Part shown: in pieces, positions 1 through 64,000 of the stretch
Layout: every line of letters begins with the position of its first letter
Position numbering within the stretch: the first letter of the stretch is position 1
IMG/VR virus record: IMGVR_UViG_3300035497_000412
Length of the DNA stretch: 64,000 bases
Reading direction: 5' to 3' (one strand)
From: a virus
Lineage: Duplodnaviria > Caudoviricetes
Translations under genes and position numbers: made by a program
Notes under the pieces: model-generated
What the model was told of the DNA's origin: nothing
Databases searched by the model: none
What the model saw: only the letters and a program-made list of their open reading frames with translations

Positions 1-101
1 GTAGAGACTATCGAACGGTGATAAGCCTAGTAGAGTAGCGAAAGCGAAAGAGCAGTTTCCTTTGAGAAAAAGGATAAAAAGATAGTCCAAAACGATAAAT
101 G
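1..101 (+). ncRNA. Group I intron in nrdD, 3' portion (truncated by window start)
   Basis: R element GTAGAGACTA (1-10), S element AAGATAGTCC (~79-88), terminal omega-G at 101; the NrdD frame resumes at 102 with ATA GAA TCA (IESTTYKF). Confidence 0.85.
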
Positions 102-581
102 ATAGAATCAACAACTTATAAATTTGCAAAAAGTTTAAAGAAGCGTTTTGGTGTTGTTGAAGGAATCACAGATAAAAACTATGTTACAAATAGTTATCAT
201 ATTACTCCAGCACAACCGATTGATGCTTTTAGTAAATTAAAAATTGAATCCGAATTTCAGGCATTGAGTCCAGGCGGTGCGATCTCATACGTTGAGACCC
301 CAAATATGACTAAAAATATTCCAGCTTTGTTACAAATTGTTCAGTATATTTATGATAATATTATGTATGCTGAAATTAACACTATGACAAGCTATTGTCA
401 TGAATGCGGTTGTACAGATATTCATATGGAAGATGATTTAAAATTCCATTGTCCGCAATGTGGCAATGATGATTTTGAAAAAATGAATATCGCTCTTCGA
501 ATTTGTGGTTATATTAGTACAAATCCTTTTAATGAAGGACGTGCAGAAGATATCCATGACAGAGTTTACCATTTAGATTAA
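102..581 (+). CDS. nrdD: Anaerobic (class III) ribonucleotide reductase, last exon
   Basis: TNSYH motif, CxxC...CxxC zinc site and C-terminal RICGY glycyl-radical motif; followed by nrdG. The ORF-track ATG at 99 is intron sequence. Confidence 0.95.
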   Translation: MESTTYKFAKSLKKRFGVVEGITDKNYVTNSYHITPAQPIDAFSKLKIESEFQALSPGGAISYVETPNMTKNIPALLQIVQYIYDNIMYAEINTMTSYCHECGCTDIHMEDDLKFHCPQCGNDDFEKMNIALRICGYISTNPFNEGRAEDIHDRVYHLD

Positions 582-625
582 TAAAAACTTTCTATTTTAT
601 TATTTAAAGGCGGTGATTAAAACCT

Positions 626-1105
626 GTGCGTTATAATACTATTAAGAAAAATGACATAGCCAATGGTCCTGGAGTAGGAGTTTCTGTCTTTCTCCAGGGC
701 TGTCCCCATCACTGCCCCGGATGCTTTAATAAAGAAACTTGGGATTTTAATGGGGGACAAGATTTCACGCAGAATACTTTAAATGAGATTCTTACTAGCT
801 TAAAGGTTAATGGCATTAATCGTCATTTAAGTATTCTTGGTGGAGAGCCTTTATGTGAAGAGAATGCCCCCTTAACAGATTTAATTATAGGCACTGTTCA
901 TAAAGATATGCCAGATGTGAAGATCTACATATGGACAGGATATTTATATGAAGAATTAGAAGCTAGTTCTAACACCTATATACAGCATATCCTTCATACA
1001 ATAGATTGTTTAATTGATGGCCCTTTCATTGAAGCAGAGAAAGATTTAACACTCCATATGAGAGGCAGCCGCAATCAAAGAATAATCAATTTTGACAATC
1101 AGTAA
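626..1105 (+). CDS. nrdG: Anaerobic RNR activating enzyme (radical SAM)
   Basis: NGPG...GCPHHCPGCFN (CxxxCxxC), LGGEP, IDGPF and RGSRNQR motifs; adjacent to nrdD. Confidence 0.95.
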   Translation: MRYNTIKKNDIANGPGVGVSVFLQGCPHHCPGCFNKETWDFNGGQDFTQNTLNEILTSLKVNGINRHLSILGGEPLCEENAPLTDLIIGTVHKDMPDVKIYIWTGYLYEELEASSNTYIQHILHTIDCLIDGPFIEAEKDLTLHMRGSRNQRIINFDNQ

Positions 1106-1120
1106 AATATATGTTATAAT
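1092..1120 (+). promoter_or_regulatory. sigmaA/sigma70-type promoter
   Basis: TTGACA-N17-TATAAT with extended TG, upstream of the gene at 1151. Confidence 0.8.
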
Positions 1121-1150
1121 ATATATAATAAAAGATGAAGGGGATAATAA

Positions 1151-1678
1151 ATGTCTAATAATGTAATTGAAGCAAACAATATGGCTTCTTTAAATGCTAT
1201 CACTAAGATTAGAACAGATATTATTGTAGAAGGAACTACAGCTTATTTAAAGGATGAGCATAAGACATTGTTTTACCATGATGGGGAATGGCTTGAAAAT
1301 AAGCCAGCTTCTATGACTTTGTATGAACTAAATCAAAACGTCATGGCTCATATGCCAGTTCTAACGCAGGAAGAAATTCTCAATAAAGAATCTATTATTA
1401 ATAATTATGTATCAGGAGCAAATCATTATTATCTACTTCTTTGCCGAGATATTAATTATTATACCATTTTTACTCATCACGATCAATCAGTTGATTATGA
1501 GACTTGCGGCAAGGCTGTACTGACTTGCGCAAGTAGCATGGGCGATATTCTTAGCGTAGAAAACGACAACGACAATGATATGATTGAAATTTGGATTAGA
1601 ACTAGAACAGAAGAAAAAGAGAATTTAGTAATGTATTTCTTTAATTGCGATGATTTTATGGTAACTTTTGGAGGATAA
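1151..1678 (+). CDS. Hypothetical phage protein
   Basis: 175-aa ORF with RBS, downstream of a consensus promoter, tightly packed with the next genes. Confidence 0.8.
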   Translation: MSNNVIEANNMASLNAITKIRTDIIVEGTTAYLKDEHKTLFYHDGEWLENKPASMTLYELNQNVMAHMPVLTQEEILNKESIINNYVSGANHYYLLLCRDINYYTIFTHHDQSVDYETCGKAVLTCASSMGDILSVENDNDNDMIEIWIRTRTEEKENLVMYFFNCDDFMVTFGG

Positions 1679-1681
1679 ATA

Positions 1682-1939
1682 ATGTGTATTGTTTGCAGTT
1701 TTAACTTATTTGATTTAGATCAATGGGTATATATTGTTGATGATGGTAATGCTAAGATTGGAGCAATCACTAATCTGCAGAGACTTGGTGAAACTATTGC
1801 AAATCTTAGTGCTACTAATAACATTGATAATGTAAAGCTAATTGGTAATGCTACTTATGCTAGTGATATTGTTAATGATATTCATGAGCATAATGCGCGT
1901 TATTATAATAATAGAAAGATTAATATCCAAGTGAATTAA
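1682..1939 (+). CDS. Hypothetical phage protein
   Basis: 85-aa ORF with GGAGG RBS and operon spacing. Confidence 0.75.
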   Translation: MCIVCSFNLFDLDQWVYIVDDGNAKIGAITNLQRLGETIANLSATNNIDNVKLIGNATYASDIVNDIHEHNARYYNNRKINIQVN

Positions 1940-1950
1940 GGAGAAAGTAT

Positions 1951-2199
1951 ATGTCGAAATATCTTGTAAGTACAGTTGAGACTTACCGAGTTGATAGTGC
2001 TTCTGAAGTGGAGCAGATTTTGGAAGAAGCTAAGAACGCAAATAAGTATGTTCTTACTAAATATAATTGCGAATCTAAGGAGCAAAAAGCCAAGGGTGAG
2101 GTTATTGACTCTTGGTATCGTTTAACTCTTACTAAGAGTTTTAATGAAGAAAAGGAGCCTAGCGCAGACATTGAAATTAGTTATGAGGTGTACAATTAA
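1951..2199 (+). CDS. Hypothetical phage protein
   Basis: 82-aa ORF with AAGGAG RBS; TAATG overlap with dut. Confidence 0.8.
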   Translation: MSKYLVSTVETYRVDSASEVEQILEEAKNANKYVLTKYNCESKEQKAKGEVIDSWYRLTLTKSFNEEKEPSADIEISYEVYN

Positions 2200-2889
2200 T
2201 GGCTACTGTTATTCGATATACTAATACTGAACCTCATTGCTATGAGCCTTATGTTGGTTCAGATTTTGCGGCTGGAGCCGATCTCAAGGCAATTAGGGAT
2301 TATACAATTAATCCAGGAGAGACAGTTATGGTAAAAACTGGAATCGCAATTGAGGTTCCTACTGGTTATTTTGGTGGAATCTTTGCGCGAAGCGGTTTGG
2401 CTACCAAGAAGGGTTTGCGGCCAGCTAACGCGGTCGGTGAATAATTATTATTTCGTTGTAATAACGCCGACTTTAAATTGGGTAAAATCGGTGAAACCTT
2501 CCAAAATTTATATAGGTAATACCGAGGTAAGCAGTTAGATAGCGTAAGGCTAATTGCCACCGTAGAGCGTAGAGGGTGAATAAATATAACCCCTCCAAGA
2601 GTACCCAACACGAAAGTGAAAATGTACGCCGAACTTATATGATGGTAAAATATAAGAACTAAAGGATAAAAAGCCTTTAGGGTAACAAATGGTTATTGAT
2701 TCAGATTACCGTGGAGAGCTTATTGTGGCGCTTCATAATGACTCAACAGAGCCGCAAACAGTTGAAGAGGGAGAGCGCATTGCACAGCTAATTATCATTC
2801 CTTATCTCCCTGTTTCTTATCATCACGTGGATTCTCTTTCCACTACTGTCCGTGGCGCAGGCGGATTTGGTTCAACTGGTACTAAGTAA
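2199..2889 (+). CDS. dut: Trimeric dUTPase, split by a group I intron (exons 2199-2438 and 2692-2889)
   Basis: AAGADL, ARSGLA, spliced motif NAVG|VIDSDYRGE, ERIAQL and RGAGGFGSTG. Confidence 0.95.
2439..2691 (+). ncRNA. Group I intron in dut (253 nt, no ORF)
   Basis: 5' exon ends GTCGGT, pairing with IGS GCCGAC (U.G); ATAAC pairs with 3' exon GTTAT (P10); P7 GCGTA/TACGC; ends in G; removal restores dUTPase motif III in frame. Confidence 0.9.
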
Positions 2890-3374
2890 TGAAGCTTTTA
2901 TCATTAGACTAGAGTAGCCACACTTCTGGATATGCAATTTTTTCAGATGAAAATTTGACTTCATATGGAAAGTTTACTTTCAATGATACGGACATGGGTA
3001 TTAGATTGAACAAAATCCGCAAGAAAGTAAAAGAATTAATCGAACAAAACAATATTGATACTATTGTCATTGAAGATATTTAGCTTCAAGGCAATGTTAC
3101 TAATAACGTATAGACTTTTAAAACTTTAGCAGAAGTTTTTGGAGTTATCTATGAATTGACTACTGATATGAATATTCCATGTAGTTGTGTTTTAGCCAGT
3201 TCTTGGAAATCTACTCTTGGAATTAAGGGAAAAACTCGTCCAGAACAAAAACGCAATGCTCAAAACTTTGTAAAAACTACTTATAATGTTTTAGTCACTT
3301 AGGATGAGGCTGATGCTATTTGCATTGGGTGCCACACGGTTAAAAAAAATTTAAATTTCAATTGGACTGATTAA
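2889..3374 (+). CDS. ruvC: RuvC-like Holliday junction resolvase (4 in-frame TAG=Gln)
   Basis: With TAG=Q: MKLLSLDQSSHTSGYA, IEDIQLQ, VQTFKTLAEVFG, WKSTLGIKG, TQDEADAICIG. TAGs at 2910, 3081, 3111, 3300; absent from the ORF track. Confidence 0.85.
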
Positions 3375-3410
3375 AATAATTTGCATCTTCTGATTTTAAA
3401 GAAATTAGAG
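3364..3410 (+). promoter_or_regulatory. Putative phage late-promoter motif
   Basis: GGAC-N9-TAA-N14-TTTTAAAG; one of ~9 copies before late units. Confidence 0.5.
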
Positions 3411-3424
3411 GGAGGTGCATTGTC

Positions 3425-3856
3425 GTGTTGACTTTTATAACTGAACACGTCATAAGTATTGTTATGACTTTGATTTCCGCAGGAGCTTTAGCATTTTGTA
3501 AATATATGCACAGCAAAATGAAAGGATATCAAGCCGTCGTCCAGAAGCAAGAGCGAGAAAAGTTAGATGAAACTATCATAGCCCACTTAGAGCCAATTGA
3601 AAAAGAACTTGATGAACTGCGCCAGTGCATTAAAGAAATTGACGAAAAGGGCGACCTTCATATGAGCTTAATTCTTTCTTCTTATCGTTATAGATTAGTT
3701 TAGTTGTGTAGGGAGTATCTTCGACAAGGATTTATAACGCAAGAATAGTATGAAAGTTTATCTGATTTTTATAAGGTATATGAAGCTCTTGGAGGAAATG
3801 GATAGGCAAAGGAATATTATCATAAGGTAATGGAATTAGACATTCGTGATAAATAA
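3425..3856 (+). CDS. Membrane protein, holin-like (N-terminal TM, coiled coil, YEALGGNG C-terminus)
   Basis: ORF 3425-3703 extends through three TAG codons to TAA at 3854-3856; GGAGG RBS. Confidence 0.65.
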
Positions 3857-3858
3857 AA

Positions 3859-3900
3859 AATAAAGGGGAGACTTAATTAAAAGTCTCCCCTTTATTTTTT
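3859..3900. terminator. Bidirectional rho-independent terminator
   Basis: TAAAGGGGAGACT / AGTCTCCCCTTTA hairpin flanked by A and T runs between convergent genes. Confidence 0.85.
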
Positions 3901-4283
3901 TATTCACTTATTTTTGTCATTATGCCTGAAATTTTCTTAGACATATATTGTTTTTCTTCAGCAGAAGCTAATGCAATCATATCCATAATTTCTTCAGAAA
4001 TTTCGTGTAGATCATGCTCTAAAGCGTTCATTGTTAAGGCTTTGTCCATATGTTTTTCTTTGGCTTCAATATAAGAAGTCATATGATGTGGAGTGCCCTC
4101 TTTTTCAATGTAATAACTGTCGTCCATAGCTTTCCGAATAGAATGATAATACATAGCTTCTTCTAAATCTTTAATCATATCAATAACTTCTCCCATCTCT
4201 TGGGTATCTGCGTCCTCAAGATGAGCGAGTTGTTCTTCAGCACTGCATTCTAAAATTGCTTTCATGCGTCTCATTTTTTCCAT
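3900..4283 (-). CDS. Hypothetical helical protein (gene 5 of five-gene module)
   Basis: 127-aa ORF, GGAGG RBS, E/M/H-rich helices (EMGEVIDMIKDLEEAMYY). Confidence 0.8.
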   Translation of the reverse strand: MEKMRRMKAILECSAEEQLAHLEDADTQEMGEVIDMIKDLEEAMYYHSIRKAMDDSYYIEKEGTPHHMTSYIEAKEKHMDKALTMNALEHDLHEISEEIMDMIALASAEEKQYMSKKISGIMTKISE

Positions 4284-4297
4284 TGATTAAACCCTCC

Positions 4298-4717
4298 TTA
4301 GGCGACTCTTTCAACGATTAAATTTGCATTCTGCACACTAATGTTCTGAGTCCCTACATTCATAACACTAACTTGAGAACAACATCCACGAGGCACATCA
4401 ATAAAGATGGTGGATGCTACATTATTAAAATCATTTACTGCGCCGGGAGTTGAAATCATTTTTGTTGAGGGAACTGCTTCTCCGTCAATGGCAATTGCCA
4501 AAGACGAAGGTCCAACAGTACCTCCAGTAGGAACAGCAATATTTGCTCCAAAGGTTACACGGAATCTTGCGCGACACTGTTGCGTTAGTCCGCGTAAGGT
4601 TACTAATCCACTACCAGTTCTATGAATCATACTACAATTGCCATCTACAACAGTTGTAGTAAATAATACGTCCTGGTTAGCAGCGACTGTCTAAACAGCT
4701 ACACTTGTAATTTCCAT
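4298..4717 (-). CDS. Beta-rich protein, C1q/BclA C-terminal-like (gene 4 of module)
   Basis: Start extended through one TAG to ATG 4717 (MEITSVAVQTVAANQDVLF), AAGGAG RBS; alternating beta pattern and a CC pair. The fold call is inference. Confidence 0.65.
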
Positions 4718-4736
4718 AAATCAATTCTCCTTTTTA

Positions 4737-5739
4737 TTATGCGCCGCAGCCGCAGCCTGTTCCTCCATAAGGATAAGCCGCATAAGGTGAAGCGGTTAAA
4801 TAAGCAGGTTGTGGAATTGGACGAAGAGTATTCACCAGATAAGCGTTCTGAGAACACTGAGACAGCTGGAAGTTTGCGCCAAGTAGTTCAGTATTCTTAG
4901 CTTCTAAGCGATCGCGCAGGTCCTGCATAGTGTTAGAGTTAATTAAAGCACGAGTGCGCTCGCCCTCCTGATGAATCGCTTCTGTAATGTCGCAAGTGTT
5001 CTGCGCAGCCGCATAACGGTTCTCCATGATAGCGGAGTTAGTACGGCAACAACAATCTTGCTGAGCATAGCGATTTTCAGCAAGATTTGAATTTACTGTA
5101 TTAAAGCCCTGCGCCACAGAGCTGAAACCAGTACACAGATCACGTTGTAAACCATTAAAGTTGTTCAATAAAGTTGTGTTGTTGGCATAGAATCCATCAC
5201 ATAGACCCTACTGAATTCCACGAACGCCATTTTCCACTTGCTGGAAATTCATATCTTGACTAAGGTCAGCTCTAGTTAAAGCTCCCTGTGCGGCATTATT
5301 GCCCCACCCATTATTACCATAGCCCATAAACATGAATAAAAACAGTATGATTATCCCAAAATTGTTATCGTAAAAGTTTTTTATCTTTTACTTCTATTAC
5401 TTCTTATTTGTAATAGTTCAGCATATCTTTTCAGCTATAGAAAAGTATAAACATAAAAGTTTAAAATCTATAAGAATGTTCTCGAATAGTTGTCGCGGAC
5501 TCTTGGGTAGATTATATCTTCTCACTACCTATGCGTTGCCCCTGACTGCGGTCACCGCAGCCTTCGGTTCTGATTCCCATCTCAGGGTTCCAGCTTAATT
5601 CCGCGATTATTCGATATGAGTCACCTCATAAAGTGGCAGACATCTACCAAGCGCCAGAGTTTCCACCGCCAAAACCTTCTGCTCCAGAAGCGGCAGCAAT
5701 ATCGGATAAAGAATATCCACCTGTAGAACTATTGAACAT
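4737..5739 (-). CDS. Gly-rich/TM/coiled-coil Cys-rich protein (gene 3 of module), split by a group I intron (exons 5739-5646 and 5356-4737)
   Basis: Spliced product MFNSSTGG...NSGAW|WIIILFLFMFMG...GIQQGLCDG...QQDCCC...GCGCGA; one in-frame TAG; GGAGG RBS. Confidence 0.8.
5357..5645 (-). ncRNA. Group I intron (289 nt, no ORF)
   Basis: 5' exon TGGT pairs with IGS GCCA; P7 GCATA/TATGC (R GGCAACGCATAG, S AAGATATGCTGAACT); ends ...AACAATTTTG; splicing rejoins T|GG = Trp. Confidence 0.85.
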
Positions 5740-5773
5740 AAAAATGTCCTCCTTTAATAAAAAATATAATATA

Positions 5774-6007
5774 TTATTTAATCCCAAGCTATTGCTTGAA
5801 GGAATTAAATGCTTCATCAAAATTTACGCCTTGTTGTTGACATACATTGCGCGCCACTTGTTCAATGCCAGCTCCATCATTATGTTGAGCCATATTTAAC
5901 AAGTTTGCGGCAATTGGGTTATTAGCTTGCGTTTGTAGCAAATTAATAACTAATTGTTGAGGATTTTGTCCCTCTCTAATCATTTGAAGGAATTGCATTG
6001 GGTTCAT
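5774..6007 (-). CDS. Small Gln/Asn-rich helical protein (gene 2 of module)
   Basis: MNPMQFLQMIREGQNPQQ...; reads through one TAG to TAA at 5774. Confidence 0.75.
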
Positions 6008-6031
6008 CTTTTAATAGCCTCTTTCCCATCA

Positions 6032-6403
6032 TTAAAATTGCGCAATAGGAGTCGTCTAGGGCTAAGGCTACGCCAATGATTCTTTAAGAGAGTTAATTGT
6101 ATTTTCAAACTCTTCTCTAGTAATAAAAGACGAAGTGCTGATAGGCTAATCTGTCGGAATCTCTTTTAATTCATACATATTGAAGGATGATGTTCCATCC
6201 ATATTAATCTATTTAGTATAAATTCTGCGGTTAGCTAAATCAGGAAAATAAAACACTGACCCATCAAAATCAATTGAGGTAGCTTTAGCTTCATCTAACG
6301 AAGCTACTGGACGCCCTTTCAGCATGGTTGACTAATAATAACTATACGGAGCTGGGCGCATCATCTATTGCTATTGTTGAGGATAATTATAGTTCTGATA
6401 CAT
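6032..6403 (-). CDS. Gln/Pro/Tyr-rich protein (gene 1 of module)
   Basis: Open only with TAG=Q: MYQNYNYPQQQQQMMRP...LKGRPVASLDEAKATSIDFDGSVFYFPD; the poly-Q run is coded CAA CAA TAG CAA TAG; AAGGAG RBS. Confidence 0.8.
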
Positions 6404-6439
6404 ATGTATGCTCCTTTCATACAAAAATCTTTCCTTTCC

Positions 6440-6557
6440 TCTACATAAAGATATAGAAATTTTAAAGGACACTTTTTCTCATTTTGTCCTAAAAATTTTT
6501 CCTTTATCTTTCATAGATACCTGTAAATTTTAATCGAATCTTTTTCCTGATTTGTCC
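6440..6557 (-). promoter_or_regulatory. Two tandem copies of the putative late-promoter motif
   Basis: GGAC-aaatcagga-AAA-N14-TTTAC and GGAC-aaaatgaga-AAA-N14-TTTCT upstream of the five-gene module. Confidence 0.5.
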
Positions 6558-6569
6558 CAAAAAAAAATA

Positions 6570-6615
6570 AAAAAAAATAAGGACGATACTGTTTAAAGTA
6601 TCGTCCTTATTTTTT
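6570..6615. terminator. Rho-independent terminator
   Basis: ATAAGGACGATACT / AGTATCGTCCTTAT hairpin with A/T tails after the holin-like gene. Confidence 0.85.
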
Positions 6616-7006
6616 ATTTATCGGTCTTTTCTTTCTTAACCGTAGCTTCAATAATATTAGTAATTAAAGTCTCCAAGTCACCGACCGCCGCAGATAAATA
6701 TTCCTTAGCATCATCGTTTAAAATATTTAGTACAGCGTTTAAAGTTTGCCGAAATGCTTCTTGTTGAGCAGCTTCATCAAAATTATTAGATTCTTTAATG
6801 CTATCGACGTATGTTTGATTAGTGGCAATAACGCAATCGGTTACTGTATTAGTCAGCATTGTCATATATTTACTTAAAGTAGTATTATCAATATTTGATT
6901 GAATTTCTTGACTCTTGGCATTAATCCATTTAACCAAGAAACCTGTTAAAACTCCCAATAGAGGAATAATACAAACTTTAATAATTTCAGTAATTAATTC
7001 ATCCAT
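6614..7006 (-). CDS. Putative holin (single N-terminal TM, LL-H-like)
   Basis: Hydrophobic N-terminus (CIIPLLGVLTGFLVKWI), soluble helical C-terminus (ATNQTYVD); last gene after the tail fibres. Confidence 0.55.
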   Translation of the reverse strand: MDELITEIIKVCIIPLLGVLTGFLVKWINAKSQEIQSNIDNTTLSKYMTMLTNTVTDCVIATNQTYVDSIKESNNFDEAAQQEAFRQTLNAVLNILNDDAKEYLSAAVGDLETLITNIIEATVKKEKTDK

Positions 7007-7020
7007 ATTTTAATCCTCCA

Positions 7021-7845
7021 TTACCGTACTTTAATCCAAATGCGGCCATCCACTTTTACAGGAGCACGACTTTCATTTTCGTCTTTCCAATACTCATATT
7101 CCGGCACACAAGATACCGTACCAACAATGCGGTCCGGCCATTGAATTACCTCTTCTCTAGTCATCTTTGACACTTTTCCATCTGGACCAGAGCAAACGCA
7201 GTCGCCAGCCGCAAATTCATTTCTATCTTCATAAGTATGGACTAAAACTCTTCCTGTAACAGCAATTGGAGTATTTGCCTTTTCAGTCTTACCAATAGCA
7301 AAACCGTAAGTATCTGAGGAGACTCCAGCAAAAGGCTGAAGTCTCTCAGTAGATTTCATTAGGCGATCATTATTACCATCTTCAATTAGTACATAACCAC
7401 ATTCTTTATTATCTATGTTAGATTCTCTATATTCTGCATAATCATTCCATGCAGCTCCATATAATACATTACTAGACATATATACAGAAGACTCACGATA
7501 TATACTTTGATTTCCTGTTGATGTAGCTCCTAAAACATATATTTTACTAGAAGTATCATTGTTAATATATGCTTTCGTGGCGGTGGCAGCGTTGCCAGAA
7601 ATATTGCAAGTCCCGGTAGAATTTTTAATAGCAAAAGGTCTAAGACTGTTGTAATCGCCATATGGATCGTCTGCATCTGTTAATAATATATATGTAGCGT
7701 CTCCATCGTTTCTTACAATGACACCATATGAACCCGACACAATTCTAATAGCATTAGTGCTAATTGTCTAAAGAGTTCCACTAACAGTGGCGCCATTCAA
7801 TAAAGAAGTATTTCCACTTACCGTTAAATCTTTGAGAGAAGCCAT
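7021..7845 (-). CDS. Tail fibre tip protein with C-terminal intramolecular chaperone-like (peptidase G2-type) domain
   Basis: Start ATG 7845 via one TAG; fibre motif YGVIVRNDG...NSLRPF; C-terminal WNDYAEY...PIAVTGRV...GDCVCSG. Confidence 0.65.
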
Positions 7846-7869
7846 GCAACCCCTCCTTTTTTTTATTTT

Positions 7870-7898
7870 ATTATATCATAATTTTTTAAATTAAGCAA
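7870..7898 (-). promoter_or_regulatory. sigmaA-type promoter inside the late region
   Basis: TTGCTT-N17-TATAAT with extended TG, upstream of the gene starting at 7845. Confidence 0.6.
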
Positions 7899-10800
7899 AC
7901 TGGAATTCCAAACAATTATCAGTTGTGTTAAACACTAAAGTACATCCTGCTGTAGTGCTACCGCCATCAACTTTAACACTCTTGGCACTAACTTTATTGG
8001 CAACACTAACTCCGCCTTTAACAACGACAGCAGCAGAAGTATAAGTTGAATAACTACTATCTGTCGTCTTACTAAAGGTAGTTATACCCGAGAAAGTCTT
8101 ATTGCCAGCTAGAGTTTGCGCTCCTGTGGTAACAACGCCAGACGCGCTAGCCGCAGCGCTCGGAATAGCGGCAGTCTTTGTAGTTCCGCCAACAGTGGCG
8201 CTAAGAGTAGGTCCAGCAGTAGTTCCAGCAGTCCAAGAAAGCGCAGTAATTGTAGAAGAGGAAGTAGTTGTACAAGGAGTTAACACACCGTTATTCAAAT
8301 AAACAGGTACTGACTCAGAACCAACTGTCGCAGTGCTGTCAGTGGGCACACCAGCCTTTAGATACCAAAGAGTTTCTTCTCCGCCTTTAGTTGAAGTATA
8401 AGCGCTAACCGCATTAGTCCCAGAATAGTAAGTTAAAGCATTAGCTGTAGTAGTACTATTAACCGTTGCGCTTAATGAGTATGTACAAGCAGCAGGGACA
8501 CCCGCATTCCAATATACGGGTCTAGTAGCACTACCATAGGTGTCTGCTGTACCAACGTATAACTTACTCCATCTGACGGAACTAGTACCAAGAGAATAAG
8601 TAGCAGTCGCGGAAGCCACAATATTGCCTGCAAAAGTGCCAGCGCCATTAACGTAACTTGTTCCATTCACATATAGGGTATAAGAAGGAGCAGAAGTACT
8701 ATTAATTGCTACAGCTGTGCTACTAATATAGTGTGAACTAGCGCTAAGCACACTAGTAGAACTAGGATAGTAAATTCTATTAGCTGTGAAACTGGTTAAG
8801 CCAGTACCACCATAAGCAGTTCCAATAGTTGTAGCGTTCCAAGTGCCACCTTTAATTGTTCCTAGATAAGCAAGATTAGAAGATGTACCAGAATAAGCAC
8901 CATTCCAATAAGCCATCATCGAAATATCTGGTACATAATCGTTATTTGTACCCCATCCAAGTGTACTTACAGATGTGGCAGATTTAATTCCAGGAACAGT
9001 GCGGCCGGTACAAGTAGTAATTGTGCCGCTCTTTAAATAAACAGGAGTAGTAGTACTACCGATCGTACTACTACTTTCAGTAGGAACACCCGCATTTAAG
9101 TACCATAATTTAGTTCCGCTACCTTTTGTAGAAGTATAAGAACTAACAGCATTTGTTCCACTGTAATAAGCCAAAGTCCCAGATGTGCCAGAGTTAATGG
9201 TAGAACCAATAGAATAAGAACAAGCTGTAACTTCTCCATTACTATTGACATATACTGGAGTAGAACTGCTACCTACAGCAGTTTTTGGGCTTGCAGTAGT
9301 AATTACTTCTTTCCAATCTTGCCAAGTGCCTGCCTAAGCATTTCTAAAGTAAATACGTTGAGCAGAATCAGTACTTATAGCAAGCTAACAGTCCCAACCA
9401 GCAGTACTATCCCAGTTCATTTGTAAAACATTTGAGTCACTTGGAGCAGCGTTAGAAGTGGTTGAAGAAGTTGACAATAAATGGAATAAGCTTCCAGCTC
9501 CGCCATAAGCAGCAGCCTTATTTAAATCAGATGTAGTCTATCTAGTTTCGTAAAGTTTAAGCTTGGTCGCAGTTGCTGCATTACCAGTATAGTTACTAGC
9601 ATTAATATATTTACTAGTGCTAGTACCAAGATAAATTGTTCCTCCGCCCACTTGAAGGTTTCCGCCGGTTTCCACTAAGTTACCATCTTTATTTAAATAG
9701 AGTTTATTAGAAGTAGTTCCATTCGTTTTAGCCATAATTCCAAGGCTATCAATAGTTACATGATATCCACTGCTATCACCAATTAACACTAAACCAGAAC
9801 CACTTGTTGTTACACTAGCACTACTAGCGGTAGTGCTATTAAAAGTTGTAACTCCATTAAAGGTTTTATTTCCTCCAAAAGTCTATGTACTAGCAGTCAC
9901 AACACCGCCATAACTTTCACTAGCGCTATAAAGAGTTAAAGTTTTAGTTGTTCCACCAATTGTAAGTTTAATAGTTGGCCCTTCATCAGATGCTACCGTT
10001 TGAAAAAATGTAGTAAATAAACTAGAATAGCTATCACAAGAAGTAAATTCTCCGTCTTGTAAATAGACTGGCCGTGTTTCACTACCTATTGTGTGAGTAC
10101 TTTCTGTGGGCACTCCAGAAGATAAATACCATAAATTTAAGCCATTACCAGCAAAAGAAGTATAGGGGCTAATCTCATTCGTCCCAGAATAATAAGCTAA
10201 AGCTCCGACTTTACTGGCACTATTAACAGTAGAGCTAAGTGAATAAGTACAGGCCGCAGGAACTCCATTATTCCAGTATACAGGTTTAGTTGCGCTACCG
10301 TATGAGTCAGCTGTGCCTAGATAAGCTTTACTCCATCTATAGCTAGAAGTACCAAGAGAATAAGTGTTAGTAGTAGAAGGAGCGATATTTCCAGCAAAAC
10401 TCTTAGCACCAGCAAAAGTCTATGCGCCAGTCGTCACAACGCCACTTGCGCTCGCACTTGCGCTCGGCACGGCAACCGCAGAACTAGTACCTCCAGTAGT
10501 TGTAATCTTTAAAGTAGGCCCAGCGGTAGTTCCACCAGTCCAAGTAACAGAAGGTGTGGTAAAGCTTCCATGACTAACCGCAATTTTACCATCAGTCTAG
10601 GTGACTTTTGATACATAACCACTTACGCTATCACTCACATCAAGAGCGTTTATTAAACCAGCTGCTGTTCCTTTAGTGTCATAACTACTTTCAGCGCCTA
10701 ATAGTTCCCACCAAGACCCAGTCCAAACATACTCTCCATTACCACTACTGTCAATAACAACATCACCAGTAATAGGAGTGACAGAAGAACCATTAATAGT

Positions 10801-12240
10801 AACTGCGGCAGTTGTTAAGCCATCACTCATTGTAGTACTTGTTTGACCGATATATCTTAGCGCAGAAGAAAGATTTAAATCAGCCGCAGTAACAGTAACC
10901 GCTGAAGAGCCATTAAAGACCTTCTGCCCAATGGTTAACGAATTATTAACCTAGTCTGCGGACGCCGCATTACCGGTCACTTGCGCCACTGTTAAAGTAT
11001 TAGTAGAAGGATTATATTTAAAATCATTATCATAAACAGGTCTGCCAACTGCGCCAGCATCAGCGAACCAAACGCATCTAGCGATATCATTAGTACCAGC
11101 TTGAATTCCGCTGTAAGTAAATCCACCAGTTTTCTATATTGTTAAACTACCACTACTATTAATAGTTTTATCTCCAGTAAGTGTTTGCGCTCCGGTCGTA
11201 ATAAGGCCCGCCGCACTAGCAGAAGCAATCGGTAAAGATAATGCTTTAGCTGTTAAACTAGTACTCTGTCCATTCTTTGGAGTGATAGTAAAAGCTGTAC
11301 CACTAGATGAAGTACCCCAATCCGCAAAGTAAGTAGTATCAATTTGATTACCATATACATCAGAAGTAGCATTTGTAATAGTACCACTAATTCCTCCTGG
11401 AATTTTCATTAAACCGGTAGAAGGATTAAGTGTAGGAACTATTGAAGTGTCATCCCACATAACACCGTAAACGCTACTGGAGGAACTATTTGTTCCAGAA
11501 GTACCTATACTAGAAGCTGCGGTTCTACTTACCAATAAGGGATAATCGCTATCGTATCCACTGGTTTGACGATAAACTCGTAAAGCGACATTACCATCGT
11601 CATAATTATCACCAACAACTTCCCAAGCGCCATTACCACTATTAACTAATGAACTTGTTGTATAAGTTAACCGTAGAACTGAACCAGCAGGAAAATGTGT
11701 TGTTACATTATTATTTCCTCTTCGTCTTACTGGAGCCGCAGTCAAACTACCTAATTTTAATGTTGCCGCACTACCAGTACCAGCATAAGGAAGGAGATAA
11801 TCAATTGTTAAACCGTCATAATAAGAAGTGATTCCATTGGGCAAAGCACCAGTCCACGCATTTGTGGCAGCGGTTTGAGTGCCTGTTACATAAAAACTAC
11901 TCCAACCAACTTTGCCAGCACTATTGGTAATTAAATGTTCTCCTGCAGTGGCCGCACTAGAATCTCTATATCCAATAGCTTCTAAAATATCATCAAGGTC
12001 AAAAAGATTTGAAGAGCCTTCTAAATAAGTAGCCCTATCCGCGAATTCAGCAGTTTTTGCTTTATTAGCATTTATCTAAATTCTAGCTCCAGCAGTTATT
12101 GCTGCACTATGACTATCGTAGGTTCCAGTTTTTATATCGATATAAAAATTACCTTCATCAGTTGTAAAATAAGCGTAACCTTCAGTAGTCTATTTAGGTA
12201 AATTCGTAGCTTGTCCTTTAAGGATTTTGAATAAAGCCAT
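7891..12240 (-). CDS. Long tail fibre protein (~1449 aa)
   Basis: ORF-track fragments 11844, 10830, 10113, 9789 and 9174 share one frame joined by TAGs; S/T/G-rich with repeated SGVVTTGAQT.AG.K and GS...PVY..G units. Confidence 0.85.
8100..10545 (-). repeat. Internal duplicated modules of the tail fibre
   Basis: TYSLGTSS.RWSK.Y.GTAD.YGSAT.PVYWN.GVPAACTYSLS at ~8470-8610 and ~10230-10365; YYSGTN...LWYL..GVPT three times. Confidence 0.7.
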
Positions 12241-12269
12241 TTAAACGCTCCTTTCTTTCTAAAATATAA

Positions 12270-12315
12270 CAAAAAAATGGGGAAGACCCCACAAATATAG
12301 TAAGATCTTCCCCAT
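12270..12315 (-). terminator. Terminator-like hairpin
   Basis: ATGGGGAAGA / TCTTCCCCAT stem followed by a T run on the - strand. Confidence 0.6.
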
Positions 12316-12407
12316 ATAAAATTCTTATATTAGATAGAAAAGTATCTTACCTTTCTAAAGGTATATAAGTTTTCTATCTTAATATTTTAAGCTCTCCGTC
12401 CAAAAAA

Positions 12408-13091
12408 TTAAACGTCAATCCAAAAAGTGGTAGACTCATTTCTGACAGTAGATAAGTCATTATAAATCTAAGTCACAATGCTAGTATCAATTTTGAATGT
12501 CTCTAAATCTTCATCGCTCAAATCCATTCCATGAAGAATTTCTCCAGTTTGCGGACGAGTGCTCATATTATATAAATATTTTCTATCTTCCGCAGCTGTT
12601 TGATAATCTCCATTTAATTTATAAAAGCGAATAGAAAATGTAATAGTTCCAGAATAGGCAGTAGCTAAGCCGCCGATAGACCAAGGAATTAATATTACAG
12701 GAGTAATAGTTTCTTCACCATTTTCATCAGTCTCAATATCATAATGACTAGTGTCAAAATAAGGAACCCAATAGATTCCTGCATCTTGAACCATTTTCTT
12801 ACCTTCCAAATGCTCAGCATTAAGGTATTCAATAACACAAACCGTATTAGTTAAATCCATGTTATCATAGTAACGAGCGCATTTAAAATAGATAATTTCA
12901 GCATTATGGTCAAATTGGACACTTAAAAAACTAGGTGTGTTAACTTTTCTTGTATTTAAATCAATTTCATAAATCTAATCTTCATTTGGAACTAAATTTA
13001 CAATTTGTGGATAGTTAACTCCACTTTCATCAGCATAGTTCTAAATATCAAATAATAAATCTTCGTAAGAAGTTACATTTGTTACTGACAT
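12408..13091 (-). CDS. Baseplate/upper-baseplate (BppU-like) protein
   Basis: TAG-joined 227-aa ORF; IDLNTRKV..P.FLSVQ.DHNAEIIYF...RYYDNMDL...FSIRFY; paralogous to the N-terminus of the upstream gene. Confidence 0.65.
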
Positions 13092-13123
13092 AACACATTA
13101 CTCCTTTCTCAATTTATATTTGA

Positions 13124-14989
13124 TTACACTTGCGCGACGCGAATTGTATCAGAATAAACGATATCACTTGAAGCGCCATTAACATTGTTCTTAGCAACAC
13201 AGTAGTAAGAACCGCCAGCGCTAACAGTTAACTCAACAGTACCAGTATTGTCAACCAATTCAATGGTAACAGGTTCAGTCATGCGTAGATCGTTGGAAGG
13301 ATCATTGACCTCATCCTCGCCATCAGCTTTCTTAATCTGGAACCATTGATAAGTAACACTATCAGAAACCATATCGGGTGTCTGAATAACCGCAGTAATA
13401 ACCTTTGTAGTACCCTCGCGCAGCTCAACACCCTCTGTGCCACGAGCGCAAATAGGTTCATGAGGCTTATCAGTGACACGGAAATTCTCAACCTGGACCT
13501 CAGTCTCATCGCCATTACGAGAGGCATGGATGGCCACTTGATAAATTTCATCAAAAGTAGCTCTAGCATCTTCATCAACAGCAGGAACGGTATAAGTATT
13601 CTCAACATTGATCTCAGAAGTCTCGGTCTGAAGCTCATCACCGCCATTTAACCACTGATAGGTAATCTTATCACCAAACTGAGCGGTAGTACCAGTAGCA
13701 GAAAGAATCACTTCTCCGTCCTCGGTTAAGAAGCTATTTTCTTGTCCCTCAGGGTAAGAAATCTCAAGCACTTCTGGGCCAGGAATGCGCACAATATCAC
13801 TTGAGGTCGTGGCCTTAGAAAGACCGGTACGATTAACCGCAGTCACTTGATAATCGCCAGTCTTAGTGGCAGTATAAGTACTAAACTTCTCTAAGAGAAC
13901 CGCCTTATCCTCATCGCTAATAGCAGTTCCAACCATTCCTTGAGAAACAGTATAAATCTCATAGCTATCAATACCATCAGCATTCTTTTTCACATAATAA
14001 GCATGATCAGCACTATAAGTCTCATCTTTAGTAGGCAGATACTCAACATTACTAATTAGGTTGTTCTATTGGCCAGAGCCAAGAGCAGTTCTAGTCCACT
14101 CGTAGGTAATAATACCACCGTCATCAGAAGTAGCCTCAACCTGGAAGGTATAACTATCAGGGTCACCAGCAACTAAATCGACAAGATGATACTTAACACC
14201 ATCTTCCTCAATGTGATTGAAGCAATCATCCTCACTAGTAGGAATGGTATACAGGAACATAGGCTCGACGGCCTGAGTAATATCGTCAGGTGTCACACTA
14301 TCCTTAAACCGATCAAACACTGTCTGAAAATCATCAAAAACCTCAACAGTAGGCTCGCCATCAATAAACGCATAATTTAAACCAGGATTAATAGTAGCAG
14401 TAGCTGTTAAAGTGCTCAGACTAAAAGTAATGCTCTTCTTATTATCCACGGTTTGAGTACGATAGAAACGTACAGAGAACTTAATAGTGCCAGCAAACTC
14501 AGTGATACTAGAGTTAATAGCCCAACCAAACAGAACTTTTCCTTCAGCCTTACGAATGGTGATATCCTTGAAAATAGCAGGAGAAATACCCTTATTAGTG
14601 GTCTTGCCATTTGCGGCAGTTTCCCACTGAATAATAATATTCACATCGTCGTCATAAAGATCGGTTGTGTCAAAATATCTATCAATAGTGAAATAAACGA
14701 TTTCGGCAATTTGATCGCCCTGAACAGACAAACCGTTCTTCTTAAAGTCAGCAGGAACAGTAATCTGTCGAGTATTCGCGTCAATGTCAAAAGTAGGCTC
14801 GTCTAAAGGCAGGACCGCATACACTTGATCCAACGCTGCTAAAGAACCAAAACAGGTAAAATACTCATCTAAAGAAGAGATTTCCACAGGAACGCCGCCA
14901 TTAGAAGACTCAGCAGAATAAGCTTTACTAGCTTTCTCAAATAAAGCTCTGTAAAGACCCTTATTCTCTTTAGTTACTTTTGTAATCAC
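13124..14989 (-). CDS. BppU-like N-terminal domain plus Ig-like repeats (virion protein, ~621 aa)
   Basis: ORFs 14066-14989 and 13124-13993 joined through TAG; ITYQW...G.YYC.A.N Ig-like signatures. Confidence 0.75.
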
Positions 14990-15084
14990 TACACAATCAT
15001 CCTTTCTATATATTTTATTAGTAGGATTAAGGCTTTTGGCCCTAACCCTACTAATATATTTAAAAACTTACATGAGTTAAATAA

Positions 15085-15297
15085 TCATTCTTGGCCTTTA
15101 TCTTCAATCTCTGTCCACTTATCTAAGTCGCTCTCCGGGATGGTGATAGAATGATAAGTAGATTCTCCATTTGTTAAAAGTTTACCATCAGCTGCGGTTA
15201 AATGCAGTAATCTGACATAGTAAATATCTTCCAAATGGACAGGAGATTCAATAATTCCATTAGTACCAAGATACCTATAAAAAACTTGCTGTTTCAC
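15085..15297 (-). CDS. Small tail-associated hypothetical protein
   Basis: 70-aa ORF with AAGGAG RBS, directly after the giant protein. Confidence 0.7.
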   Translation of the reverse strand: MKQQVFYRYLGTNGIIESPVHLEDIYYVRLLHLTAADGKLLTNGESTYHSITIPESDLDKWTEIEDKGQE

Positions 15298-15313
15298 TTA
15301 TAATCTCCTTTCA

Positions 15314-18300
15314 TTATCCATTAACAGAAACATAGCTAACAGGCACAGTTTCAGAAAGATCAAAGTTAGGCACAATCTCAGTAGCCCACTTGGTAGAATT
15401 GGTAGAGTCAATATAGCAAGTGACTGATGTCAAATCGTTACAATTGCGGAAGACATTAGAACCAATTTCAGTTAACTGAGAAGCCTTATCAGAAGAGCCA
15501 AATGTAATGCTAGTCATTTCTGAATTATTGAAAGCATATGTTCCTAAATAAGTCAGTTGAGAGCTAAAGTTTAGCGCTCCGTGCATTGGGCATCTAACAA
15601 AGCTATAAGTACCAATGCTACGAATATTTTTGAACATATTATCTAAATCACTTTGAGTGAAATCAACATAATCTCTATGGAATAAGTAAGTATTGTTATT
15701 AAAACAATAATTACCTAGCGTAGTTACAGAAGAAGGCATCTCAAAGTAGACTAGTGAACTCATCTGGTAGAAAGCTCTTTCTGAGAAAGTTGTAATCGGG
15801 CAAGTACCATCAGTCTTAGCCCAGAAGATATGCGTCACATCGGGTTGATTGATAAAAGCGCTATCTCCAATAGTGTTAATAGCCTTGCCATTAACGATAA
15901 CAGGAACAGTAATCTTGCCTTTCAGCTTAACGCCATCAAGAACTCTTAATGTAGTATTACCAGCAGAGTTAGTATCAATACTAAAATACTCATCGCCAAG
16001 CACATTATCATACACACTGACTTCCTTAAAGATAGGAGCAAAACGAGTATAACTACTAATTAAAACGCCATTTGACAAATCGGTGGGCGTTCCAAGAGTG
16101 ACGTCATTAACAACCTCATTAATACCAATCTTGCGCCAGCCCTGTAATCCATATGTCATGGACAAGGCCAACTTAGAGTCATCTAATGTAGGAGTGTAAG
16201 AAGTACCGGGCGCATATGCTCTCTTACCATCATCGACGATTTCATCATAATATTCTGTCATATTGCCATTATAGAAACGAGCCACATATCTCTTAATTGA
16301 ATAGATAGCATAAAAGACGTAATCAGTTTTACCTTCCTCTAATTTTAAAGTATCCCAGGTGTCAGAGATAATTGATTGCGCAGACTGCGTTGTGCCATCA
16401 TCTGGAGCAACATCAGAATATCTAATAACTAAATCTGTACCTTCTGGATTCGTTGACCATCCAACGAAATTATAGTTAGGCATATAATCTTTCAAATCAC
16501 TTAAAGAGTAACTGGGTTTATTAAAGAAAGTCACATCTTCACTGTGGTCTTTAGAAATCTTCTGGCTACCAATTAAAGTCTGAGTATTATTCTGCTGGAT
16601 AACGAACTTAGCAGAATAGCCCTTAATAACCTTCTTAAAGAAGAAAGTTAAATCAGGATATTTATCTTGATAGAGAGACTGAATATCTCCTTCGTCAATT
16701 TCTGTGTCGTTATCAATGTAAACAATACCAGTAATAGTAGGAATATCGCTACCAGTTAAGCTCTTAATAACAGAACTGTCTGCTAATTGAGTAAACAGGG
16801 TGGGGCTTGTGATATTCGCACCATCACCTTCAATACCAGCGATATCTGTATCATATAAGTAAATAGCTTTATTATTCAGATTCAATTGCCATTCATCGTC
16901 AGAAGCAGGAACATAAGCGTCTAAACCAAAGTGACCATTATCTAAATAATATTTCTAAGTTTCATCATATTCAGTTTCAGTATCTTCAATTAAACTATAA
17001 GGACTCCACTGAACATCTGTTAAACTAACTTTGCGCTCGACATTACGATTACTACTACTAGCCCAATAGAATTTCTCTAATAATTTATAAGAATTATAAC
17101 CTAAACCGCCACCAGCGATATTTAAAGTAGTAATCTTGGTAGTGGCATTATCATTATCCTTATCAGTTAAATCAGCAATATACAGACCCTGGTCAGCTTC
17201 AGCGACCTCGAGTTTACCTGTAATACTATTCTTAACAGGATTATGATATTCAGTAACTAAATTCTTTAACAGGCGGGCTTCAGTCAACTTCAATGTCGTA
17301 GTCTCAGAAGTCAAATATAGAGTATTTAACGCAACGCCATCAGCGAATGTAACCTGAACGATATTAGAACCAGTATTTCTGAAATTCTCTAATTTTTCAC
17401 AACTAGAAAAGTCAAATGTAACATTATTATCTTTAAACTTAATGTTACTCAGGTTAACCTCCTTCAGAAGAGGCATACCATCTCCACTTGCGCCGGCCGG
17501 CACAGTCCAGGTATTAACACCTTCATTCTTATAAGAACGTCCGCCCTCATCAAGGCCATCATAGCCCATCAGTAAATCAGTCATTTTAGTAGCAGAGCCA
17601 GTTAACTCAAACTCTTGTAAGTATAACTTACTTAAATCACCAAGGCTCTTCATCTGATTCAAACCGTAAATGTAATATAACTGTTCTCTGTAGTTGCCAC
17701 TGTTCATAACACCGTTCTTTAGGTCAGAAGTCACGAACCGCACAGGAGAACCAGTATATTTTTCAGATGGGAAATTGGCTGCGTCAGTACCAACAGTCAC
17801 ATAAGAATTCCTGATGGGTGTCATAGTCACCCAATATTCGCCATCAAACTCATGGACCTTATTACCAAACTCAACGCCATCTTCCCAATATGGCTCATTA
17901 GTAGTCAATCCAGTAACACCATTAGTAGCAGTACCAGAAATCCACTGGTCAGAGGTATTAACAGGGTTGTTAGCAGAAATACGACTTCTGATTCTGTTGG
18001 AACCACCACGAGCGTAGTTGTCAAGAGTCAGCCAAGAGTCAATGTACTCTAAGCGGTTGGTTAAGAATTGCTGACGATACAACTTTCTATCACCCTGAAG
18101 CGCATAGAAGTAAGTGTCTCCTTCAACAGAATACTCACCAGCATCAGTTAAACGACCCCAATAAGTGTTCTTAGCTTTCTCGTTAGTAGGAGTAATATAT
18201 TTGTAATACTCGCCAAGGTTAAAAGCAACTAAAGGTCTATCTCCACGCATCGCATAACTATCAGTCACATCTGCATCAGAAGTATACCATTTTTCAACAG

Positions 18301-21300
18301 TAGAAACCTTATTGCCAGAAGTGTCTCTCTTAAACAGAGGGTTAGACAATGCTGTAGTAAAGATGTTAGAAGAGTCACCCATTAACTGCTTGTATTTCTC
18401 AATAATAGTTCCCTTGAAGTAATAATAAAAATTATTCCAAAGAACACTATCGTTAGTAGAGAAAGAGCCATCTTCGGTAGCATCAACATAATACTCAAAA
18501 GAAGGAATACCAGTATTATTAATACCTAATTGAGTATCAATATCATAGAAGATAGGATACCAGATATACTCTCCGCCCTTCTTTTGCGGACCCCAGGACG
18601 CAAACATTGCGTTCTTTCCACGAGAATCATAACACTCAAAAATTTCAGTCATAATGAAATAAGTAGCTAAATACTCAACATCAAAGTGCTTAGACAGCTC
18701 ATTGATAAATTTAGCCTGACGATATTCTTTAGTGTCTTTAGTATATGTCTTACTACCATAGGTAACAGGAGTAGCTAAAGTCCAATAGTCGTCAATTAAA
18801 GACTCATCTTCGCTTAAACTATAATAAGTCTCATTCTCATTGAAACTATCTTCATTAATTAAATAAATGCCATTATCGGCATCGATTAAAGTATAATAGG
18901 TTTTTGTCTTATAAACCTTATCAGAATCATCAGTTAACAGAATCACACGATAAACGCCATCTTCGAGAATATAATAAGTCTCATCAGCATTCATTGTAGC
19001 ATCTGTGCTCAATTCATAGTTCTCATCGGTCTAAGTGTAATATTTATTCTTTTGATATAAAGCTTCGGCTAAATTCTTGACTTCTACATAAGTTCCGATT
19101 GAAGGAATCGTTTTCCCATCGACTTCACTATCTGTACAAGTACTCCAAACCCAAGCAACAGCCTTTTCCCAGTTACTATATAAGTCTAACATCAACTGAC
19201 GTCCAGAAGCAGGATTGTTAACCAGGTCAACTTGCTCTCCTTTACTATTGAAAATCTTATCGTTCTCTTCTTCTGTAGCAGCTTTTTCAACTGTAATTTT
19301 TCCAGGAGCTGAGTTAACGAAACTTCCAACAAGAGCAGCCTGATTTGTTTCAGTAGAAGCATTATTTAAATCGTATAAAATATCAAAATTATCATCATTA
19401 GCACTATAACGATATTCAAAAGAGTCAGCAACAATAGGCGCACCATTTGCGGTCAGCTCATCAGTCGCTCCTTCGGGGGCCGCAAAGCTTAATTCTTTTC
19501 TACCCCAAGGATCTCTAAAAGAGCAGAACCCGCGAGAGTTATTTTCAAACTCCCAGCATTCAGCGATATCTCTGACCCTATAACTTTCATCATCAATCGC
19601 CGCAGTTGTGATTTTCTTATCAGGTTTAAAACCATAGACTTCAGCAGAACCCTTATCGGTAAGCATATTATAAATGCCAATAAAGATAGGTTCACTACCG
19701 TCATCTGGCTCATGGAAAGTCAGTACAGGGAAGCCTTGGACCGAAGTACGATAATCATCTTCATCGCCATATAAGCTATAGTTCTCAAATACTGACTTAT
19801 AGTCTTCAATTGGGTGCTTAGAATAAGTGGTAGCGACCAAGTTAGCAAAACCTCTATTGTAATCACCAGAAGACTCCATATAATCAATCTTTAAGGTGAA
19901 CTTATCAGTTCCAACAGTGTCATTATCAAAATAGAATGACGTACAAGGAGTAGACTTGGGGTCTTCCGCATAAGCTAAAGCAAAAGGACCACGATTATTA
20001 TACATATTACCTTTAGTCTTAGCCTTAAAGTTTCTACGAGGATAAAACTGTGAAGAAGTCCCCTGAACACTAAAACTCACTTTATTATCTGCGCTAATCC
20101 AACTAGGGCAATGATGTAAATAGTATTCTTCAACTGTCACGCCAGCCTCTTCGGCTTTCTTAGACAGAGTGCCATTCGCATAAGCAGCATCAAGCGCAGT
20201 ATTTACGAACTCCATGCTACCAACAACAGCTTCTTTATTCTTAGAATAAGGAAGTCTATTTTGGCTATTCGCAGCCGTGGTGTGTAAAACCATATAAGGC
20301 ATTAAAGGAGCTGTAGGATGCTCTTCATTATAAGTAATCATTTTATTATAAGAGAACAGATACTCGTTAAGATTATTATTCATAGTGCAAAGATCTTTTT
20401 GATCCCACATAGCGGTATCTTTTAAATCAAAAGCATAGTTTTGAATAATCTCAGGAATTAAAAGAGCTTTATCATAAGTTCTAATCTTATACAGGTCAAT
20501 ATCGCAAACCTCAGAATTGAATGTAATCTCTTTAGAATTAATGGTCCAAGAGTTCTTCTAACTAGAACGTGCGATGCCAGTAAGCACACCATTCAGATAA
20601 ATCTCCATCAGCAAATCTCCGCCAGTAGTAGTAGAGCCACCAGTAAAGACAAATGCTAAATTTAGCATCTGATCCTCGATAAAATCAACAGTAATAGCAT
20701 TTGTGCCATTAGTGAAGAAAGCGTCGGCAGGACCAATATAAATACCAGGATTGGAATCTGACATCTCACCAGCCGCAGTCTTAGCAGCATAGCTACAAAT
20801 CACATTACTAAAATCAAAAGCTTTATAAGTGCTAGAATACTCTAAGTCATCATACGAAGGTACTCCGCTATCAGCATTTGCTTCTAACCAATAGTTAGCT
20901 AAATAAGCATCATAGTTACTATAGCCAGTATTTTTCTGAGCTAAGAAATCAGCAAACGCTTTTTCATCGCTCCAGCCACTCTCATCAGTATAACGAGTGT
21001 AGCTAGTAACTAGCTTAGAATAATTCTGAACATTTTTAATTTTAAATTGTAATTCAATAGTATGCGCGGTCGTGGTGTTACCACCGCCCTAGAATTCCAT
21101 TACTGAACCAACTGGAATAGACACAGAAGCGCCATTACTAATTCTCAGGCAAGTGGTTTGATTATCATCAAACACCCAACCATTGTTATACCAGTTAAAG
21201 TTCTTGAAAGTAGCTTTCTCTCCAGCAACAATTAATGTCTCTCTCTTGGCCTTGCTCTCTGTATTAGAGCGTCCTTTAGAATCGAAACTAGCAGTTGGAG

Positions 21301-22714
21301 TAGGAATAACTTGCATATGCCGAGGATCTTCAAGAATGGTAAAAGTTAAATTTCTCTTAGTCTCTTTCTCATCTTTGCCAATACGAATAGTGTAATAAGA
21401 TGAATCATTAACCTCAAGGTCAGAAATTTCCCAATAGCTCCAATCGGTTAAAGTAGACTCAATATTTCTGGGAGAACCATCAATTTCAACACCATTCTTT
21501 GACAGATGGACTTCAACATACTGAGAAGCGTCTGGGTCATATACACGATAGGGTACTAAAATGGTATCATACTCATAATAGGTGTCAGCGCAATCACCCA
21601 GCCAGATTAAAGGCATGGTATTATCAACTTTAAGAGCAATCTCTTTGCTAATAAACTCAGTGCCGTTACCACGAGTCCCATCGGTTTTAGTTAAACTAAC
21701 CTTTGCTTTAATAATATGCGCTCCATGAGTAAACAAACTAGCAATTGTATCTTTAGTCTCAGTACCATCAAAATTCTTAATGGTTGTATTTGCTGTAATT
21801 GTATAGTTAATATCAGAAGACGTTGAAGACTTATCTAGTTTTCCAACATACACAAGCTGGTCATCAAAATATAAATCAAAAATACGATTTAATCCAGTTG
21901 ACACTTGGCATTGAACATTAACTGAACCGTTTTCAAAATATCTTAAACTATCAAACGCGGTTGTGTTCCAAGAAAGCTCTAAGGCGTGAGTTGTGATTGT
22001 AACTTCATTACTAGGTACACTAAACTCGTTTGATTCAGAAGGATTAGCAGTACAAATAATCTTTGTTTCAGTGTCTTCTCTTAATAAGGAAGTCGCATCA
22101 TAAGTGAAAGGCACATCATGTTCTGCGGTCCGTGTTTCTGAATAATAAGTTTTATAAGTATTAGATACAGAATCCTTTGCGGCCAGCGCAATTGTCACAG
22201 GGACATTAGCCTGCACGGGATCGTTATCATATGTCATAGAAGTAACAGTAATAGTAACAGTAGCGGTATCACCATTTAAAATATCAGGTTCGCCATCGTT
22301 GCTAATGCTAACTTTTCCTCGTTTTGTACCTCCTGTACTAATGCCCCCACCAGAGCCACTAACAGAAAGTCTCACGCACACAACTTTATTAGCGTTAATT
22401 TCTAAAACCTTATAAAAACATCCATCTGATTGATTTAGGATTAAATCTCCAACCTTACAATTAACATAATCGGTAATCAGTCTTAAATCTAAAGTAAACT
22501 GATCATCAATTAATGAATCTTGTTGAGGAAGGGGATCACTACCATAAAACAAAGAAATACCATTGCCGCCAATAATAAGTTTATTTAGTTCAGCGGTGTC
22601 TAAATAAATACGGCCTGTATCAGTAGTAAAATAAATATTACCATTTGATTTGGGCATTTGGAGGATAGTCTTTTCTTTGCCTCGAATAGGAGTAAATTTT
22701 ATATTATCACTCAT
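15314..22714 (-). CDS. Giant virion-associated protein (~2466 aa) with CotH-like kinase domain and C-terminal BspA-type LRRs
   Basis: Five ORF-track fragments in one frame joined by TAG; motifs VQGTSSQFYPRRNFK, LKIDYMESS, GIYNMLTDKG, DSRGKN, FYDIDTQLG; IGDSAF/LGNYCF/LGTYAF repeats at the C-terminus. Confidence 0.8.
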
Positions 22715-22742
22715 ATAGATTTATTTTCTCCTTTCTATCTTA

Positions 22743-22791
22743 GTAAAAAAATAAAGGGGAATAAAGAAATCCCTTTCTTTATTCCCCTTAT
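22743..22791 (-). terminator. Rho-independent terminator
   Basis: AAGGGGAATAAAGAAA / TTTCTTTATTCCCCTT stem with T tail on the - strand. Confidence 0.75.
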
Positions 22792-22857
22792 AGGTTGTAA
22801 GGACATTCCTTCTAAGGAATATCAAAAAAAGACATTACGTTTTAATTAACTTTGTCC

Positions 22858-24537
22858 TTAGAAACTTCCCCACTCAAGATTAATTTTCATAGAAGTAGTG
22901 CTAGGAGCAGTAACAGTCAGGTTATCAGAAGTAACTGACATTGAGCCAGAAACGCTTTGGTCAGTAGCATTAACCTTAGTTGTCACGGTAGCAGTATTAC
23001 TGCTAGCAGCCACTGTAGAAGCAACGCTGCTTAAAGCATTGTGAGTATCGACAACCTTTAACTTGTGGACAGTAACGCCAGTAACATGACCATAACCATC
23101 CTCAGTAATGCCAGTAATAGCAGAGAACTCAGCAGAACCAGCAGTGCTTTGTGTCACATCTGCGGTAGAGCCTGTGGTCGCGGGTGCAGTAATAGGACTA
23201 TGGGAAACAGTAGCGGTAACAATACCTTTACTAGCAGAGTATTTAACGCCCATCTTGTCGCCAGCAGCAACCTTATAACCAGCAGTATCAGAACCATCAC
23301 TAACGGAAGCAATACCATTAGTGTTATCAGTAGAAGAACTAAAAGTAATAGTTTGCTCATCGCCAGAAGGAACAACATCCCACTTTAAAGTAGCAGTTGT
23401 AATAACACCATTAGACTCAGTACCTTGCGCAATCAGCAAGTCGCCAGACTTAACTGTAACGGCAGCGCCAGTGGAAGAGCTATCAGCGGGCAGCGTAAAA
23501 CCAGCAGAAGCCTTATAGGTATAGCCAATTTGCTGAGAGGTCAGAGCCGCAAGAGCAGTAGCGCTAGCCACAGTACCCTTGTACTCCATAGCATTAAAGG
23601 ACTTTTTAGCAGCGTCAACAGCAGTACTAATAGCGGTATCAGTCTCAGTCTGAGTATAGACATTTAAAGTAGCAGTGCCATCAGTAAACTTAGCGGTGGT
23701 AGCAGTCTTACCATACGTAATGCCGGGATCGAGTTCAGCATAATTAGATCCAGCGCCATCAGTGACAGCAATTTCAAAACCAGTAGTCTTCTTATTAGTA
23801 TGACTAGTAGAAGAGCTATTTAAAGTTGAGACGTCAATAGAACTCACATAAGGATTAACACCTTCAACAGTAATCTGATTGCTGCTTTGCTTAATAGAGA
23901 CAAAGTCATTACCCTTAATGGTAACAGTATCAACGTCACTAGAATCACTCTGATTAGTTAAAGTAATAGCAGCAGCATTAGAAGTAGAGCTTGCGGCAGC
24001 AGCTAAATCATACTTAGCGCCATCGGGCACGGATAAAGTAATCTTGGTGCCACTGACAGTCATAGTCAGATTGCCGCTTGCCTCAATAGAGAAACTACCA
24101 GAAGAAGAAGTAGTAGCTTGCGCGTCTTCAACCTTATTGGTAACAGTAGCAACTTTGTTATTTAACTTAACAGAAGTATTACTAGTAGTAGTATTTAATT
24201 TTGTATCAGTATCAGGGTTCACCTGGGTCCAGACGATTCCGTTCGTTGAATCGGGGCCACCAGTCAGAGCAGTACAAACAGCTAAAATATTGCCGCTAAC
24301 ACTACCAGCACCCTTAGCCACATAGTAGAAATCACCAACAGCAACAGTAGACTTGCTAGTGGGCAACTCGCTCAGAGAGCTAACTGTACGGATAGACTTA
24401 TTTAATTCAACTAAATTAGTATCAACGCCAACATACAGACGTTCAGTATCAGTAGTTAAATAGAAGGTGCCGTCAGTAGCAGCATTGGTCGCGGGTAAAT
24501 TAGCTGCAAGACCGCGTTTAAACATTAAATTTGCCAT
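22858..24537 (-). CDS. Tail fibre/spike-like structural protein (559 aa, no TAG)
   Basis: N-terminal FKRG...DGTFYLTTDTERLYVG attachment motif; S/T/A-rich body; C-terminal EWGSF. Confidence 0.75.
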   Translation of the reverse strand: MANLMFKRGLAANLPATNAATDGTFYLTTDTERLYVGVDTNLVELNKSIRTVSSLSELPTSKSTVAVGDFYYVAKGAGSVSGNILAVCTALTGGPDSTNGIVWTQVNPDTDTKLNTTTSNTSVKLNNKVATVTNKVEDAQATTSSSGSFSIEASGNLTMTVSGTKITLSVPDGAKYDLAAAASSTSNAAAITLTNQSDSSDVDTVTIKGNDFVSIKQSSNQITVEGVNPYVSSIDVSTLNSSSTSHTNKKTTGFEIAVTDGAGSNYAELDPGITYGKTATTAKFTDGTATLNVYTQTETDTAISTAVDAAKKSFNAMEYKGTVASATALAALTSQQIGYTYKASAGFTLPADSSSTGAAVTVKSGDLLIAQGTESNGVITTATLKWDVVPSGDEQTITFSSSTDNTNGIASVSDGSDTAGYKVAAGDKMGVKYSASKGIVTATVSHSPITAPATTGSTADVTQSTAGSAEFSAITGITEDGYGHVTGVTVHKLKVVDTHNALSSVASTVAASSNTATVTTKVNATDQSVSGSMSVTSDNLTVTAPSTTSMKINLEWGSF

Positions 24538-24551
24538 ATTTTTCCTCCTTA

Positions 24552-25625
24552 TTATTCTTCAAGTTCATGCCAAGCGATGCTCTTATTAATATTAGTAATT
24601 TCATCATTAATATTAGTAATTTCATCAACAATAGTAGTAGAAGTTTTATCCTCACTCAACAGTTTACTTAAATCGCCAACTTCACTTGAATAAGTATCTA
24701 AAGTGACATATGTACTGTCTAAGCCATTAATAATTGAGATAAGGCCAGGATTTTCCTCAGTGCCATCTCCCTCTAACACATCTTGTAAAGAACCAGCTTC
24801 TTCAGACACTAAAATCTGAGAAGAAGAAATACCAGATGCAACAAGAGACAGTTTTCCATCAGAATCAACAGAGAAAGTAGAAGTATCAACAGAAGTAATA
24901 AAATTAGGCTCAGCGCCACTTGTGATACTTTCTAATTTAGTAACTTCCTCTTGGGTAATCAAACGAGAACCATCTACGACATCAACTTTACCAGCTAGAG
25001 CCGTATCTAATCCAATAACCTTAGATTGGTCAATACCAATAAGATTTAATTCTCTGTCTTTACCTTGGTCAGTAATAATTTCAAACTCATCAGACACAGA
25101 AGCAATAATATGTTCCGCTTGAGCTTTCTCTAAATTACCAACACGAGAGACTAAACCAGGAGTTACCTCTTGAGTATCTGCATCGGTCTTATCATAAAGA
25201 ACAGATTCAATAGTAGCTAAAGAAGAAGAAAGTCCCTCTACAGTAGTAGAATCGGGCTTTTGCCAAGAGATTTTTCCCTCTGCATCTTTAACAAGCTAAG
25301 CTCCCTCAACAGCAGTAGAAAATCCCAGCAAAGATAAAGAACCATCCGACTTTTTCTCAAAAACACTTGTGTCAATTTGAACGTCTCCACCCAGAGGGGA
25401 TAAAGTGTTATCTGGTTGAATCACATAAAGCTTTGCTAAGTCATTCTCAACTACGCATAGAGTTTCACCATAATAATATACAGTGTTGCTACTACCAACT
25501 TGTTCAGCTTGTTTTGCCGCCGCTTCAGCAGCAGCGTAGCTTTCAAAGTAGTATCTAGCGTCAAGAGGGAAAGCAGCTGTAGGATTAAAAGAAATCGAAA
25601 AATTTAATTTACCAAAATCCGCCAT
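24552..25625 (-). CDS. Tail fibre-associated structural protein (~357 aa)
   Basis: ORFs 25296-25625 and 24552-25097 joined via TAG; FPLDARYYF and KVDVVDGSRL...KLESI.SGAEPN motifs. Confidence 0.7.
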
Positions 25626-25643
25626 AATTTATTTCCCTCCTTT

Positions 25644-26963
25644 TTAAATAGTAACTGTATAAGTATTTTCAACGTCATTGGCATTTGCATAATCTAAGTA
25701 ATATAACTTATAGGTTATAGCAGAATAGCCATTGGCGCCTTCAACATTTACAGTGCCGCTCTTGAATGAAGATTTGATATCAGCATTGAAAGCATTTCCA
25801 TCTAAAATAGAAGAAACTTCTTGCAAAGTGGAAGGATAAGCAATAACCACTCGCTTAGCTCCAATAGGGATGGTAATTGTAAACTTATCGCCATTTTTCA
25901 GGGCCTTATTTGAAGCGGTTAGCTCACGAATCACTTCACTCGTTAACTCAATATCTTTATCTTCTAAGGTTCCATAGAAAGTATTTCTGTAGCCAGTGAC
26001 TGCGGCTGACTTTACTTTATTAGTATTGTTAGCAACAATTTGCCCAGAAGTGTAGTTATTACCTAAGTTAGTTAAAGGAATAGCACCTTCACTATAAGAA
26101 GCATAAGCTTCAATGACTAAATTAGAGCTATCTTCAACTGTAATTTCAGAAAAAGTTCCAGAGGCAACATCTAAACTCTCTCCGTTAAAGCTTGCCGAAT
26201 AAGCAGTTGCGGTTACTCCAGTCGCGGGGCCAAACTCATACTTACCTGCATTGAACACAATAGAGTAAGTAGGTGCAACAGTAGTACCAACTTCATAAGC
26301 TTTATTCTTTGTCGCTGTTAAAGCAACAGAAGGTAATGTAATAGAAGGTTGTGACTCCTTAACAAAAACATTATTCCAAACTTCTTTCAGATTTTTACCG
26401 GCCGCCGCAATAGTAGCTTGGCCGTTTGTTAAAGAAATATTACCAATTTCTGTAGTAGTAATCAAATCATCAGTGAAATAAACATTTTCTGCCTTATAGT
26501 TACCATCCATAGCGGCCCAAGCTTCGCCGTTATAGACATAAGCGGTATATTGTTTGTGAGTACCATCAATATCTTCAGAGATAATTACAATATCTCCAGT
26601 ATTTTCCTCGCCTGGCTCTACTGACCGTTCAATAGCTTTTTCATGGGTTTCTCCATCTTGAAGCTCAATTTGATAAACTTTAGCTTGATTGCCAAGAGAT
26701 AGGTCTGAAGGATTAGCGGCAACCCAGCCTTGAGTTTCTGAATCGTAAACGAGAATATCACCATTATTAAGAGTCTATCCTTCTTCAAGGCTAATTAAAT
26801 CATCTAACGAAGTAACTCCACCGATTTTCTTTGTGCCAAGATATAAAACGCCTGTGGTTTTATCTTTTTCGCAAATGAAATAAAGAGTATCATTATCTTT
26901 AATAGGTAAATTTGCATAAGCAGTAGGAGTACCACGCTAAAACTTAACATAATTTATCGCCAT
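25644..26963 (-). CDS. Tail-associated structural protein (~439 aa)
   Basis: Start ATG 26963 (MAINYVKFQRGTP, Q=TAG), in frame with ORF 25644-26510. Confidence 0.75.
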
Positions 26964-27026
26964 TAATTTTTCCCCTTTCCTTTTGGATTTTCCTTCGTTT
27001 TACTTAAAAGATTTTTATAATAAATT

Positions 27027-27070
27027 AAATTGGCTTGGCCTTTTTAACTTTAAGGCCAAGCCAATTTTTA
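27027..27070. terminator. Terminator hairpin overlapping a late-motif copy
   Basis: AAATTGGCTTGGCCT / AGGCCAAGCCAATTT inverted repeat. Confidence 0.7.
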
Positions 27071-30000
27071 TTAAATAGTTACTTCTTTATCTGTAGTTTT
27101 TTCTAAAACTGCAATTCGATCTTCTAACGTCTAAACATAATTAAATAACGCCTAAAGCGTCATTGTTTTGTCTCCAAAAGCAAATTCAGTATCTTGATCA
27201 ATTATATCGGGTTTATTTGCGATATAAGATGGGGAACTCGCATCGGTTTCATCCCAGTCTGATTGATAATCTAATTGCGTTTCAATCTGCTATTCGAGTT
27301 TAGACAAAGCATCATATAAAGTATCAGTAGCTTCAATTGCGCTCGCGTCTAGTTTTCTAGAATATCCAGTTAATGGAAGTTCTCCTAAATTTGCAGAATA
27401 GGTAATAATTGAGTTACTAGACGCACTATACTCTAATTCTGTAACGACTGTAGCAGGAGAAGCTGCTGTGTCTCTGCGCACACCAAAACTAGCTTTTGGA
27501 AGAGTTAAACTCTAAGATGAAGTTGACGTAATATGTCCAGCTTCATCATACTCTAATACTGGAATAGAAAAGCTTTGTCCGGCTAATAAACTAGTCTTAT
27601 CATTCTCAATAGTCTTATTTCCAGTGACACCAGAAACACTATGTTCAAGTTTAATAACAGGATTCTTAAAACTACCACTAACTGTTGCGTTTAAATATCC
27701 ATCAGTTGTAATACTGCCACTATTTAGCCTTCCATAGCTATCCACCATAATTAAAGAATTTGGAGCTAACTAATTAAATTTAGCAATGATATCATTTAGA
27801 GTATTTAAAGTTCCAGCAATAGTAGAACGATCTCTAGTATCCTTATCGCCAATTTCCAAAATTTGGTTAATCTTCAAAACTAAACCATGAATAGTATTTA
27901 GCTTTCTCGCAAATTCATCTAACTTTTTAAAACCATAAACTCCTTGGCGCAATCCTAAAGAAACAGAAGCTGGGATATAGGCATCCAAATTCCATTCAAA
28001 ACCTTGATTGAATAGATTGTGCGGGTCTTCTGTAACGCAAAGAACATTACGTTCATAATAAGTTCTGCCTTTTGTAGCAGTATCATTAGCATCTAACGTT
28101 TTAACGCCATTATCATCGTAATAATAAGTGTTAGCGTGATAATAAGTATTTGGTAGTTTAGTAAAAACTTCTGCTGGGTCTAAAGTATAATATGTTCTAT
28201 CCTCTACCATGGCCGCAGTTCTACTTAAAATCCAATCTTTAGAAATATTTTGATAATAATATTTATTAGGGACATAGAAAGTGCCTTGTAAAACAGGTTG
28301 AATAGTATAATATTCAACAAACTCTGGCTTTTGGACCGAAGTCACGCTTTGTCCAGACTCATTGGTAACTTTTATTGTGCGATAAGCCATCTTTGGCAGT
28401 TGTTCAGCTAAAACATCTTTAGTAACCAGTATATAATTTCCATTGTCGTCTATATAATAATATTTATTTTCTTCCCAAGGAATGAAAGTAACTTTATATA
28501 TAGCTTCAACGTTCCAGAAGTCAGTAGCACCACTAACAATAGTAATAGCACCTGTTTCTGGATCAATTACATAACTGACATCTTCACTATTAAAGGCTTG
28601 CACCAAATCAACCAAATAATAATCTGTATTAGCATCAATTTCGCCAGTTAAAGGAGTGTATCCTGTAACCTTTCCATCCTTCTTTATTAACGAATAAAAA
28701 ATACTATTATTAGTAAATACTCCAGGAGCATAAAGATAAGTTAAAGACTTATAAACTCCATCATCCGCTAAATACTAACCAGTTTCTTTATTATAATCAT
28801 TCCGGTTTTTTAGATAAATAGTTACATCCGTATTGCTATTTGGGTCAATAGAATAATAATCTCTTCCAGCAGTAACTGTATCAGAAGTATCTAAAATATA
28901 GTTATCATTAGGAGATAAATAATAGTATTTATCTGATTCATAGCTAGCAGTTAATTTAATTTCAGAAATTGCTTCTTCATTACAAGAATAATAAATTTTA
29001 TCCTTTTGCGGCAGCTCCGCAGTTTCGTAAAGATAATCTCCATTAATGGTCTGATAATATTGCCCAGTCACATAATCATTAAACTCAACGACAGAATATT
29101 CTTCAAAGTCCTCTGGTACCATTTTAACATAATATGTAAGGCTATCATCAAATGTTTCACTATCTGCAATAGTAGAACCATCATCAGAAGTATAATACAT
29201 ATTTGGTAAATAGCTATCCTCAGTTAATTCAATTGGAATGTATTTATATTCAATAGGACTATAAACATATTCTAAAGCCTTACGATAATAATTCTTATCT
29301 TTATCAAAATAATAAATATAATCCATATCCAATCCTTCGGAGCTTGTATATGAAGCACTTTGAGTATCGTTATCGACAATAATCATACCCATTAGATCAT
29401 GAACTGAATTAATACAACCAGCTAAAGTATCAACGCAATCCGTGCTATAGGTGTAATCATTAGAACCTTCATTCTGAACCAGGCGCAAACCCGGGCGATC
29501 TTGGCCCAGACCTCCGTCCTCCCAATTCAAACTAAGATTACGAAATTTTTCACCATCTTTTTCTATAGCAACATTTTCCCCTCCATAAGCGATATCCCAA
29601 ATATCAGAAATCGCATTACCAAGAGAAGGCAAATAAATAGATAGCTCTTTGGTATCAACTTGCGGCGTTAGGCTATGATAGCTATCGTGCGAATTATAAA
29701 CTAAGCCAGACTTTCCAGAAGAAAAAATATCAATACTATCGGTTAATGAACTATGAGAAATTTTCTCTTTATCAAATCCAGCTTTATTATAATAAATAGC
29801 CTTATTAATTCCGCGCTCAACTCTTTTATAGTATTTACGACTAGCTAAAGGTTTACTATTATTATCAATAACATATCTATCGTCATATAAATAATAATAC
29901 TTGCCCTTTTCATAAAAACCAGATTCATTAAAAACAGAATTGGTTACATCAACATATTTATATTGCTCTTTACTCCAAGTGCCATCATCAATGTCATAGT

Positions 30001-30865
30001 AATAAGTATCGCTTTCACCAGTATCACGATTGTAAATTGATTGCGGCATTGCCCCGTACAAATCACTTTTTTTACTCGTGGTTCCTGGACTATAAATAGT
30101 CTATTCTTTAGAATTAAATTCTCCAGAATAATTAATAGTATCACCAGAAATTTTATCTGCACTCGCTAATCTTAGACCCCAACCGGGCTGAAGATGCAAT
30201 TGGTAATAAATGTCAGTGCTTTGCTCATCAAAGTGAGGAACTAAAGGAATATCAGTTGGCGCATCAATAGAAACGTCAAAAGTAGGCAATTGTGTATTTA
30301 ATTCAGCAATAAGAGTATATCTTTCTTTACCATTACTATATACTTTTTGCCACACTGTTGAATCCCAGCCGTGTCTAGTCTCATATCCCTTTACTTGGGC
30401 ATAGGCTAAGTCCTCTTGATAGTTAAAAACATAATTAGAAATAGTTCCCTCTGTACTTCCAAGCCCTTCAACTAAGTCAAATAAGGCGTTACCACTATCG
30501 TCCTTGCCAGTACAAATGTAATAATCATAATTACCATCATCATTAATTACATAAACGATTGTGCCAGAAGAAATGCCATAAATGATACTTGCATTAATTG
30601 AAATATGTTCAGTCCATTTGATAATAGTTTTTGCTTCAAAAGTTGCTGAAGAGTATAAAACAATTTCAGTATCTTCCTTAGTCTTTTTATATCCTCGTTT
30701 ATAAGTTTCATTAGTATAATCTGAATCATATTCAACTAAAACATAACGTCCAATAAAAACACCATCGCTCCCCATTGCCATTTCCATGGCTTTACGATTA
30801 CGATAAGTTCTATCAAAGGTAAATTGTGAACGAGTTACATTTCCAATATTTCCATAAATTCCCAT
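27071..30865 (-). CDS. Large tail protein with Tyr-rich repeats (~1264 aa)
   Basis: Fragments 30871, 30061, 28615, 27748 and 27481 share one frame via TAG; many Y..NKYYY units. Confidence 0.8.
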
Positions 30866-30867
30866 AA

Positions 30868-31218
30868 TCACTCATCCTCTCCCTGATAAATAGCATCAAC
30901 AATCAAATAAGCATTATCATTAGCAGAAATAGCTGAAATAGAAGTAGCATCAAAAGATAAAGAAGTTATCTCTGTTTGTCCTTCAACATCTAATTCATAA
31001 ATACCAGTAGTTCCTATCATAATTGGAGAGGCTCCATCATTTATATAAAATTTTGTTCCAGGCAAAGCCTAAATACCTAGTGTAACAATTGAACCCAACG
31101 TTCCATCTGAAAAAAAGATACTTCCAGAAGTCAGTCTAGCAAATGAAATATTCGCTGGTGAATTATGGCTTGTGTCAGATTCACTATAGAAACGATATTG
31201 TCTAGGCTGTTTCGACAC
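30868..31218 (-). CDS. Small tail/baseplate protein
   Basis: GTG start with GGAGG RBS; LGIQALPGTKFYIN (Q=TAG) and IGTTGIYEL motifs. Confidence 0.75.
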
Positions 31219-31232
31219 TCTCCTCTACCTCC

Positions 31233-33626
31233 TTAATATATTCTATCTGCGGCCTTAGTAGCTGTAATCTGCATTGTTCCATTATATGTTAATGGCAATG
31301 TAATTTTAGTCATAATATATTCGCCATTAATTCCGCTTTTTTCATCATAAACAAAAATACGAGTATTTGGTTGCAAATAATAGATAGGAATTGCAGTAAT
31401 AGTAATATTTTCTATACAATACGCATAATTGTATAACATATCATCAATCTCATCTTTTGCGCTCTTACCTTGACCACTAATTGTAAACAAATTCTCCATA
31501 TTACTATTTAAAAAAATATAAGTATATCCAGATTTAATATCGCTGGAATTATACTCATCATATGTTGTAAAAATTGCTTCAGGAGTATTCCTAAAATAAA
31601 TAGCGGTTACATCGTCATCATTAACCGCTTTTGGCCTATCCCCAACAACTGGAATACTGAACTACTCCATTCCATCTAAAAACTCAATCCAGAAATTTAA
31701 ACTCTCAGGAGCTTCTATAATATTCTTATTCCAATATTTATATTTTATGGAATAATTTTCATCCTCAGTCTCTCCATCATATAAATAAAAGTCGCATATT
31801 GGGCTATCTTTGTCTTCAACATAATCTACCCATTGCTAAACCATTTTATAAGTACCTTCAGCTTCATCTATAACTTCTTTTACTGTAGTATAATAGCCTC
31901 CAGAAGTCTCGTAACTAATAGAAGGATTCGGATCATAAAGCTCTCTCCAAAAGCCTTGCATATCGATATAATATCTCTCATATCCAGTTTTTCCGTCTAA
32001 ATATAATCCATCTACTTTATTAGCTTCAGCAACTTTAGTATAAAAATCATCAACCTGATTATATTTATAATAATCTAAAGTCATCTAATAAATAATTTCA
32101 CGCCAATCATAATCATCTGTAGTATATCTCACTGACTCTTGGACATATTTGCCATATTCTCCAATAAATATATCTGGAAATAATTCCTTATAAGCTTTAG
32201 CTTCTTCTTCTGAAACACTAATGGAGGTATATATCTCCGGTTTTGTATCAATAGCGTAACGTGCGTGAATTGGAATATCTGCGCCACTTGCCCCTTCACG
32301 AGTTCCCCAAACAGAAAAATCATTCCGCAAATTTGTTAAAGTAGGGTTGTTTTGAAAAGCTGTAATTAAATTATTGTTCTAAAAATTATAAGTAGAAGCT
32401 GACGTGTATGCCGCAGGATTGACATAAGTTTCATCTTCATTAAACACAATTGAACTCCAAGTGGTGTTTACATATGTCTACTTCTCTTGGAAAATAAATC
32501 TACCATCTAAATCATAAAAATATTCAAAATTAGATAACATATTTTTTATTTTATCTAATATAGAGGTTAAATTTTCTCCAATTGAAGAAATTAGATCCCC
32601 AGAATAAGTTAAATCTGTTACCCGATATCCAGCAGTATCACCATATTCAATTTTAGCAATTTTATACAGCATAGTTGGATCTTCACTATCGGGGAAAGTT
32701 ACATCTGCCGCAGTTTCATCAAAGCCATCAACTAAATTATAGTATTCAGAACTAGATAAATCCTTTAGTTTAGTTAATGTGCCGTTAATTGAACATTCTG
32801 CTTCCCCATTGGTAGTCATATTAACTACATTTTTGCTTGCGCTCTCACATAAGCAATATAAGGTTGAATCACCACGATATTCCAATAGCTCTAATCCATA
32901 ATCTTCCAAATCATTAATAATTATATTATGATAAGGTTCATTTCCATATGTATGTAAAGCTTCTCGAATAATGGTTTTAATTGGAATACTTGAAATAGTA
33001 GAATAATCTTCTCTATAATAATAAGTTTGCGCGCTATCATATTCATCGGCGCTTAAAACATACTGAGATTGCCCATTAGTTGGAGTATAATCCTTATTTT
33101 CAATATAATATTTATTTGAAATATATTGAGAAATATCCATTGAGCTTACTTCGGAATAAATTGCGTCATAAGTTTCAATAGTTCCAAAGTCAACAGAAGC
33201 GGGCAATTCACCGCCCAATTCTCCATTCAATAAGCACATCTTATCTTTTCCATTAATTGTAATTGTATAGTTATTAGTAGCAATAGCTGTATTAAAACTA
33301 GTAATAACATAAACCCCTTGTGGGAACCATATAACGTCAGGATAATTATTATTAATAGTGTTTTTAATGCCAATTTCTAATTTAAATTTATGAGTCAAAC
33401 CCCAATAGAAGTCATTAATATTCATTTCTTGCGCAACTAATGTTAAATTACAAGTTCTTCTGACAGTAGAGGTCCCATCAATACTGATAGAACCTCCTGT
33501 CACTCGTCCTTCTATTTGCTCGATAGGATCTTCCGCAAATGTTAAAGAAATTATTCTGGCGAAAATTTCTTTCTATCTATTATTATCTAGTTGTTTTAAA
33601 AAGTCTTTATCGTTCAGAGGATTCAT
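31233..33626 (-). CDS. Tail hub/Tal-like protein (~797 aa)
   Basis: Four fragments joined by TAG; GGSISIDG.S.VRRTCNL, NGKDKMCLLNG, FEYFYDLDGRFIFQ, C-terminal IPIYYL.PN.RI. Confidence 0.75.
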
Positions 33627-36544
33627 TTATTTCCCTCCTGACTCTTTTTAGCTCTAGTCAATGTTTCAATATAATCATTATAATATTCTAAATAAACTTC
33701 TCTTGCTTCAATAAGCTTATCTGTATACTCTTGGTCTGGAGTGTCATCATCTCCATATGGTAAACATTCTTGCTTCATGGTAGCAACAGAGAGGATATTA
33801 GCAATATTTTCATATTTCTATTTAGCTTTAATCGTGCGCTCGTCCGTTCCTTCAATAATATAATCAATTTCCTGCAACTCATATCCGCAATTTAAGACTA
33901 TTCCGCTTCCAATATATAAAGAATCACATACGAACGGACCTTTTATACTATATTCTTGCTTTTCAGTAATGTCTATTTCATTGTCATTAATATATAGTTT
34001 ATTACTATATTTAACAATATTTTTCAAAAGCGTTAAATCGTTATCTTCAAAAGCATTAATAACAAATTCTGACAATTGATTATAAGTATCTTCTGAAACA
34101 ATTGTTAATCCAGGATTAACTGAGTCATAATAAAACTCAAAAGGACTTACCTCATAATAAATTGTGCCAGAATCATATTTGTTAGCTCTTAAATAAGACA
34201 CTCCCGACTTGATATAATAAGTGCCAAATGGGAAATCTCTTTCAGAGATATCGACTTGCCGCATTCCTCTTGCTTCTTTATTATTTATCGTATAAATATT
34301 TTTGTAATATTTATATAATGGCAAAGTATCCATGTTCTTATTGGATTCATCATAATCTTCTATTGGACGAACCGCGGCCCGCAAGTAATAGAATTTAATA
34401 AAATTGGTTTTAATATTCTAAATTAAATCTAAAATATTTTCTTGACATCCAATAAATTGCTGGGCTGGTATTTCTGTATAATTAACATCAGAAATTTCAC
34501 TAAAGCTACCTTCTTCTATATCATCATAATAACTATAACTTATTGAACCTGTATACTATGCGCCATCTGGAATTTTAATACTAATAATTTCAATATCAGA
34601 AGGAATTGAATATGTTCCAGTTGCTCCTATCATAATCTTTTGTAAAGATTTATCTCTATATAATACTTCTATAACACTACCAGGAATCATATCATTAAAC
34701 GATATAGAAGTTGCATATGAATGCTCTAAAATCTCTCCAGTCTTATAGAGAATATTTCCAGAATATACCTATTGATAAGATTCAGAATCATCATCCCAAA
34801 TTTCTTCCAATACTTCGCGTTCTGCTAAATTCACAGTAGTCCAATGAGATGTGGTATCGGTAATAGTCACATCATCAACCGCAAGCATTCCATAATCACT
34901 TAAACTCGAATAAGAACAATCTGCTATTTCATAAGCAGTGCCAGTAACTGTGTGTAACATTCTATTTAATTTATCTTCTGGAGACATAGAGATATTCATT
35001 AATCTAACTATGTAGTTACCTTCTGCGGGTGACCTAAATAATTTTGGCTTACCATTATTTAACCAATCCAAAACAGTTAATTTAAAGTCTCTTTCTGAAG
35101 CAATATTAAAACCAGTTAAAGCAGTTGTTTTTCCCTTGCCAGAATCAATTTTCGCTTCGTCTTTTACATATTTTTTATAGCCATCTTCAATTTTATCCCA
35201 AACAGAACTAGAGCCGCCCCAAGAAACTTTATTATAAAAATAGTTATCATCTGGATATTTATTATCATATCTTGGAGTAGCTGAACGAGTCATGGTCGAA
35301 AAATCTTCAATCCCTTTATCGAGCATAAATAAATTTTCATCATCCATCCAATAAGAAACAAGTCCTGAAATCGGAAATTCTTTGTACTCAACATTGCCAT
35401 TTCTAAAAATAAAAGGATATTTGCTTCCTATTGTATCGACCTTAGTCTCTAAATAATCTGTTTTAAAAGAAGTTACTTTTGGATTAAATCTTAATTTTAA
35501 TTGCCTTTCTCCATCATATAAGAACATATCTTCAAAATTAACAAAAACTTCATTTGATAAGATTCTATTGGAGAAAAGATTTGCACTATTATATTGCTGA
35601 ACAGCGTAAATATAAGTTTTTCCTTGCTTTACAGTAAAATCTCTTAATAGAGTCCTTGAAGGATACTGATTTTGTAAGGTAAATTTTAACAATTCATCCC
35701 ATTCTTTATAATCGCTATCCTCACAGGCTCTGGTTAAAACATATTTTCCAGAAGTTGGATATTCGTATCCTTTTTCATCAGTATCGCCAACTAACGCAAC
35801 AGTAACATATCCATTATCAAAGTGCATCTCTGCGGTTAGTGTTGCTTGAATATCTGCGTCAATAGTCTGTTTTTGTTTAATTTTATAACGCGGACTAGAA
35901 ACTTCTAAATCGTTTATAGTTTTTACTTTATAAATAATATAATAGCTTTCATTTATTTCCAAATCAGAAAGAAATTCCCAAGTGTCTAAGCTATCATATC
36001 CAACATCTTCTTCGTTATTATGAAGCTAAACTCCACTATCGGCAACAATGTTATTTGAGCTGTCATAAATAATAAACTAATAAGAATATTCTTTCTCTGT
36101 TGTATCTCCATTCTTTTGTGAATAATATCCAGTATAAGAATATTTATGAGTATTAACAGTTCCTGTATTTAAGTTTGCAATATATACATTTGGAGCTGTA
36201 GTATATTTTACAACTCCAACAGTAGAATAATATCCAGGCTCGCCATTTGAAGTATAAGCTAACTAAACTTTATAATATGATCCTGCTTTTAGTTTAGTTA
36301 GATTCGTAACAGTAAAATAAGCTTCATATTTTGAATTAATATCATAAGATGTAGCAGGTAAATCATCTATATAAGTTCCACTCTATACAGTTTTTATTTT
36401 TAATCTAAACCCGTCAATTGAGCTTTTATTCACAGCTTTATTCATAGAAAAAGGAACGGTTAGAACCGTTCCTTTTTCTTCTGAAGTATAAAAGGCGGGA
36501 ATAGTTCCTCCTATAGAAGGAGGATACAATTTCGTCGTCGCCAT
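33623..36544 (-). CDS. Tail protein (distal tail/baseplate region, ~973 aa)
   Basis: Start MATTKLYPPSIGGTIPAF; fragments 35962 and 34384 in frame; WLNNGKPKLFRSPAEGNYIVRL motif; ATGA overlap with the next gene. Confidence 0.75.
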
Positions 36545-36551
36545 TTTTTAA

Positions 36552-36713
36552 TTACTCCTCTTCAGCCTCTTCGGTTGTCTTGTTTGCATCAACAATAATC
36601 TGCTGAAGAGCACGGAGACAGTCAGTCATCATAAAACTGTCCTCTCCACAAGTATGAACCCCAAGAAGGGTGTTGTAAATACGAGTAAGCATACTCACCT
36701 GATCCTGTGTCAT
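36552..36713 (-). CDS. Small 53-aa protein with its own promoter
   Basis: MTQDQVSMLTRIYNTLLGVHTCGEDS...EEAEEE; AAGGAG RBS; no TAG; below the ORF-track cutoff. Confidence 0.7.
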   Translation of the reverse strand: MTQDQVSMLTRIYNTLLGVHTCGEDSFMMTDCLRALQQIIVDANKTTEEAEEE

Positions 36714-36747
36714 AAATAAAATCTCCTTTCCCTCTTATGATGATTAA

Positions 36748-36776
36748 ATTATACCAAAAATTTTTTAAAAAGTCAA
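36748..36776 (-). promoter_or_regulatory. sigmaA-type promoter inside the late region
   Basis: TTGACT-N17-TATAAT with extended TG. Confidence 0.75.
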
Positions 36777-36777
36777 A

Positions 36778-39700
36778 TTATAACTTTAAACTTTTTAAAA
36801 TCTCTCTTACACTAATAGTTTTATTATTTCCAAATTCATCTTGTAAATAAAAAACAATATCTCCTTCGTTTTTACAAAAAATACCAGTCATTCCTTCTTC
36901 TGGAGAATCTGAAGAAGACCCTTCTCCATACTATCCAATCCAAATGCCATCAGTATACTGTCTAACACATCCCGCGTCAAATAACCATTTATCTTTATCT
37001 TCTGTACTGGTATAACTACCAGTGCCAAAACGTAAGTAAGGGACATTTATATTATTACGAGATTGCCACCCCAAATGGATTAAAGAAGAATTGCTCGGGC
37101 TAGAGTCGTCTGGGAATTTTTTACCAGCAGAGCTATCAGCAACCAATCCAATACCATTATTTAGGATTTTAACAGTATTAGTTTTCTTACTTGAACTGTT
37201 AGCGCTATAAAAAATTGTGGCATCAGAGCTAAGCTAGGAGTAGTTGTACGGACCACCAATCATAGCTCCCTTAGAATTGCCCCAAAAGCCTGAATTTGTA
37301 TAATCTGATAAGCTAGTTTTGCCAAATCCAATTTCATTGTTAGATAAAACCGAAGAATCAGTTTTAGCCATCCAACTGGTTTGATCTAAATAAATACCAT
37401 TACGGCCATCGTTAAAGCTCTTCTTGCCTAAGCCAAGCTTCTATTCTTTTGTATTTATCTTTAAAAAGCTCCAAGAATTTTCTTCAGCAAAACTTCCACC
37501 AAGATTAACACCATCTGCACTAACATAAGAGCCAAAGCGCACATCATCATCTAATGTAACCTTACCAAAGGCTAAGGCTTTTGCAGCCGCATAACTATTA
37601 AGTTCTTCTTGAGTGTATTCCTCAATTAAACTACTATCAGTTAAATCCCAGTCACGCAATAAGCCACCAACAGATAACGAACCAATACTACCAACAGAAG
37701 CTGAGAGCGTTCCATCAAAAACGCCATTTGTAATATAAACAGTACCATCCCAGCCGACTCTGAAATTGCGCTCAGTTTCTATCTCAGAATCACCAATGCT
37801 CAGAGGAAACTCTCTAGTGCTATCAGGGTCAGCCGCAGAGGATAAAGTAATATATCTATCAGAATTGGCACTCTTTTCATAAGTATAATAAGTTGACTAC
37901 GGATCATATTCTTGAGCTTCAATATAGTCATTATTTCTATATAAATAAAAATAATTTATCTTTCCAAAATAAGTCTTTTCTTGTGAGTTTGCGGCAGTGT
38001 ATCCAGTTATCTTATAGTAAGTCTAATTATTATCATAATTACCTGTAGCTAATTCATAAGTGTAAATAGTAGTAGTAATTGTATATAAATATTCAATTTC
38101 TTCAGAATCTTCTTCTTCATATTTATCTTTTACGAATTGCTCTACCAAGACTGTCTCGTCAACATACTTATATTCCCCGTTTATCTCTTTAATTCGGTCT
38201 ATAGTATGAGAGCTAACTGGCGGCTCATCAAATGTTAAATTTGATTCTATAGTCTCGGTTTTAGTTTGAATAAAATATTTATTTTTAACATATAAATCTT
38301 TATCAATAATAGCTTTATCAAAAAACTTTGGTAAATAATAGATAAGAGACGAGTCAAAATCAGCGCTATTATTAACCCTCTAAAATGTTACTCTCTCATA
38401 ATATTTTCCAGGTTCAAATGTTTCTTCGCTAACACTAACCGCTATATATTTAGATGCCTTTTTATTCATCTTAATATAGCCATCATCTAAATCCATTATC
38501 ATACCATCTTCACTTGATAGCCAATTAGCAGAATAAATCTATGAACTATCACCATCAAAATAAATGCGGCCCTTGCCAGACTTTCCAATAAAACCAGTTC
38601 CGTCATCCTAGAAAGCATAACTCACTGCGCCGTGGTTAAAACCATATAAACCAGTATGAGAACTTAGTGCTTGCTCAGTATCAGCTTTCTTTGACCAATC
38701 TCCAAGCATTACACCACTAAAAGTGTTATCGTTTTCTTTTTTGCCAACGCCTAATGCGGAAGCTAAAATAGTTCCACTATTATCATCAGTTTCTATATCT
38801 TTACCATTCCATTGATTCAATGTAGTAGAAGCGTAGTTATTCTAGTAAACAAAAATCGGCTATGTCCAAACAACATGACCACCACTGCTAAATTGAATTC
38901 CAAATTCTGGGGCATCTTCCACATAACAGGCTAAAGGTTGTAATTTATAAGAAGTGGAAAGTGTTGGAACAAAAGTAGTTAAATTTTCTTCTGTTGAAGT
39001 CTGTGGAATAAAAAGCGTAATTCCAGTAGTATAGGGCTTAGAAATTCCATTTGACGCCGTTCCGTAAAGTACATACGAAGCGCTGGAATAAGAAGGTTCA
39101 CCAATAGAACTATATCTTATTTCAGTTGGGCCAACAATATTAGTATAAATATTATTGGGATCGTAACGTCTTAAAGGAATAGGCTTATAAGCAGTTAATT
39201 CATAATCGCCCCAACCAGTTAAAGTAACTTTTAAAATCCATAAACTATTCATTCTCTTTTGTAAAGTTACATTATTCTATTCATCAAGTTCTCCATTTTC
39301 TGTTAAATGAGTAATATTATTAACATCATTTGTAAAATCTAATTGAACTTGTGAATTATTCATTTTTGTGATTGAAATATACCCTTCACTATCTTCTGTA
39401 ATAGTTTTTATAGGAATTTCATAACGTTCATAATAAATTTCAGAACTATCATATTTGTCATCAGATGTTACTGCAATATATTCATCACCATTATAATAGT
39501 AAATATTTCCAAGAGCGGCTCTGCTATCAAAAGTCTTTTCATTAACTGATACTGTGCTATACTTATATTCATATTTGATATTATCATCATCTACATTCTC
39601 TAAAGCACAATACCATTCCCATTTTATGTCATATCCGCTATTTAAGTTAACAATAGTACCAGAAGAGTCTTGTAGTGTTAAAAACAGTTGCGTCGGCGTA

Positions 39701-41553
39701 TAATCCGCAATTTCATTATCTTTTGTATTAATGAATTTTCCACCGACTACCATAGAGGGAGTGTTTTCATTTACAAATTGTATTGTTAAACGGCAATCTG
39801 TTCCAGAAGAACCAGTATTGCCAAAAAAACATTCTTTAATCCCATAATAAGTAACATTATCTTTTACAACTATACATTGAATTGTATTATTGGTATATGA
39901 AGGATAATAATAAGAATTAATATAATATTGCTATTCACTATTAATACCACCATTATCATTTATATAACGAGTAATTTTATACTAAGAATTATCTTTATCA
40001 TAAGTAACTTCTTCTCCAGTAGATAAAGTAATTGTAGTAGCAGACTCAAATAAAGAAGCTCTGATAGTCGCACCGGTCGCGTCGGCTGGCCGCAGCATCG
40101 TATTTGAAGCAGGAAAAATCCATGTAATGCTTTCTGCTTCTTTTAACGCAGTTGCGGTTGTGTCATCATCAACATCAAAACAACACTAAAAGCTACGACA
40201 TTTATTGCTCTACTTTTGACCAGTATCGCTATCAAGTATAGCATTATTTTCTCCATAAATATAATAATTGCCATACGATTCGTCTTCACAAACAATGGTT
40301 ACAGCAGAAGTTACATTTACAGTAGTTTGATTAACAACTTCCCTTTCATTAGTAAAAGTTAAGATATTACTAGTAATTACAGAGTCATTATATAAAATAA
40401 TAACTTTAATTTGCTCCTAAGCTGCTGTAACATCTGGTTCTAACACATAAGAAAAAGCATTATCTAATTCAACCCTTTCCCAATATACGCCAGAATACTA
40501 GTCAGCAGAAGGCGCTCCAAATTTATATCTATACCAACGAATCTCTGCGCCATCTGGCATTGTATCATCATAAACCTATCCAATAGCTCCATCATCAAAT
40601 TCATGAAGCCATCTTAATTGAATAGTTTTATTATTGCTCTTATTTTCAACTGATTGCGCAGAAGTATAAGTAGAATAATCTAAAGTATAAAGAATAGCTT
40701 GCTCATCAGCAAAATCCTCAATATCATAACCAACACAAATATAAGGATTCCGCACGAATAAGTTAGCGGCTAAATCATTACCCAAAAAATCAGAATGTGA
40801 AATTAATTCTCCATCACTATTGGTAAAACTACCAGGCACTTGATAGAAAAATAATTGCATATTTGTAATTGTGCCCAGATTAGAAATATCAAAAGTTTTT
40901 TCTTGAGTATAATATGTATTAAAATTATAAGGATTGCCATACATATCATTTATTGACAAGTATAAAACGTAATCTTCACTTTCTTCATTTTCTGCTCCTA
41001 TAGTTACATCTGGCCTTGTGTGAATTAATAACTTTAAACCATACTCGCCATTAGTAGTATTCATAGAGCTAAGCCATGAACGGAACTCTGCGGAAATACC
41101 TAATGTATTATAGCTCGTTAATTCTTTATTATTAGTAGTGAAATCATAATTCCAAATTAAGATTTCACTTTTTTCACTATTTGCGGTTAACCCGATCGGG
41201 TCTAACGTATCTAGCACCAAATTAGTAGACGCATCTAATATTGCATCAAATGGAGAGGTATATATAAATGGAGCAGTAGAAGAAGAAACAGACTTACCAG
41301 CAATAAGTTTTTGCTGTGCGTAATCTCCATTTGGAATAGTAACATATACGACATCATTTACTTTATAAGCTGTATCATTAGCATACGCTGTAAATGTTGT
41401 TGATCCATTAGATACAGTGTATTTGCCTTCTTCAGCAGTGCCAACATCAGTAACAGTACACTTAATTGTTGTATCAAAATGAATGCCCTCTAGTTTTTTT
41501 GATACAATAGTATCAACCGCTTGACATATTACATCAGCATAATCTGCCATCAT
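36778..41553 (-). CDS. Large tail protein downstream of the tape measure (~1591 aa)
   Basis: Six ORF-track fragments (41553, 39753, 39252, 38820, 37659, 37146) in one frame, joined by TAG; ends TAA 36778. The gaps were only spot-checked. Confidence 0.75.
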
Positions 41554-41624
41554 ATGCCCTCCTTTTTCTCTATTATCTATCTTATTTTAAAAATGAAACA
41601 TTAATTTTATATGGAATAGACCAA

Positions 41625-41663
41625 AAATAAAAAGGGGCAGTGTAAAAACACTACCCCTTTTTA
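41625..41663. terminator. Terminator after the tape measure gene
   Basis: AAAAGGGGCAGTGT / ACACTACCCCTTTT hairpin. Confidence 0.75.
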
Positions 41664-44600
41664 TTAATTTTTATTTGCGTATTGTGAAGCTTTGTTAATT
41701 AAAGTATTGAAAGCTTCTTCTATTTCATTGCGGTCGGTCGCATTCGGGAACTCAGCTGTAATAGTAACAGTTTGTTCAAGTTGCCCATTACTGGACGAAG
41801 CGGTCGCCGCAGATATCATATTAACCTAATTAGCATACATAGCATTTAAGTCTATCATACTAGCAATTTTACGAACCATATCAACCGTTTCCAGTAGATT
41901 CGTAGTATCTTCAGAATTTAACACTAGCTCTTTTTGATGTAAGAAAGCTAATTTTCCTTCCTCACCCCAAGAACCGGTGTAACCACCCGTATCATAACCA
42001 GAAACTTGGTCTTTCTTAACCCAGCCTAAATCGCCATACTTACCATCAGAAGACTTAATATGGACTCCATAGCTGTTATTATTGAGTTTATCGACAATAA
42101 CACCGTTTTCAACACCAGAATATTTGCTACCAGTTGGATTCTTACCAGAAGAGGTGTAATAGTATTTACCAGTATAAGTAACAGTATCTCCCACTTCTAA
42201 TGTTCCATTTCCACTTCCACTCGCGGAAGAGGAGCTGGAGCCAGAACCAGAATTAGAAGAACCACTTCCGCTTCCAGAAGCACCAGAGTCGCTACCAGTG
42301 GAGGGCGCTGTACTTGAACCAGAAGTGTCAACTCCAGTTTCGCCCTTGATCTGAGAATTGGTTTGCGCCGCCAGCTTTTTATAAGCTTCAATCAGCTTCT
42401 CAATCTCGGCTCTTTGATTAGCATAACCCTAAGTTGCTTTTTGTGTTGCGGTAAGGATATCTCCCATAGCAGGAATAATATCATCAACTAAAGTGTCCTT
42501 TAATTCTTCATTAGCGTTAACGACTTCATCAACTTTTTGTTGTGTTTCATCCAAATCGGTGCCAACCAAATCAGTTAATTCACTAGTCTACTATTGCCAT
42601 GTTGCAATAGCTGAATCAACTTCATTAAGGTAAGCGGTTAACGCATCTTTCCAGTTAAGAGCATCTTCTTGTGATTGTGACATACTAGAATTACCACTTA
42701 AAACGATATTCTAATAAGCTGTAGTCCAAGCATCCTCAACTACTCTAGCATCTTCTTGTGTCGCAATACCATACAAATCTTGATAAGTTTCAATCAGTTG
42801 AGTATATTCCTCAATGACTTTTGCTTTAGCCTCTTCAAAAGCTTCTTCAGATTCATAAGCACCGTTCTAATAATCCTCATACATCTAAGTAAGAGTATCA
42901 TATAGCTCTTGCTGAGTCTAAGCGGCTTTTTCAGCATAATTATTTGCATTTTCAAGTCGCAAATTATACAGATCATTTTCTGCGTCTTCTAAAGCTTGCT
43001 GAGCGTCATCAATTGCATCCTAATCCGCAGTATAAACATAGCCATAATTACCTTCGCTATCTCTAGTTAATCTTACTGTAGATTTAGCATTTTGAGCTTC
43101 TTCAAGAGCTATTTGTGCCTGTAGCTGTTTATATTTAGCTTGCGCAATTTCTAACTCAAGATTACTTAATTCATCTTTCTCCTGAAGTTGTTCAATCTCT
43201 TTAGCAAGAGCTGAATAGCGTTGTTTAGCAGCTTTATTATCCGTTTTGTCTATATCCTGAGAAATAGAGCGTAATAATTTATTAGTTTCATAAATCTAAT
43301 TAGTCTTAGTCAAATATTCATCTTGACGAGTAGAAACTCTATCCATTGAATCAGAGATAGCATCCCAACCTAGCCCGCCAGTCATGGCCTTTTCCATTTC
43401 ACTAGCAGCTTGAGACATTGCATTAGTTAAAATCGCTTGTAAAGCTTCACCCCAAGTTTCAGCATCACTTAGCATCTAATCTAAAGCATTTTCATACTCC
43501 TCAATAGCTTTTTCGTATTGAGTCTAATACATTTCAAGAGCTGCTGCATCAGTTGTTTCAGCTATCAGCTTAGCTAAATTATCGACTTGCTCTTTTGCCA
43601 TAGCCACTTGTGCTTGTGACACTTTATAACTATTTTGAGCTACTGTTGCCTGGCCTTTAAGAATAACATCCATAAGATTGTAATCTTGCTCTTTACCAAG
43701 TAATGACATAATACTAGAATAATGCTCTAATACACTAATCTGATTATCCATGCGGTCAGTGTATTTTTGAATCTTTTCAAGAGCTAAATCGTATGTATCG
43801 CCATAATACTCAACCATAGTATCATCCAAATCTTGTAAAGCACTAAGATTATCAATAATGCCATCATAAGCATCTTGCAATCCTTCAATCCAAGAAGTCT
43901 GAGTAATATTTCCAGCCGCGTATTCCGCATTCAAATCTGCAATCGCGGCCTTGTATTGGTCTAAATATCCACTACTTCTAGTATATAGAGCCACTTCGTT
44001 AGTTAAATAACCGAATCCTTCAACCGCTTTATAAATATCATCTTCCACTTGAGAGAAGTAATATTCAAGAGCTTTTAGATCATTATCATTAACAGTAACT
44101 TTTAGTTCTAGTTTATATGTTAAAATCTGATAATTATTATCTTTTATTTCCTAAACCGCGTCATCAATCTACTCTTGTAAATCTTGAATTAGCTCTTTAG
44201 TCTCATCATACTAACCAATTTTATCAATTAAATCTTCCCAGGCGTCTAATCTATCTTGATATTTTTCAGTAATTTCGCTCTACTCATCTTCAGTGGACGC
44301 CGCATTTAATTCAGCTGTCATTTGATTTTGTAAAGCTTGATACTCTTTCATCAGTGCAGTGTAGTTAGTAATATCACCAGCACTATTATATTGAAGAGTT
44401 TTACCTAAATAAGAAGCAGACTCATCCGCCCATTGTTTATCAACCTTTAGATAATTTTGAGCTTCTTTAGTCTATTGCTGTAATAAGGAAACCTACTGCT
44501 TTAAATTATCATTAATCTTTTGGATATTCTTTAATCGATCTTTACCATAAGCGTTATCCATTGCAGTAGAGAGTTTGGTATAAGCGCGAGTAACATTGTC

Positions 44601-47600
44601 TAAAGAATCTGTTACTTCTTTATAGCGATCGCCTACTTTAGTTTTTGCTTGACGCGAAGCCGCTTTAGAAGATGATCCAGAACTACCAGAGCTTCCACTA
44701 CTTGAACCAGTTGAAACTTTGCCCTTATTCTTACTACTAACATTACCACCGGCAGATTTATGAAAATTACTAAATTTATAAGCAGTAGTAGTAGTTTGTT
44801 TAGTTTCTTCTTCTGTTTCTGTTTTCGGGGTAACTGCCTAGCTATAAGACCAAACATTAGTTCTAATTTGTTTAGGTGTTAATTCATTACCTTCATTAGA
44901 AAGAACATTGTCTATGTTTGGATGGTTAGTGGCAGTAATTTCAGTATCATATGCTACTGCTTCTTTAGTATCATTGCTTTCTGATGTCTAAGACACGGCT
45001 TCAGAATCAATGGCCATATTAGCAACAATTTCGTCGGAAGCGGTTGCAGTTGCTCCTACAGCTTCATCTAGCGCATTTTCCATCGGCGTAACGTCACAAT
45101 CAATGTCAAAACCTGATAGCATACTCTAGATTTTATCGGCTGACTATCCAGATAGCGCCGCAGCTTCAATTAATTTAGTAATAAAACTGTCGTCATTAAC
45201 ATCTATAGTAGCGCCATCAGCTAATCCAGCCATCTGCGCCTTGAAATCGTCTGCTTTATCACCTAATCCATATAAATCGGCTTGCGCATCAATAAAAGAG
45301 TCACGAATTCTCTGAATAGCTGCTTCGTCTCCATCCGCGGCAGCCTAGAGATCATCAGGGTCGATACTACTCATAAAATCTGCGTCAATTAAATCTTCTG
45401 ACGTATCTAATAAGCCAGCTAAACTAGTTTTTAAACTCTTAGCGGTACTAGTTTGAGCTGCTAAAGCTTTATCAGAAGAAGTAGAAGCTTTACGGATATC
45501 TTTTAAAGCATCAGCATAATCATCATAATTATCCGCTAAATCTTCAACAGCATTATTTAAACGCTTATATCTAACAGCTGCGTCGGTTGCTGCCTCAGCA
45601 TCATCAGCCAGACTTTCATATCCTTCTTGACCAGCCTTACCCATCTTTTGAAAAGCTCTAGCCAGTTCTTCAACATCATCAGCTTCTAATCCATTAGCTG
45701 CTGCTTGTTCAGCAGATTTAACTGCTATAGCTAATTCATTTAATGCTTTTGTAGAATCTTTTCCTGTAGCAATAGCCGCATAATAAGCATTAACCTCTTG
45801 TGTTGTATTATCGTATTGAGCTGCTAAATTAAGAAGCCCAGCTGCCAATGCTTCATTATAATTAGCATCAGAAATACCAGCTTCGCTCAATCGAAGCATT
45901 ACAGATTCTAGCTATTCTGTGGTAGTGGCTGCAGTCGCAGCCTAGGTGGCCCATTCTTGTAAAGCCTAATAATTTTCTGAAACGGCATCAGAAGAATTTT
46001 CCCAAGTTTCTACACTATTTTGGACTGCTTCCTAAACCGCATTGGCTGCGTCTTCTGTGATAGAACCTTCTTCTGCCATTTCACGGTATTTAGCAATAGC
46101 TTCTTGAGACATTCCATTAGCAGCTTCAAGAAAATTTAATTGCTCAGTAAAAATATCTGTACCAGCCTAATTAACAACATCTCCATATATGTCTCCTCCG
46201 CTGGGTTTCTTTGCTACAACACCAGTTGAAGTATGATCATAAGCATTTTGATCGGCTAAAGAACTTACAATTGGACTACTATAATTATTAAGTTCTAAAG
46301 ATTGCTATAACTCCTCTTTAGCATTTTTAAAACCATCAACAAATTCTTGAGTGGCCTATACATTTAATGCGTTCTAAAACGCTTCTGCTGAACCAACTAG
46401 CTTATATGTGCCATCAGACATCTTCTCAAAATACGCGCTAGCCCAATCGCCTAATTCAGCATATTTATCAGCATCTAAAGTACTGCCTTGACTTAAACTG
46501 CCTGCGATATCGTAAATATTAGCATAATTCTCCTACGCAGTTGTTAAATCCGTAGTAGCCTGCTGAGCACTTTGTAAAGCGTCTTTTAATCCCTATAATG
46601 CTTCACTAGTAATATCAGTTTCAATGCCAGCATCTTTTAAAACGTCTTGCAAATCATTAAGATTCGCTGTAGACCAATCGATATCAGCAAAAGCTTCTTT
46701 TTCTTCATCAGACAAATTACTAAGGTAATCTTCTAAAGCATCAAATCCTTCTTGTCCACTATACACTAAAGCGTCTTCTAGTAAAGAAGCAATGGCTTTT
46801 TGACCCGTTATAGTAAGGCCTTTAAAGGGATTACTACTGTCTTTAAAAATATTCTAAACGGAATTAAGCATTCCGCTAGTAAAATCATCTAATGCAGTGC
46901 CATAATCTTTTTGAGCCCATGTAAATTTATCTAAATAATCTTCACCTAAAAGGGAAGTTAATCCTTCTTCGTCCGTGTCAAAAAGTTTCTCTAAATATTG
47001 TTCTGCTCCGCCTGCTTTCGTCATATCGGCCTGCATAGTATCAAAATCGTCTTGAGTCATATCCTCAAGATTTCCAGAAGTAATCCAATTCTTAATACCT
47101 TCTGAAATACCCTCTCCAGCATTCTTGTCAAGAGTTGATAAAGCCTTAGAAGCAGCTTCGGCATCGCCGCTTAAAGACTCTAGAGCTTCTGCAGCAGCGA
47201 TTGTAGCAGCTATTGATTCTAAAGTAACTGACTACCTCTCGCCTTCTTCATCAATATAATTAAACTTTCGATTACTATCTGTACCAGTTATAGCATTGCT
47301 AGTATCAAGATTATACTCTATATTAGCAGCAGATTTATATCTTTCCCAAATGTCTTTAACATTTTCGTTATCGGCCTCTGCTGAAGCAGAAACTCCATGT
47401 GTTCCTTCGTTTAGAATTTGAGCTTCGATATCACTATAATTAGCCTAATATTTCTAACCTGCAATAGCTGTAGTAGTTGCATCATATTCATCGCCCAACT
47501 CAGCTGCCGCAATAATCTAAGCTGTATTAGATAAAGCGTCTGAAGTATCTTGTGTAGCGGCGCCTAAAGTGTCAATATCATCTTTATAAGCTAAAATACT

Positions 47601-50600
47601 ATTAACCAACTAGTCCATGTCTCCAGAATAATCTGGGAACATATCTTTAATAGCCTTAGAAAATTCCTCATCAGTAAGACCGGTTAATTGACTAGCGTTG
47701 CTTGCTACTATGCTAGATATATATTCTTTTGACCATCCAGAAGGAAGAGAATTAGTACCGATAGCAGTAGATAAAGACCTCTAAAGATTAGTAGTATCTG
47801 ATTTTACATCGGCGACATCAGCATTAGCATTTCCCATTAATGAAGCATATTCCGCAACAGAAGCTGCCTTTTCAGCATTTTCTATCGCAGCATCAATATC
47901 AGACTAGTCAATAGTCAATGCTCCATCTTCATTTCTATAAACATATTTAGCTAATTCAGGATACTCCTAAATAAGAGCTAATACCTCACTATTAACATCC
48001 TATAAAGCTTCCTTCCATTCTTGAGTGCCCTTAGTACAAGCATTAAGAGTTTCAACAACAGAAGTATAATCATCAAAAGCACTTGACAAAGATTCTGCCG
48101 CAGATTTAGCATCGTCATAGGCGTCAGATAAGTCACTTGCAGTTTCGGCTGCTTTCTTAGCGGCATCCGCATCAGCGTTACAAGCTTTTGTTAATGCGTA
48201 TATAGCAACAATTAAGCCACCAGCGACCAAAATAGCGACTATTCCCCCCATAGCAGTTTTCCAAGTTATCTGCGCTTTTATGTTCTTCCAAACTGTCGCA
48301 GTATTAACTTTAATGGCCGTAGTCATTCCGGCTTCAGCAAGTTCAGCTTGTTTCTCTGCTGTAATTTGTGCTCCAGTAGCTAATACATCACCAGTTTTGA
48401 CATCAATCAACTCTTTTGTGCTCTAAACCTCTTTGTCTGTCAATAAAAGATCAGCTATTTTAGCAACTAAACCTTCTTCACTAGTAGAAGTTACAAATTT
48501 ATAGACATTTCCCAAGTTTGTAAATCCAGTAGTTAGCATGGGAATAGTCATACCAAGAGACATCATAATCTATGTTGTCTTTTCCCAGGTGCTCAAATCA
48601 TCATTAGTAAATGTGTCTTTAATTGAAGACAAGGCATTTAAACCCATTCCAAAAGAAGAAATACTTTGAACAGCTCCCATGGCAGCTGATCCAATAGACT
48701 AATAAACAAGTGTCTATCCTGATATTTTTGCAGCTGCTTCTTTTGCCTAATCCCCAGCCCTTTCAGAAGCATCTCCTGATAATTCTTGTGCTTGTGCATT
48801 TTGTCGAGCTTTATCAATTAATTCGCCTATTTTTGAACTCGCAATTTCTGTTCCACCAGCAAGCGTCTTAATAGCATTATTCTAAGCCTCTGCTGAAGTT
48901 GGTACCTTCTAAAAGGCTTCTATTAATTTATTCTCCGCTTCAGCCAATTGTTCTGGCGTACTACTACTATCTTGTAAAATAGTCTCATAATTATTTAAAG
49001 CAGTAGTAAAATCATCTGTTGACAATCCTGCTTCATTCATTTCATTGGCTAACTTAGCAATAGCTTTTGCTTGATTCTCAGTAGTTTCAGTTTTATCTCC
49101 AATGGAAGCTTGTAATTTTTTAATAGCCGAACTTGTTTGTACAACTTTTTCTGCCGCATCTGATAACCTTCTCTAGAATTTTCCAAACTCTTCAGTAGGA
49201 CCTTTCGTAGCAACTGCTAAATCTTGCAAAGCATCTTGAAGAATCACTGTCGCCGCTATGATATCCTACTGAGTAGAGTTAGTGTCTCTTAATGTATCTA
49301 AATATAACCTCTATGCTTCTTTGGCTGTATTCACTTTCTCGTTATTTTCTTCTAAAATTCCAGAAGCATCCTGAATTAGTGCATTTGCAGTCTTTATAAC
49401 ATCAGTTTTATCATAACTAATAATCGAGTCGCTCTATTCGGTTAAGTTATGCTAAGCCTACACACCATATTTCTGACTCGCCTACTAAGCAGATGCTACA
49501 TAAGCCTATTCAGTTGATTGTGCCATTTTAGCAGCCTATACTGCGGCTTCAGCATAATTATTTGCAATTTTCATCGCTTCTTCTGCTGCAGCTCGTTGCT
49601 CTTTAGTCATACTTTTTGTAGCAGCATCTAAATGTTTCTATAAAGTATAAACAGATTCAAGCTATTGCCTTAAACCTTTGACTTGAGTTGAATCAGCTAT
49701 ATCCTTAGTCATTACCATAGCTAAAGAATAAGCTTCATCTTTAACTTCTTGTAATTCTCTCTATGTTACACCAGAAAAAGTTCTAAAATTATTTAAAGCA
49801 GAATTAATACCTGCCGCCATTTGGTCTTTAAACACAGAAGTTGCAATAAGACCGGCCGCAGCTAATACTCCCTTTAATCCTCCAAGAGAATTAATTAAAG
49901 AAGAAATTCCATCTAAAACTTTAGATATTGTATCATCTACGCCAATAAAGAAATCTTCATCAATTAAACTAGAATAAATTGCTTCAGCAGAAGCAGTAAC
50001 TCTATCTCTGGCAGCTTCCCAAGATTCAGCATAAATATCAGCTTGCTCTTGTAATGAACCGGTGGAACCTTCTGCAGTTGCTAAATTCGTCTAAAATGTA
50101 TCCCAATTTTCCATAAGGGAAATTAGTTGCGTATACTATCTAACCATTTACCCCTTTTCATTTCTAAAAAGGACAGACTATATCTTCTTCTCAAAAAGAG
50201 AAGTCTCCCATTTCGCTCTGGTTAAAGAGCTACGTCTTTCGACTAGTCGTTGAACCTTCTTCAAAAAATTTTAAAGCTTGGCTGCGGATTGTCCATATAT
50301 CTTTAATCTTTTTACCGTACCTTCTGCATTACCAGTTGCCATTAATCAAGTTATTAATTTGGTAATTAAAGCTTTAGGAGTTCCCCGCAATTAGAGAGAT
50401 TTTAAGCGAGCATTAGTTTCAGTTTACCCGCTACGTTTTCAGCTAAGGCGACTTGCTAGTCTTTTGATAAAGTAGACCATTTTGAACCCATTTCATCTAA
50501 AATGGCATCCATTTTTTTCAATTCGCCATTCTAATCTTTAATATTAATTCCGACTTTTTCAAGAGCCTAAGAGTAAGTACCAAGAGTAGTCCCATCGTCT

Positions 50601-53284
50601 AACGTCTCACCCAACTCTAAGTCTTGAATACGTGCAAATAAAGTTTTAACTTAAACATTCTAATAGGTGCGCAACGCCTACTACGTTCTCTAACGAACTG
50701 CTTATACTTTCGTATAAGAATAGACCATATCTTAACCTATGTGGCATAATTAGGTAAAAATTATTTCTTCCGCCATCAGCTTGCGGTTTTACTCCTCTTT
50801 ACGAGGATGGTCGTTGAACTTAAAAAGGTAATATGTCTAAATTAAGAAATTTTCCTTTACGATAAATTAATTCGTAAAGAGGTATATTATATTTTTTACA
50901 ATATTTTCTTTTTCTTTCATCTCTTTCTTGGATTATCTCCAAAGAATTGTGAAAGATTGCTCTTTGTTCAAAGTGTTGTTCTCCTTGAACTTCAACAAAA
51001 CATATTAAATTATTATTGCTATCATAAACTCCAAAATCAAATCTCTACCGTCCTAACTATTCAACTTTAACCTGTTCTTTAAAAGCAATGTTTCTCTCAG
51101 TCAAATAATTAGCTATATAGGTTTCTCCTTTAGATTTCCATCTATCACATTTTGGACAACCTCTAGAAGCCATTAAACTAATCTAGTCAGTTTTAAAAAT
51201 TAAACCGCATTTTAAACATTTGTATGTATTCTTTTCTAACTGCCCATTGTAAGTCAATAGCTAAATTGTATTATAGAACTCAGCATCAATTCTTTCTTGG
51301 ACTTCAGATAATGATAGCATATTTGCTTGTTTAGAGGTTTCACAATATTTACAAGCAAAAGGACTCTATAGACAAGCCTAAATATTTCTTTTAATATCAT
51401 TTCCACAATTTTTATGATAAATTATAACATTGTCTTTATCAATTTTCTTAATTAGATCAAAATCTTCATTATCTTTATATATTTTTTCTAATTTCTAGTA
51501 TTTAGTAAGCCCTTCTTCTTTACAGCATTTATAATTCTTCAAAAAATTATTTGCTGATTTTTTATAATGTTCTTTCCCACAATAACAACATTTTAAACGT
51601 GCTGGATTTGTAATAGCAGAATATTCTAATATTTCTACCTTTTGTTCTGGAAAAGAATTATAAAATCTTTTTAAAAATTCTTCTTTATCAACTCGTTTAG
51701 ACATTTTTCTTTCTCCTTTATTAAGTGCTGATTGTCCATTCTTGATTAGTTAGGTCTATGCCAAACCATATAATCATCCATTTACTTATTTCTACTTTCG
51801 TTCTTAGTTTAATTATAGAAAGAATTTATATTAAACTAAGCAAAATGGCTTTAGGAGTTTCCAGCTTTTAAATTTTTTTATGCCCTTAACTCAAGGCATT
51901 ACCAACTGTATCTGCGCTCTGCCGTGTTTCTGCGACTACAGTAGCCAAAGCAGAAGTCGCATACTCGTAACTTAAACCTACTGTTTGAGCAACTGCCGCG
52001 TATTTTTCAAGACCTTCTGCAATTTCCGCAGAGCTAGAAGCCGTACTAGCGCCTAATGCTGTAATAACATCAGCATAGTATTCTAGCGATTTAGAACCAT
52101 CCTCGAAGTTGTTCCAAATTGCAGTCATCTGCTCTGAAACGGTTTCAGCACTTTCGCCCGTCACATTAGCTAATTTAATAGTCGTTTCAGTACGCTTAGT
52201 GACGTCTTCTCCTTCCAACTTTACATTCTACTTGGCTCGCTACTTCCAAGCACGTTCTCTTATGAACTGCCATCAGCCTTTCGGCAATGGAATAGACTAT
52301 ATCTTACCTAATTGAGTCTCCCTATAACTCTAGGTATTCCCTTTTCGACTCGCTTGAGCCTACTCCCCTTTGACTGGGGATAGTCGTTGAACCTTCTTCA
52401 TTTTTTTTGAAGCTTGGCTGCGGATTGTCCAATCTTTTACCTTTTTACTCTACCCATGGGAATTAGCCGTGGCCATTAAAGTTTGTCTTTAATTTAGTAG
52501 TAAAAGCTCTAAGGATTTCCCCGCAATTAAAGAATTTTTAGGGCAATAATTCATTTTCCTGACAAAATTACATAAAAAAAATTATAAATACTATCCAAGT
52601 TTTTATAATTCTATCTTCACGAAAAAATATTTATTTTCCCTATTGGAAATAAATTAGGGAAGCATCTGTATAATTTGTGGTAGTTGTACTTAACGCTTTA
52701 GCTGCTTTATTTGCCTATTCTGCAAACTCAGCCATCTAATCCGTATTATATCCAGTAACAATACGAATATTATTTAAGGACTCATTTAAATCCTAAGCAT
52801 ATCCATAAGCAGAAGACAAAGAAGACATAAACCCGTGAATGATAGTAGAAGAAATTTGCCATTTTGCAGTATTCTTCAGAGTAACTGCAAAATCAGATAA
52901 TAATGCACTAGTACGTTTAAGAGGAGCTTCTGCTGTAGCAATAGACTGAGCGACCTTTAAAAATGCCTAATCTCCTTCTACTCCAAGAGCCGATAACTTA
53001 TTGGAATACTCTTGTAAAGAAGTCCCAGACTACTTCAAGGACGCATTAAAAGCTGTTAAATCTAGTTTTCCTGTTGAACTATTAAATGCCTATGATAATG
53101 ACTAACTTAATTGCGCCGCTGCAAGTTGCGCTTCTTGTATTTCCTTGGTTATAGGCAATTGCTAACCAGACACTGTTGACCCAGAACTTAATTTATTTAA
53201 ATCATTTACTAAGGTCTAAATTTGCGTTTTAGCCGCACTAGTGTCTGCAGTAAACGCTAGATTAACATTTAACTGTGTACTCAT
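41664..53284 (-). CDS. Tape measure protein (~3225 aa), four exons: 53284-52637, 52218-51894, 50649-50426, 50144-41664
   Basis: Spliced TMP core: LNNIRIVTG...YTDASLIYFQQG|LEGED...TRQSADTVGNAF|KTLFARIQD...VAG|VRQYTQL. Long Ala-rich helical body with dense TAG=Gln; C-terminal YDTGGYTG.W...LHQKELVLN. All ORF fragments are in frame. Confidence 0.88.
50145..50425 (-). ncRNA. Group I intron 3 of tape measure (281 nt)
   Basis: Exon AGCGGGT pairs with IGS GCTCGCT; P AATTGCGGGGAA, Q AATCCGCAG, R TTCAACGACTA, S AAGATATAGTCT; omega-G at 50145. Confidence 0.9.
50650..51893 (-). mobile_element. Group I intron 2 of tape measure (1244 nt) carrying a homing endonuclease gene
   Basis: Exon TGCCT pairs with IGS GGGCA; P7 covaries (GACCA/TGGTC); ORF lies between Q and R; splicing gives GCC T|TT AAA (AFK). 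Confidence 0.9.
50820..51704 (-). CDS. Intron-encoded homing endonuclease (zinc-ribbon repeats plus Vsr/PD-(D/E)xK-like domain, ~294 aa)
   Basis: With TAG=Q: repeated CxxC(G), GCPKC, SKGE..I..YL, RFDF, VEVQGEQHF, RDERKRKYC..NNIPL; AAGGAG RBS. Confidence 0.8.
52219..52636 (-). ncRNA. Group I intron 1 of tape measure (~418 nt; atypical 5' splice site)
   Basis: Complete P/Q/R/S core closely similar to intron 3; omega-G at 52219. IGS GCCCTA (52544-52539) pairs with exon TAGGG, but the last exon base is A. Confidence 0.8.
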
Positions 53285-53319
53285 TTACCTACTCCTTTCT
53301 CTCCTTTTATCAAATAAAA

Positions 53320-53361
53320 TAAAAAATCGGGCACAAGAAGAATAATCTCTCGTGCCCGATT
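53320..53361 (-). terminator. Terminator-like hairpin before the tape measure
   Basis: AATCGGGCAC / GTGCCCGATT stem, T run on the - strand. Confidence 0.65.
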
Positions 53362-53395
53362 ACTCCTATATTTTTTAAAAATATAGTTCATTTAA

Positions 53396-53920
53396 TTATC
53401 CCAACTTGGTTAAAACATCTTTTAGCAAACTCATATTATCAGGGTCTGCTAACTTTTGCTGGATTGAACCAGCATCTAAATCAAGATTGCTATAATCTCT
53501 AGATATTGAATCTAAAATCCCCAGCGCAGAGTTACGATACTTATAGATTTCTGTAATAGAGTCATGCACCGCCGCAATTAGATCACCATATTCATCTCTA
53601 GGGATCACCGCAATAATCTGATTATAAAGTCCAGTCCCAATTAGCAGATCATATAGCTTACAAGGGTCTTCTAACTGCTTCTCTGTAAAGGAAATATTAG
53701 TATAAAAATCTACTACCTCCAAAGCAGTAAAAATATCAATCTTTACTGGATTTATAAAATTGTTATCATCCTGAGACTTATTTACTACGTTAGAAATCAG
53801 CATAAGCTTATCATTAACGGGAAGGTAACATTTTACTTCGATATTCTAATCATTCCAGGTAATAGTCTCAACTTTTTGGTTCTTTGTTAAACCAAGCTTG
53901 GTAAATGAAACTTTAGACAT
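53396..53920 (-). CDS. Hypothetical protein, possible tail assembly chaperone
   Basis: Start ATG 53920 (MSKVSFTKLGL) through one TAG; position immediately before the TMP. Confidence 0.65.
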
Positions 53921-53952
53921 AAGTTTCCTCCTTTTACTCTTTTCTTATGGGT

Positions 53953-53981
53953 ATTATAACATAATTTTTTTAGTTTGTCAA
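53953..53981 (-). promoter_or_regulatory. sigmaA-type promoter inside the late region
   Basis: TTGACA-N17-TATAAT with extended TG. Confidence 0.8.
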
Positions 53982-55045
53982 TTAAAATTTGATTTAGAAA
54001 TACTAATACGCATAAATGCCTATCCAGGACTATTTAACATTTTATCAATAATTTCTGAAAATATTTTTGCAGTACTTTTGACATATATACTTCCGTGAGG
54101 ATCATTATATATTAAATATTTCGCTTCACCATAAGACTATCCATTGTATTTAATACCAGTACCCATTAATTCATATAAATACCGTATATGATAAAAATGA
54201 GAAGCTACTGAAATATCTCCTTTATCAATCATATTTAAACCGGCAAAGAAAGCACTTTGTGCAGTTTTATCATCATATCCTAAATCTAATAAGACACCAA
54301 CAATAGAACGATAAATATTACTACTTCCTAAAGATAATGTTGTATGCCCAGTCTACTGTACGAATTCTTTTAATTCCTAGTCCCATGTCATACTATCATA
54401 GTTTTTAGCTGTAAATGTGGCGTCCTTTAATAAATTATAAATCTAAAGCATTTCTGGAGTTGGATTTGATTTTATATCAATTTCATATCCTTTTACATCG
54501 ATCTTACCATCGATTTCTGGCAAATAATATGCTAACATTTTTTTTCCTTCTAAGGTAGTAATGTATCGCTATGATTTAGTTCCAATTTTTTTTAACATTT
54601 TTTGTATATTTTTATCTGATAATGTTTTCTCAGTAAAATCTATAGAAGTTCCTAACTAACCACCAATATTAACTTGTTTTTCATCAAATTCAAATAATTC
54701 ATCAGCAGACATTGATTCATAAACAGCATGAATTACATCAGTTAATTCTTTTTCAAAAACCGTTCCTCCACGACGCTAAAAAAGGTTATTTATATTATAA
54801 TTAGAATTTCTTGATATTCCATAAGACTAAATATTTTCTAAAATTATGCGTATAGTTTCATTTCCTATAGGATCGTTAGAATTATAAACAGCTGCAACAG
54901 ATTTTAATTCCTAAAAAAAATTCTATAATAATTGTGCATTAACATCATCAATATTAGCTTTAAAAGAATATTTATTGACGATACTCTAATGTACCATATT
55001 CATAAAAGATGTAACTTTCATACGATTATTACCGTTATAATACAT
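53978..55045 (-). CDS. Hypothetical 355-aa protein, possible PD-(D/E)xK nuclease-like fold
   Basis: Open only with TAG=Q (about a dozen TAGs); AAGGAGG RBS; GTVFE...KIDV...TAKNY spacing. Confidence 0.65.
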
Positions 55046-55069
55046 TTATTTTCCTCCTTTTTCTCAAAC

Positions 55070-55113
55070 TAAAAAAAATAAAAGGGGAGAGATATTTTCT
55101 ATCTCTCCCCTTT
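55070..55113 (-). terminator. Terminator after the tail tube gene
   Basis: AAAGGGGAGAGATA / TATCTCTCCCCTTT hairpin with T tail. Confidence 0.85.
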
Positions 55114-55123
55114 CTTAAATTAA

Positions 55124-56439
55124 TTACTCAGCAGGACGCTCAGTGGTCATAGTATCGGGATCAACCACAACACCATAATCATCCACAACATCCATAGACT
55201 TAGTTCTCTGACGCTTCAGCTCACTAGAAGCCTCGCCGCCCACGATCTGCAGGGCCGCAAGAACCTTCTTAGTCTTATTGAAACGAGTATAATCAGGGAA
55301 CGCATCCATAGTAAAGGTAAATGTCAATATCTTCCAGTAAGCTCGCTACTGCTTACTGCGTTCTCTTATGAACTGCTTATAGTTTCCTATAATGTTGAGA
55401 CTATATCTTCATCTTATTTAAATAAATAAGAGATTCCCATTTCCACTCACTTGAGTGTACTTCCTTACGGAATAGTCGTTGAACTTTCTTCTAAAAATAA
55501 GTTTTTAGAAGCTTAGCTGCTGATTGCCCAATCTTTATAATTTTCAAACATTCACGCTTGTCATTACTGACTACGTTGTAGTTTATAAAGCTCTAAGGGT
55601 TTTCCAGCAATTAAGGAATTAAACTTCTCGGCTTGTCATCAAGCCGCCAAGCGCATTTGTCCACTTGGATCTCCACTAGGAGCCATAGTAAATGTGAAGT
55701 TAGACTGAATCTTGCAGTTAGGAATCACAAACTCAGCAGGCCAGTCAACACCGTTAGTATCACGGAATGTAGTAGAAGCTTCCAGATAATAGTTACCACC
55801 GAACTTATCAGCAGTAATATCAATCTGCTGGACGCCAGAAGCCTTCTCAGTATAGTAGTCCACCAGAACCACACAGCCATCATAGAACACACTCAGATCA
55901 TCAGTAGCTTTCAGAGTAATGGTCTTATTCTCAACATCCACAGTCTCAGGAATATAAGGTTCAGAACAAACTTCACCATTCTGCATCATCATCACATAGA
56001 TGTAGTCCTCACCATCAGCATCATAAGGGACATTATCAAGGTCAATAGTCACCTCAGACACCAGATAGTCGTCATCACCATAAGAGCCACTAGAGGTCAC
56101 ATGAACATCAGCAGTCTGCTCAATAGTGTGAACTTTAATAGTATTCTCTTCATCAGGCTCAATCAGACCAGCGCCAGACAGCAGCATGAAACCAGCAGGA
56201 GAAATCAGAGCATCCTCCATGGTAAAGGTGATTGTACGCTCACCGTCCCAAGCGATCAGACGGGGGTTACCATTACCACCCTGGGCATACACTGTAGTAG
56301 CAGCACCTTCTAGACTAGAAGTCTTTAAAGTATCAAAATAAATGACAGGCTCGTTCTTATAAAAAATCTTATTGCCGACTTTTTGCGCTGCCTTAGCTTT
56401 CAGCACGACATCGCATACATTACGAACACCATACTTCAT
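55124..56439 (-). CDS. Major tail (tube) protein, split by a group I intron (exons 56439-55663 and 55324-55124; ~325 aa)
   Basis: MKYGVRNVCDV...YAQGG.GNPRLIAWDGER; spliced C-terminal motif SGDPS|TFTFTMDAFP; high-expression codon bias, no TAG. Confidence 0.85.
55325..55662 (-). ncRNA. Group I intron in the tail tube gene (338 nt, no ORF)
   Basis: Exon CCAAGT pairs with IGS GCTTGG; AAATG pairs with 3' exon CATTT; P AATTGCTGGAAA, Q AATCAGCAG, R TTCAACGACTA, S AAGATATAGTCT. Confidence 0.92.
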
Positions 56440-56467
56440 AGTATATATTTTCCTCCTTATTTGTTAA

Positions 56468-57196
56468 TTAATGAATATTTTTCATCCAATTGTCCGGCTT
56501 ATCGTCAGGTTTACCACCAGCCAAACGAGATCGAATATCAATATCCCAATTAATATATAGCGAGTATCTTTCAACTAAATCATATAATTGGTAAAGAGTT
56601 AGATTTAAACAATCTTCCAGAGACATAGAATTTAATCCAACTGTCAAAGTTGATAGATACTAACTAAGTGAGCTTGCGGCCGAGCTTCCTTTTTCTGCGG
56701 CAACTCTTTGCTAACCCCGCATAATTTTCTAAGCTATTCTAGCAGCTTCCTCATTTGCAGGATTAAAACCTTCCTATCCCATAGGTCCAGAGTTAAAACA
56801 GAATATTTCTTTTAATGCACCCTAAAATATATCAAAATTAGTATCATCCAACATAACTGATTCACTATTCTCTTGGCTTAACATAATAGCCCTTGGCGTA
56901 ACTAACATTTTATATTCAGGACATACTAATTTAAAGACTTCCTCTACCGCATTCTTTTTATCTCTTGTCTCTTTCTATGACATTATCGTCATTAATATCT
57001 AAAAATTGGTTGCTTCTGATAGAACTATTTCGTCCTGAGTAAACATAGTTTTATTAACACATAATGTTTGCGCTCCTACGAAAAAAGTCTATTCTCCAAT
57101 TAAAGCAATTTCTTTTATGCGAGGCTAATGAAGAACTATTTTGCATTCTGGAACTGGAATATTAGTTCCAGCCATTAAGGCTAATCGAATATCCAT
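56468..57196 (-). CDS. Hypothetical morphogenesis protein (242 aa)
   Basis: Open only with TAG=Q: MDIRLALMAGTNIPVPEC..LHQPRIKEIA...LTLYQLYDLVERY...WMKNIH; absent from the ORF track. Confidence 0.75.
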
Positions 57197-57786
57197 TATT
57201 TTTTGGAATTAAATAAATCATTAAAATCAGCCAAATATTGTTCTTCATTCTGCGGGTTCGGCTAACCCTTTTTATCCTCCTCGCCATGAACTGCGTTATA
57301 CAACAAACACAAACCAGCAAATTCATCAGTTAAAACCATTTGAGTCATTCCAAGAAATTTTAAAGTTCCGATTCCTGTTAAACGCTTATCGTTAAACATT
57401 GTATCAATTTCAGCGGCAATCTTGTAAGGCCGCAATTCAAAATCTCTCATTGGCCACTAATCAAAATGGCAAATAATGTCAAACTCAACAACGTTATCTC
57501 TAAATTCTGGGTTTTTAGCATTTGGAGTAAAATTATCAAAATTTACAATGATATAATTTAATACATTTTTATCAACAACCAACTTAGGAACATTTTTAAT
57601 GTTTTTATTAATAAGACTCAAACTTTGATCTTCTGTCAAATTTGGCTTATCTAAACAATCCTTAGTTGTATAATAAAGCATCTTTTTTAGCCTGTTATTT
57701 TTAAGCATCTTATCAACAATGATACTCATATCTTTTTCAATTGATAAAAAACTAGATTCAGGCCATTGATATTTTTCAATCTTCAC
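57196..57786 (-). CDS. Tail completion/terminator-like protein
   Basis: ORFs 57457-57786 and 57262-57450 joined through TAG (ICHFDQW); position in the head-tail block. Confidence 0.65.
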
Positions 57787-57805
57787 AGCTAATCTCCTTT
57801 AACTC

Positions 57806-58864
57806 TTAAAACAAAGACTCTACCACTATAACTTTTGTATAAGGCCCGTATGATAACTCAAACTGTCCGCTATAAGAGGAAGTCCAAGTGATCGATATTG
57901 TTTTATCTTTAATTGACTCAATCTTTACAGGATATTTTTTATTATCTATAGTCCAAGTACTCTTAATATTACCCTTATATTCAAATGTATAACTCTTTTT
58001 AGGTTTAATAAAGGTTTCACCCTCTATTTTATTATTCACTTTCTCAGAGTTAGGGGCAATTGGCTTAGTGATCAAATTACCAGCCAATACGCCATCATCT
58101 TCAGTTTCATTTGCATAATATTCTTCCGCATTTACTTCCAAAATACCAGGCATGCTTAAAGAGTCAACGGCCTCAACTCGCCAGCAAATATTTGTATCTC
58201 CGTCTTCAATGCCAGTTAAATAAAATTTACTATATCTTTTAAAAAAAGACAAAGTGTCTTTATTCTTAGGCATTAAAATATTTAAACTGAAATTAGGAGT
58301 ATCAACACTGATAGTATGCTTTTGAATATAATTAATCTAAGTCTCTACTGGACCTCTTAATGCGCAATAAGTGCTATGTAATTCTCCATCATCATCCAAC
58401 CACTAAATCTGATAGGAACAACGACGAATATTACATCTAAAAAAAGCTAATTCTGTTAATTCTTGTAAATAACAGAGCCAATAAGTATTTGTACCAAGCC
58501 ATTCAAAAACTGAACCTGGCTAAAAGTTATATTCATATCCTACAGAAAGAATTTTCTCATCATAATCCTATTTAACCTTATCTGGATTAATTAATGCCTT
58601 AACGGGTTCTTTGTCTTCGGCATCCACGCGCACAATTTCTGCGGCTTGGAAAGAAAACCATACTGCATGATCTAAAGAACGGCGTTTATCTTTTATCATT
58701 CTTTCCTACTATAGATTACCGCCATTTTCTAAAAAATGAATAGACTACTTATTTACACCTTCTAAACTTCCCGTTGGATTAAAAGGCTTTTTCCCATAAA
58801 TTCCTAATCTTCCCTACATAAGTCTATACGGATGTTTACTACTTAAATCATACCCGGACGCCAT
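57806..58864 (-). CDS. Head closure/neck protein (~352 aa)
   Basis: Start ATG 58864 with many TAG=Q, in frame with ORF 57806-58273; position after the head-tail connector. Confidence 0.65.
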
Positions 58865-59162
58865 GAGAAATCTCCTAAAGCAAACTAATAGATTCAAAAA
58901 CTGTTTTCCTGTATAGTTCAAAACTTATGTCAGGTTTTATTTGTAAGCCTTCAAGCTTACTAAGCATCTATAAAAATTGCGGAGTATCAATAAAAATTTC
59001 ATTCAACCCCGCAATTTCAATAATAACTGTATTTAATTGTCGAACCCAATCTTCTTGATGTTCACGCATTGGAATTAATTTCCAAAGTTGGTTTGTTAAG
59101 CGCTTCACATCTTTATCTAAAATTTCTATCGGAATATCAAAATTATATTTAGTCAATAGCAC
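58848..59162 (-). CDS. Hypothetical protein (head-tail region)
   Basis: ORF 58968-59162 extended through two TAGs to TGA. Confidence 0.7.
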
Positions 59163-59730
59163 TAGACTCTCTTAAAATTGACCAATTGGAAGAATACATT
59201 CCATCTGTCAATTTTCTCCTTTTATAAAGTCTTTGCATATGAAACTAATCTCTGCGGGACTCCTCTAAAAGAGTCAAAAGTTTAGACAAATGATTTGCTT
59301 GGCTAGTCATTTTAAAATCCGCATTAGTATATTTCATTCTTGTATTCTCGATAGAAGTAACTTGACGCTGAACCCAACTCTATTTCATAATACACGCCAA
59401 GATATTAATTTCTTCTGCGGTTAGCTCTGCCGCAAAATAAGATCGGTCAACTGTAACTTTAGGAATCTATGTTGCGTCTTCTGGATCGATTAAATCTCCC
59501 CAAATTGTACCTAAGATAAAATCATCAGGTAACACATCTGTTTCATCGATTTCTTCAACCTAAACAGTATAATCATAAAGATTTTGCCTAGGAAATTCGA
59601 ACCCTGGAATCGCATCAATTAATAAGTTCTATAAATCTTTAATGGTATCTTCTGGAGTTAACTCCATATACATATCATCGGTAATTTTCTCAAGAAAGCG
59701 ATTATATACAGTAGCAAATAACGTCTACAT
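59149..59730 (-). CDS. Head-tail connector/adaptor-like protein
   Basis: MQTLFATVYNRFLEKITDD (codon 2 = TAG)...LTAEEINILA...FKMTSQANHLSKL; absent from the ORF track. Confidence 0.7.
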
Positions 59731-59754
59731 CTGTTCTCGCCCCCATTTCAAAAA

Positions 59755-60291
59755 TTATTCAGTAGCAGAATTTACCACTTTATAATTAGTAGTTGTTCTA
59801 CGAGCCGTAGTAGTAGTAGTAGTTGTAGAAGCATCCTCATCATTCTTATCAAGAGCCGCATTAGCAATAGCTGTGCTAACATCAAAGCCAGTCTTTTCCT
59901 TTAAAGCATCTCTTTTAGTGATGTCATTCAAAGGAAGAGAAATCGCATACTTCTTAATTAAATCAATCACACCAACAGGCGCAAAATCTAAGCAGTCCAG
60001 AAAAGCTTCAAGAGAACCGCTAGTCAGCAGCTCAACGATCTGCTCCTCAGACATATAATATTCATTTTCAGTATGAACGTTCAGATTGTTTGTAACAGTC
60101 TCATTCATAATCTGAAGGAAATTAGCCATTAAAGAACGTCCGCCAGCTTGATAAGAAAGCTTTTCCAGCTCGTCATAAGAAATCTTCTTAGACTCACCGG
60201 GCGCAAACTCTCTACGGATACCCAGCTCAGGAATCCGATAAACCACCATGCTAGCGCTTCTATTCTTCACATTATAAGTCTTATTATCCAT
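59755..60291 (-). CDS. Hypothetical protein downstream of the capsid gene
   Basis: 178-aa intact ORF with AAGGAG RBS. Confidence 0.8.
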   Translation of the reverse strand: MDNKTYNVKNRSASMVVYRIPELGIRREFAPGESKKISYDELEKLSYQAGGRSLMANFLQIMNETVTNNLNVHTENEYYMSEEQIVELLTSGSLEAFLDCLDFAPVGVIDLIKKYAISLPLNDITKRDALKEKTGFDVSTAIANAALDKNDEDASTTTTTTTARRTTTNYKVVNSATE

Positions 60292-60314
60292 TTAAAAAAT
60301 CTCCTTTATCTCTT

Positions 60315-60357
60315 AAAAAAAATAACGGGGAGAAGAGAAGCTATTTCTCTTCTCCCC
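60315..60357 (-). terminator. Terminator after the major capsid gene
   Basis: GGGGAGAAGAGAA / TTCTCTTCTCCCC hairpin with T tail. Confidence 0.85.
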
Positions 60358-60384
60358 TAACAAAAGCCTTATTTAAAAATAAGA

Positions 60385-61494
60385 TTAAGCCTTCACACTT
60401 CCGTCGAGACGACCATCATAGGTAGTGACCTTACCAGTCACACCATCCAGATGCCAAGTGTCAAGATCACCCATCAGGGCGGTATCAACATAAGCACAAA
60501 TGTTGTTGCTCAACATACAAACGACGCCAACCTTCTTATAAACTTGCATCTCACGAGAACGGTCAGCATTAGTAACTTCATCAACTAAAGTGCCACCCTC
60601 GAAAGCAATCTTCACAGGCTTATTATCAGCGCCAGTAGGAATAATCCAAGCATAGCCGGGGTCAATGACCTTGCGACTGTTGGTTTCATCCTCGAAGCCC
60701 TGCTCAAGAATAATGACCTTATTACCCTTGTAGCTAGCAAGACGGCCAGTATTCCACAGCTCAGTCTTCATGGCCTCAGTATAGCGCCAAGCTTCCTGAG
60801 GAATCATCTGCACAGCAAACTCATAAGTGCAATAAATAGTAGGAGTGCCATAAGCAGCAGCAATAGTAATCAGCTTATCAAAAGCAGCTTCATCAAAGCC
60901 AGTGGCAGCAACACGGTTGGCAGGGGGCAGTTGGTTGATAGAAGCTTTCAAGGCAGCGCCAACTTCCTTATAAATCAGCTCATCCATACCCTCCATAATA
61001 ATCTGAGTGACCTCAGCGAAGTCCACACGACCATCAAGGAACTCTTCAAAACCAATCTGAGCGGCGCCACCAATAGCAGAAGTACGGACCTCAAAGGCTT
61101 CCTCGCCCTTGCTCAGCTTAAAAACTTCATAACGACCATTCAGACCAACGCGAGTCACAAACTGCTTAGCACGCTTGTTAGAACCCAGCTTGCGGCGGAA
61201 CAGAGGTTTATCGCCCTGAGCAAAAGTCTTAACCTCAGCAAATTGATCATACTGCTCAACAACCTTCTTGGGCAGCACATCATCCAGAACTTCCTCAATA
61301 ATAGAGAAAATCAGATTCTTATTCTCGCGATACAGAGAAAAAGTACCAGCCAGCTCATTAAACTCCTGGCGCAGAGTCTCATTCAGAGCCTCATAACTAA
61401 GATTCTGACCATTAAAGCTATAAGCAACAGGAGCAGAAGGCTTGGCTTTAGCACACTGCTTTGCTAAAGCAACTAAATTAGATCTATCCAGCAT
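60385..61494 (-). CDS. Major capsid protein
   Basis: 369 aa, strong high-expression codon bias, no TAG; follows the protease/scaffold and head protein genes and precedes a terminator. Confidence 0.8.
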   Translation of the reverse strand: MLDRSNLVALAKQCAKAKPSAPVAYSFNGQNLSYEALNETLRQEFNELAGTFSLYRENKNLIFSIIEEVLDDVLPKKVVEQYDQFAEVKTFAQGDKPLFRRKLGSNKRAKQFVTRVGLNGRYEVFKLSKGEEAFEVRTSAIGGAAQIGFEEFLDGRVDFAEVTQIIMEGMDELIYKEVGAALKASINQLPPANRVAATGFDEAAFDKLITIAAAYGTPTIYCTYEFAVQMIPQEAWRYTEAMKTELWNTGRLASYKGNKVIILEQGFEDETNSRKVIDPGYAWIIPTGADNKPVKIAFEGGTLVDEVTNADRSREMQVYKKVGVVCMLSNNICAYVDTALMGDLDTWHLDGVTGKVTTYDGRLDGSVKA

Positions 61495-61512
61495 TATTCT
61501 TCTCTCCTTTCA

Positions 61513-62295
61513 TTAAGCAATACGCATAATCTTAACGCCGCGCTGATGGTCAGGCATGGTATAAACCTTAACGACCTGCCAAGTCATCTTATCGTCCTCA
61601 CCAGGCTCAAGAATACCCTTCTCGCCAACCTTCAGAGTATCACCAACAGAGAGACTATCGGCATTAATAGTGTTAGTAGTGAAAATATCGCCCACATTGG
61701 TCTTAAACACGCGGGGCACCATGGTAGTGCCAGCAGGCATTCTCTGGGGCTTGTAAGGACCTTCAATATGGAAAGGATCCTCATTGTAATGGATCTCATA
61801 CATATCAGGACCAGCAGTCACATCATCATACGCATAAGTCTTCTTGGAATCGCCATCACCAATAGAAATCTCAGAATTACCATCAGCGTCAACACCATTG
61901 TAATAACGAGACTGTCTATCCCAAGCAGTATCAAAATCAGCGGTAGGATTACCATCCTTATCCAGACCAAATCCAAAAGGACTATACAGACGCGCCTGAT
62001 AGTCATCCTTCTTCAGAGCAAACTCGCAATCCATCTGCTCTTCACGATACAGTTTAATCTCATTGTAAACGAGCATCCACTCGCCCTTACCAGTAAAGTT
62101 AACTAAGCCAGAAGCATAATCATACTTCACGAACTGGCCTTGCTCCAGAACATCAATATCTGCGGCAGCGGGCAGCTGGGCATAAATCTGAGCAGTTCTT
62201 TGAGCAGACAGATGGTTAGGCTCAACCTGGCCATAGCCATACTCAACATAGCTAGCCTGACTAGTGATATGCTTCTTTAAAAAATCACTAAGCAT
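61513..62295 (-). CDS. Head structural protein (decoration/cement-like)
   Basis: YGQVEPNHLSAQRTAQIYAQLPA; between scaffold and capsid genes; no TAG. Confidence 0.7.
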   Translation of the reverse strand: MLSDFLKKHITSQASYVEYGYGQVEPNHLSAQRTAQIYAQLPAAADIDVLEQGQFVKYDYASGLVNFTGKGEWMLVYNEIKLYREEQMDCEFALKKDDYQARLYSPFGFGLDKDGNPTADFDTAWDRQSRYYNGVDADGNSEISIGDGDSKKTYAYDDVTAGPDMYEIHYNEDPFHIEGPYKPQRMPAGTTMVPRVFKTNVGDIFTTNTINADSLSVGDTLKVGEKGILEPGEDDKMTWQVVKVYTMPDHQRGVKIMRIA

Positions 62296-62319
62296 TTATA
62301 TTTTCCTCCTTAATTATTT

Positions 62320-63900
62320 TTAGTCTAAGTTTTTCGCAACAGATAAAGCTCTCTTAACCCAAGCGGGCATTGCAGAGTCATCATCATCATTCAGGTTAAA
62401 AGTAACAGGAGCTTTTTGCTCAGTCTCTTCGTCAAGACTAAAATTAACCTTATTGCGAACACAGATAATAGAGAGTTTAGCCTCAATATCATCTAAAGAA
62501 TAAGTATCAATATTTGAAACGACATCTTCTTTATCTTCATCGGAAAGCATATAGAAGCTACTAATCATATCTTCCTTTTGCTTGCGCTCGACCTGTTTTT
62601 TAAACTCGGTCAAAGGAGCAATCTAGCTCTCAAGATTCTCTTTTTCAATCTTTAAGGCACTATACTCCTTCTGTAAAGTGGTATACTGTGAACACAGCTC
62701 GACATACTCAGGAATCTCTTCCAGTGAATATTTCTTCTCTTTACAAGTGCATTCATCTAAAGGTTTGCCGCATTGGGGGCAAACTTCTTCTTCATCTGCT
62801 TTCTCTTCGGTTTGTTCATCGCCATCGTTTTCAGTATCTTTACTGCTCTCTGATTTATCTTCAGTTTTCTTCTTATCATCTTCATCAGCTTTGTCCTAAT
62901 TTTTTTTATTAGCATAATAAGCTTCAACATCAGCTTCAGCAAACTGAGGAGCTTCCTCGTTTTTGGAATAGATGCTAGTAATTTCGATAAGAGTATCTTC
63001 TGGAACGAATTCTTCATTCTCACTAAGAGCAAAATTTAAACGATAATATTTGTCTTCGGCATTTTGGTGCAGGACCGCAAACTTCTGTCCTTCTTCTTCA
63101 CAAACGCTATCAATACTATAAGTATCAGCAGGTAGCTTAGTATCAATGTAATTATCAATACTATTCCAAATATTATCACCAACAGAAACAGAATACTTTG
63201 CTAACACTTTCATTCCTCCTTCTTTTAGAATTTCTTTCAGCTCTTTCATCATTGAATAAAGTTCCTACTTAAAACCTTCATCAAGAGAAAATTGAACTGT
63301 CGGAGCAGTAATGTTAGCCCCTTCAAAGCAAGGCTCACACTCTTCTCCTAAGATACAAAGTTTTGAGATAATTGCTTCATTAATAATAAAAAACTAAGGT
63401 TCTTCTTTATTACCGTTTGACCAATCAGCCTATAAAGTTTTTTCATCTAATTCCATAGATTGATTGTTGCCATGTTCAATAATACGCTGGCATTCTGGAT
63501 ATTGCGACGTCCATAGCCATCCCTCAGTCATTAAATATTCATGTTCAACTTCATTATCATCTAAAAAAGTCTAAAACCAAGTTTTCGCATTTAAATCAAC
63601 AAAACCATAAGGCTTTGTAGTATCCTTAACCTCGAATTCGCCATTAGAGATATCAATAATACGATTATGTTCTTCAAAATCTTCTTTTGCTTCATTATAA
63701 AAACCAACAATCGCAGCACCTCTAAGACTTGGCGCCATTTGTTTAGCAACTTCTTTAGTGATAACACTACCATTTCGATTTGGCTCATCGCCCACATAAC
63801 ATACCTTAATGGTACATTTAGAAATTAAGGGGCTGTAATTAGAAGGAGCCACATCAATTAACTCTACTCCAGAAACTGGAATACTAGTATGTTTTGCCAT
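62320..63900 (-). CDS. Prohead protease / scaffold (~526 aa)
   Basis: Fragments joined by TAG; NRNGS.I, PYGFV, EGWLW..QYPE, QSMEL and LCILG...EPCFEGA motifs, then an acidic coiled-coil scaffold. Confidence 0.8.
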
Positions 63901-63913
63901 TAATTATACCCCC

Positions 63914-64000
63914 TTAGCTCATGCTTTCTTTATTAGCAATTGTTTTTTCACTTTTTTCATCATCCGGCTTTTCAGGTCGTCCACCGCTTTCTGAGGTAGT
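63914..64000 (-). CDS. C-terminus of the probable portal protein (partial)
   Basis: ...GGRPEKPDDEKSEKTIANKESMS-TAA directly upstream of the protease; the call rests on gene order. Confidence 0.55.
   Translation of the reverse strand, partial: TTSESGGRPEKPDDEKSEKTIANKESMS

What the first reader, a model, noticed from the sequence alone, without database searches (positions are those of the whole stretch)
2889..63900. Genome-wide TAG-to-Gln reassignment (genetic code 15)
Seen: dozens of ORF fragments end in TAG and continue in the same frame. TAG falls where Gln is expected (LDQSS, EDIQ, YFQQG, VRQY, KFQRG, and a CAA CAA TAG CAA TAG poly-Q run), and gene ends traced are TAA/TGA. Established: TAG=Gln recoding occurs in gut phages infecting standard-code hosts. 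It hides whole genes from the ORF track. No suppressor tRNA or release factor gene was seen in this window.
Basis: partly seen in the sequence, partly recalled or inferred. Interest (0 to 1): 0.75.

Follow-up and report, generated by a model that had tools for sequence, protein, structure and literature searches.

The report
Gut phage reads TAG as glutamine

Summary
Reading TAG as sense raises cover by ORFs of 300 aa or more from 0.33 to 0.72. Reading TGA as sense gives no gain. ORF fragments fuse into a tidy virion module, including a 2827-aa tape measure protein with 65 TAGs.

TAG means glutamine. In 14 standard-code relatives, TAG sites align to Gln in 37% of cells against a 4% background. 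Of 17 conserved TAG sites, 14 are Gln.

TAG use is not even. The late module holds 228 TAGs, which is 27% of its Gln codons. The early arm has almost none. The most abundant virion proteins have none, and this holds across about 60 recoded relatives. TAG is never a genuine stop.

The phage is a siphovirus distantly related to the published code-15 phage phAss-1 and to standard-code Enterococcus phages. Its host is probably a gut Clostridia species.

The genome has no release factor gene and no GlnRS. Its only tRNA(CUA) is split between U35 and A36 by a 224-nt group I intron (genome 113,932-114,245). Metatranscriptome contigs show circles of this intron family.

The recoding itself is already known, so this is a new member of a known kind. 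The scan had already reported the split suppressor tRNA, in this genome and in others.

The parts
1715..64000 (-). TAG-recoded late (virion) module. It runs on beyond the window's right-hand end.
   Evidence: ORF cover and fusion under TAG=Q. 228 in-frame TAGs in 21,019 late codons across the genome.
62320..63900 (-). 526-aa virion gene with 6 TAGs, at the portal position. It is a homologue of an EF1 gene upstream of the capsid gene.
   Evidence: phrog_3313, E 1.7e-39. tblastn match to Enterococcus phage EF1.
61513..62295 (-). 260-aa gene with no TAG, at the scaffold position.
   Evidence: TAG share of Gln codons is 1% in 56 recoded relatives.
60385..61494 (-). Major capsid protein, 369 aa, no TAG. 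Its Gln codons are 11 CAG and 3 CAA.
   Evidence: 52% identity to Phage Phass-1 and 43% to Enterococcus phages. Bacillus phage homologues are annotated as major capsid protein. Codon counts.
55639..56439 (-). Virion structural protein, likely the major tail protein. 266 aa, no TAG.
   Evidence: phrog_2729, E 5.7e-47. 173 relatives in IMG/VR. TAG share 1% in relatives.
53978..55045 (-). 355-aa late gene with 12 TAGs, which is 71% of its Gln codons.
50820..51704 (-). HNH homing endonuclease gene with 7 TAGs, inside the late module.
   Evidence: phrog_559, E 1e-38.
41664..50147 (-). Tape measure protein, 2827 aa, 65 TAGs.
   Evidence: phrog_4211 (tail length tape measure), E 2.1e-23. C-terminus 42% identical to the EF1 homologue.
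36778..41553 (-). 1591-aa tail-region protein, 18 TAGs.
31233..33626 (-). 797-aa tail protein, 6 TAGs.
   Evidence: phrog_32343 and phrog_1887 (tail protein). EF1 homologue.
15314..22714 (-). 2466-aa virion protein, 4 TAGs.
   Evidence: phrog_14959, E 2.1e-52.
7891..12240 (-). 1449-aa protein, 10 TAGs.
6032..6472 (-). 146-aa ORF with 8 TAGs. It holds the CAA CAA TAG CAA TAG run at 6365-6379.
2889..3374 (+). RuvC-like resolvase gene with 4 TAGs. In the EF1 homologue, three TAGs align to Gln and the fourth to a gap.
   Evidence: PF02075, E 1.2e-5. tblastn match to EF1.
99..1678 (+). Three TAG-free ORFs at the start of the standard-code-compatible early arm.

Best explanation
The window is the late (virion) arm of a roughly 155.8-kb siphovirus from a gut metagenome that decodes TAG as glutamine. 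Early and replication genes on the other arm contain almost no TAG, so the host's standard translation apparatus can read them. That arm also carries a tRNA cluster. One gene in the cluster, at genome 113,932-114,245 outside the window, yields a tRNA with anticodon CUA after a 224-nt group I intron is removed from between U35 and A36. This tRNA is presumably charged with glutamine by host enzymes, and it competes with host release factor 1 at TAG, so that the late genes are read through. TAG supplies 27% of the Gln codons in late genes. It is kept out of the most abundant virion proteins (capsid, scaffold-position gene, major tail protein), which suggests that suppression is incomplete and costly. 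Shown here: the recoding, its meaning (Gln), its distribution, the split tRNA gene, and the nature of the intron. Inferred: charging by host enzymes, competition with RF1, the timing of expression, and the host (a gut Clostridia species).
For: - Coding density under different stop sets, for the window and for the whole genome by region.
- Codon-level alignment of 134 TAG sites to 80 IMG/VR relatives: CAA 916, TAG 662, AAA 463, GAA 387, CAG 231. Gln is the best-fitting profile, with log-likelihood -2.57 against -3.07 for Lys.
- In 14 standard-code relatives, 36.9% of cells at TAG sites are Gln against a 4.0% background. Of 17 conserved sites, 14 are Gln.
- In the early arm, 79 ORFs end in TAA (60), TGA (15) or TAG (4). 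At least three of the in-frame TAGs on that arm lie within or between matched domains: NrdD, PIN-PhoH and NlpC/P60.
- The spliced tRNA is called tRNA(CUA) by ARAGORN. It shares its anticodon arm, long variable arm and G73 with the intron-less tRNA-Sup-CTA of Phass-1 and of relative G004.
- Rfam RF00028 scores 54.5 bits against a gathering threshold of 50 (E 7.6e-13). U35 sits in the P1 U-G pair, and a G precedes the 3' exon.
- An RNA contig joins the two predicted ends of the neighbouring tRNA-Leu(UAA) intron exactly. Another contig wraps around the suppressor-type intron.
- No RF-1 domain and no GlnRS/GluRS domain is found in the genome.
- The contig ends overlap by 144 nt with 142 identical, so the genome is probably closed.
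Against: - There is no peptide evidence that Gln, and not another residue, is inserted at TAG in this phage.
- No RNA contig shows the ligated exons of the suppressor tRNA. The contig that wraps the suppressor-type intron is only about 94% identical and so comes from a relative.
- The tRNA has a long variable arm, which is unusual for tRNA-Gln, and pairwise similarity to the phage's own tRNAs does not settle its identity.
- TAG sites are less conserved than ordinary Gln sites (27-37% Gln against 42% self-conservation of Gln), so the amino-acid call rests on enrichment, not on identity.
- CheckV rates the contig 91% complete, so a second, plain suppressor gene cannot be fully excluded.
Confidence: 0.93

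Rival explanations
1. TAG is read as sense but as another amino acid. Candidates are serine, leucine or tyrosine (because the suppressor tRNA has a class-II-like long variable arm and G73) or pyrrolysine (ARAGORN's label for any CUA anticodon).
For: The tRNA has a 20-nt variable region and G73. ARAGORN prints 'tRNA-Pyl(cta)'. Lys and Glu are the next most common residues at TAG sites.
Against: Ser is only 5-6% of the residues aligned to TAG, which is below its background of 7.3%. Leu is 3.6% at TAG sites in standard-code relatives, and Tyr is rare. Gln is enriched ninefold, and 14 of 17 conserved sites are Gln. Lys and Glu are the usual substitutes for Gln. The tRNA has a normal GG D-loop, a normal T-loop and a long variable arm, unlike tRNA-Pyl (the features of tRNA-Pyl are from my own knowledge). 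The authors of the phAss-1 paper report that tRNAscan-SE indicated Gln for that phage's tRNA-SUP-CTA (PMC10607447).
Confidence: 0.04
2. There is no reassignment. The TAGs are real stops in decayed genes, or they are assembly or sequencing errors.
For: None beyond the fragmentation under table 11.
Against: Only TAG interrupts the frames, never TGA. The interrupted genes are essential virion genes conserved over their full length. 62 of 80 relatives from many samples show the same pattern, often with TAG at the same sites (662 cells). A matching tRNA(CUA) is encoded.
Confidence: 0.01
3. The group I intron in the suppressor tRNA is a purpose-built timer. The genetic code switches only when the intron splices, so splicing gates late-gene translation.
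For: The CUA anticodon exists only after splicing. The complete genome G051 also has the split gene as its only tRNA(CUA). Introns of this family are excised in gut metatranscriptomes.
Against: The closest complete relatives, G004 and G006, and Phass-1 carry intron-less tRNA(CUA) genes. The intron is a homologue of the one in the adjacent tRNA-Leu(UAA) gene and sits in a near-identical target sequence (YU|AAAA). One copy (L233) carries an HNH homing endonuclease ORF. Only three split copies turned up in IMG/VR, against more than 116 intron-less anticodon arms of this type. The capsid gene and other abundant late genes have no TAG and so would not be gated. All this fits a mobile passenger.
Confidence: 0.1

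Closest known systems
Phage phAss-1 and the proposed Phassvirus group (OQ749652; Int J Mol Sci 2023, PMC10607447), filed by NCBI under 'Caudoviricetes code 15 clade'
   Same: Gut siphovirus-like genome of 130-160 kb. TAG=Gln mainly in virion genes and a few DNA-metabolism genes. Phage-encoded tRNA(CUA) with the same anticodon arm and long variable arm, next to tRNA-Leu(UAA). No aminoacyl-tRNA synthetase gene. Clostridia host predicted. Related to standard-code Enterococcus phage EF1.
   Different: Capsid protein identity is only 52%, so this is a distant relative and not a member of that genus. phAss-1 has three intron-less suppressor genes by its authors' count (two are annotated in the stretch I fetched). 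Here the single suppressor gene and the tRNA-Leu(UAA) gene are both split by group I introns.
Stop-codon-recoded gut phages of Borges et al. (bioRxiv 10.1101/2021.08.26.457843), especially the 'Agate' clade (about 154 kb, Firmicutes hosts, mixed codes)
   Same: Recoding is concentrated in structural and lysis genes, with a standard-code-compatible replication module. Close relatives use different codes: 62 of 80 relatives here are TAG-recoded and 18 are standard or nearly so, of which two may be TGA-recoded. A homing endonuclease gene is itself recoded.
   Different: Membership of 'Agate' could not be tested because no reference sequences are held. No release factor gene is present. Abundant virion proteins are TAG-free across the clade.
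crAss-like phages with code 15, validated by metaproteomics (Peters et al. 2022, PMC9523058)
   Same: TAG is read as glutamine in late genes of gut phages.
   Different: An unrelated lineage: podovirus-like phages with Bacteroidota hosts. No proteomic evidence exists for the present phage.
Group I introns in tRNA anticodon loops, classically tRNA-Leu(UAA) of cyanobacteria and plastids (Rfam RF00028)
   Same: A self-splicing-type intron in the anticodon loop. The 5' exon ends in a U paired with G in P1, and a terminal G precedes the 3' exon. The phage's own tRNA-Leu(UAA) carries one at the classical U34|A35 site.
   Different: In the suppressor tRNA the intron sits one position further on (U35|A36) in a tRNA that reads a stop codon. 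I found no paper describing this in the searched library. Other reports of this scan have noted it.

Membership tests
TAG-to-Gln recoded phage (NCBI translation table 15 usage) | In-frame TAG in conserved genes, and full-length ORFs restored only when TAG is read as sense | tested here: met
   Cover of ORFs of at least 300 aa rises from 0.325 to 0.719 with TAG as sense and stays at 0.326 with TGA as sense.
TAG-to-Gln recoded phage (NCBI translation table 15 usage) | TAG positions align to Gln in homologues | tested here: met
   Gln is 36.9% against a 4.0% background in 14 standard-code relatives. 14 of 17 conserved sites are Gln. The Gln profile fits best.
TAG-to-Gln recoded phage (NCBI translation table 15 usage) | TAA and TGA are kept as stops, and TAG is not used as a terminator | tested here: met
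   ORFs tile the DNA with TAA or TGA ends. Only 4 of 79 early ORFs end in TAG under code 11, and at least three in-frame TAGs on that arm lie within or between matched domains.
TAG-to-Gln recoded phage (NCBI translation table 15 usage) | Phage-encoded tRNA with anticodon CUA (common but not universal in such phages) | tested here: met
   The anticodon is present only after removal of a 224-nt group I intron. No plain tRNA(CUA) was found by ARAGORN or Rfam.
TAG-to-Gln recoded phage (NCBI translation table 15 usage) | Peptides with Gln at TAG positions | not testable with these tools
   No proteomic data are available.
Proposed genus Phassvirus (phAss-1, BK046881, BK025033) | High intergenomic nucleotide identity (about 80% or more among the three members, PMC10607447) and shared synteny | tested here: not met
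   Capsid protein identity to Phass-1 is only 52%. blastn of the tRNA locus finds nothing in GenBank phages. This phage is a relative of the wider monophyletic group, not of the genus.
Group I intron (Rfam RF00028) | Score at or above the family's gathering threshold with the core helices | tested here: met
   54.5 bits against 50 for the suppressor-tRNA intron. The tRNA-Leu intron scores 28.1 bits (E 6e-5). Compensatory changes in the P7 strands among nine homologues, judged by eye on the alignment.
Group I intron (Rfam RF00028) | 5' splice site after a U in a U-G pair of P1, and a terminal G before the 3' exon | tested here: met
   alignment (exon GGUCUCU paired with intron UUGGACACC) and (intron ends ...GTAAG).
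Group I intron (Rfam RF00028) | Excision observed in RNA | tested here: inconclusive
   The end-to-end joint is exact for the tRNA-Leu intron (L003 2008 to 1745; predicted ends). For the suppressor-type intron a contig from a 94%-identical relative wraps within 3-5 nt of the predicted ends. No ligated-exon contig was seen.
tRNA-Pyl / pyrrolysine decoding | Atypical tRNA-Pyl body (small D-loop without GG, short variable loop) and TAG aligned to Lys-like positions | tested here: not met
   The tRNA has a GG D-loop, a TTCGAAT T-loop and a 20-nt variable region. TAG aligns to Gln. The features of tRNA-Pyl are from my own knowledge.

The most novel reading that the evidence does not exclude
TAG works as a two-level translational control in this phage clade. 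Splicing of the group I intron in the only tRNA(CUA) gene sets when TAG becomes readable. The density of TAG among Gln codons sets how much of each late protein is made: 0-3% in capsid, scaffold-position and major tail genes, against 17-48% in low-copy tail and accessory genes, conserved over about 60 relatives.
Probability: 0.12. Interest if true: 0.8.

Novelty: new member of a known kind. Interest (0 to 1): 0.42.

Why it matters
The recoding itself is known biology, and a published relative (phAss-1) already shows it. Its practical weight is for annotation. Under table 11 about half of this phage's virion module is invisible or fragmented, so such contigs must be called with table 15.

Two side results go further. 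First, the "missing" suppressor tRNA of a recoded phage can be a gene split by a group I intron, which standard tRNA finders mislabel or skip. This bears on published statements that some recoded phages lack suppressor tRNAs (PMC10607447). Second, TAG is systematically excluded from the most abundant virion proteins across the clade. That fits costly, incomplete suppression better than a simple all-or-none gate on late genes.

Tried and rejected
- An exact 17-mer of the 5' exon-intron junction found 12 IMG/VR stretches. None is a tRNA, so all are chance matches.
- blastn of the split tRNA gene against GenBank phages gave only short generic group I core matches.
- The two published recoded relatives said to lack suppressor tRNAs (BK032759, BK051641) are not in the held collection, so I could not test whether they hide split genes.
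- Pairwise similarity of the spliced tRNA to the phage's own tRNAs does not tell Gln from Ser or Leu identity.
- Pfam gave almost no labels for the virion proteins.
- ARAGORN with lowered thresholds and introns gives hundreds of false calls and was not used.
- The three RNA runs hold only 5-9% of the sampled words of the tRNA locus. They showed no ligated exons and cannot show the level or timing of expression.
- The exact 13-mer of the intron-less anticodon arm is present in only 12 of 50 relatives. This says little, because other anticodon stems occur.
- Reading the 73-76-nt insert in another tRNA as a hidden CUA anticodon was rejected: no splice choice gives CUA.
Full report
**Observation.** Under table 11 the window yields 51 ORFs of at least 100 aa, most of them short fragments on the minus strand.
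- With TAG=Q the fragments fuse into long, abutting minus-strand ORFs: 2827 aa (65 TAGs), 2466 aa, 1591 aa (18), 1449 aa (10), 1266 aa (7) and others.
- Cover by ORFs of at least 300 aa is 0.325 under code 11 and 0.719 with TAG as sense. With TGA as sense it is 0.326. With TAA as sense it is 0.428, a rise expected from fusing neighbouring genes in an AT-rich genome (35.8% GC).
- The quoted poly-Q run is at window 6365-6379, minus strand.
- No tRNA gene lies in the window.

**Where the window lies.** It is bases 2977-66976 (reversed) of a 155,986-base IMG/VR virus contig that CheckV rates 91% complete.
- The two contig ends overlap by 144 nt with 142 identical. The assembly most likely closes into a circle of about 155.8 kb.
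- Across the whole genome, the gain from reading TAG as sense is confined to genome 150-156 kb plus 1-66 kb. The 66-150 kb arm is equally open under code 11.
- An ORF map with TAA and TGA as the only stops shows plus-strand late genes from 149,967 through the contig ends to 65,262, carrying 228 in-frame TAGs in 21,019 codons. That is 10.8 per 1000 codons and 27% of all Gln codons.
- The minus-strand early genes are nearly free of TAG.
- Of 79 early ORFs of at least 100 aa under code 11, 60 end in TAA, 15 in TGA and 4 in TAG. At least three in-frame TAGs on that arm lie within or between matched domains: NrdD, PIN-PhoH, and an SH3 + NlpC/P60 lysin.
- TAG therefore seems never to be used as a genuine terminator. 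The reassignment is genome-wide in meaning, but its use is strongly skewed to late genes.

**What TAG encodes.** I aligned the window's read-through ORFs, with X at every TAG, to 80 related IMG/VR loci fetched with the TAG-free tail protein gene. I then read the codon opposite each of 134 TAG sites.
- The commonest codons are CAA 916, TAG 662, AAA 463, GAA 387 and CAG 231.
- Gln makes up 26.8% of the non-TAG residues, against a 3.6% share among the aligned query codons.
- The TAG row fits the substitution profile of Gln best, with mean log-likelihood -2.57. Lys gives -3.07, Glu -3.14 and Ser -3.41.
- In the reverse direction, our Gln codons face TAG in relatives 6.7% of the time. No other residue exceeds 1.5%.
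- 62 of the 80 loci are themselves recoded and 18 are standard-code or nearly so.
- Restricting the count to 14 non-redundant standard-code relatives gives Gln at 36.9% of cells (background 4.0%). Of 17 TAG sites that are conserved in those relatives, 14 are Gln.
- The distant standard-code Enterococcus phage EF1 gives the same picture on a small sample (Lys 9, Gln 7, Glu 7 and Ser 1 of 58 sites). In the RuvC-like gene at window 2889-3374, three TAGs align to Gln and the fourth to a gap.
- Serine, which the shape of the suppressor tRNA might suggest, is not supported.

**What the phage is.** It is not crAss-like.
- The capsid protein (window 60385-61494) is 52% identical to that of Phage Phass-1, 43% identical to Enterococcus phages EF1 and VRE9, and 26-28% identical to large Bacillus siphoviruses in which the homologue is annotated as major capsid protein.
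- The 2827-aa protein matches a tape measure family.
- Phass-1 is a published 136-kb gut phage with TAG=Gln. NCBI files it under 'Caudoviricetes code 15 clade'.
- The early arm encodes NrdD, a DnaE split by a GIY-YIG/NUMOD3 endonuclease gene, gyrase A and B, an NAD-dependent ligase, RecJ, helicases, an RNA ligase and two SH3-bearing lysins.
- The closest genomic homologues of the amidase lysin, at 50-74% identity, are nearly all in Clostridia (Oscillospiraceae, Lachnospiraceae and others). That is a hint about the host, not proof.

**The code-change machinery.** The genome holds no RF-1-domain gene and no GlnRS/GluRS-type domain. ARAGORN and the Rfam tRNA model find Gly, Thr, Gln(UUG), Ile, Ser, Glu, Leu(CAA), Leu(UAG) and a weak Pro, but no plain CUA anticodon. 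With introns allowed, ARAGORN reports two class-II-like tRNA genes with inserts of 222-264 nt and gives them implausible anticodons.
- *Splice site.* For the gene at genome 113,932-114,245, the 5' exon ends ...GGUCUCU. The insert ends in G, and the 3' exon begins AAAACCGU. Joined, the loop reads CUCUAAA, so the anticodon is CUA. ARAGORN then calls a 90-nt tRNA(CUA).
- *Homology.* The spliced sequence shares its anticodon arm, D-loop, long variable arm and G73-CCA with the intron-less tRNA-Sup-CTA of Phass-1. The close relative G004 carries an intron-less tRNA(CUA) of the same long-armed kind. This fixes the splice junction independently.
- *Nature of the insert.* It scores 54.5 bits on Rfam's group I intron model, against a threshold of 50 (E 7.6e-13). 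The alignment places U35 in the P1 U-G pair that marks a group I 5' splice site.
- *The neighbour.* The adjacent gene (113,208-113,558) is tRNA-Leu(UAA) with a homologous 264-nt intron at the classical U34|A35 site.

**RNA evidence.** Three animal-gut metatranscriptome runs hold small parts of this locus.
- In one run a contig joins L003 position 2008 back to 1745 with no spare letters. These are exactly the first and last bases of the predicted tRNA-Leu intron. This is what a full-length excised intron circle would give.
- Another run has a contig that wraps around the suppressor-type intron within 3-5 nt of the predicted ends. It is only about 94% identical, so it comes from a relative.
- No contig shows ligated exons.
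- These are assembled contigs from RNA libraries. They support excision of this intron family in nature, but they give no information on timing or level of expression.

**Passenger or switch.**
- Relatives usually have the intron in tRNA-Leu(UAA) and an intron-less tRNA(CUA) beside it.
- The two closest complete relatives, G004 and G006, have plain tRNA(CUA) genes.
- A scan of IMG/VR for the intron's 3' end followed by the suppressor exon found two further split suppressors. One (L233) has a 681-nt intron carrying an HNH ORF. The other (L232) lies in a complete 160,883-bp TAG-recoded genome, where it is the only tRNA(CUA).
- More than 116 contigs carry the intron-less anticodon arm.
- The target sequences are nearly the same: CUU|AAAA in tRNA-Leu and UCU|AAAA in the suppressor tRNA.
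- Together this points to a mobile intron that has hopped into the neighbouring gene, not to a built-in timer. The side effect is that the suppressor gene is hidden from annotation pipelines.

**Uneven use within the late module.** The scaffold-position gene, the capsid gene, the next gene downstream (window 59755-60291), the major tail protein candidate and window 22858-24537 have no TAG at all and prefer CAG. Neighbouring genes use TAG for 29-71% of their Gln codons. In about 60 recoded relatives, the first four of these genes use TAG for 1-3% of Gln codons, against 17-48% in their neighbours. This conserved avoidance in the most abundant proteins fits incomplete, costly suppression. It also means that recoding does not block the translation of these genes, so it cannot act as a strict gate on all late genes.

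**Comparison with what is known.** TAG=Gln in gut phages with standard-code hosts is established (Borges et al. preprint; Peters et al., PMC9523058; phAss-1, PMC10607447). This phage is a new and distant member of the phAss-1-related group, and it resembles the 'Agate' size class and host phylum of Borges et al. I found no paper on intron-split suppressor tRNAs in the searched library. Earlier reports of this scan describe the same thing in this genome (e1-5762089) and in at least 20 others. I reached the same result independently before reading them, and I add the RNA circle junction and the intron-less state of the nearest complete relatives.

**Verdict.** For the recoding itself, this is a new member of a known kind. 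Interest is moderate and rests on the side results.

Noticed in passing
G000:C1:113932-114245 (minus strand; outside the window, L003:2417-2730): The only tRNA(CUA) gene of the genome is split between U35 and A36 by a 224-nt group I intron (Rfam 54.5 bits). ARAGORN mislabels it Leu(aag). Two more split copies occur in IMG/VR (L232, L233).
   Followed up: yes
G000:C1:113208-113558 (minus strand; L003:1693-2043): tRNA-Leu(UAA) with a 264-nt group I intron at U34|A35. A metatranscriptome contig joins its two predicted ends exactly, as a full-length intron circle would.
   Followed up: yes
G000:C1:117865-118009 (minus strand; L010:1501-1645): A tRNA gene with a 73-76-nt insert in the anticodon loop, too short for a group I intron. 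The spliced anticodon could be UGU or UUU. Relatives have inserts of 68 nt and 455 nt at the same place (L095, L096). An earlier scan report reads it as a tRNA-shaped intron in tRNA-Lys.
   Followed up: partly
G000:C1:117107-117195 (minus strand; L010:743-831): A tRNA-like element with the T-arm before the D-arm. It matches Rfam YrlA (Y RNA-like) at 39 bits, below the gathering score of 69.
   Followed up: no
window 55639-62295 and 22858-24537: The capsid, scaffold-position and major tail genes and two other late genes have no TAG and prefer CAG. For four of them, about 60 recoded relatives use TAG for 1-3% of Gln codons, against 17-48% in neighbouring genes.
   Followed up: yes
G000:C1:70276-76135: DNA polymerase III alpha (DnaE) is in two pieces, PHP plus N-terminal part and finger plus HhH part, with a GIY-YIG/NUMOD3 homing endonuclease gene between them. 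The genome is rich in introns and homing endonucleases.
   Followed up: no
G000:C1:68383-69660: The NrdD ORF covers only profile positions 1-270 of 562 and has an in-frame TAG inside the domain. The rest of the enzyme must be encoded separately, so the gene is split.
   Followed up: no
G000:C1:1-144 and 155843-155986: The contig ends overlap with 142 of 144 bases identical. One difference is CAA against TAA at the end of an HNH ORF, so the population is polymorphic for that ORF's stop codon.
   Followed up: partly
G051 (L237-L245), 1-20 kb and 40-50 kb: In this complete TAG-recoded genome, reading TGA as sense also raises ORF cover (0.26 to 0.54, 0.44 to 0.72, 0.49 to 0.75). This could be chance or a second recoded codon.
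   Followed up: no
L066 and L087 (IMG/VR relatives): These structural modules have no in-frame TAG, but ORF cover rises with TGA as sense (0.83 to 0.96 and 0.80 to 0.92). They may be TGA-recoded relatives within the same clade.
   Followed up: no
L233:3997-4768 (minus strand): The split suppressor tRNA of this relative has a 681-nt intron that carries an HNH endonuclease ORF. The stretch I read shows TAG triplets within and next to that ORF; whether they are in frame was not checked.
   Followed up: no

Follow-up and report, generated by a model that had tools for sequence, protein, structure and literature searches.

What does a compact block of five minus-strand genes, standing next to a holin gene and matching no family of assigned function, contribute to a tailed phage? 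We address this question for the cassette at positions 3900–6403 of a 64,000-nucleotide stretch of phage DNA (Caudoviricetes; IMG/VR record IMGVR_UViG_3300035497_000412), hereafter the window. The initial annotation had described a self-contained module and speculated about a modification of the spore surface.

The cassette is a separate unit in a recoded genome

The five genes, g1 to g5, are recovered once TAG is translated as Gln (code 15) and an intron is removed from g3, which bears out the five-gene unit first described. Reading TAG as Gln is justified because residue 9 of g4 is encoded by TAG and falls in a family column occupied by Gln in at least 90% of cases. The recoding and the split central gene, whose intron Rfam misses, make the cassette invisible to standard gene calling in this phage.

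Directly 5' of the cassette, and outside it, lies the holin gene g0 (6614–7006, minus strand), whose product matches phrog_13712 (‘holin’, E 2.9e-32) and has a hydrophobic helix at its N-terminus. The upstream boundary is an intrinsic terminator located by a scan after the holin (6572–6615, minus strand), with a 19-bp stem followed by a T-run, and relatives have a hairpin at the equivalent position. The downstream boundary, seen in the sequence, is a bidirectional terminator hairpin at about 3851–3895 (GGGGAGACTT..AAGTCTCCCC) with flanking T-runs, to which terminator-type sRNA models align. The proposed unit between two terminators is thus confirmed.

Two tandem late motifs had also been reported. 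Two copies of an 18-nt motif are indeed present in the promoter-like region 5' of g1 (6557–6540 and 6489–6472, minus strand), against 0.12 matches expected by chance. No further copy occurs in the whole window or among 134 loci, and an 18-mer confined to one place does not qualify as a late promoter motif common to several loci; the copies stand, and the label ‘late motif’ is not established. Common to relatives at the position 5' of g1 is a promoter-like element, TTTTTGGCWAAA..TATAATG. Judged from sequence, the terminator and promoter-like element conserved in relatives indicate that the cassette is a unit of its own.

Outer genes and the timing of expression

The first gene, g1 (6032–6403, minus strand), encodes 123 residues with a Q/P/Y-rich N-terminus and a helical C-terminus, and 8 of its 123 codons are TAG. 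Alignment reveals a conserved core of ~55 aa (LKGRPVsS..IDfDGS..IYTKq); g1 matches phrog_21718 (E 3.5e-5) and belongs to a family of at least 7,466 proteins, all unnamed. The next gene, g2 (5774–6007, minus strand), encodes a helical, Gln/Asn-rich protein of 77 aa (NPQQ type) with no significant family match in Pfam, PHROGs or NCBIfam. At the other end, in slot 5, g5 (3900–4283, minus strand) encodes an acidic helical protein of 127 aa. In code 15 translation, all three have the compositions originally attributed to them.

The eight TAG codons lock g1 to the recoded phase and therefore argue that the cassette is expressed late, as had been suggested; its orientation is that of the tail and holin genes. 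This timing bears on lysogenic conversion or superinfection exclusion, in which a membrane complex expressed from the prophage would alter the cell surface or block incoming phage. An unrecoded host could not translate g1, and its expression therefore needs the late recoding state of the phage rather than a silent prophage. The cassette is always co-oriented with late genes, and none of the five proteins matches any PADLOC family at E≤1. We consider such a role very unlikely, although temperate relatives carry the cassette between lysis genes and integrase, the classic moron position, and although it is optional, mobile and equipped with its own promoter-like element and terminators.

In agreement with the first reading, searches tie none of the five proteins to a head, tail, lysis or replication family; defence families are not matched either. 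For all five, Pfam, NCBIfam and PADLOC are without a significant match, and the only PHROGs recovered are families of unknown function. Profiles of g1, g3 and g4 searched against PDB sequences yielded chance or coiled-coil matches only, and an ESM Atlas search with a g3 homologue and a g1 homologue led only to viral hypothetical clusters. These three families have no Pfam entry, and we found neither a name for them nor a paper on them.

g3 is an intron-split membrane protein rich in cysteine

The central gene g3 is not a single open reading frame; its spliced product has 237 aa. Exon 1 (5646–5739, minus strand) holds 31 initial codons and one further nucleotide, closes with ..GCT TGG T and encodes an N-tail that is acidic and rich in Gly. 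It is followed by a structured intron of 289 nt without an open reading frame (5357–5645, minus strand). Exon 2 (4737–5356, minus strand) encodes a transmembrane segment (WWIIILFLFMFMGY), a Gly/Asn/Trp linker, a long helical region and a Pro/Tyr tail ending GCGCGA. The splice junction was set by the intronless homologues P0002, P0003, P0004 and P0007, which read ..AWWIIILFLF.., and the exon–intron boundaries read ..TGGT/AGATG..TTTTG/GGATA.

We infer that the intron is group-I-like. It follows the group I boundary rule (U as the last base of the 5' exon, G as the last base of the intron), and the exon's UGGU can pair with a GCCA located 9 nt inside the intron, giving a possible P1 that includes a U.G pair. 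Homologous introns occupy the same g3 site in three relatives (L011, L029, L036), and across the four introns 21 of the 73 predicted pairs show compensatory double changes. These boundaries, the possible P1 and the covarying structure are shared with group I introns, and the genome has two RF00028-positive introns. Unlike known group I introns, that of g3 receives no score from RF00028, either at E≤1 (3.5 kb) or at E≤10 (341 nt); scores of 84–93 bits are obtained with this model for other introns in the phage, as well as for a second intron that g3 has in L035 and L038.

After splicing, g3 has the Gly-rich flanks, hydrophobic segment, CCC and terminal GCGCGA that had been noted. Its helical region contains ~9–10 conserved Cys, the CCC among them. 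It matches phrog_16490 (E 1.8e-14), and its family comprises 4,485 matches. Among the cassette proteins, only g3 has a hydrophobic segment of transmembrane grade, a bona fide TM-like stretch with aromatic belts; its partners have no signal peptide. The N-tail carries on average 4.4 Asp+Glu vs 1.1 Lys+Arg. These sequence features show g3 to be a predicted single-pass membrane protein with a large helical Cys domain and a Pro/Tyr tail. The AF2 monomer is helical and of low confidence (pLDDT 50), too poor a model to use in a fold search.

The gene of phage lambda Rz adjoins lysis genes, and Rz has an N-terminal transmembrane segment and a helical domain with Cys. The layout of g3 (transmembrane segment, coiled coil, Cys, Pro-rich end) recalls that of Rz, and g3 could act as an i-spanin or T4 T-type holin whose partners regulate or complete envelope disruption. 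The neighbourhood fits this idea, since the cassette directly follows the holin gene in this phage and in 60 of 78 holin-anchored loci, an endolysin or holin precedes it in many unrelated phages, and the sole Amidase_2 gene of this phage is ~35 kb from the holin. Nevertheless, we regard a lysis accessory as unlikely. Rz works with the lipoprotein Rz1, whereas no outer-membrane lipoprotein (spanin) partner was found among the cassette proteins, of which g3 alone has a hydrophobic N-terminal segment, and none of the partners has a lipoprotein or secretion signal. The cassette is also frequent among phages infecting single-membrane Clostridia, where no spanin is needed. Moreover, relatives with an empty site retain the same holin, small carrier phages already have a standard holin and endolysin, and no lysis PHROG or Pfam family is matched.

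g4 adopts a stand-alone C1q/TNF fold

The fourth gene, g4 (4298–4717, minus strand), encodes an all-beta protein of 139 aa with a conserved GCC, predicted as a stand-alone C1q/TNF jelly roll of the BclA-CTD or ExsF type. It begins directly at the first beta strand, without an exosporium leader or a collagen-like GXX stalk. It matches phrog_20016 (E 1.5e-53) and has more than 6,000 relatives, which span 71–196 aa among the best 150 of 723 representative clusters. The AF2 model has a pLDDT of 98. The top structural matches from Foldseek and VIA are 9h38, 1wck and 7r1m; Foldseek gives E 3e-8 to 9h38 and E 1e-6 to 1wck, and VIA gives Z scores of 17.2 to the F-BclA CTD, 16.3 to the BclA CTD and 14.9 to ExsFA. 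The resemblance to C1q/BclA domains noticed at the outset is therefore well founded at the level of the fold. A sequence-level link to BclA_C did not emerge: PF18573 (BclA_C) does not match g4 at E≤1, a profile of 83 g4 relatives retrieves no BclA or ExsF chain from the PDB at E≤10, and neither TIGR03720 nor any other NCBIfam model matches g4.

With the CTD of BclA and F-BclA (PF18573; 1wck, 9h38), from the exosporium nap and F-ENA tip of the Bacillus cereus group, g4 shares the whole-length jelly roll (rmsd 1.8 Å, 120–122 residues aligned, 16–21% identity) and a similar C-terminal strand. It differs from BclA in standing alone, lacking stalk and leader, and in being encoded by phages, including those of non-spore-formers. 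ExsFA/BxpB (7r1m, 8d02, 9h3d) is, like g4, a small stand-alone TNF-fold protein of comparable size, with 129 residues aligned; however, identity is 11%, a sequence relation is absent, the conserved GCC is a feature of g4, and g4 has no exosporium context. ExsF trimers (ExsFA/BxpB) dock the Pro-rich leader peptides of BclA and F-Anchor (PMC12357932). By analogy, it is plausible that a g4 trimer docks the Pro/Tyr-rich g3 tail or the g1 N-terminus. In a multimer prediction, three copies of the g3 post-TM region with three copies of g4 (cognate pair P0004/P0167) scored 0.00, which speaks neither for nor against a complex.

Weaker matches of g4 (VIA Z 9.4–12.9) are to TNF-like phage knobs, which share its superfold: the Sf6 needle (3rwn), PRD1 P5 (1yq8), the fibre CBD of cyanophage A-1(L) (8ke9) and the RBD of TM4 gp23 (9n6a). 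Phage fibres and needles also share with the cassette an overall logic of coiled-coil shaft and trimeric knob. There, knob and shaft are fused and encoded among tail genes, whereas the cassette has a separate, swappable knob gene and a shaft-like protein with a transmembrane segment.

Gene order is conserved and two slots are exchangeable

We compared order and strand in 51 g4-anchored, 80 g3-anchored and 78 holin-anchored loci. The holin loci were gathered with an alignment-based scan, a single-sequence holin scan having given no matches; a genome scan with g4 only also gave none, and the diverse g4 alignment has no usable conserved stretch. About 130 loci, including unrelated small phages, keep the order g1, (g2), g3, then g4 or an unrelated 114-aa Cys protein (x114), then g5, DUF7841 or nothing, in keeping with the self-contained module first proposed, which is thereby seen to be co-inherited. 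In ~72 of 80 g3-anchored loci g1 is directly 5' of g3, and g2 sits between them in ~50 of 80 diverse loci. Slot 4 holds g4 in 38 loci and x114 in 39, and both together in none; the slot-4 partner was swapped at least nine times on the g3 tree. When regions of g3 were set against these swaps, none followed the exchange of the partner among only 8 independent pairs, the best window ratio being ~1.5. Slot 5 is filled by g5 after g4 in related large phages and ~9 diverse loci, and elsewhere by PF25223 (DUF7841), which we found mentioned in no paper. By hhalign, g5 is unrelated to DUF7841, and g4 to x114 (probability <1% in each case). Most relatives have a sixth gene, an HExxH mini-peptidase, which is absent from this window.

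The cassette is also optional. Close relatives have an empty site 3' of the same holin (L157, L158, L163), and others carry deletion variants (L166, L174, L182, L196). Its neighbours across phages are endolysins, holins or tail genes upstream and integrases downstream. Some carriers have names that mark them as podo- or siphoviruses, and one is a large phage whose fibre genes are of the T4 gp34 type. Carriers in culture are Butyrivibrio phage Ceridwen (MN882553) and several phages of Clostridium perfringens, one of which, CPD1, has the cassette among early and replication genes. These comparisons show an accessory cassette of gut phages that is portable, optional and expressed late, with a constant core of g1, g2 and g3, in which slot 4 is an exchangeable small Cys-bearing protein and slot 5 an exchangeable acidic helper.

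The frequent exchange at the knob slot resembles that of receptor-binding modules. The cassette might encode an optional virion fibre or adhesin, a dispensable decoration with g3 as coiled-coil shaft, g4 or x114 as exchangeable knob, g5 or DUF7841 as chaperone and the HExxH protein as maturation protease. The optional nature of the cassette in relatives, late expression, adjoining tail-fibre genes, partners without signal peptide and the common occurrence of C1q/TNF knobs at phage fibre tips all agree with a fibre. Several points make it somewhat unlikely in our view. The TM-like segment of g3 with its aromatic belts is unusual in fibres, a shared attachment site is hard to imagine for carriers of such different tail types, the CPD1 copy is placed with early and replication genes, and no tail or fibre PHROG resembles the proteins.

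Hosts of the carrier phages do not fit a spore-surface role

It was speculated at first that the cassette modifies the surface of spores (exosporium or crust) in a sporulating host, and both the BclA/ExsF fold of g4 and the coat-protein-like composition (Cys-rich, Q/P/Y-rich, no signal peptides) would suit this idea. The cassette contigs span Clostridia, Negativicutes, Gastranaerophilales and Treponema. Contigs assigned to non-spore-formers are frequent, comprising Phascolarctobacterium, Megasphaera, ~10 Gastranaerophilales/Vampirovibrio loci, 4 Treponema loci and Mollicutes, with host labels taken mostly from MAG bins, in which phage contigs may be mis-binned. Because many of these hosts do not sporulate, a spore-surface modification is not borne out. 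With the BclA_C sequence link, collagen stalk and exosporium leader all absent from g4, and expression bound to the lytic late phase, we regard it as extremely improbable.

A possible rod with an exchangeable cap

The explanation we tentatively prefer is that the cassette specifies a Cys-rich rod that is made late, anchored in the membrane and fitted with an exchangeable cap; this structure would have an extracellular or envelope role and is not a spore kit. As the lytic cycle ends, the rod (g3) and its partners would probably come together on the cytoplasmic side of the membrane, because the hydrophobic segment is confined to g3, the partners have no signal peptide and the g3 N-tail is acidic, the topology of g3 being read solely from this charge bias. 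By analogy with ExsF, g4 is probably a trimeric cap or a docking piece for the Pro-rich tail. The structure would probably be exposed only once holin and lysin open the cell, and its Cys could then cross-link. The cassette cysteines could alternatively bind metal. The role would be extracellular or envelope-associated, aiding the progeny and dispensable for virion making and lysis.

A bolder version, which we hold as doubtful, is a phage-encoded nanostructure so far undescribed: a membrane-nucleated, Cys-cross-linkable rod with exchangeable caps, released at lysis and acting outside the cell. There it might tether or aggregate progeny and debris, bind gut glycans or shield virions.

Implications for phage biology

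In gut and rumen viromes, unnamed relatives number in the thousands for each of g1, g3 and g4, and the five- or six-slot order is retained in phages of differing tail type whose hosts belong to several bacterial phyla. A conserved, mobile and optional late cassette of this frequency represents a sizeable blank in phage biology. If the extracellular or envelope structure is real, it would add an extra stage to the lytic cycle and extend the uses of the C1q/TNF ‘BclA’ fold beyond spores. If the nanostructure reading is true as well, the cassette would represent a new category of ‘exit-stage’ equipment, optional and shared by gut phages whose hosts span many bacterial phyla.

Organization and boundaries of the cassette

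The window is part of a virus record of 155,986 bp, approximately 91% complete. Under code 15, we confirmed the five minus-strand genes (g1–g5, 6403–3900) listed by the initial annotation; the products of g1, g2, g4 and g5 have 123, 77, 139 and 127 aa, respectively. Reading TAG as Gln is required by the late genes of this phage. The clearest local evidence is residue 9 of g4, a TAG codon where at least 90% of 83 diverse relatives have Gln. In g1, TAG accounts for 8/13 Gln codons. Because g1 is TAG-locked in this way and the cassette is co-oriented with the late genes, the proposed late expression is upheld.

Tail-fibre genes precede the holin gene g0 (6614..7006, minus; phrog_13712, E 2.9e-32), which locates directly upstream of the cassette. 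A strong terminator follows the holin (6615..6572, minus), and a bidirectional hairpin with T-runs (~3890..3851) closes the unit, in agreement with the two terminators proposed before. The tandem ‘late motifs’ fared less evenly. The 18-nt repeat upstream of g1 is real, with two copies against 0.12 expected, but no further copy was found in the rest of the window or across the 134 loci fetched, so the label ‘late’ is not established. Relatives keep the terminator, followed by a promoter-like TTTTTGGCWAAA..TATAATG element before g1, which indicates that throughout the lineage the cassette is transcribed as a unit of its own.

The convergent arm (99–1105 and 2889–3374, plus) encodes the end of an anaerobic ribonucleotide reductase (NRDD/Gly_radical), its activase (Fer4_12/Radical_SAM) and a RuvC-like resolvase, the last needing four TAG codons read as Gln. 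These genes mark the host as an anaerobe. The gene converging on the cassette terminator (3425–3856, plus) encodes a 143-aa protein with a TM helix at its N-terminus (phrog_4105/4257; weak match to DUF5446).

A structured intron in g3

The g3 gene is split. A short ORF from 5739 encodes the Gly-rich N-tail, and the main ORF does not open until ~5387; it lacks an N-terminus, since its PHROG match begins at profile position 53. Full-length intronless homologues (236–242 aa) read ..AWWIIILFLFMF.. across the gap, which places the 289-nt intron (5645..5357) between exon 1 (5739..5646) and exon 2 (5356..4737; all minus) and yields a spliced product of 237 aa.

U ends the 5' exon and G ends the intron. 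The exon UGGU can pair with GCCA a few bases inside the intron, placing a U.G pair at the splice site. Judged by these boundaries, the intron appears group-I-like, although the Rfam group I model (RF00028) gives it no score. It gives 84–91 bits to two bona fide group I introns elsewhere in the window, both in the region of giant late genes (50154–50455, 90.8 bits; 55376–55717, 83.5 bits; minus). Three relatives (L011, L029, L036) carry homologous introns at exactly the same g3 site, and the four introns show compensatory double changes in 21/73 predicted pairs. The intron is thus real and structured, and this covariation, new here, backs an intron at the g3 WW codon that the Rfam model misses. 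In the related phages L035 (5394–5646) and L038 (7390–7642), a second, Rfam group I-positive intron (93 bits) occupies a different site within g3; this gene is an intron hotspot.

A constant core with exchangeable slots

We fetched three sets of loci, anchored on g4 (51), g3 (80) and the holin (78). The order g0-g1-g2-g3-g4-g5 occurs in 45/51 g4-anchored IMG/VR loci, and the full cassette in 60/78 loci anchored on the holin only. The set anchored on g3 only comprises the best 80 of 171 confirmed stretches from bacterial genomes and MAGs, with neighbours called by iterated HMMs. Among these 80, g1 is present in ~72, g2 in ~50 and slot 4 is occupied in 77, with identical gene order and strand throughout. 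The synteny kept in all three sets bears out the idea of a self-contained module.

Within the same best 80 of 171, slot 4 holds g4 in 38 loci and x114, a Cys-rich family of ~114 aa, in 39, never both. Slot 5 holds g5, DUF7841 (PF25223) or nothing. By hhalign, the alternative occupants (g4/x114, g5/DUF7841) show no relation. Mapped on a tree of 102 g3 sequences, the slot-4 partner switches at least nine times on branches with good support; parsimony counts 16 switches. These alternations and switches define an architecture of constant core (g1, g2, g3) and exchangeable slots; the mutually exclusive x114, the DUF7841 alternative and the swap count are new. Also new is a peptidase slot missing from this copy: a sixth gene for a small HExxH peptidase is found in 57/78 holin-anchored and 33/51 g4-anchored loci, and none in this window. 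DUF7841 is also encoded by crAss-like phages and by phages of Bacteroides fragilis (NC_055892, NC_055888, NC_055893 and others), where some records label it ‘RNA polymerase sigma factor/ubiquitin-like protein’.

The cassette is optional

The holin-anchored loci provide new empty-site and deletion evidence. In L157, L158 and L163, the holin is the same, and the same convergent arm (TM protein, RuvC) comes straight after it without the cassette; in L157 and L158, a homologue of the 143-aa protein is the first gene past the holin. Deletion variants occur in L166, L174, L182 and L196. L174 (6281–6616) joins g3 exon 1 in frame to the gene of the HExxH mini-peptidase, and only a g5 remnant and the peptidase are left in L182 (6272–6767) and L196 (6109–6712). 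These loci show the cassette to be optional.

In the diverse loci, ORFs on both sides of the cassette were scanned against Pfam as a batch. This found endolysin/holin families in ~20/117 upstream ORFs, plus tail genes, and integrases, dUTPase and HTH regulators downstream. A lysis accessory is one rival reading of the cassette. In this genome, the sole Amidase_2 match (G000:C1:97209-97508, locus L135, outside the window; E 2e-11, 344-aa open frame) lies ~35 kb from the holin, so holin and putative endolysin are not adjacent. In annotated small phages (Dulem virus 33, Butyrivibrio phage Ceridwen), lysis genes are followed by the cassette and then an integrase; in C. perfringens phage CPD1, the cassette lies among early genes. 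A moron or exclusion module is a further rival; in this phage, a role expressed from the prophage is disfavoured, as translation in an unrecoded host would halt at every one of the eight TAG codons of g1. Three diverse g3-anchored loci have AgrB (PF04647) genes immediately ahead of the cassette; these may be phage-borne agr-type quorum-sensing genes.

The membrane protein g3 and its partners

We found 4,485 relatives of g3 and at least 7,466 of g1, the latter all unnamed, and no paper on these cassette families. The g3 protein opens with a short, acidic N-tail, followed by a TM segment bearing aromatic belts and a Gly/Asn/Trp linker. About ten Cys are almost invariant (conserved motifs GLCDGFY, RDLC, QQCCC, NTCDI), and the protein has a Pro/Tyr tail that ends in GCGC. 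Its monomer model, of low confidence, is helical with one 90-residue helix. In the g1 protein, a conserved core of ~55 aa lies between a Q/P/Y-rich N-terminus and a helical C-terminus. No hydrophobic or signal-like segment was found in g1, g2, g4, g5, x114 or DUF7841.

The predicted fold of g4 (pLDDT 98, pTM 0.90) ranks F-BclA CTD, ExsFA, BxpB and BclA CTD at the top in Foldseek (E 3e-8 to 1e-6). VIA-align, a check independent of Foldseek, gave Z of 17.2 (9h38), 16.3 (1wck) and 14.9 (7r1m). Thus the likeness to C1q/BclA C-terminal domains noted initially holds for the fold, but no sequence-level link to BclA/ExsF was found. Members of the g4 family (723 clusters at 50% identity) are stand-alone proteins, and the best 150 representatives span 71–196 aa, mostly 135–155 aa. 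Animal C1q and TNF domains gave Z of 10–15 against the model, and phage fibre knobs 9–13. A rival explanation here is an optional fibre on the virion that carries an interchangeable knob, plus a chaperone.

Phascolarctobacterium, Megasphaera, Gastranaerophilales, Treponema and Mollicutes are among the carriers of the cassette; subject to errors of MAG binning, this host range rules against the spore-surface role suggested earlier.

The cassette is a late, self-contained, mobile and optional unit with a membrane protein as its core and, in this phage, a slot-4 partner of BclA/ExsF fold. The acidic, Lys/Arg-poor N-tail of g3 and the signal-less partners suggest assembly of the Cys-rich domain with these partners on the cytoplasmic side, and exposure at lysis. 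ExsF docks leader peptides (PMC12357932); by analogy, g4 may cap or dock a Pro-rich tail.

What the first reader, a model, noticed from the sequence alone, without database searches (positions are those of the whole stretch)
52219..52650. Essential-gene intron with an apparent G.A 5' splice site and a structured P1 insertion
Seen: the frame and the expected QQG|L sequence require the junction TAG GGA|TTG. The IGS GCCCTA pairs with TAGGG but places its G opposite A, not the near-universal U; the five other complete introns have U.G. About 90 nt with AT-rich hairpins (AATTATAAAAACT/AGTATTTATAATT) separate the splice site from the IGS, bounded by GGAAAAT(A/G)AAT repeats. The ligated exons would form a hairpin TTCCAAT-AGGG-ATTGGAA over the recoded TAG. 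Inference: non-canonical or regulated splicing, possibly coupled to ribosome behaviour at this TAG. An alternative in-frame junction, CAA T|TA AAG TTG, is also possible.
Basis: partly seen in the sequence, partly recalled or inferred. Interest (0 to 1): 0.7.

Follow-up and report, generated by a model that had tools for sequence, protein, structure and literature searches.

The report
Group I intron with A at 5' splice site
A self-splicing intron in a rumen phage's tail tape-measure gene, and its three relatives at the same site in other uncultured phages or prophages, all have A where nearly every known group I intron has U; the "inserted hairpins" are only the remains of a lost homing-endonuclease gene.

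Summary
Window 52636-52219 (minus strand) is a 418-nt group I intron (Rfam 67.7 bits) in the tape-measure gene of a TAG=Gln phage.

- **Junction:** 114 intron-less homologues read [YF]QQG[LI] without a break. This fixes the junction at GGA|TTG, so A (52637) lies opposite the guide G (52544).
- **Orthologues:** I found three at the same codon: G001, L191 and L287. All end exon 1 in GGA and keep the guide G. P1 covaries (UAGGG/CCCUA against CAGGG/CCCUG).
- **Core fold:** 21 of 76 core pairs carry compensatory changes, so the ribozyme fold is under selection.
- **Codon contrast:** intron-less alleles use GGT 95, GGC 16 and GGA 3 times. All four intron-bearing alleles use GGA (Fisher p = 4.6e-6; the four are not independent).
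- **Consequence:** the A is not an assembly error. It is a conserved trait of this intron lineage.
- **The 92-nt "P1 insertion":** this is what is left of an HNH homing-endonuclease gene. The gene is intact in G001 and L191, truncated in L287 and nearly gone here.
- **Rejected:** the exon hairpin over TAG occurs only in this genome. The alternative junction CAA T|TA AAG fails. A link to TAG decoding is unsupported, because two orthologues have CAG there.
- **Not done:** no RNA or read data could be examined, so splicing after the A is inferred.

The parts
52637..53284 (-). Tape-measure gene exon 1 (216 codons, 10 in-frame TAG=Gln), ending ..Y F Q Q G (TAT TTC CAA TAG GGA)
   Evidence: ORF list under TAG=Q. 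114 homologues continue LIY[YF]QQG[LI] without a break.
52638..52642 (-). P1 exon strand UAGGG, which includes the recoded TAG codon
   Evidence: Pairs with CCCUA at 52543-52539. It covaries in L191 and L287: CAGGG with CCCUG.
52637..52637 (-). Last exon-1 base, A (third base of Gly codon GGA), at the place of the near-universal U
   Evidence: Junction fixed by homologues. Also A in G001, L191 and L287. Intron-less alleles: GGT 95, GGC 16, GGA 3.
52219..52636 (-). Group I intron A, 418 nt, no P2, no ORF, subgroup IA-like (has P7.1/P7.2)
   Evidence: RF00028 67.7 bits at 52590-52272. 21 of 76 core pairs are compensatory across four orthologues; 0 of 500 shuffles reach this.
52545..52636 (-). 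L1 (loop of P1), 92 nt: remnant of an HNH homing-endonuclease cassette, including the AT-rich hairpin 52610-52580
   Evidence: ATTTTTTCGTG (52628-52618) and ATGTAATTTTGTCAGGAAA (52573-52555, former codons YVILSG) match the G001 intron, which has a 342-aa HNH_3/NUMOD ORF there.
52539..52544 (-). Internal guide sequence GCCCUA; G 52544 faces A 52637
   Evidence: Same position relative to P3 as guide GCUCGC of intron C. The G is invariant in four orthologues and lies outside any ORF in three of them.
52519..52535 (-). P3 5' strand, J3/4 and P4 5' strand (AUUCUUU AAU UGCGGGG)
   Evidence: P3 and P4 are 100% paired in four orthologues, and P3 has 2 compensatory pairs.
52219..52269 (-). 3' tail: CAGUUCAUAAGAGAACG, a hairpin with loop AAGUAGCGA, then GAAUGUAAAG ending in the terminal G (52219)
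   Evidence: The same tail, with a related A-rich end closing in AAG|, occurs in four other introns of this genome and in the orthologues. The hairpin has 4 compensatory pairs.
51894..52218 (-). Tape-measure gene exon 2 (325 nt), L E G E D V T K ..., Pfam PhageMin_Tail
   Evidence: PF10145 E = 3.8e-17, profile positions 31-138. The next junction, GCC T|..AAG|TT AAA, gives AFKTLF as in homologues.

Best explanation
This is a working mobile group I intron that has lost its homing-endonuclease gene. It sits between the Gly and Leu codons of the conserved YFQQG|L motif of the tape-measure gene.

Its P1 helix is five pairs long: exon UAGGG with guide CCCUA. The conserved guide G closes the helix but faces an A, the last exon base. 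I infer that the 5' cut is made 3' of this A. A G.A mismatch, or a small two-by-one internal loop (A-1 and the first intron base opposite G), would then mark the cleavage site where other introns use the U.G wobble. Exon ligation follows after the terminal G at 52219.

The A belongs to the intron lineage. It travels with the intron during homing by co-conversion of the adjacent exon base. It has been kept in four diverged copies even though GGT would encode the same glycine.

The 92 nt between the splice site and the guide are debris from the deleted HNH endonuclease cassette. They are a late stage of the usual gain, decay and loss cycle of homing genes.

Shown: the anatomy, the conservation, the covariation and the origin of the insertion. 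Inferred: that cleavage occurs exactly after the A, and that splicing is efficient enough to make tape-measure protein.
For: Junction:
- 114 intron-less homologues read [YF]QQG[LI] across the site.
- Listing in-frame joins over a window of candidate donor and acceptor positions around the site gives only 52637/52219 as reproducing the homologue sequence without change or indel.

3' site:
- Five introns of the genome share the same tail, each ending in AAG|.

Guide:
- GCCCUA lies where canonical intron C has GCUCGC, just 5' of P3.
- The minimum-energy fold of the whole precursor forms this P1.

Orthologues at the same codon:
- G001: TAG GGA|, guide GCCCTA.
- L191: CAG GGA|, guide GCCCTG.
- L287: CAG GGA|, guide GCCCTG.
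- So P1 shows a U-A to C-G compensatory change, with A(-1) and the guide G invariant.

Function:
- Across the four orthologues, 90% of cells pair and 21 of 76 pairs are compensatory. 0 of 500 shuffles reach this, and slid controls give 2-7.
- G001 exon 2 stays open for 2729 codons.

Codon contrast:
- GGA in 4 of 4 intron-bearing alleles against 3 of 114 intron-less ones. Fisher p = 4.6e-6.

Insertion origin:
- Shared 11-nt and 19-nt blocks flank a 342-aa HNH_3/NUMOD1/NUMOD4 ORF in G001.
- L191 has a 360-aa open frame there (longest stop-free frame; no start codon checked); L287 has a truncated ORF.
Against: - No RNA evidence.
- Established biochemistry says the U.G wobble is critical for the first step (stated in PMC4227781, PMC8395846 and PMC3895272). 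An A.G site would therefore be expected to react poorly.
- J4/5 and J5/4, the usual wobble receptor, look the same as in canonical intron C. No visible adaptation explains the change.
- The four intron copies share ancestry and the A hitch-hikes with the intron. The codon statistic therefore overstates independent support.
- The protein cannot tell GGA|..G|TTG from GG|A..A|GTTG. Both give Gly-Leu.
Confidence: 0.7

Rival explanations
1. Both splice sites lie one base upstream (..TAG GG|A ... AAA|G TTG). The exon would then end in G paired with C, the intron would start with the A that faces the guide G (as the U does in group B IStrons), and the intron would end in A, not G. The mRNA would read GGG-TTG, still Gly-Leu.
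For: It gives the same protein in all four orthologues. Group B IStrons are shown by RT-PCR to splice after a G of AGGG/TGGG/GAGG sites, one base 5' of the base that pairs with the guide G (PMC4227781). The A would then be an intron base, which would explain its conservation.
Against: It needs a non-G terminal base, against the conserved ..AAG| end shared by five introns of this genome. One of these, intron B, has a junction fixed by the Phe codon. P7 with the G-binding site is unchanged from canonical paralogues. This reading has two departures from the rules, where the best explanation has one.
Confidence: 0.08
2. The intron splices poorly or not at all because of the A. These are decaying, defective alleles, or tape-measure protein output is merely throttled by a weak site that is tolerated because few copies are needed per virion.
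For: The U.G pair is described as critical (PMC4227781, PMC8395846). The homing gene is decaying in two of the four copies. Tape-measure protein is a low-copy virion component (general knowledge).
Against: Four diverged copies keep the fold through compensatory changes. Both long exons stay open. A synonymous A-to-T change would repair the site, yet none of the four has it, although 83% of intron-less alleles use GGT. The host genome is 91% complete and otherwise intact.
Confidence: 0.12
3. The A is an assembly or consensus error and the true base is T (GGT), which would give a canonical U.G site.
For: It is a single metagenome assembly and the base lies before a run of A. Reads could not be examined.
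Against: Three other independent assemblies from other samples have the same GGA at the same position.
Confidence: 0.01
4. Splicing uses the canonical-looking alternative CAA T|TA AAG TTG (U at 52642, G at 52224), giving ..YFQ-LK-LEGED.
For: It is in frame, has the same length, and has U at -1 and G at the 3' end.
Against: It replaces the Gln-Gly (QG) that is conserved in the intron-less homologues: Gly in all 114, and the Gln before it in 114 of 114. The best guide candidate places C, not G, opposite that U. G001 has A in place of the required 3' G, and paralogues also lack it.
Confidence: 0.02
5. Splicing is regulated by, or coupled to, decoding of the recoded TAG inside P1. The exon hairpin or ribosome pausing at TAG would control P1 formation.
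For: P1 contains the TAG codon in the window and in G001. The ligated exons of the window can form a -6.3 kcal/mol hairpin over it.
Against: L191 and L287 have CAG at that codon, with the guide co-varied, and they keep the same A(-1). The hairpin is absent from all three orthologues (0 to -1.8 kcal/mol).
Confidence: 0.04

Closest known systems
Canonical phage group I introns of subgroup IA (T4 td type, SPO1/Twort type; Rfam RF00028)
   Same: P3-P9 core, P7.1/P7.2, guide-exon P1 helix, terminal G, insertion at a highly conserved codon of an essential gene, and a homing-endonuclease ORF in a peripheral loop of the orthologues. DNA similarity of the core to Bacillus, Staphylococcus and Pseudomonas phage introns.
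   Different: The last exon base is A, not U, so no U.G wobble can form. No P2. The host gene is a tail tape-measure gene rather than a nucleotide-metabolism or polymerase gene.
Group B IStrons such as BcISt1, and the related Turicibacter IA2 intron (Tourasse et al. 2014, PMC4227781)
   Same: Natural group I ribozymes whose 5' exon does not end in U. The target ends in ..AGGG/..GAGG-like G runs. The cleavage site is next to an internal loop in P1. Splicing after a non-U base was shown by RT-PCR for BcISt1.
   Different: IStrons still have a U.G pair, shifted by one base so that U is the first intron base. Here no U is present at -1 or +1. IStrons carry IS607/IS605 transposase ORFs near the 3' end, whereas this lineage carries an HNH homing endonuclease in L1. 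The exon here ends in A, not G.
Two fungal mitochondrial group I introns with C.G at the 5' splice site (Hur and Waring 1995, Nucleic Acids Res 23:4466; the citation was seen, the paper itself is not held)
   Same: A natural, conserved departure from U.G at the 5' splice site of a protein-coding host gene.
   Different: There C pairs with G. From the title and my recollection only, the C is thought to be kept by the protein's codon. Here the base is A (a purine-purine juxtaposition). The codon is four-fold degenerate, so the protein does not demand it.
Group I introns with large P1-loop extensions or endonuclease genes in P1 (myxomycete S1389 introns, PMC8395846)
   Same: Long insertions, including endonuclease genes, between the 5' splice site and the guide sequence are tolerated.
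   Different: Those are nuclear rDNA IC1 introns with His-Cys box enzymes. Here it is a phage IA-type intron with an HNH enzyme, seen at four stages of decay.

Membership tests
Group I intron (Rfam RF00028) | Covariance-model score at or above the gathering score | tested here: met
   67.7 bits against 50 at 52590-52272. It was missed by the default-filter run but found again in the whole-genome search.
Group I intron (Rfam RF00028) | Conserved core helices P3-P8 with the P3/P7 pseudoknot, supported by covariation | tested here: met
   76 pairs, 90% paired, 21 compensatory, 0 of 500 shuffles as high; P3, P4, P7 and P8 are 100% paired.
Group I intron (Rfam RF00028) | P1 helix between the end of the 5' exon and an internal guide sequence | tested here: met
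   UAGGG/CCCUA in the window and G001, CAGGG/CCCUG in L191 and L287.
Group I intron (Rfam RF00028) | [quoted passage not shown] | tested here: not met
   The last exon base is A in all four orthologues. No nearby U has a G-containing guide.
Group I intron (Rfam RF00028) | Terminal G at the 3' splice site | tested here: met
   The intron ends ..GTAAAG (52219) and all orthologues end in AAAG. The position is fixed by reading frame and homologues.
Group I intron (Rfam RF00028) | Self-splicing with exogenous guanosine | not testable with these tools
   Needs in vitro transcription or cDNA.
Subgroup IA group I introns | Extra helices P7.1/P7.2 between P7 and the 3' strand of P3 | tested here: met
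   Helices 9 and 10 (UCCCC/GGGGA and GGCUC/GAGUC), with compensatory changes.
Mobile intron with HNH homing endonuclease | Intron-encoded HNH/NUMOD ORF | tested here: not met
   The window copy has no ORF, only 11-nt and 19-nt remnants. Orthologue G001 has HNH_3 (E = 1.2e-28), NUMOD1 and NUMOD4. L191 has a 360-aa open frame there (stop-to-stop; start not checked) and L287 a truncated one.
Group B IStron | IS607/IS605-type transposase ORFs, and a U.G pair shifted one base into the intron | tested here: not met
   No transposase ORF. The first intron base is A, G, A, A in the four copies, never U.

The most novel reading that the evidence does not exclude
A lineage of natural group I ribozymes has replaced the near-universal U.G wobble at the cleavage site with an A opposite the guide G. 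It actively maintains that A: 4 of 4 intron-bearing alleles against 3 of 114 intron-less alleles, at a four-fold degenerate codon position. If so, 5' splice-site recognition in this ribozyme class is more plastic than the textbook rule, with no visible change in the J4/5 receptor.
Probability: 0.5. Interest if true: 0.75.

Novelty: new variant of a known kind. Interest (0 to 1): 0.6.

Why it matters
The U.G wobble at the 5' splice site is the most conserved rule of group I intron substrate recognition. It underlies the design of trans-splicing ribozymes. Published surveys say the last exon base is "virtually always a U (or exceptionally a C)", with group B IStrons as the one experimentally shown exception (PMC4227781).

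Four diverged natural introns with A at that position, in an essential gene and with a fold kept by compensatory change, form a ready-made test set. They can show how the ribozyme picks its cleavage site without the wobble pair. The 418-nt copy without an ORF in this window is small enough for direct in vitro work.

The four copies also show the same intron serving TAG-recoded and apparently standard-code phages (no in-frame TAG in the stretches read), with the guide sequence tracking the Gln codon (UAG against CAG). Together they display a complete series of homing-endonuclease decay.

Tried and rejected
- **Exact-pattern scans of IMG/VR:** the guide-P3-P4 region found nothing, or only G001. 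The P7.1 pattern found only G001 and L191 in IMG/VR, plus L287 in the genome collection.
- **Wider protein-based searches:** 35 viral and 80 metagenome tape-measure relatives contained no further intron at this site.
- **Endonuclease as query:** the G001 enzyme found only distant HNH proteins.
- **GenBank phages:** only core similarity, and no orthologue in a cultured phage.
- **Repeated mobile element:** the 92-nt insertion has no second copy in the genome or in the fetched loci. The flanking 11-nt repeats are not a target-site duplication, because the second copy is old endonuclease coding sequence.
- **Exon 1 to exon 2 pairing** (UUCCAAU with GUUGGAA) as a stand-in for P10: rejected on geometry and because it is absent from the orthologues.
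- **Alternative U-ending 5' sites** at 52642 and 52633: rejected.
- **A P1 with A(-1) paired to the U 5' of a bulged guide G:** possible in three copies but not in L191, so not adopted.
- **Papers:** the Hur and Waring paper and the Varani and McClain review are not held.
Full report
**Setting.** The window is the reverse complement of bases 2977-66976 of a 156-kb IMG/VR phage record that is 91% complete. Genes lie on the window's minus strand and use TAG as a sense codon. The tape-measure gene alone has dozens of in-frame TAGs. The whole-genome Rfam search gives nine group I intron matches at E <= 0.001, six of them above the gathering score. The tape-measure gene (TMP, Pfam PhageMin_Tail) is split by three of these introns. 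The finding concerns the first one.

**The observation.** Exon 1 (53284-52637) ends ..TAT TTC CAA TAG GGA, and in-frame reading hits TAA two codons later. Rfam's group I model matches 52590-52272 at 67.7 bits against a gathering score of 50. The intron ends ..GAATGTAAAG at 52219 and exon 2 starts TTG GAA GGA. GCCCTA lies at 52544-52539, immediately 5' of P3/J3-4/P4.

**Where the exons join.**
- I collected 35 relatives of the gene from IMG/VR and 80 from metagenomes. None is interrupted here. 114 read LI[YF][YF]QQG followed by L, I, D or N, and one of these has L for the first Q.
- Listing in-frame joins over a window of candidate donor and acceptor positions shows that only 52637/52219 reproduces ..YFQQG-LEGED.. 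without substitution or indel.
- The two U-ending options give QLK-LEGED or a three-residue insertion.
- The 3' site has independent support. Five introns of this genome share the tail CAGTTCAT(A/T)(A/G)GAGAACG, a hairpin, and an A-rich end closing in AAG|. For intron B the junction GCC T|..AAG|TT AAA restores the AFKTLF seen in homologues.

**The guide sequence.** Intron C of the same gene is canonical. Exon GCGGGU pairs with GCUCGC, with a U.G at the site. That guide lies directly 5' of P3 with no P2, and a P10 (CUAAU with GUUAG) is available. Intron A has GCCCUA at the same place. A systematic scan finds UAGGG/CCCUA as the best pairing for a junction at 52637, with G opposite the A. No G-containing guide exists for any nearby U. 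The minimum-energy fold of the whole precursor forms this P1, followed by a two-by-one internal loop (A-1 and A+1 against G) and then AAUAA/UUAUU.

**Orthologues.** A scan for the 3' tail motif led to three more copies at the same codon.

| Copy | Source | Exon 1 end | Guide | Exon 2 start | L1 content |
|---|---|---|---|---|---|
| Window | this record | TAG GGA | GCCCTA | TTG GAA | 92-nt remnant |
| G001 | IMGVR_UViG_3300035517_000267 | CAA TAG GGA | GCCCTA | CTA AAT GAC (LNDEAVQERTE..) | 342-aa ORF |
| L191 | IMGVR_UViG_3300035520_000221 | CAA CAG GGA | GCCCTG | TTA AGT GAT | 360-aa open frame (stop-to-stop) |
| L287 | contig of a Bacilli metagenome-assembled genome from rabbit gut | CAA CAG GGA | GCCCTG | TTA AGT GAT | truncated ORF |

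- P1 therefore shows a compensatory U-A to C-G change that follows the Gln codon (UAG in the window and G001, which show in-frame TAG codons; CAG in L191 and L287, where no in-frame TAG occurs in the stretches read).
- The exon A and the guide G are invariant.
- The guide G lies outside any ORF in three of the four copies, so protein coding does not explain its conservation.

**The ribozyme is under selection.** I aligned the four copies from the guide to the 3' end (alignment A2) and counted a hand-drawn IA-type structure on it.
- 90% of cells pair and 21 of 76 pairs carry changes on both sides. No shuffle in 500 reaches this, and slid controls give 2-7.
- P3, P4, P5, P6, P6a, P7, P7.1, P8 and the last 3' hairpin pair fully.
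- G001's exon 2 stays open for 2729 codons, and the window's last exon for 2827.
- These are maintained ribozymes in maintained genes.

**The A travels with the intron.** Among the 114 intron-less alleles the Gly codon is GGT 95 times, GGC 16, GGA 3 and GGG never. TAGGGT, a perfect canonical target for this guide, occurs 26 times. All four intron-bearing alleles have GGA (Fisher p = 4.6e-6). The four copies descend from one intron and the adjacent exon base is co-converted at homing, so they are not independent draws. Even so, the intron cores differ by roughly a quarter of their bases, and a synonymous change to T would create the textbook site. Its absence in all four argues that A is tolerated, and probably preferred. 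An assembly error is excluded.

**The "P1 insertion".**
- In G001 the loop of P1 holds a 342-aa ORF with HNH_3 (two copies), NUMOD1 and NUMOD4 domains. It is preceded by a TATAAT-type promoter-like sequence and an AAGGAG ribosome-binding site. Its stop codon lies inside GCCCTAA.
- L191 has a 360-aa open frame encoding a relative (longest stop-free frame; no start codon checked). L287 keeps only the C-terminal third.
- The window keeps 11 nt of the 5' end (ATTTTTTCGTG) and 19 nt of the last codons (ATGTAATTTTGTCAGGAAA, formerly YVILSG).
- The 92 nt are therefore a deletion scar. The second GGAAAATRAAT repeat is part of that old coding sequence, and the first copy is absent from G001.
- The region has no other copy in the genome and folds only slightly better than shuffles.

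- The ligated-exon hairpin (-6.3 kcal/mol) is absent from the three orthologues, so I treat it as chance.
- A link to TAG decoding is unlikely, since two copies with CAG show the same A.
- The alternative junction fails on protein conservation, on guide pairing, and because G001 has A at the needed 3' G.

**What remains open.**
- The protein cannot separate GGA|..G|TTG from GG|A..A|GTTG. I prefer the former because it keeps the terminal G that all paralogues share.
- The latter recalls group B IStrons. These splice after a G of AGGG-type sites, one base 5' of the base facing the guide G (PMC4227781).
- That paper also states that the last exon base is "virtually always a U (or exceptionally a C)". 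Hur and Waring 1995 report the C.G cases; I saw only the citation.
- I found no report of A at this position. This rests on a limited literature search.
- J4/5 and J5/4 do not differ from canonical intron C, so how the site is recognised is unknown.
- No reads or RNA could be examined.

**Verdict.** This is a real, conserved, non-canonical 5' splice site in an otherwise ordinary mobile phage intron. The insertion and the hairpin are ordinary or chance features.

Noticed in passing
window 55300-55720 (minus strand), tail tube gene intron: The coding sequence for FTFTM occurs on both sides of the tube-gene intron (..SNFTFTMAPSG before it, LTFTFTMDAFPDY after it). The true 5' splice site therefore probably lies upstream of the first copy, and part of the apparent exon 1 is intron. 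The likely site is CAG TCT| with guide GGAC, by eye only.
   Followed up: partly
window 50820-51749 (minus strand); L001 and L005: TMP intron B carries a 309-aa open frame (stop-to-stop; 294 aa from its ATG) with DUF723 and zinc-ribbon hits. L001 has the same intron and ORF at the same site (AFKTLF junction). L005 has the intron there too, but its copy of the ORF is broken by stop codons.
   Followed up: partly
L120 (G001:C1:26658-26770): Upstream of the G001 endonuclease gene the motif TTTCGTGG(A/C) occurs three times, ahead of a TGGTATAAT promoter-like site and an AAGGAG ribosome-binding site. L191 has TTACGTGGTC in the same place. This may be a regulatory site for endonuclease expression inside the intron.
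   Followed up: no
L120:1789-2814 (G001 HNH ORF): The 342-codon endonuclease ORF contains no TAG, although its host gene is dense in TAG=Gln codons. It is therefore readable under either code.
   Followed up: no
window 52626-52660 (minus strand): Exon 1 AUUUAUUUCC is complementary to the intron start GGGAAAAUAAAU and to the second repeat copy. GGGAAAAU also pairs with AUUUUUUC. These local hairpins would compete with P1, like the P(-1) helix of Tetrahymena pre-rRNA.
   Followed up: partly
L017 and two other intron-less loci: Three intron-less alleles read CAAGGA at the site. They could be footprints of precise intron loss, or the rare allele type in which the intron first settled.
   Followed up: no
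It marks a very widespread phage intron family that could be surveyed for other non-U splice sites.
   Followed up: partly
window 52272-52590: Intron A scores above Rfam's gathering score but was not reported by the default-filter whole-window scan. It appeared only with laxer filters and in the genome search.
   Followed up: yes
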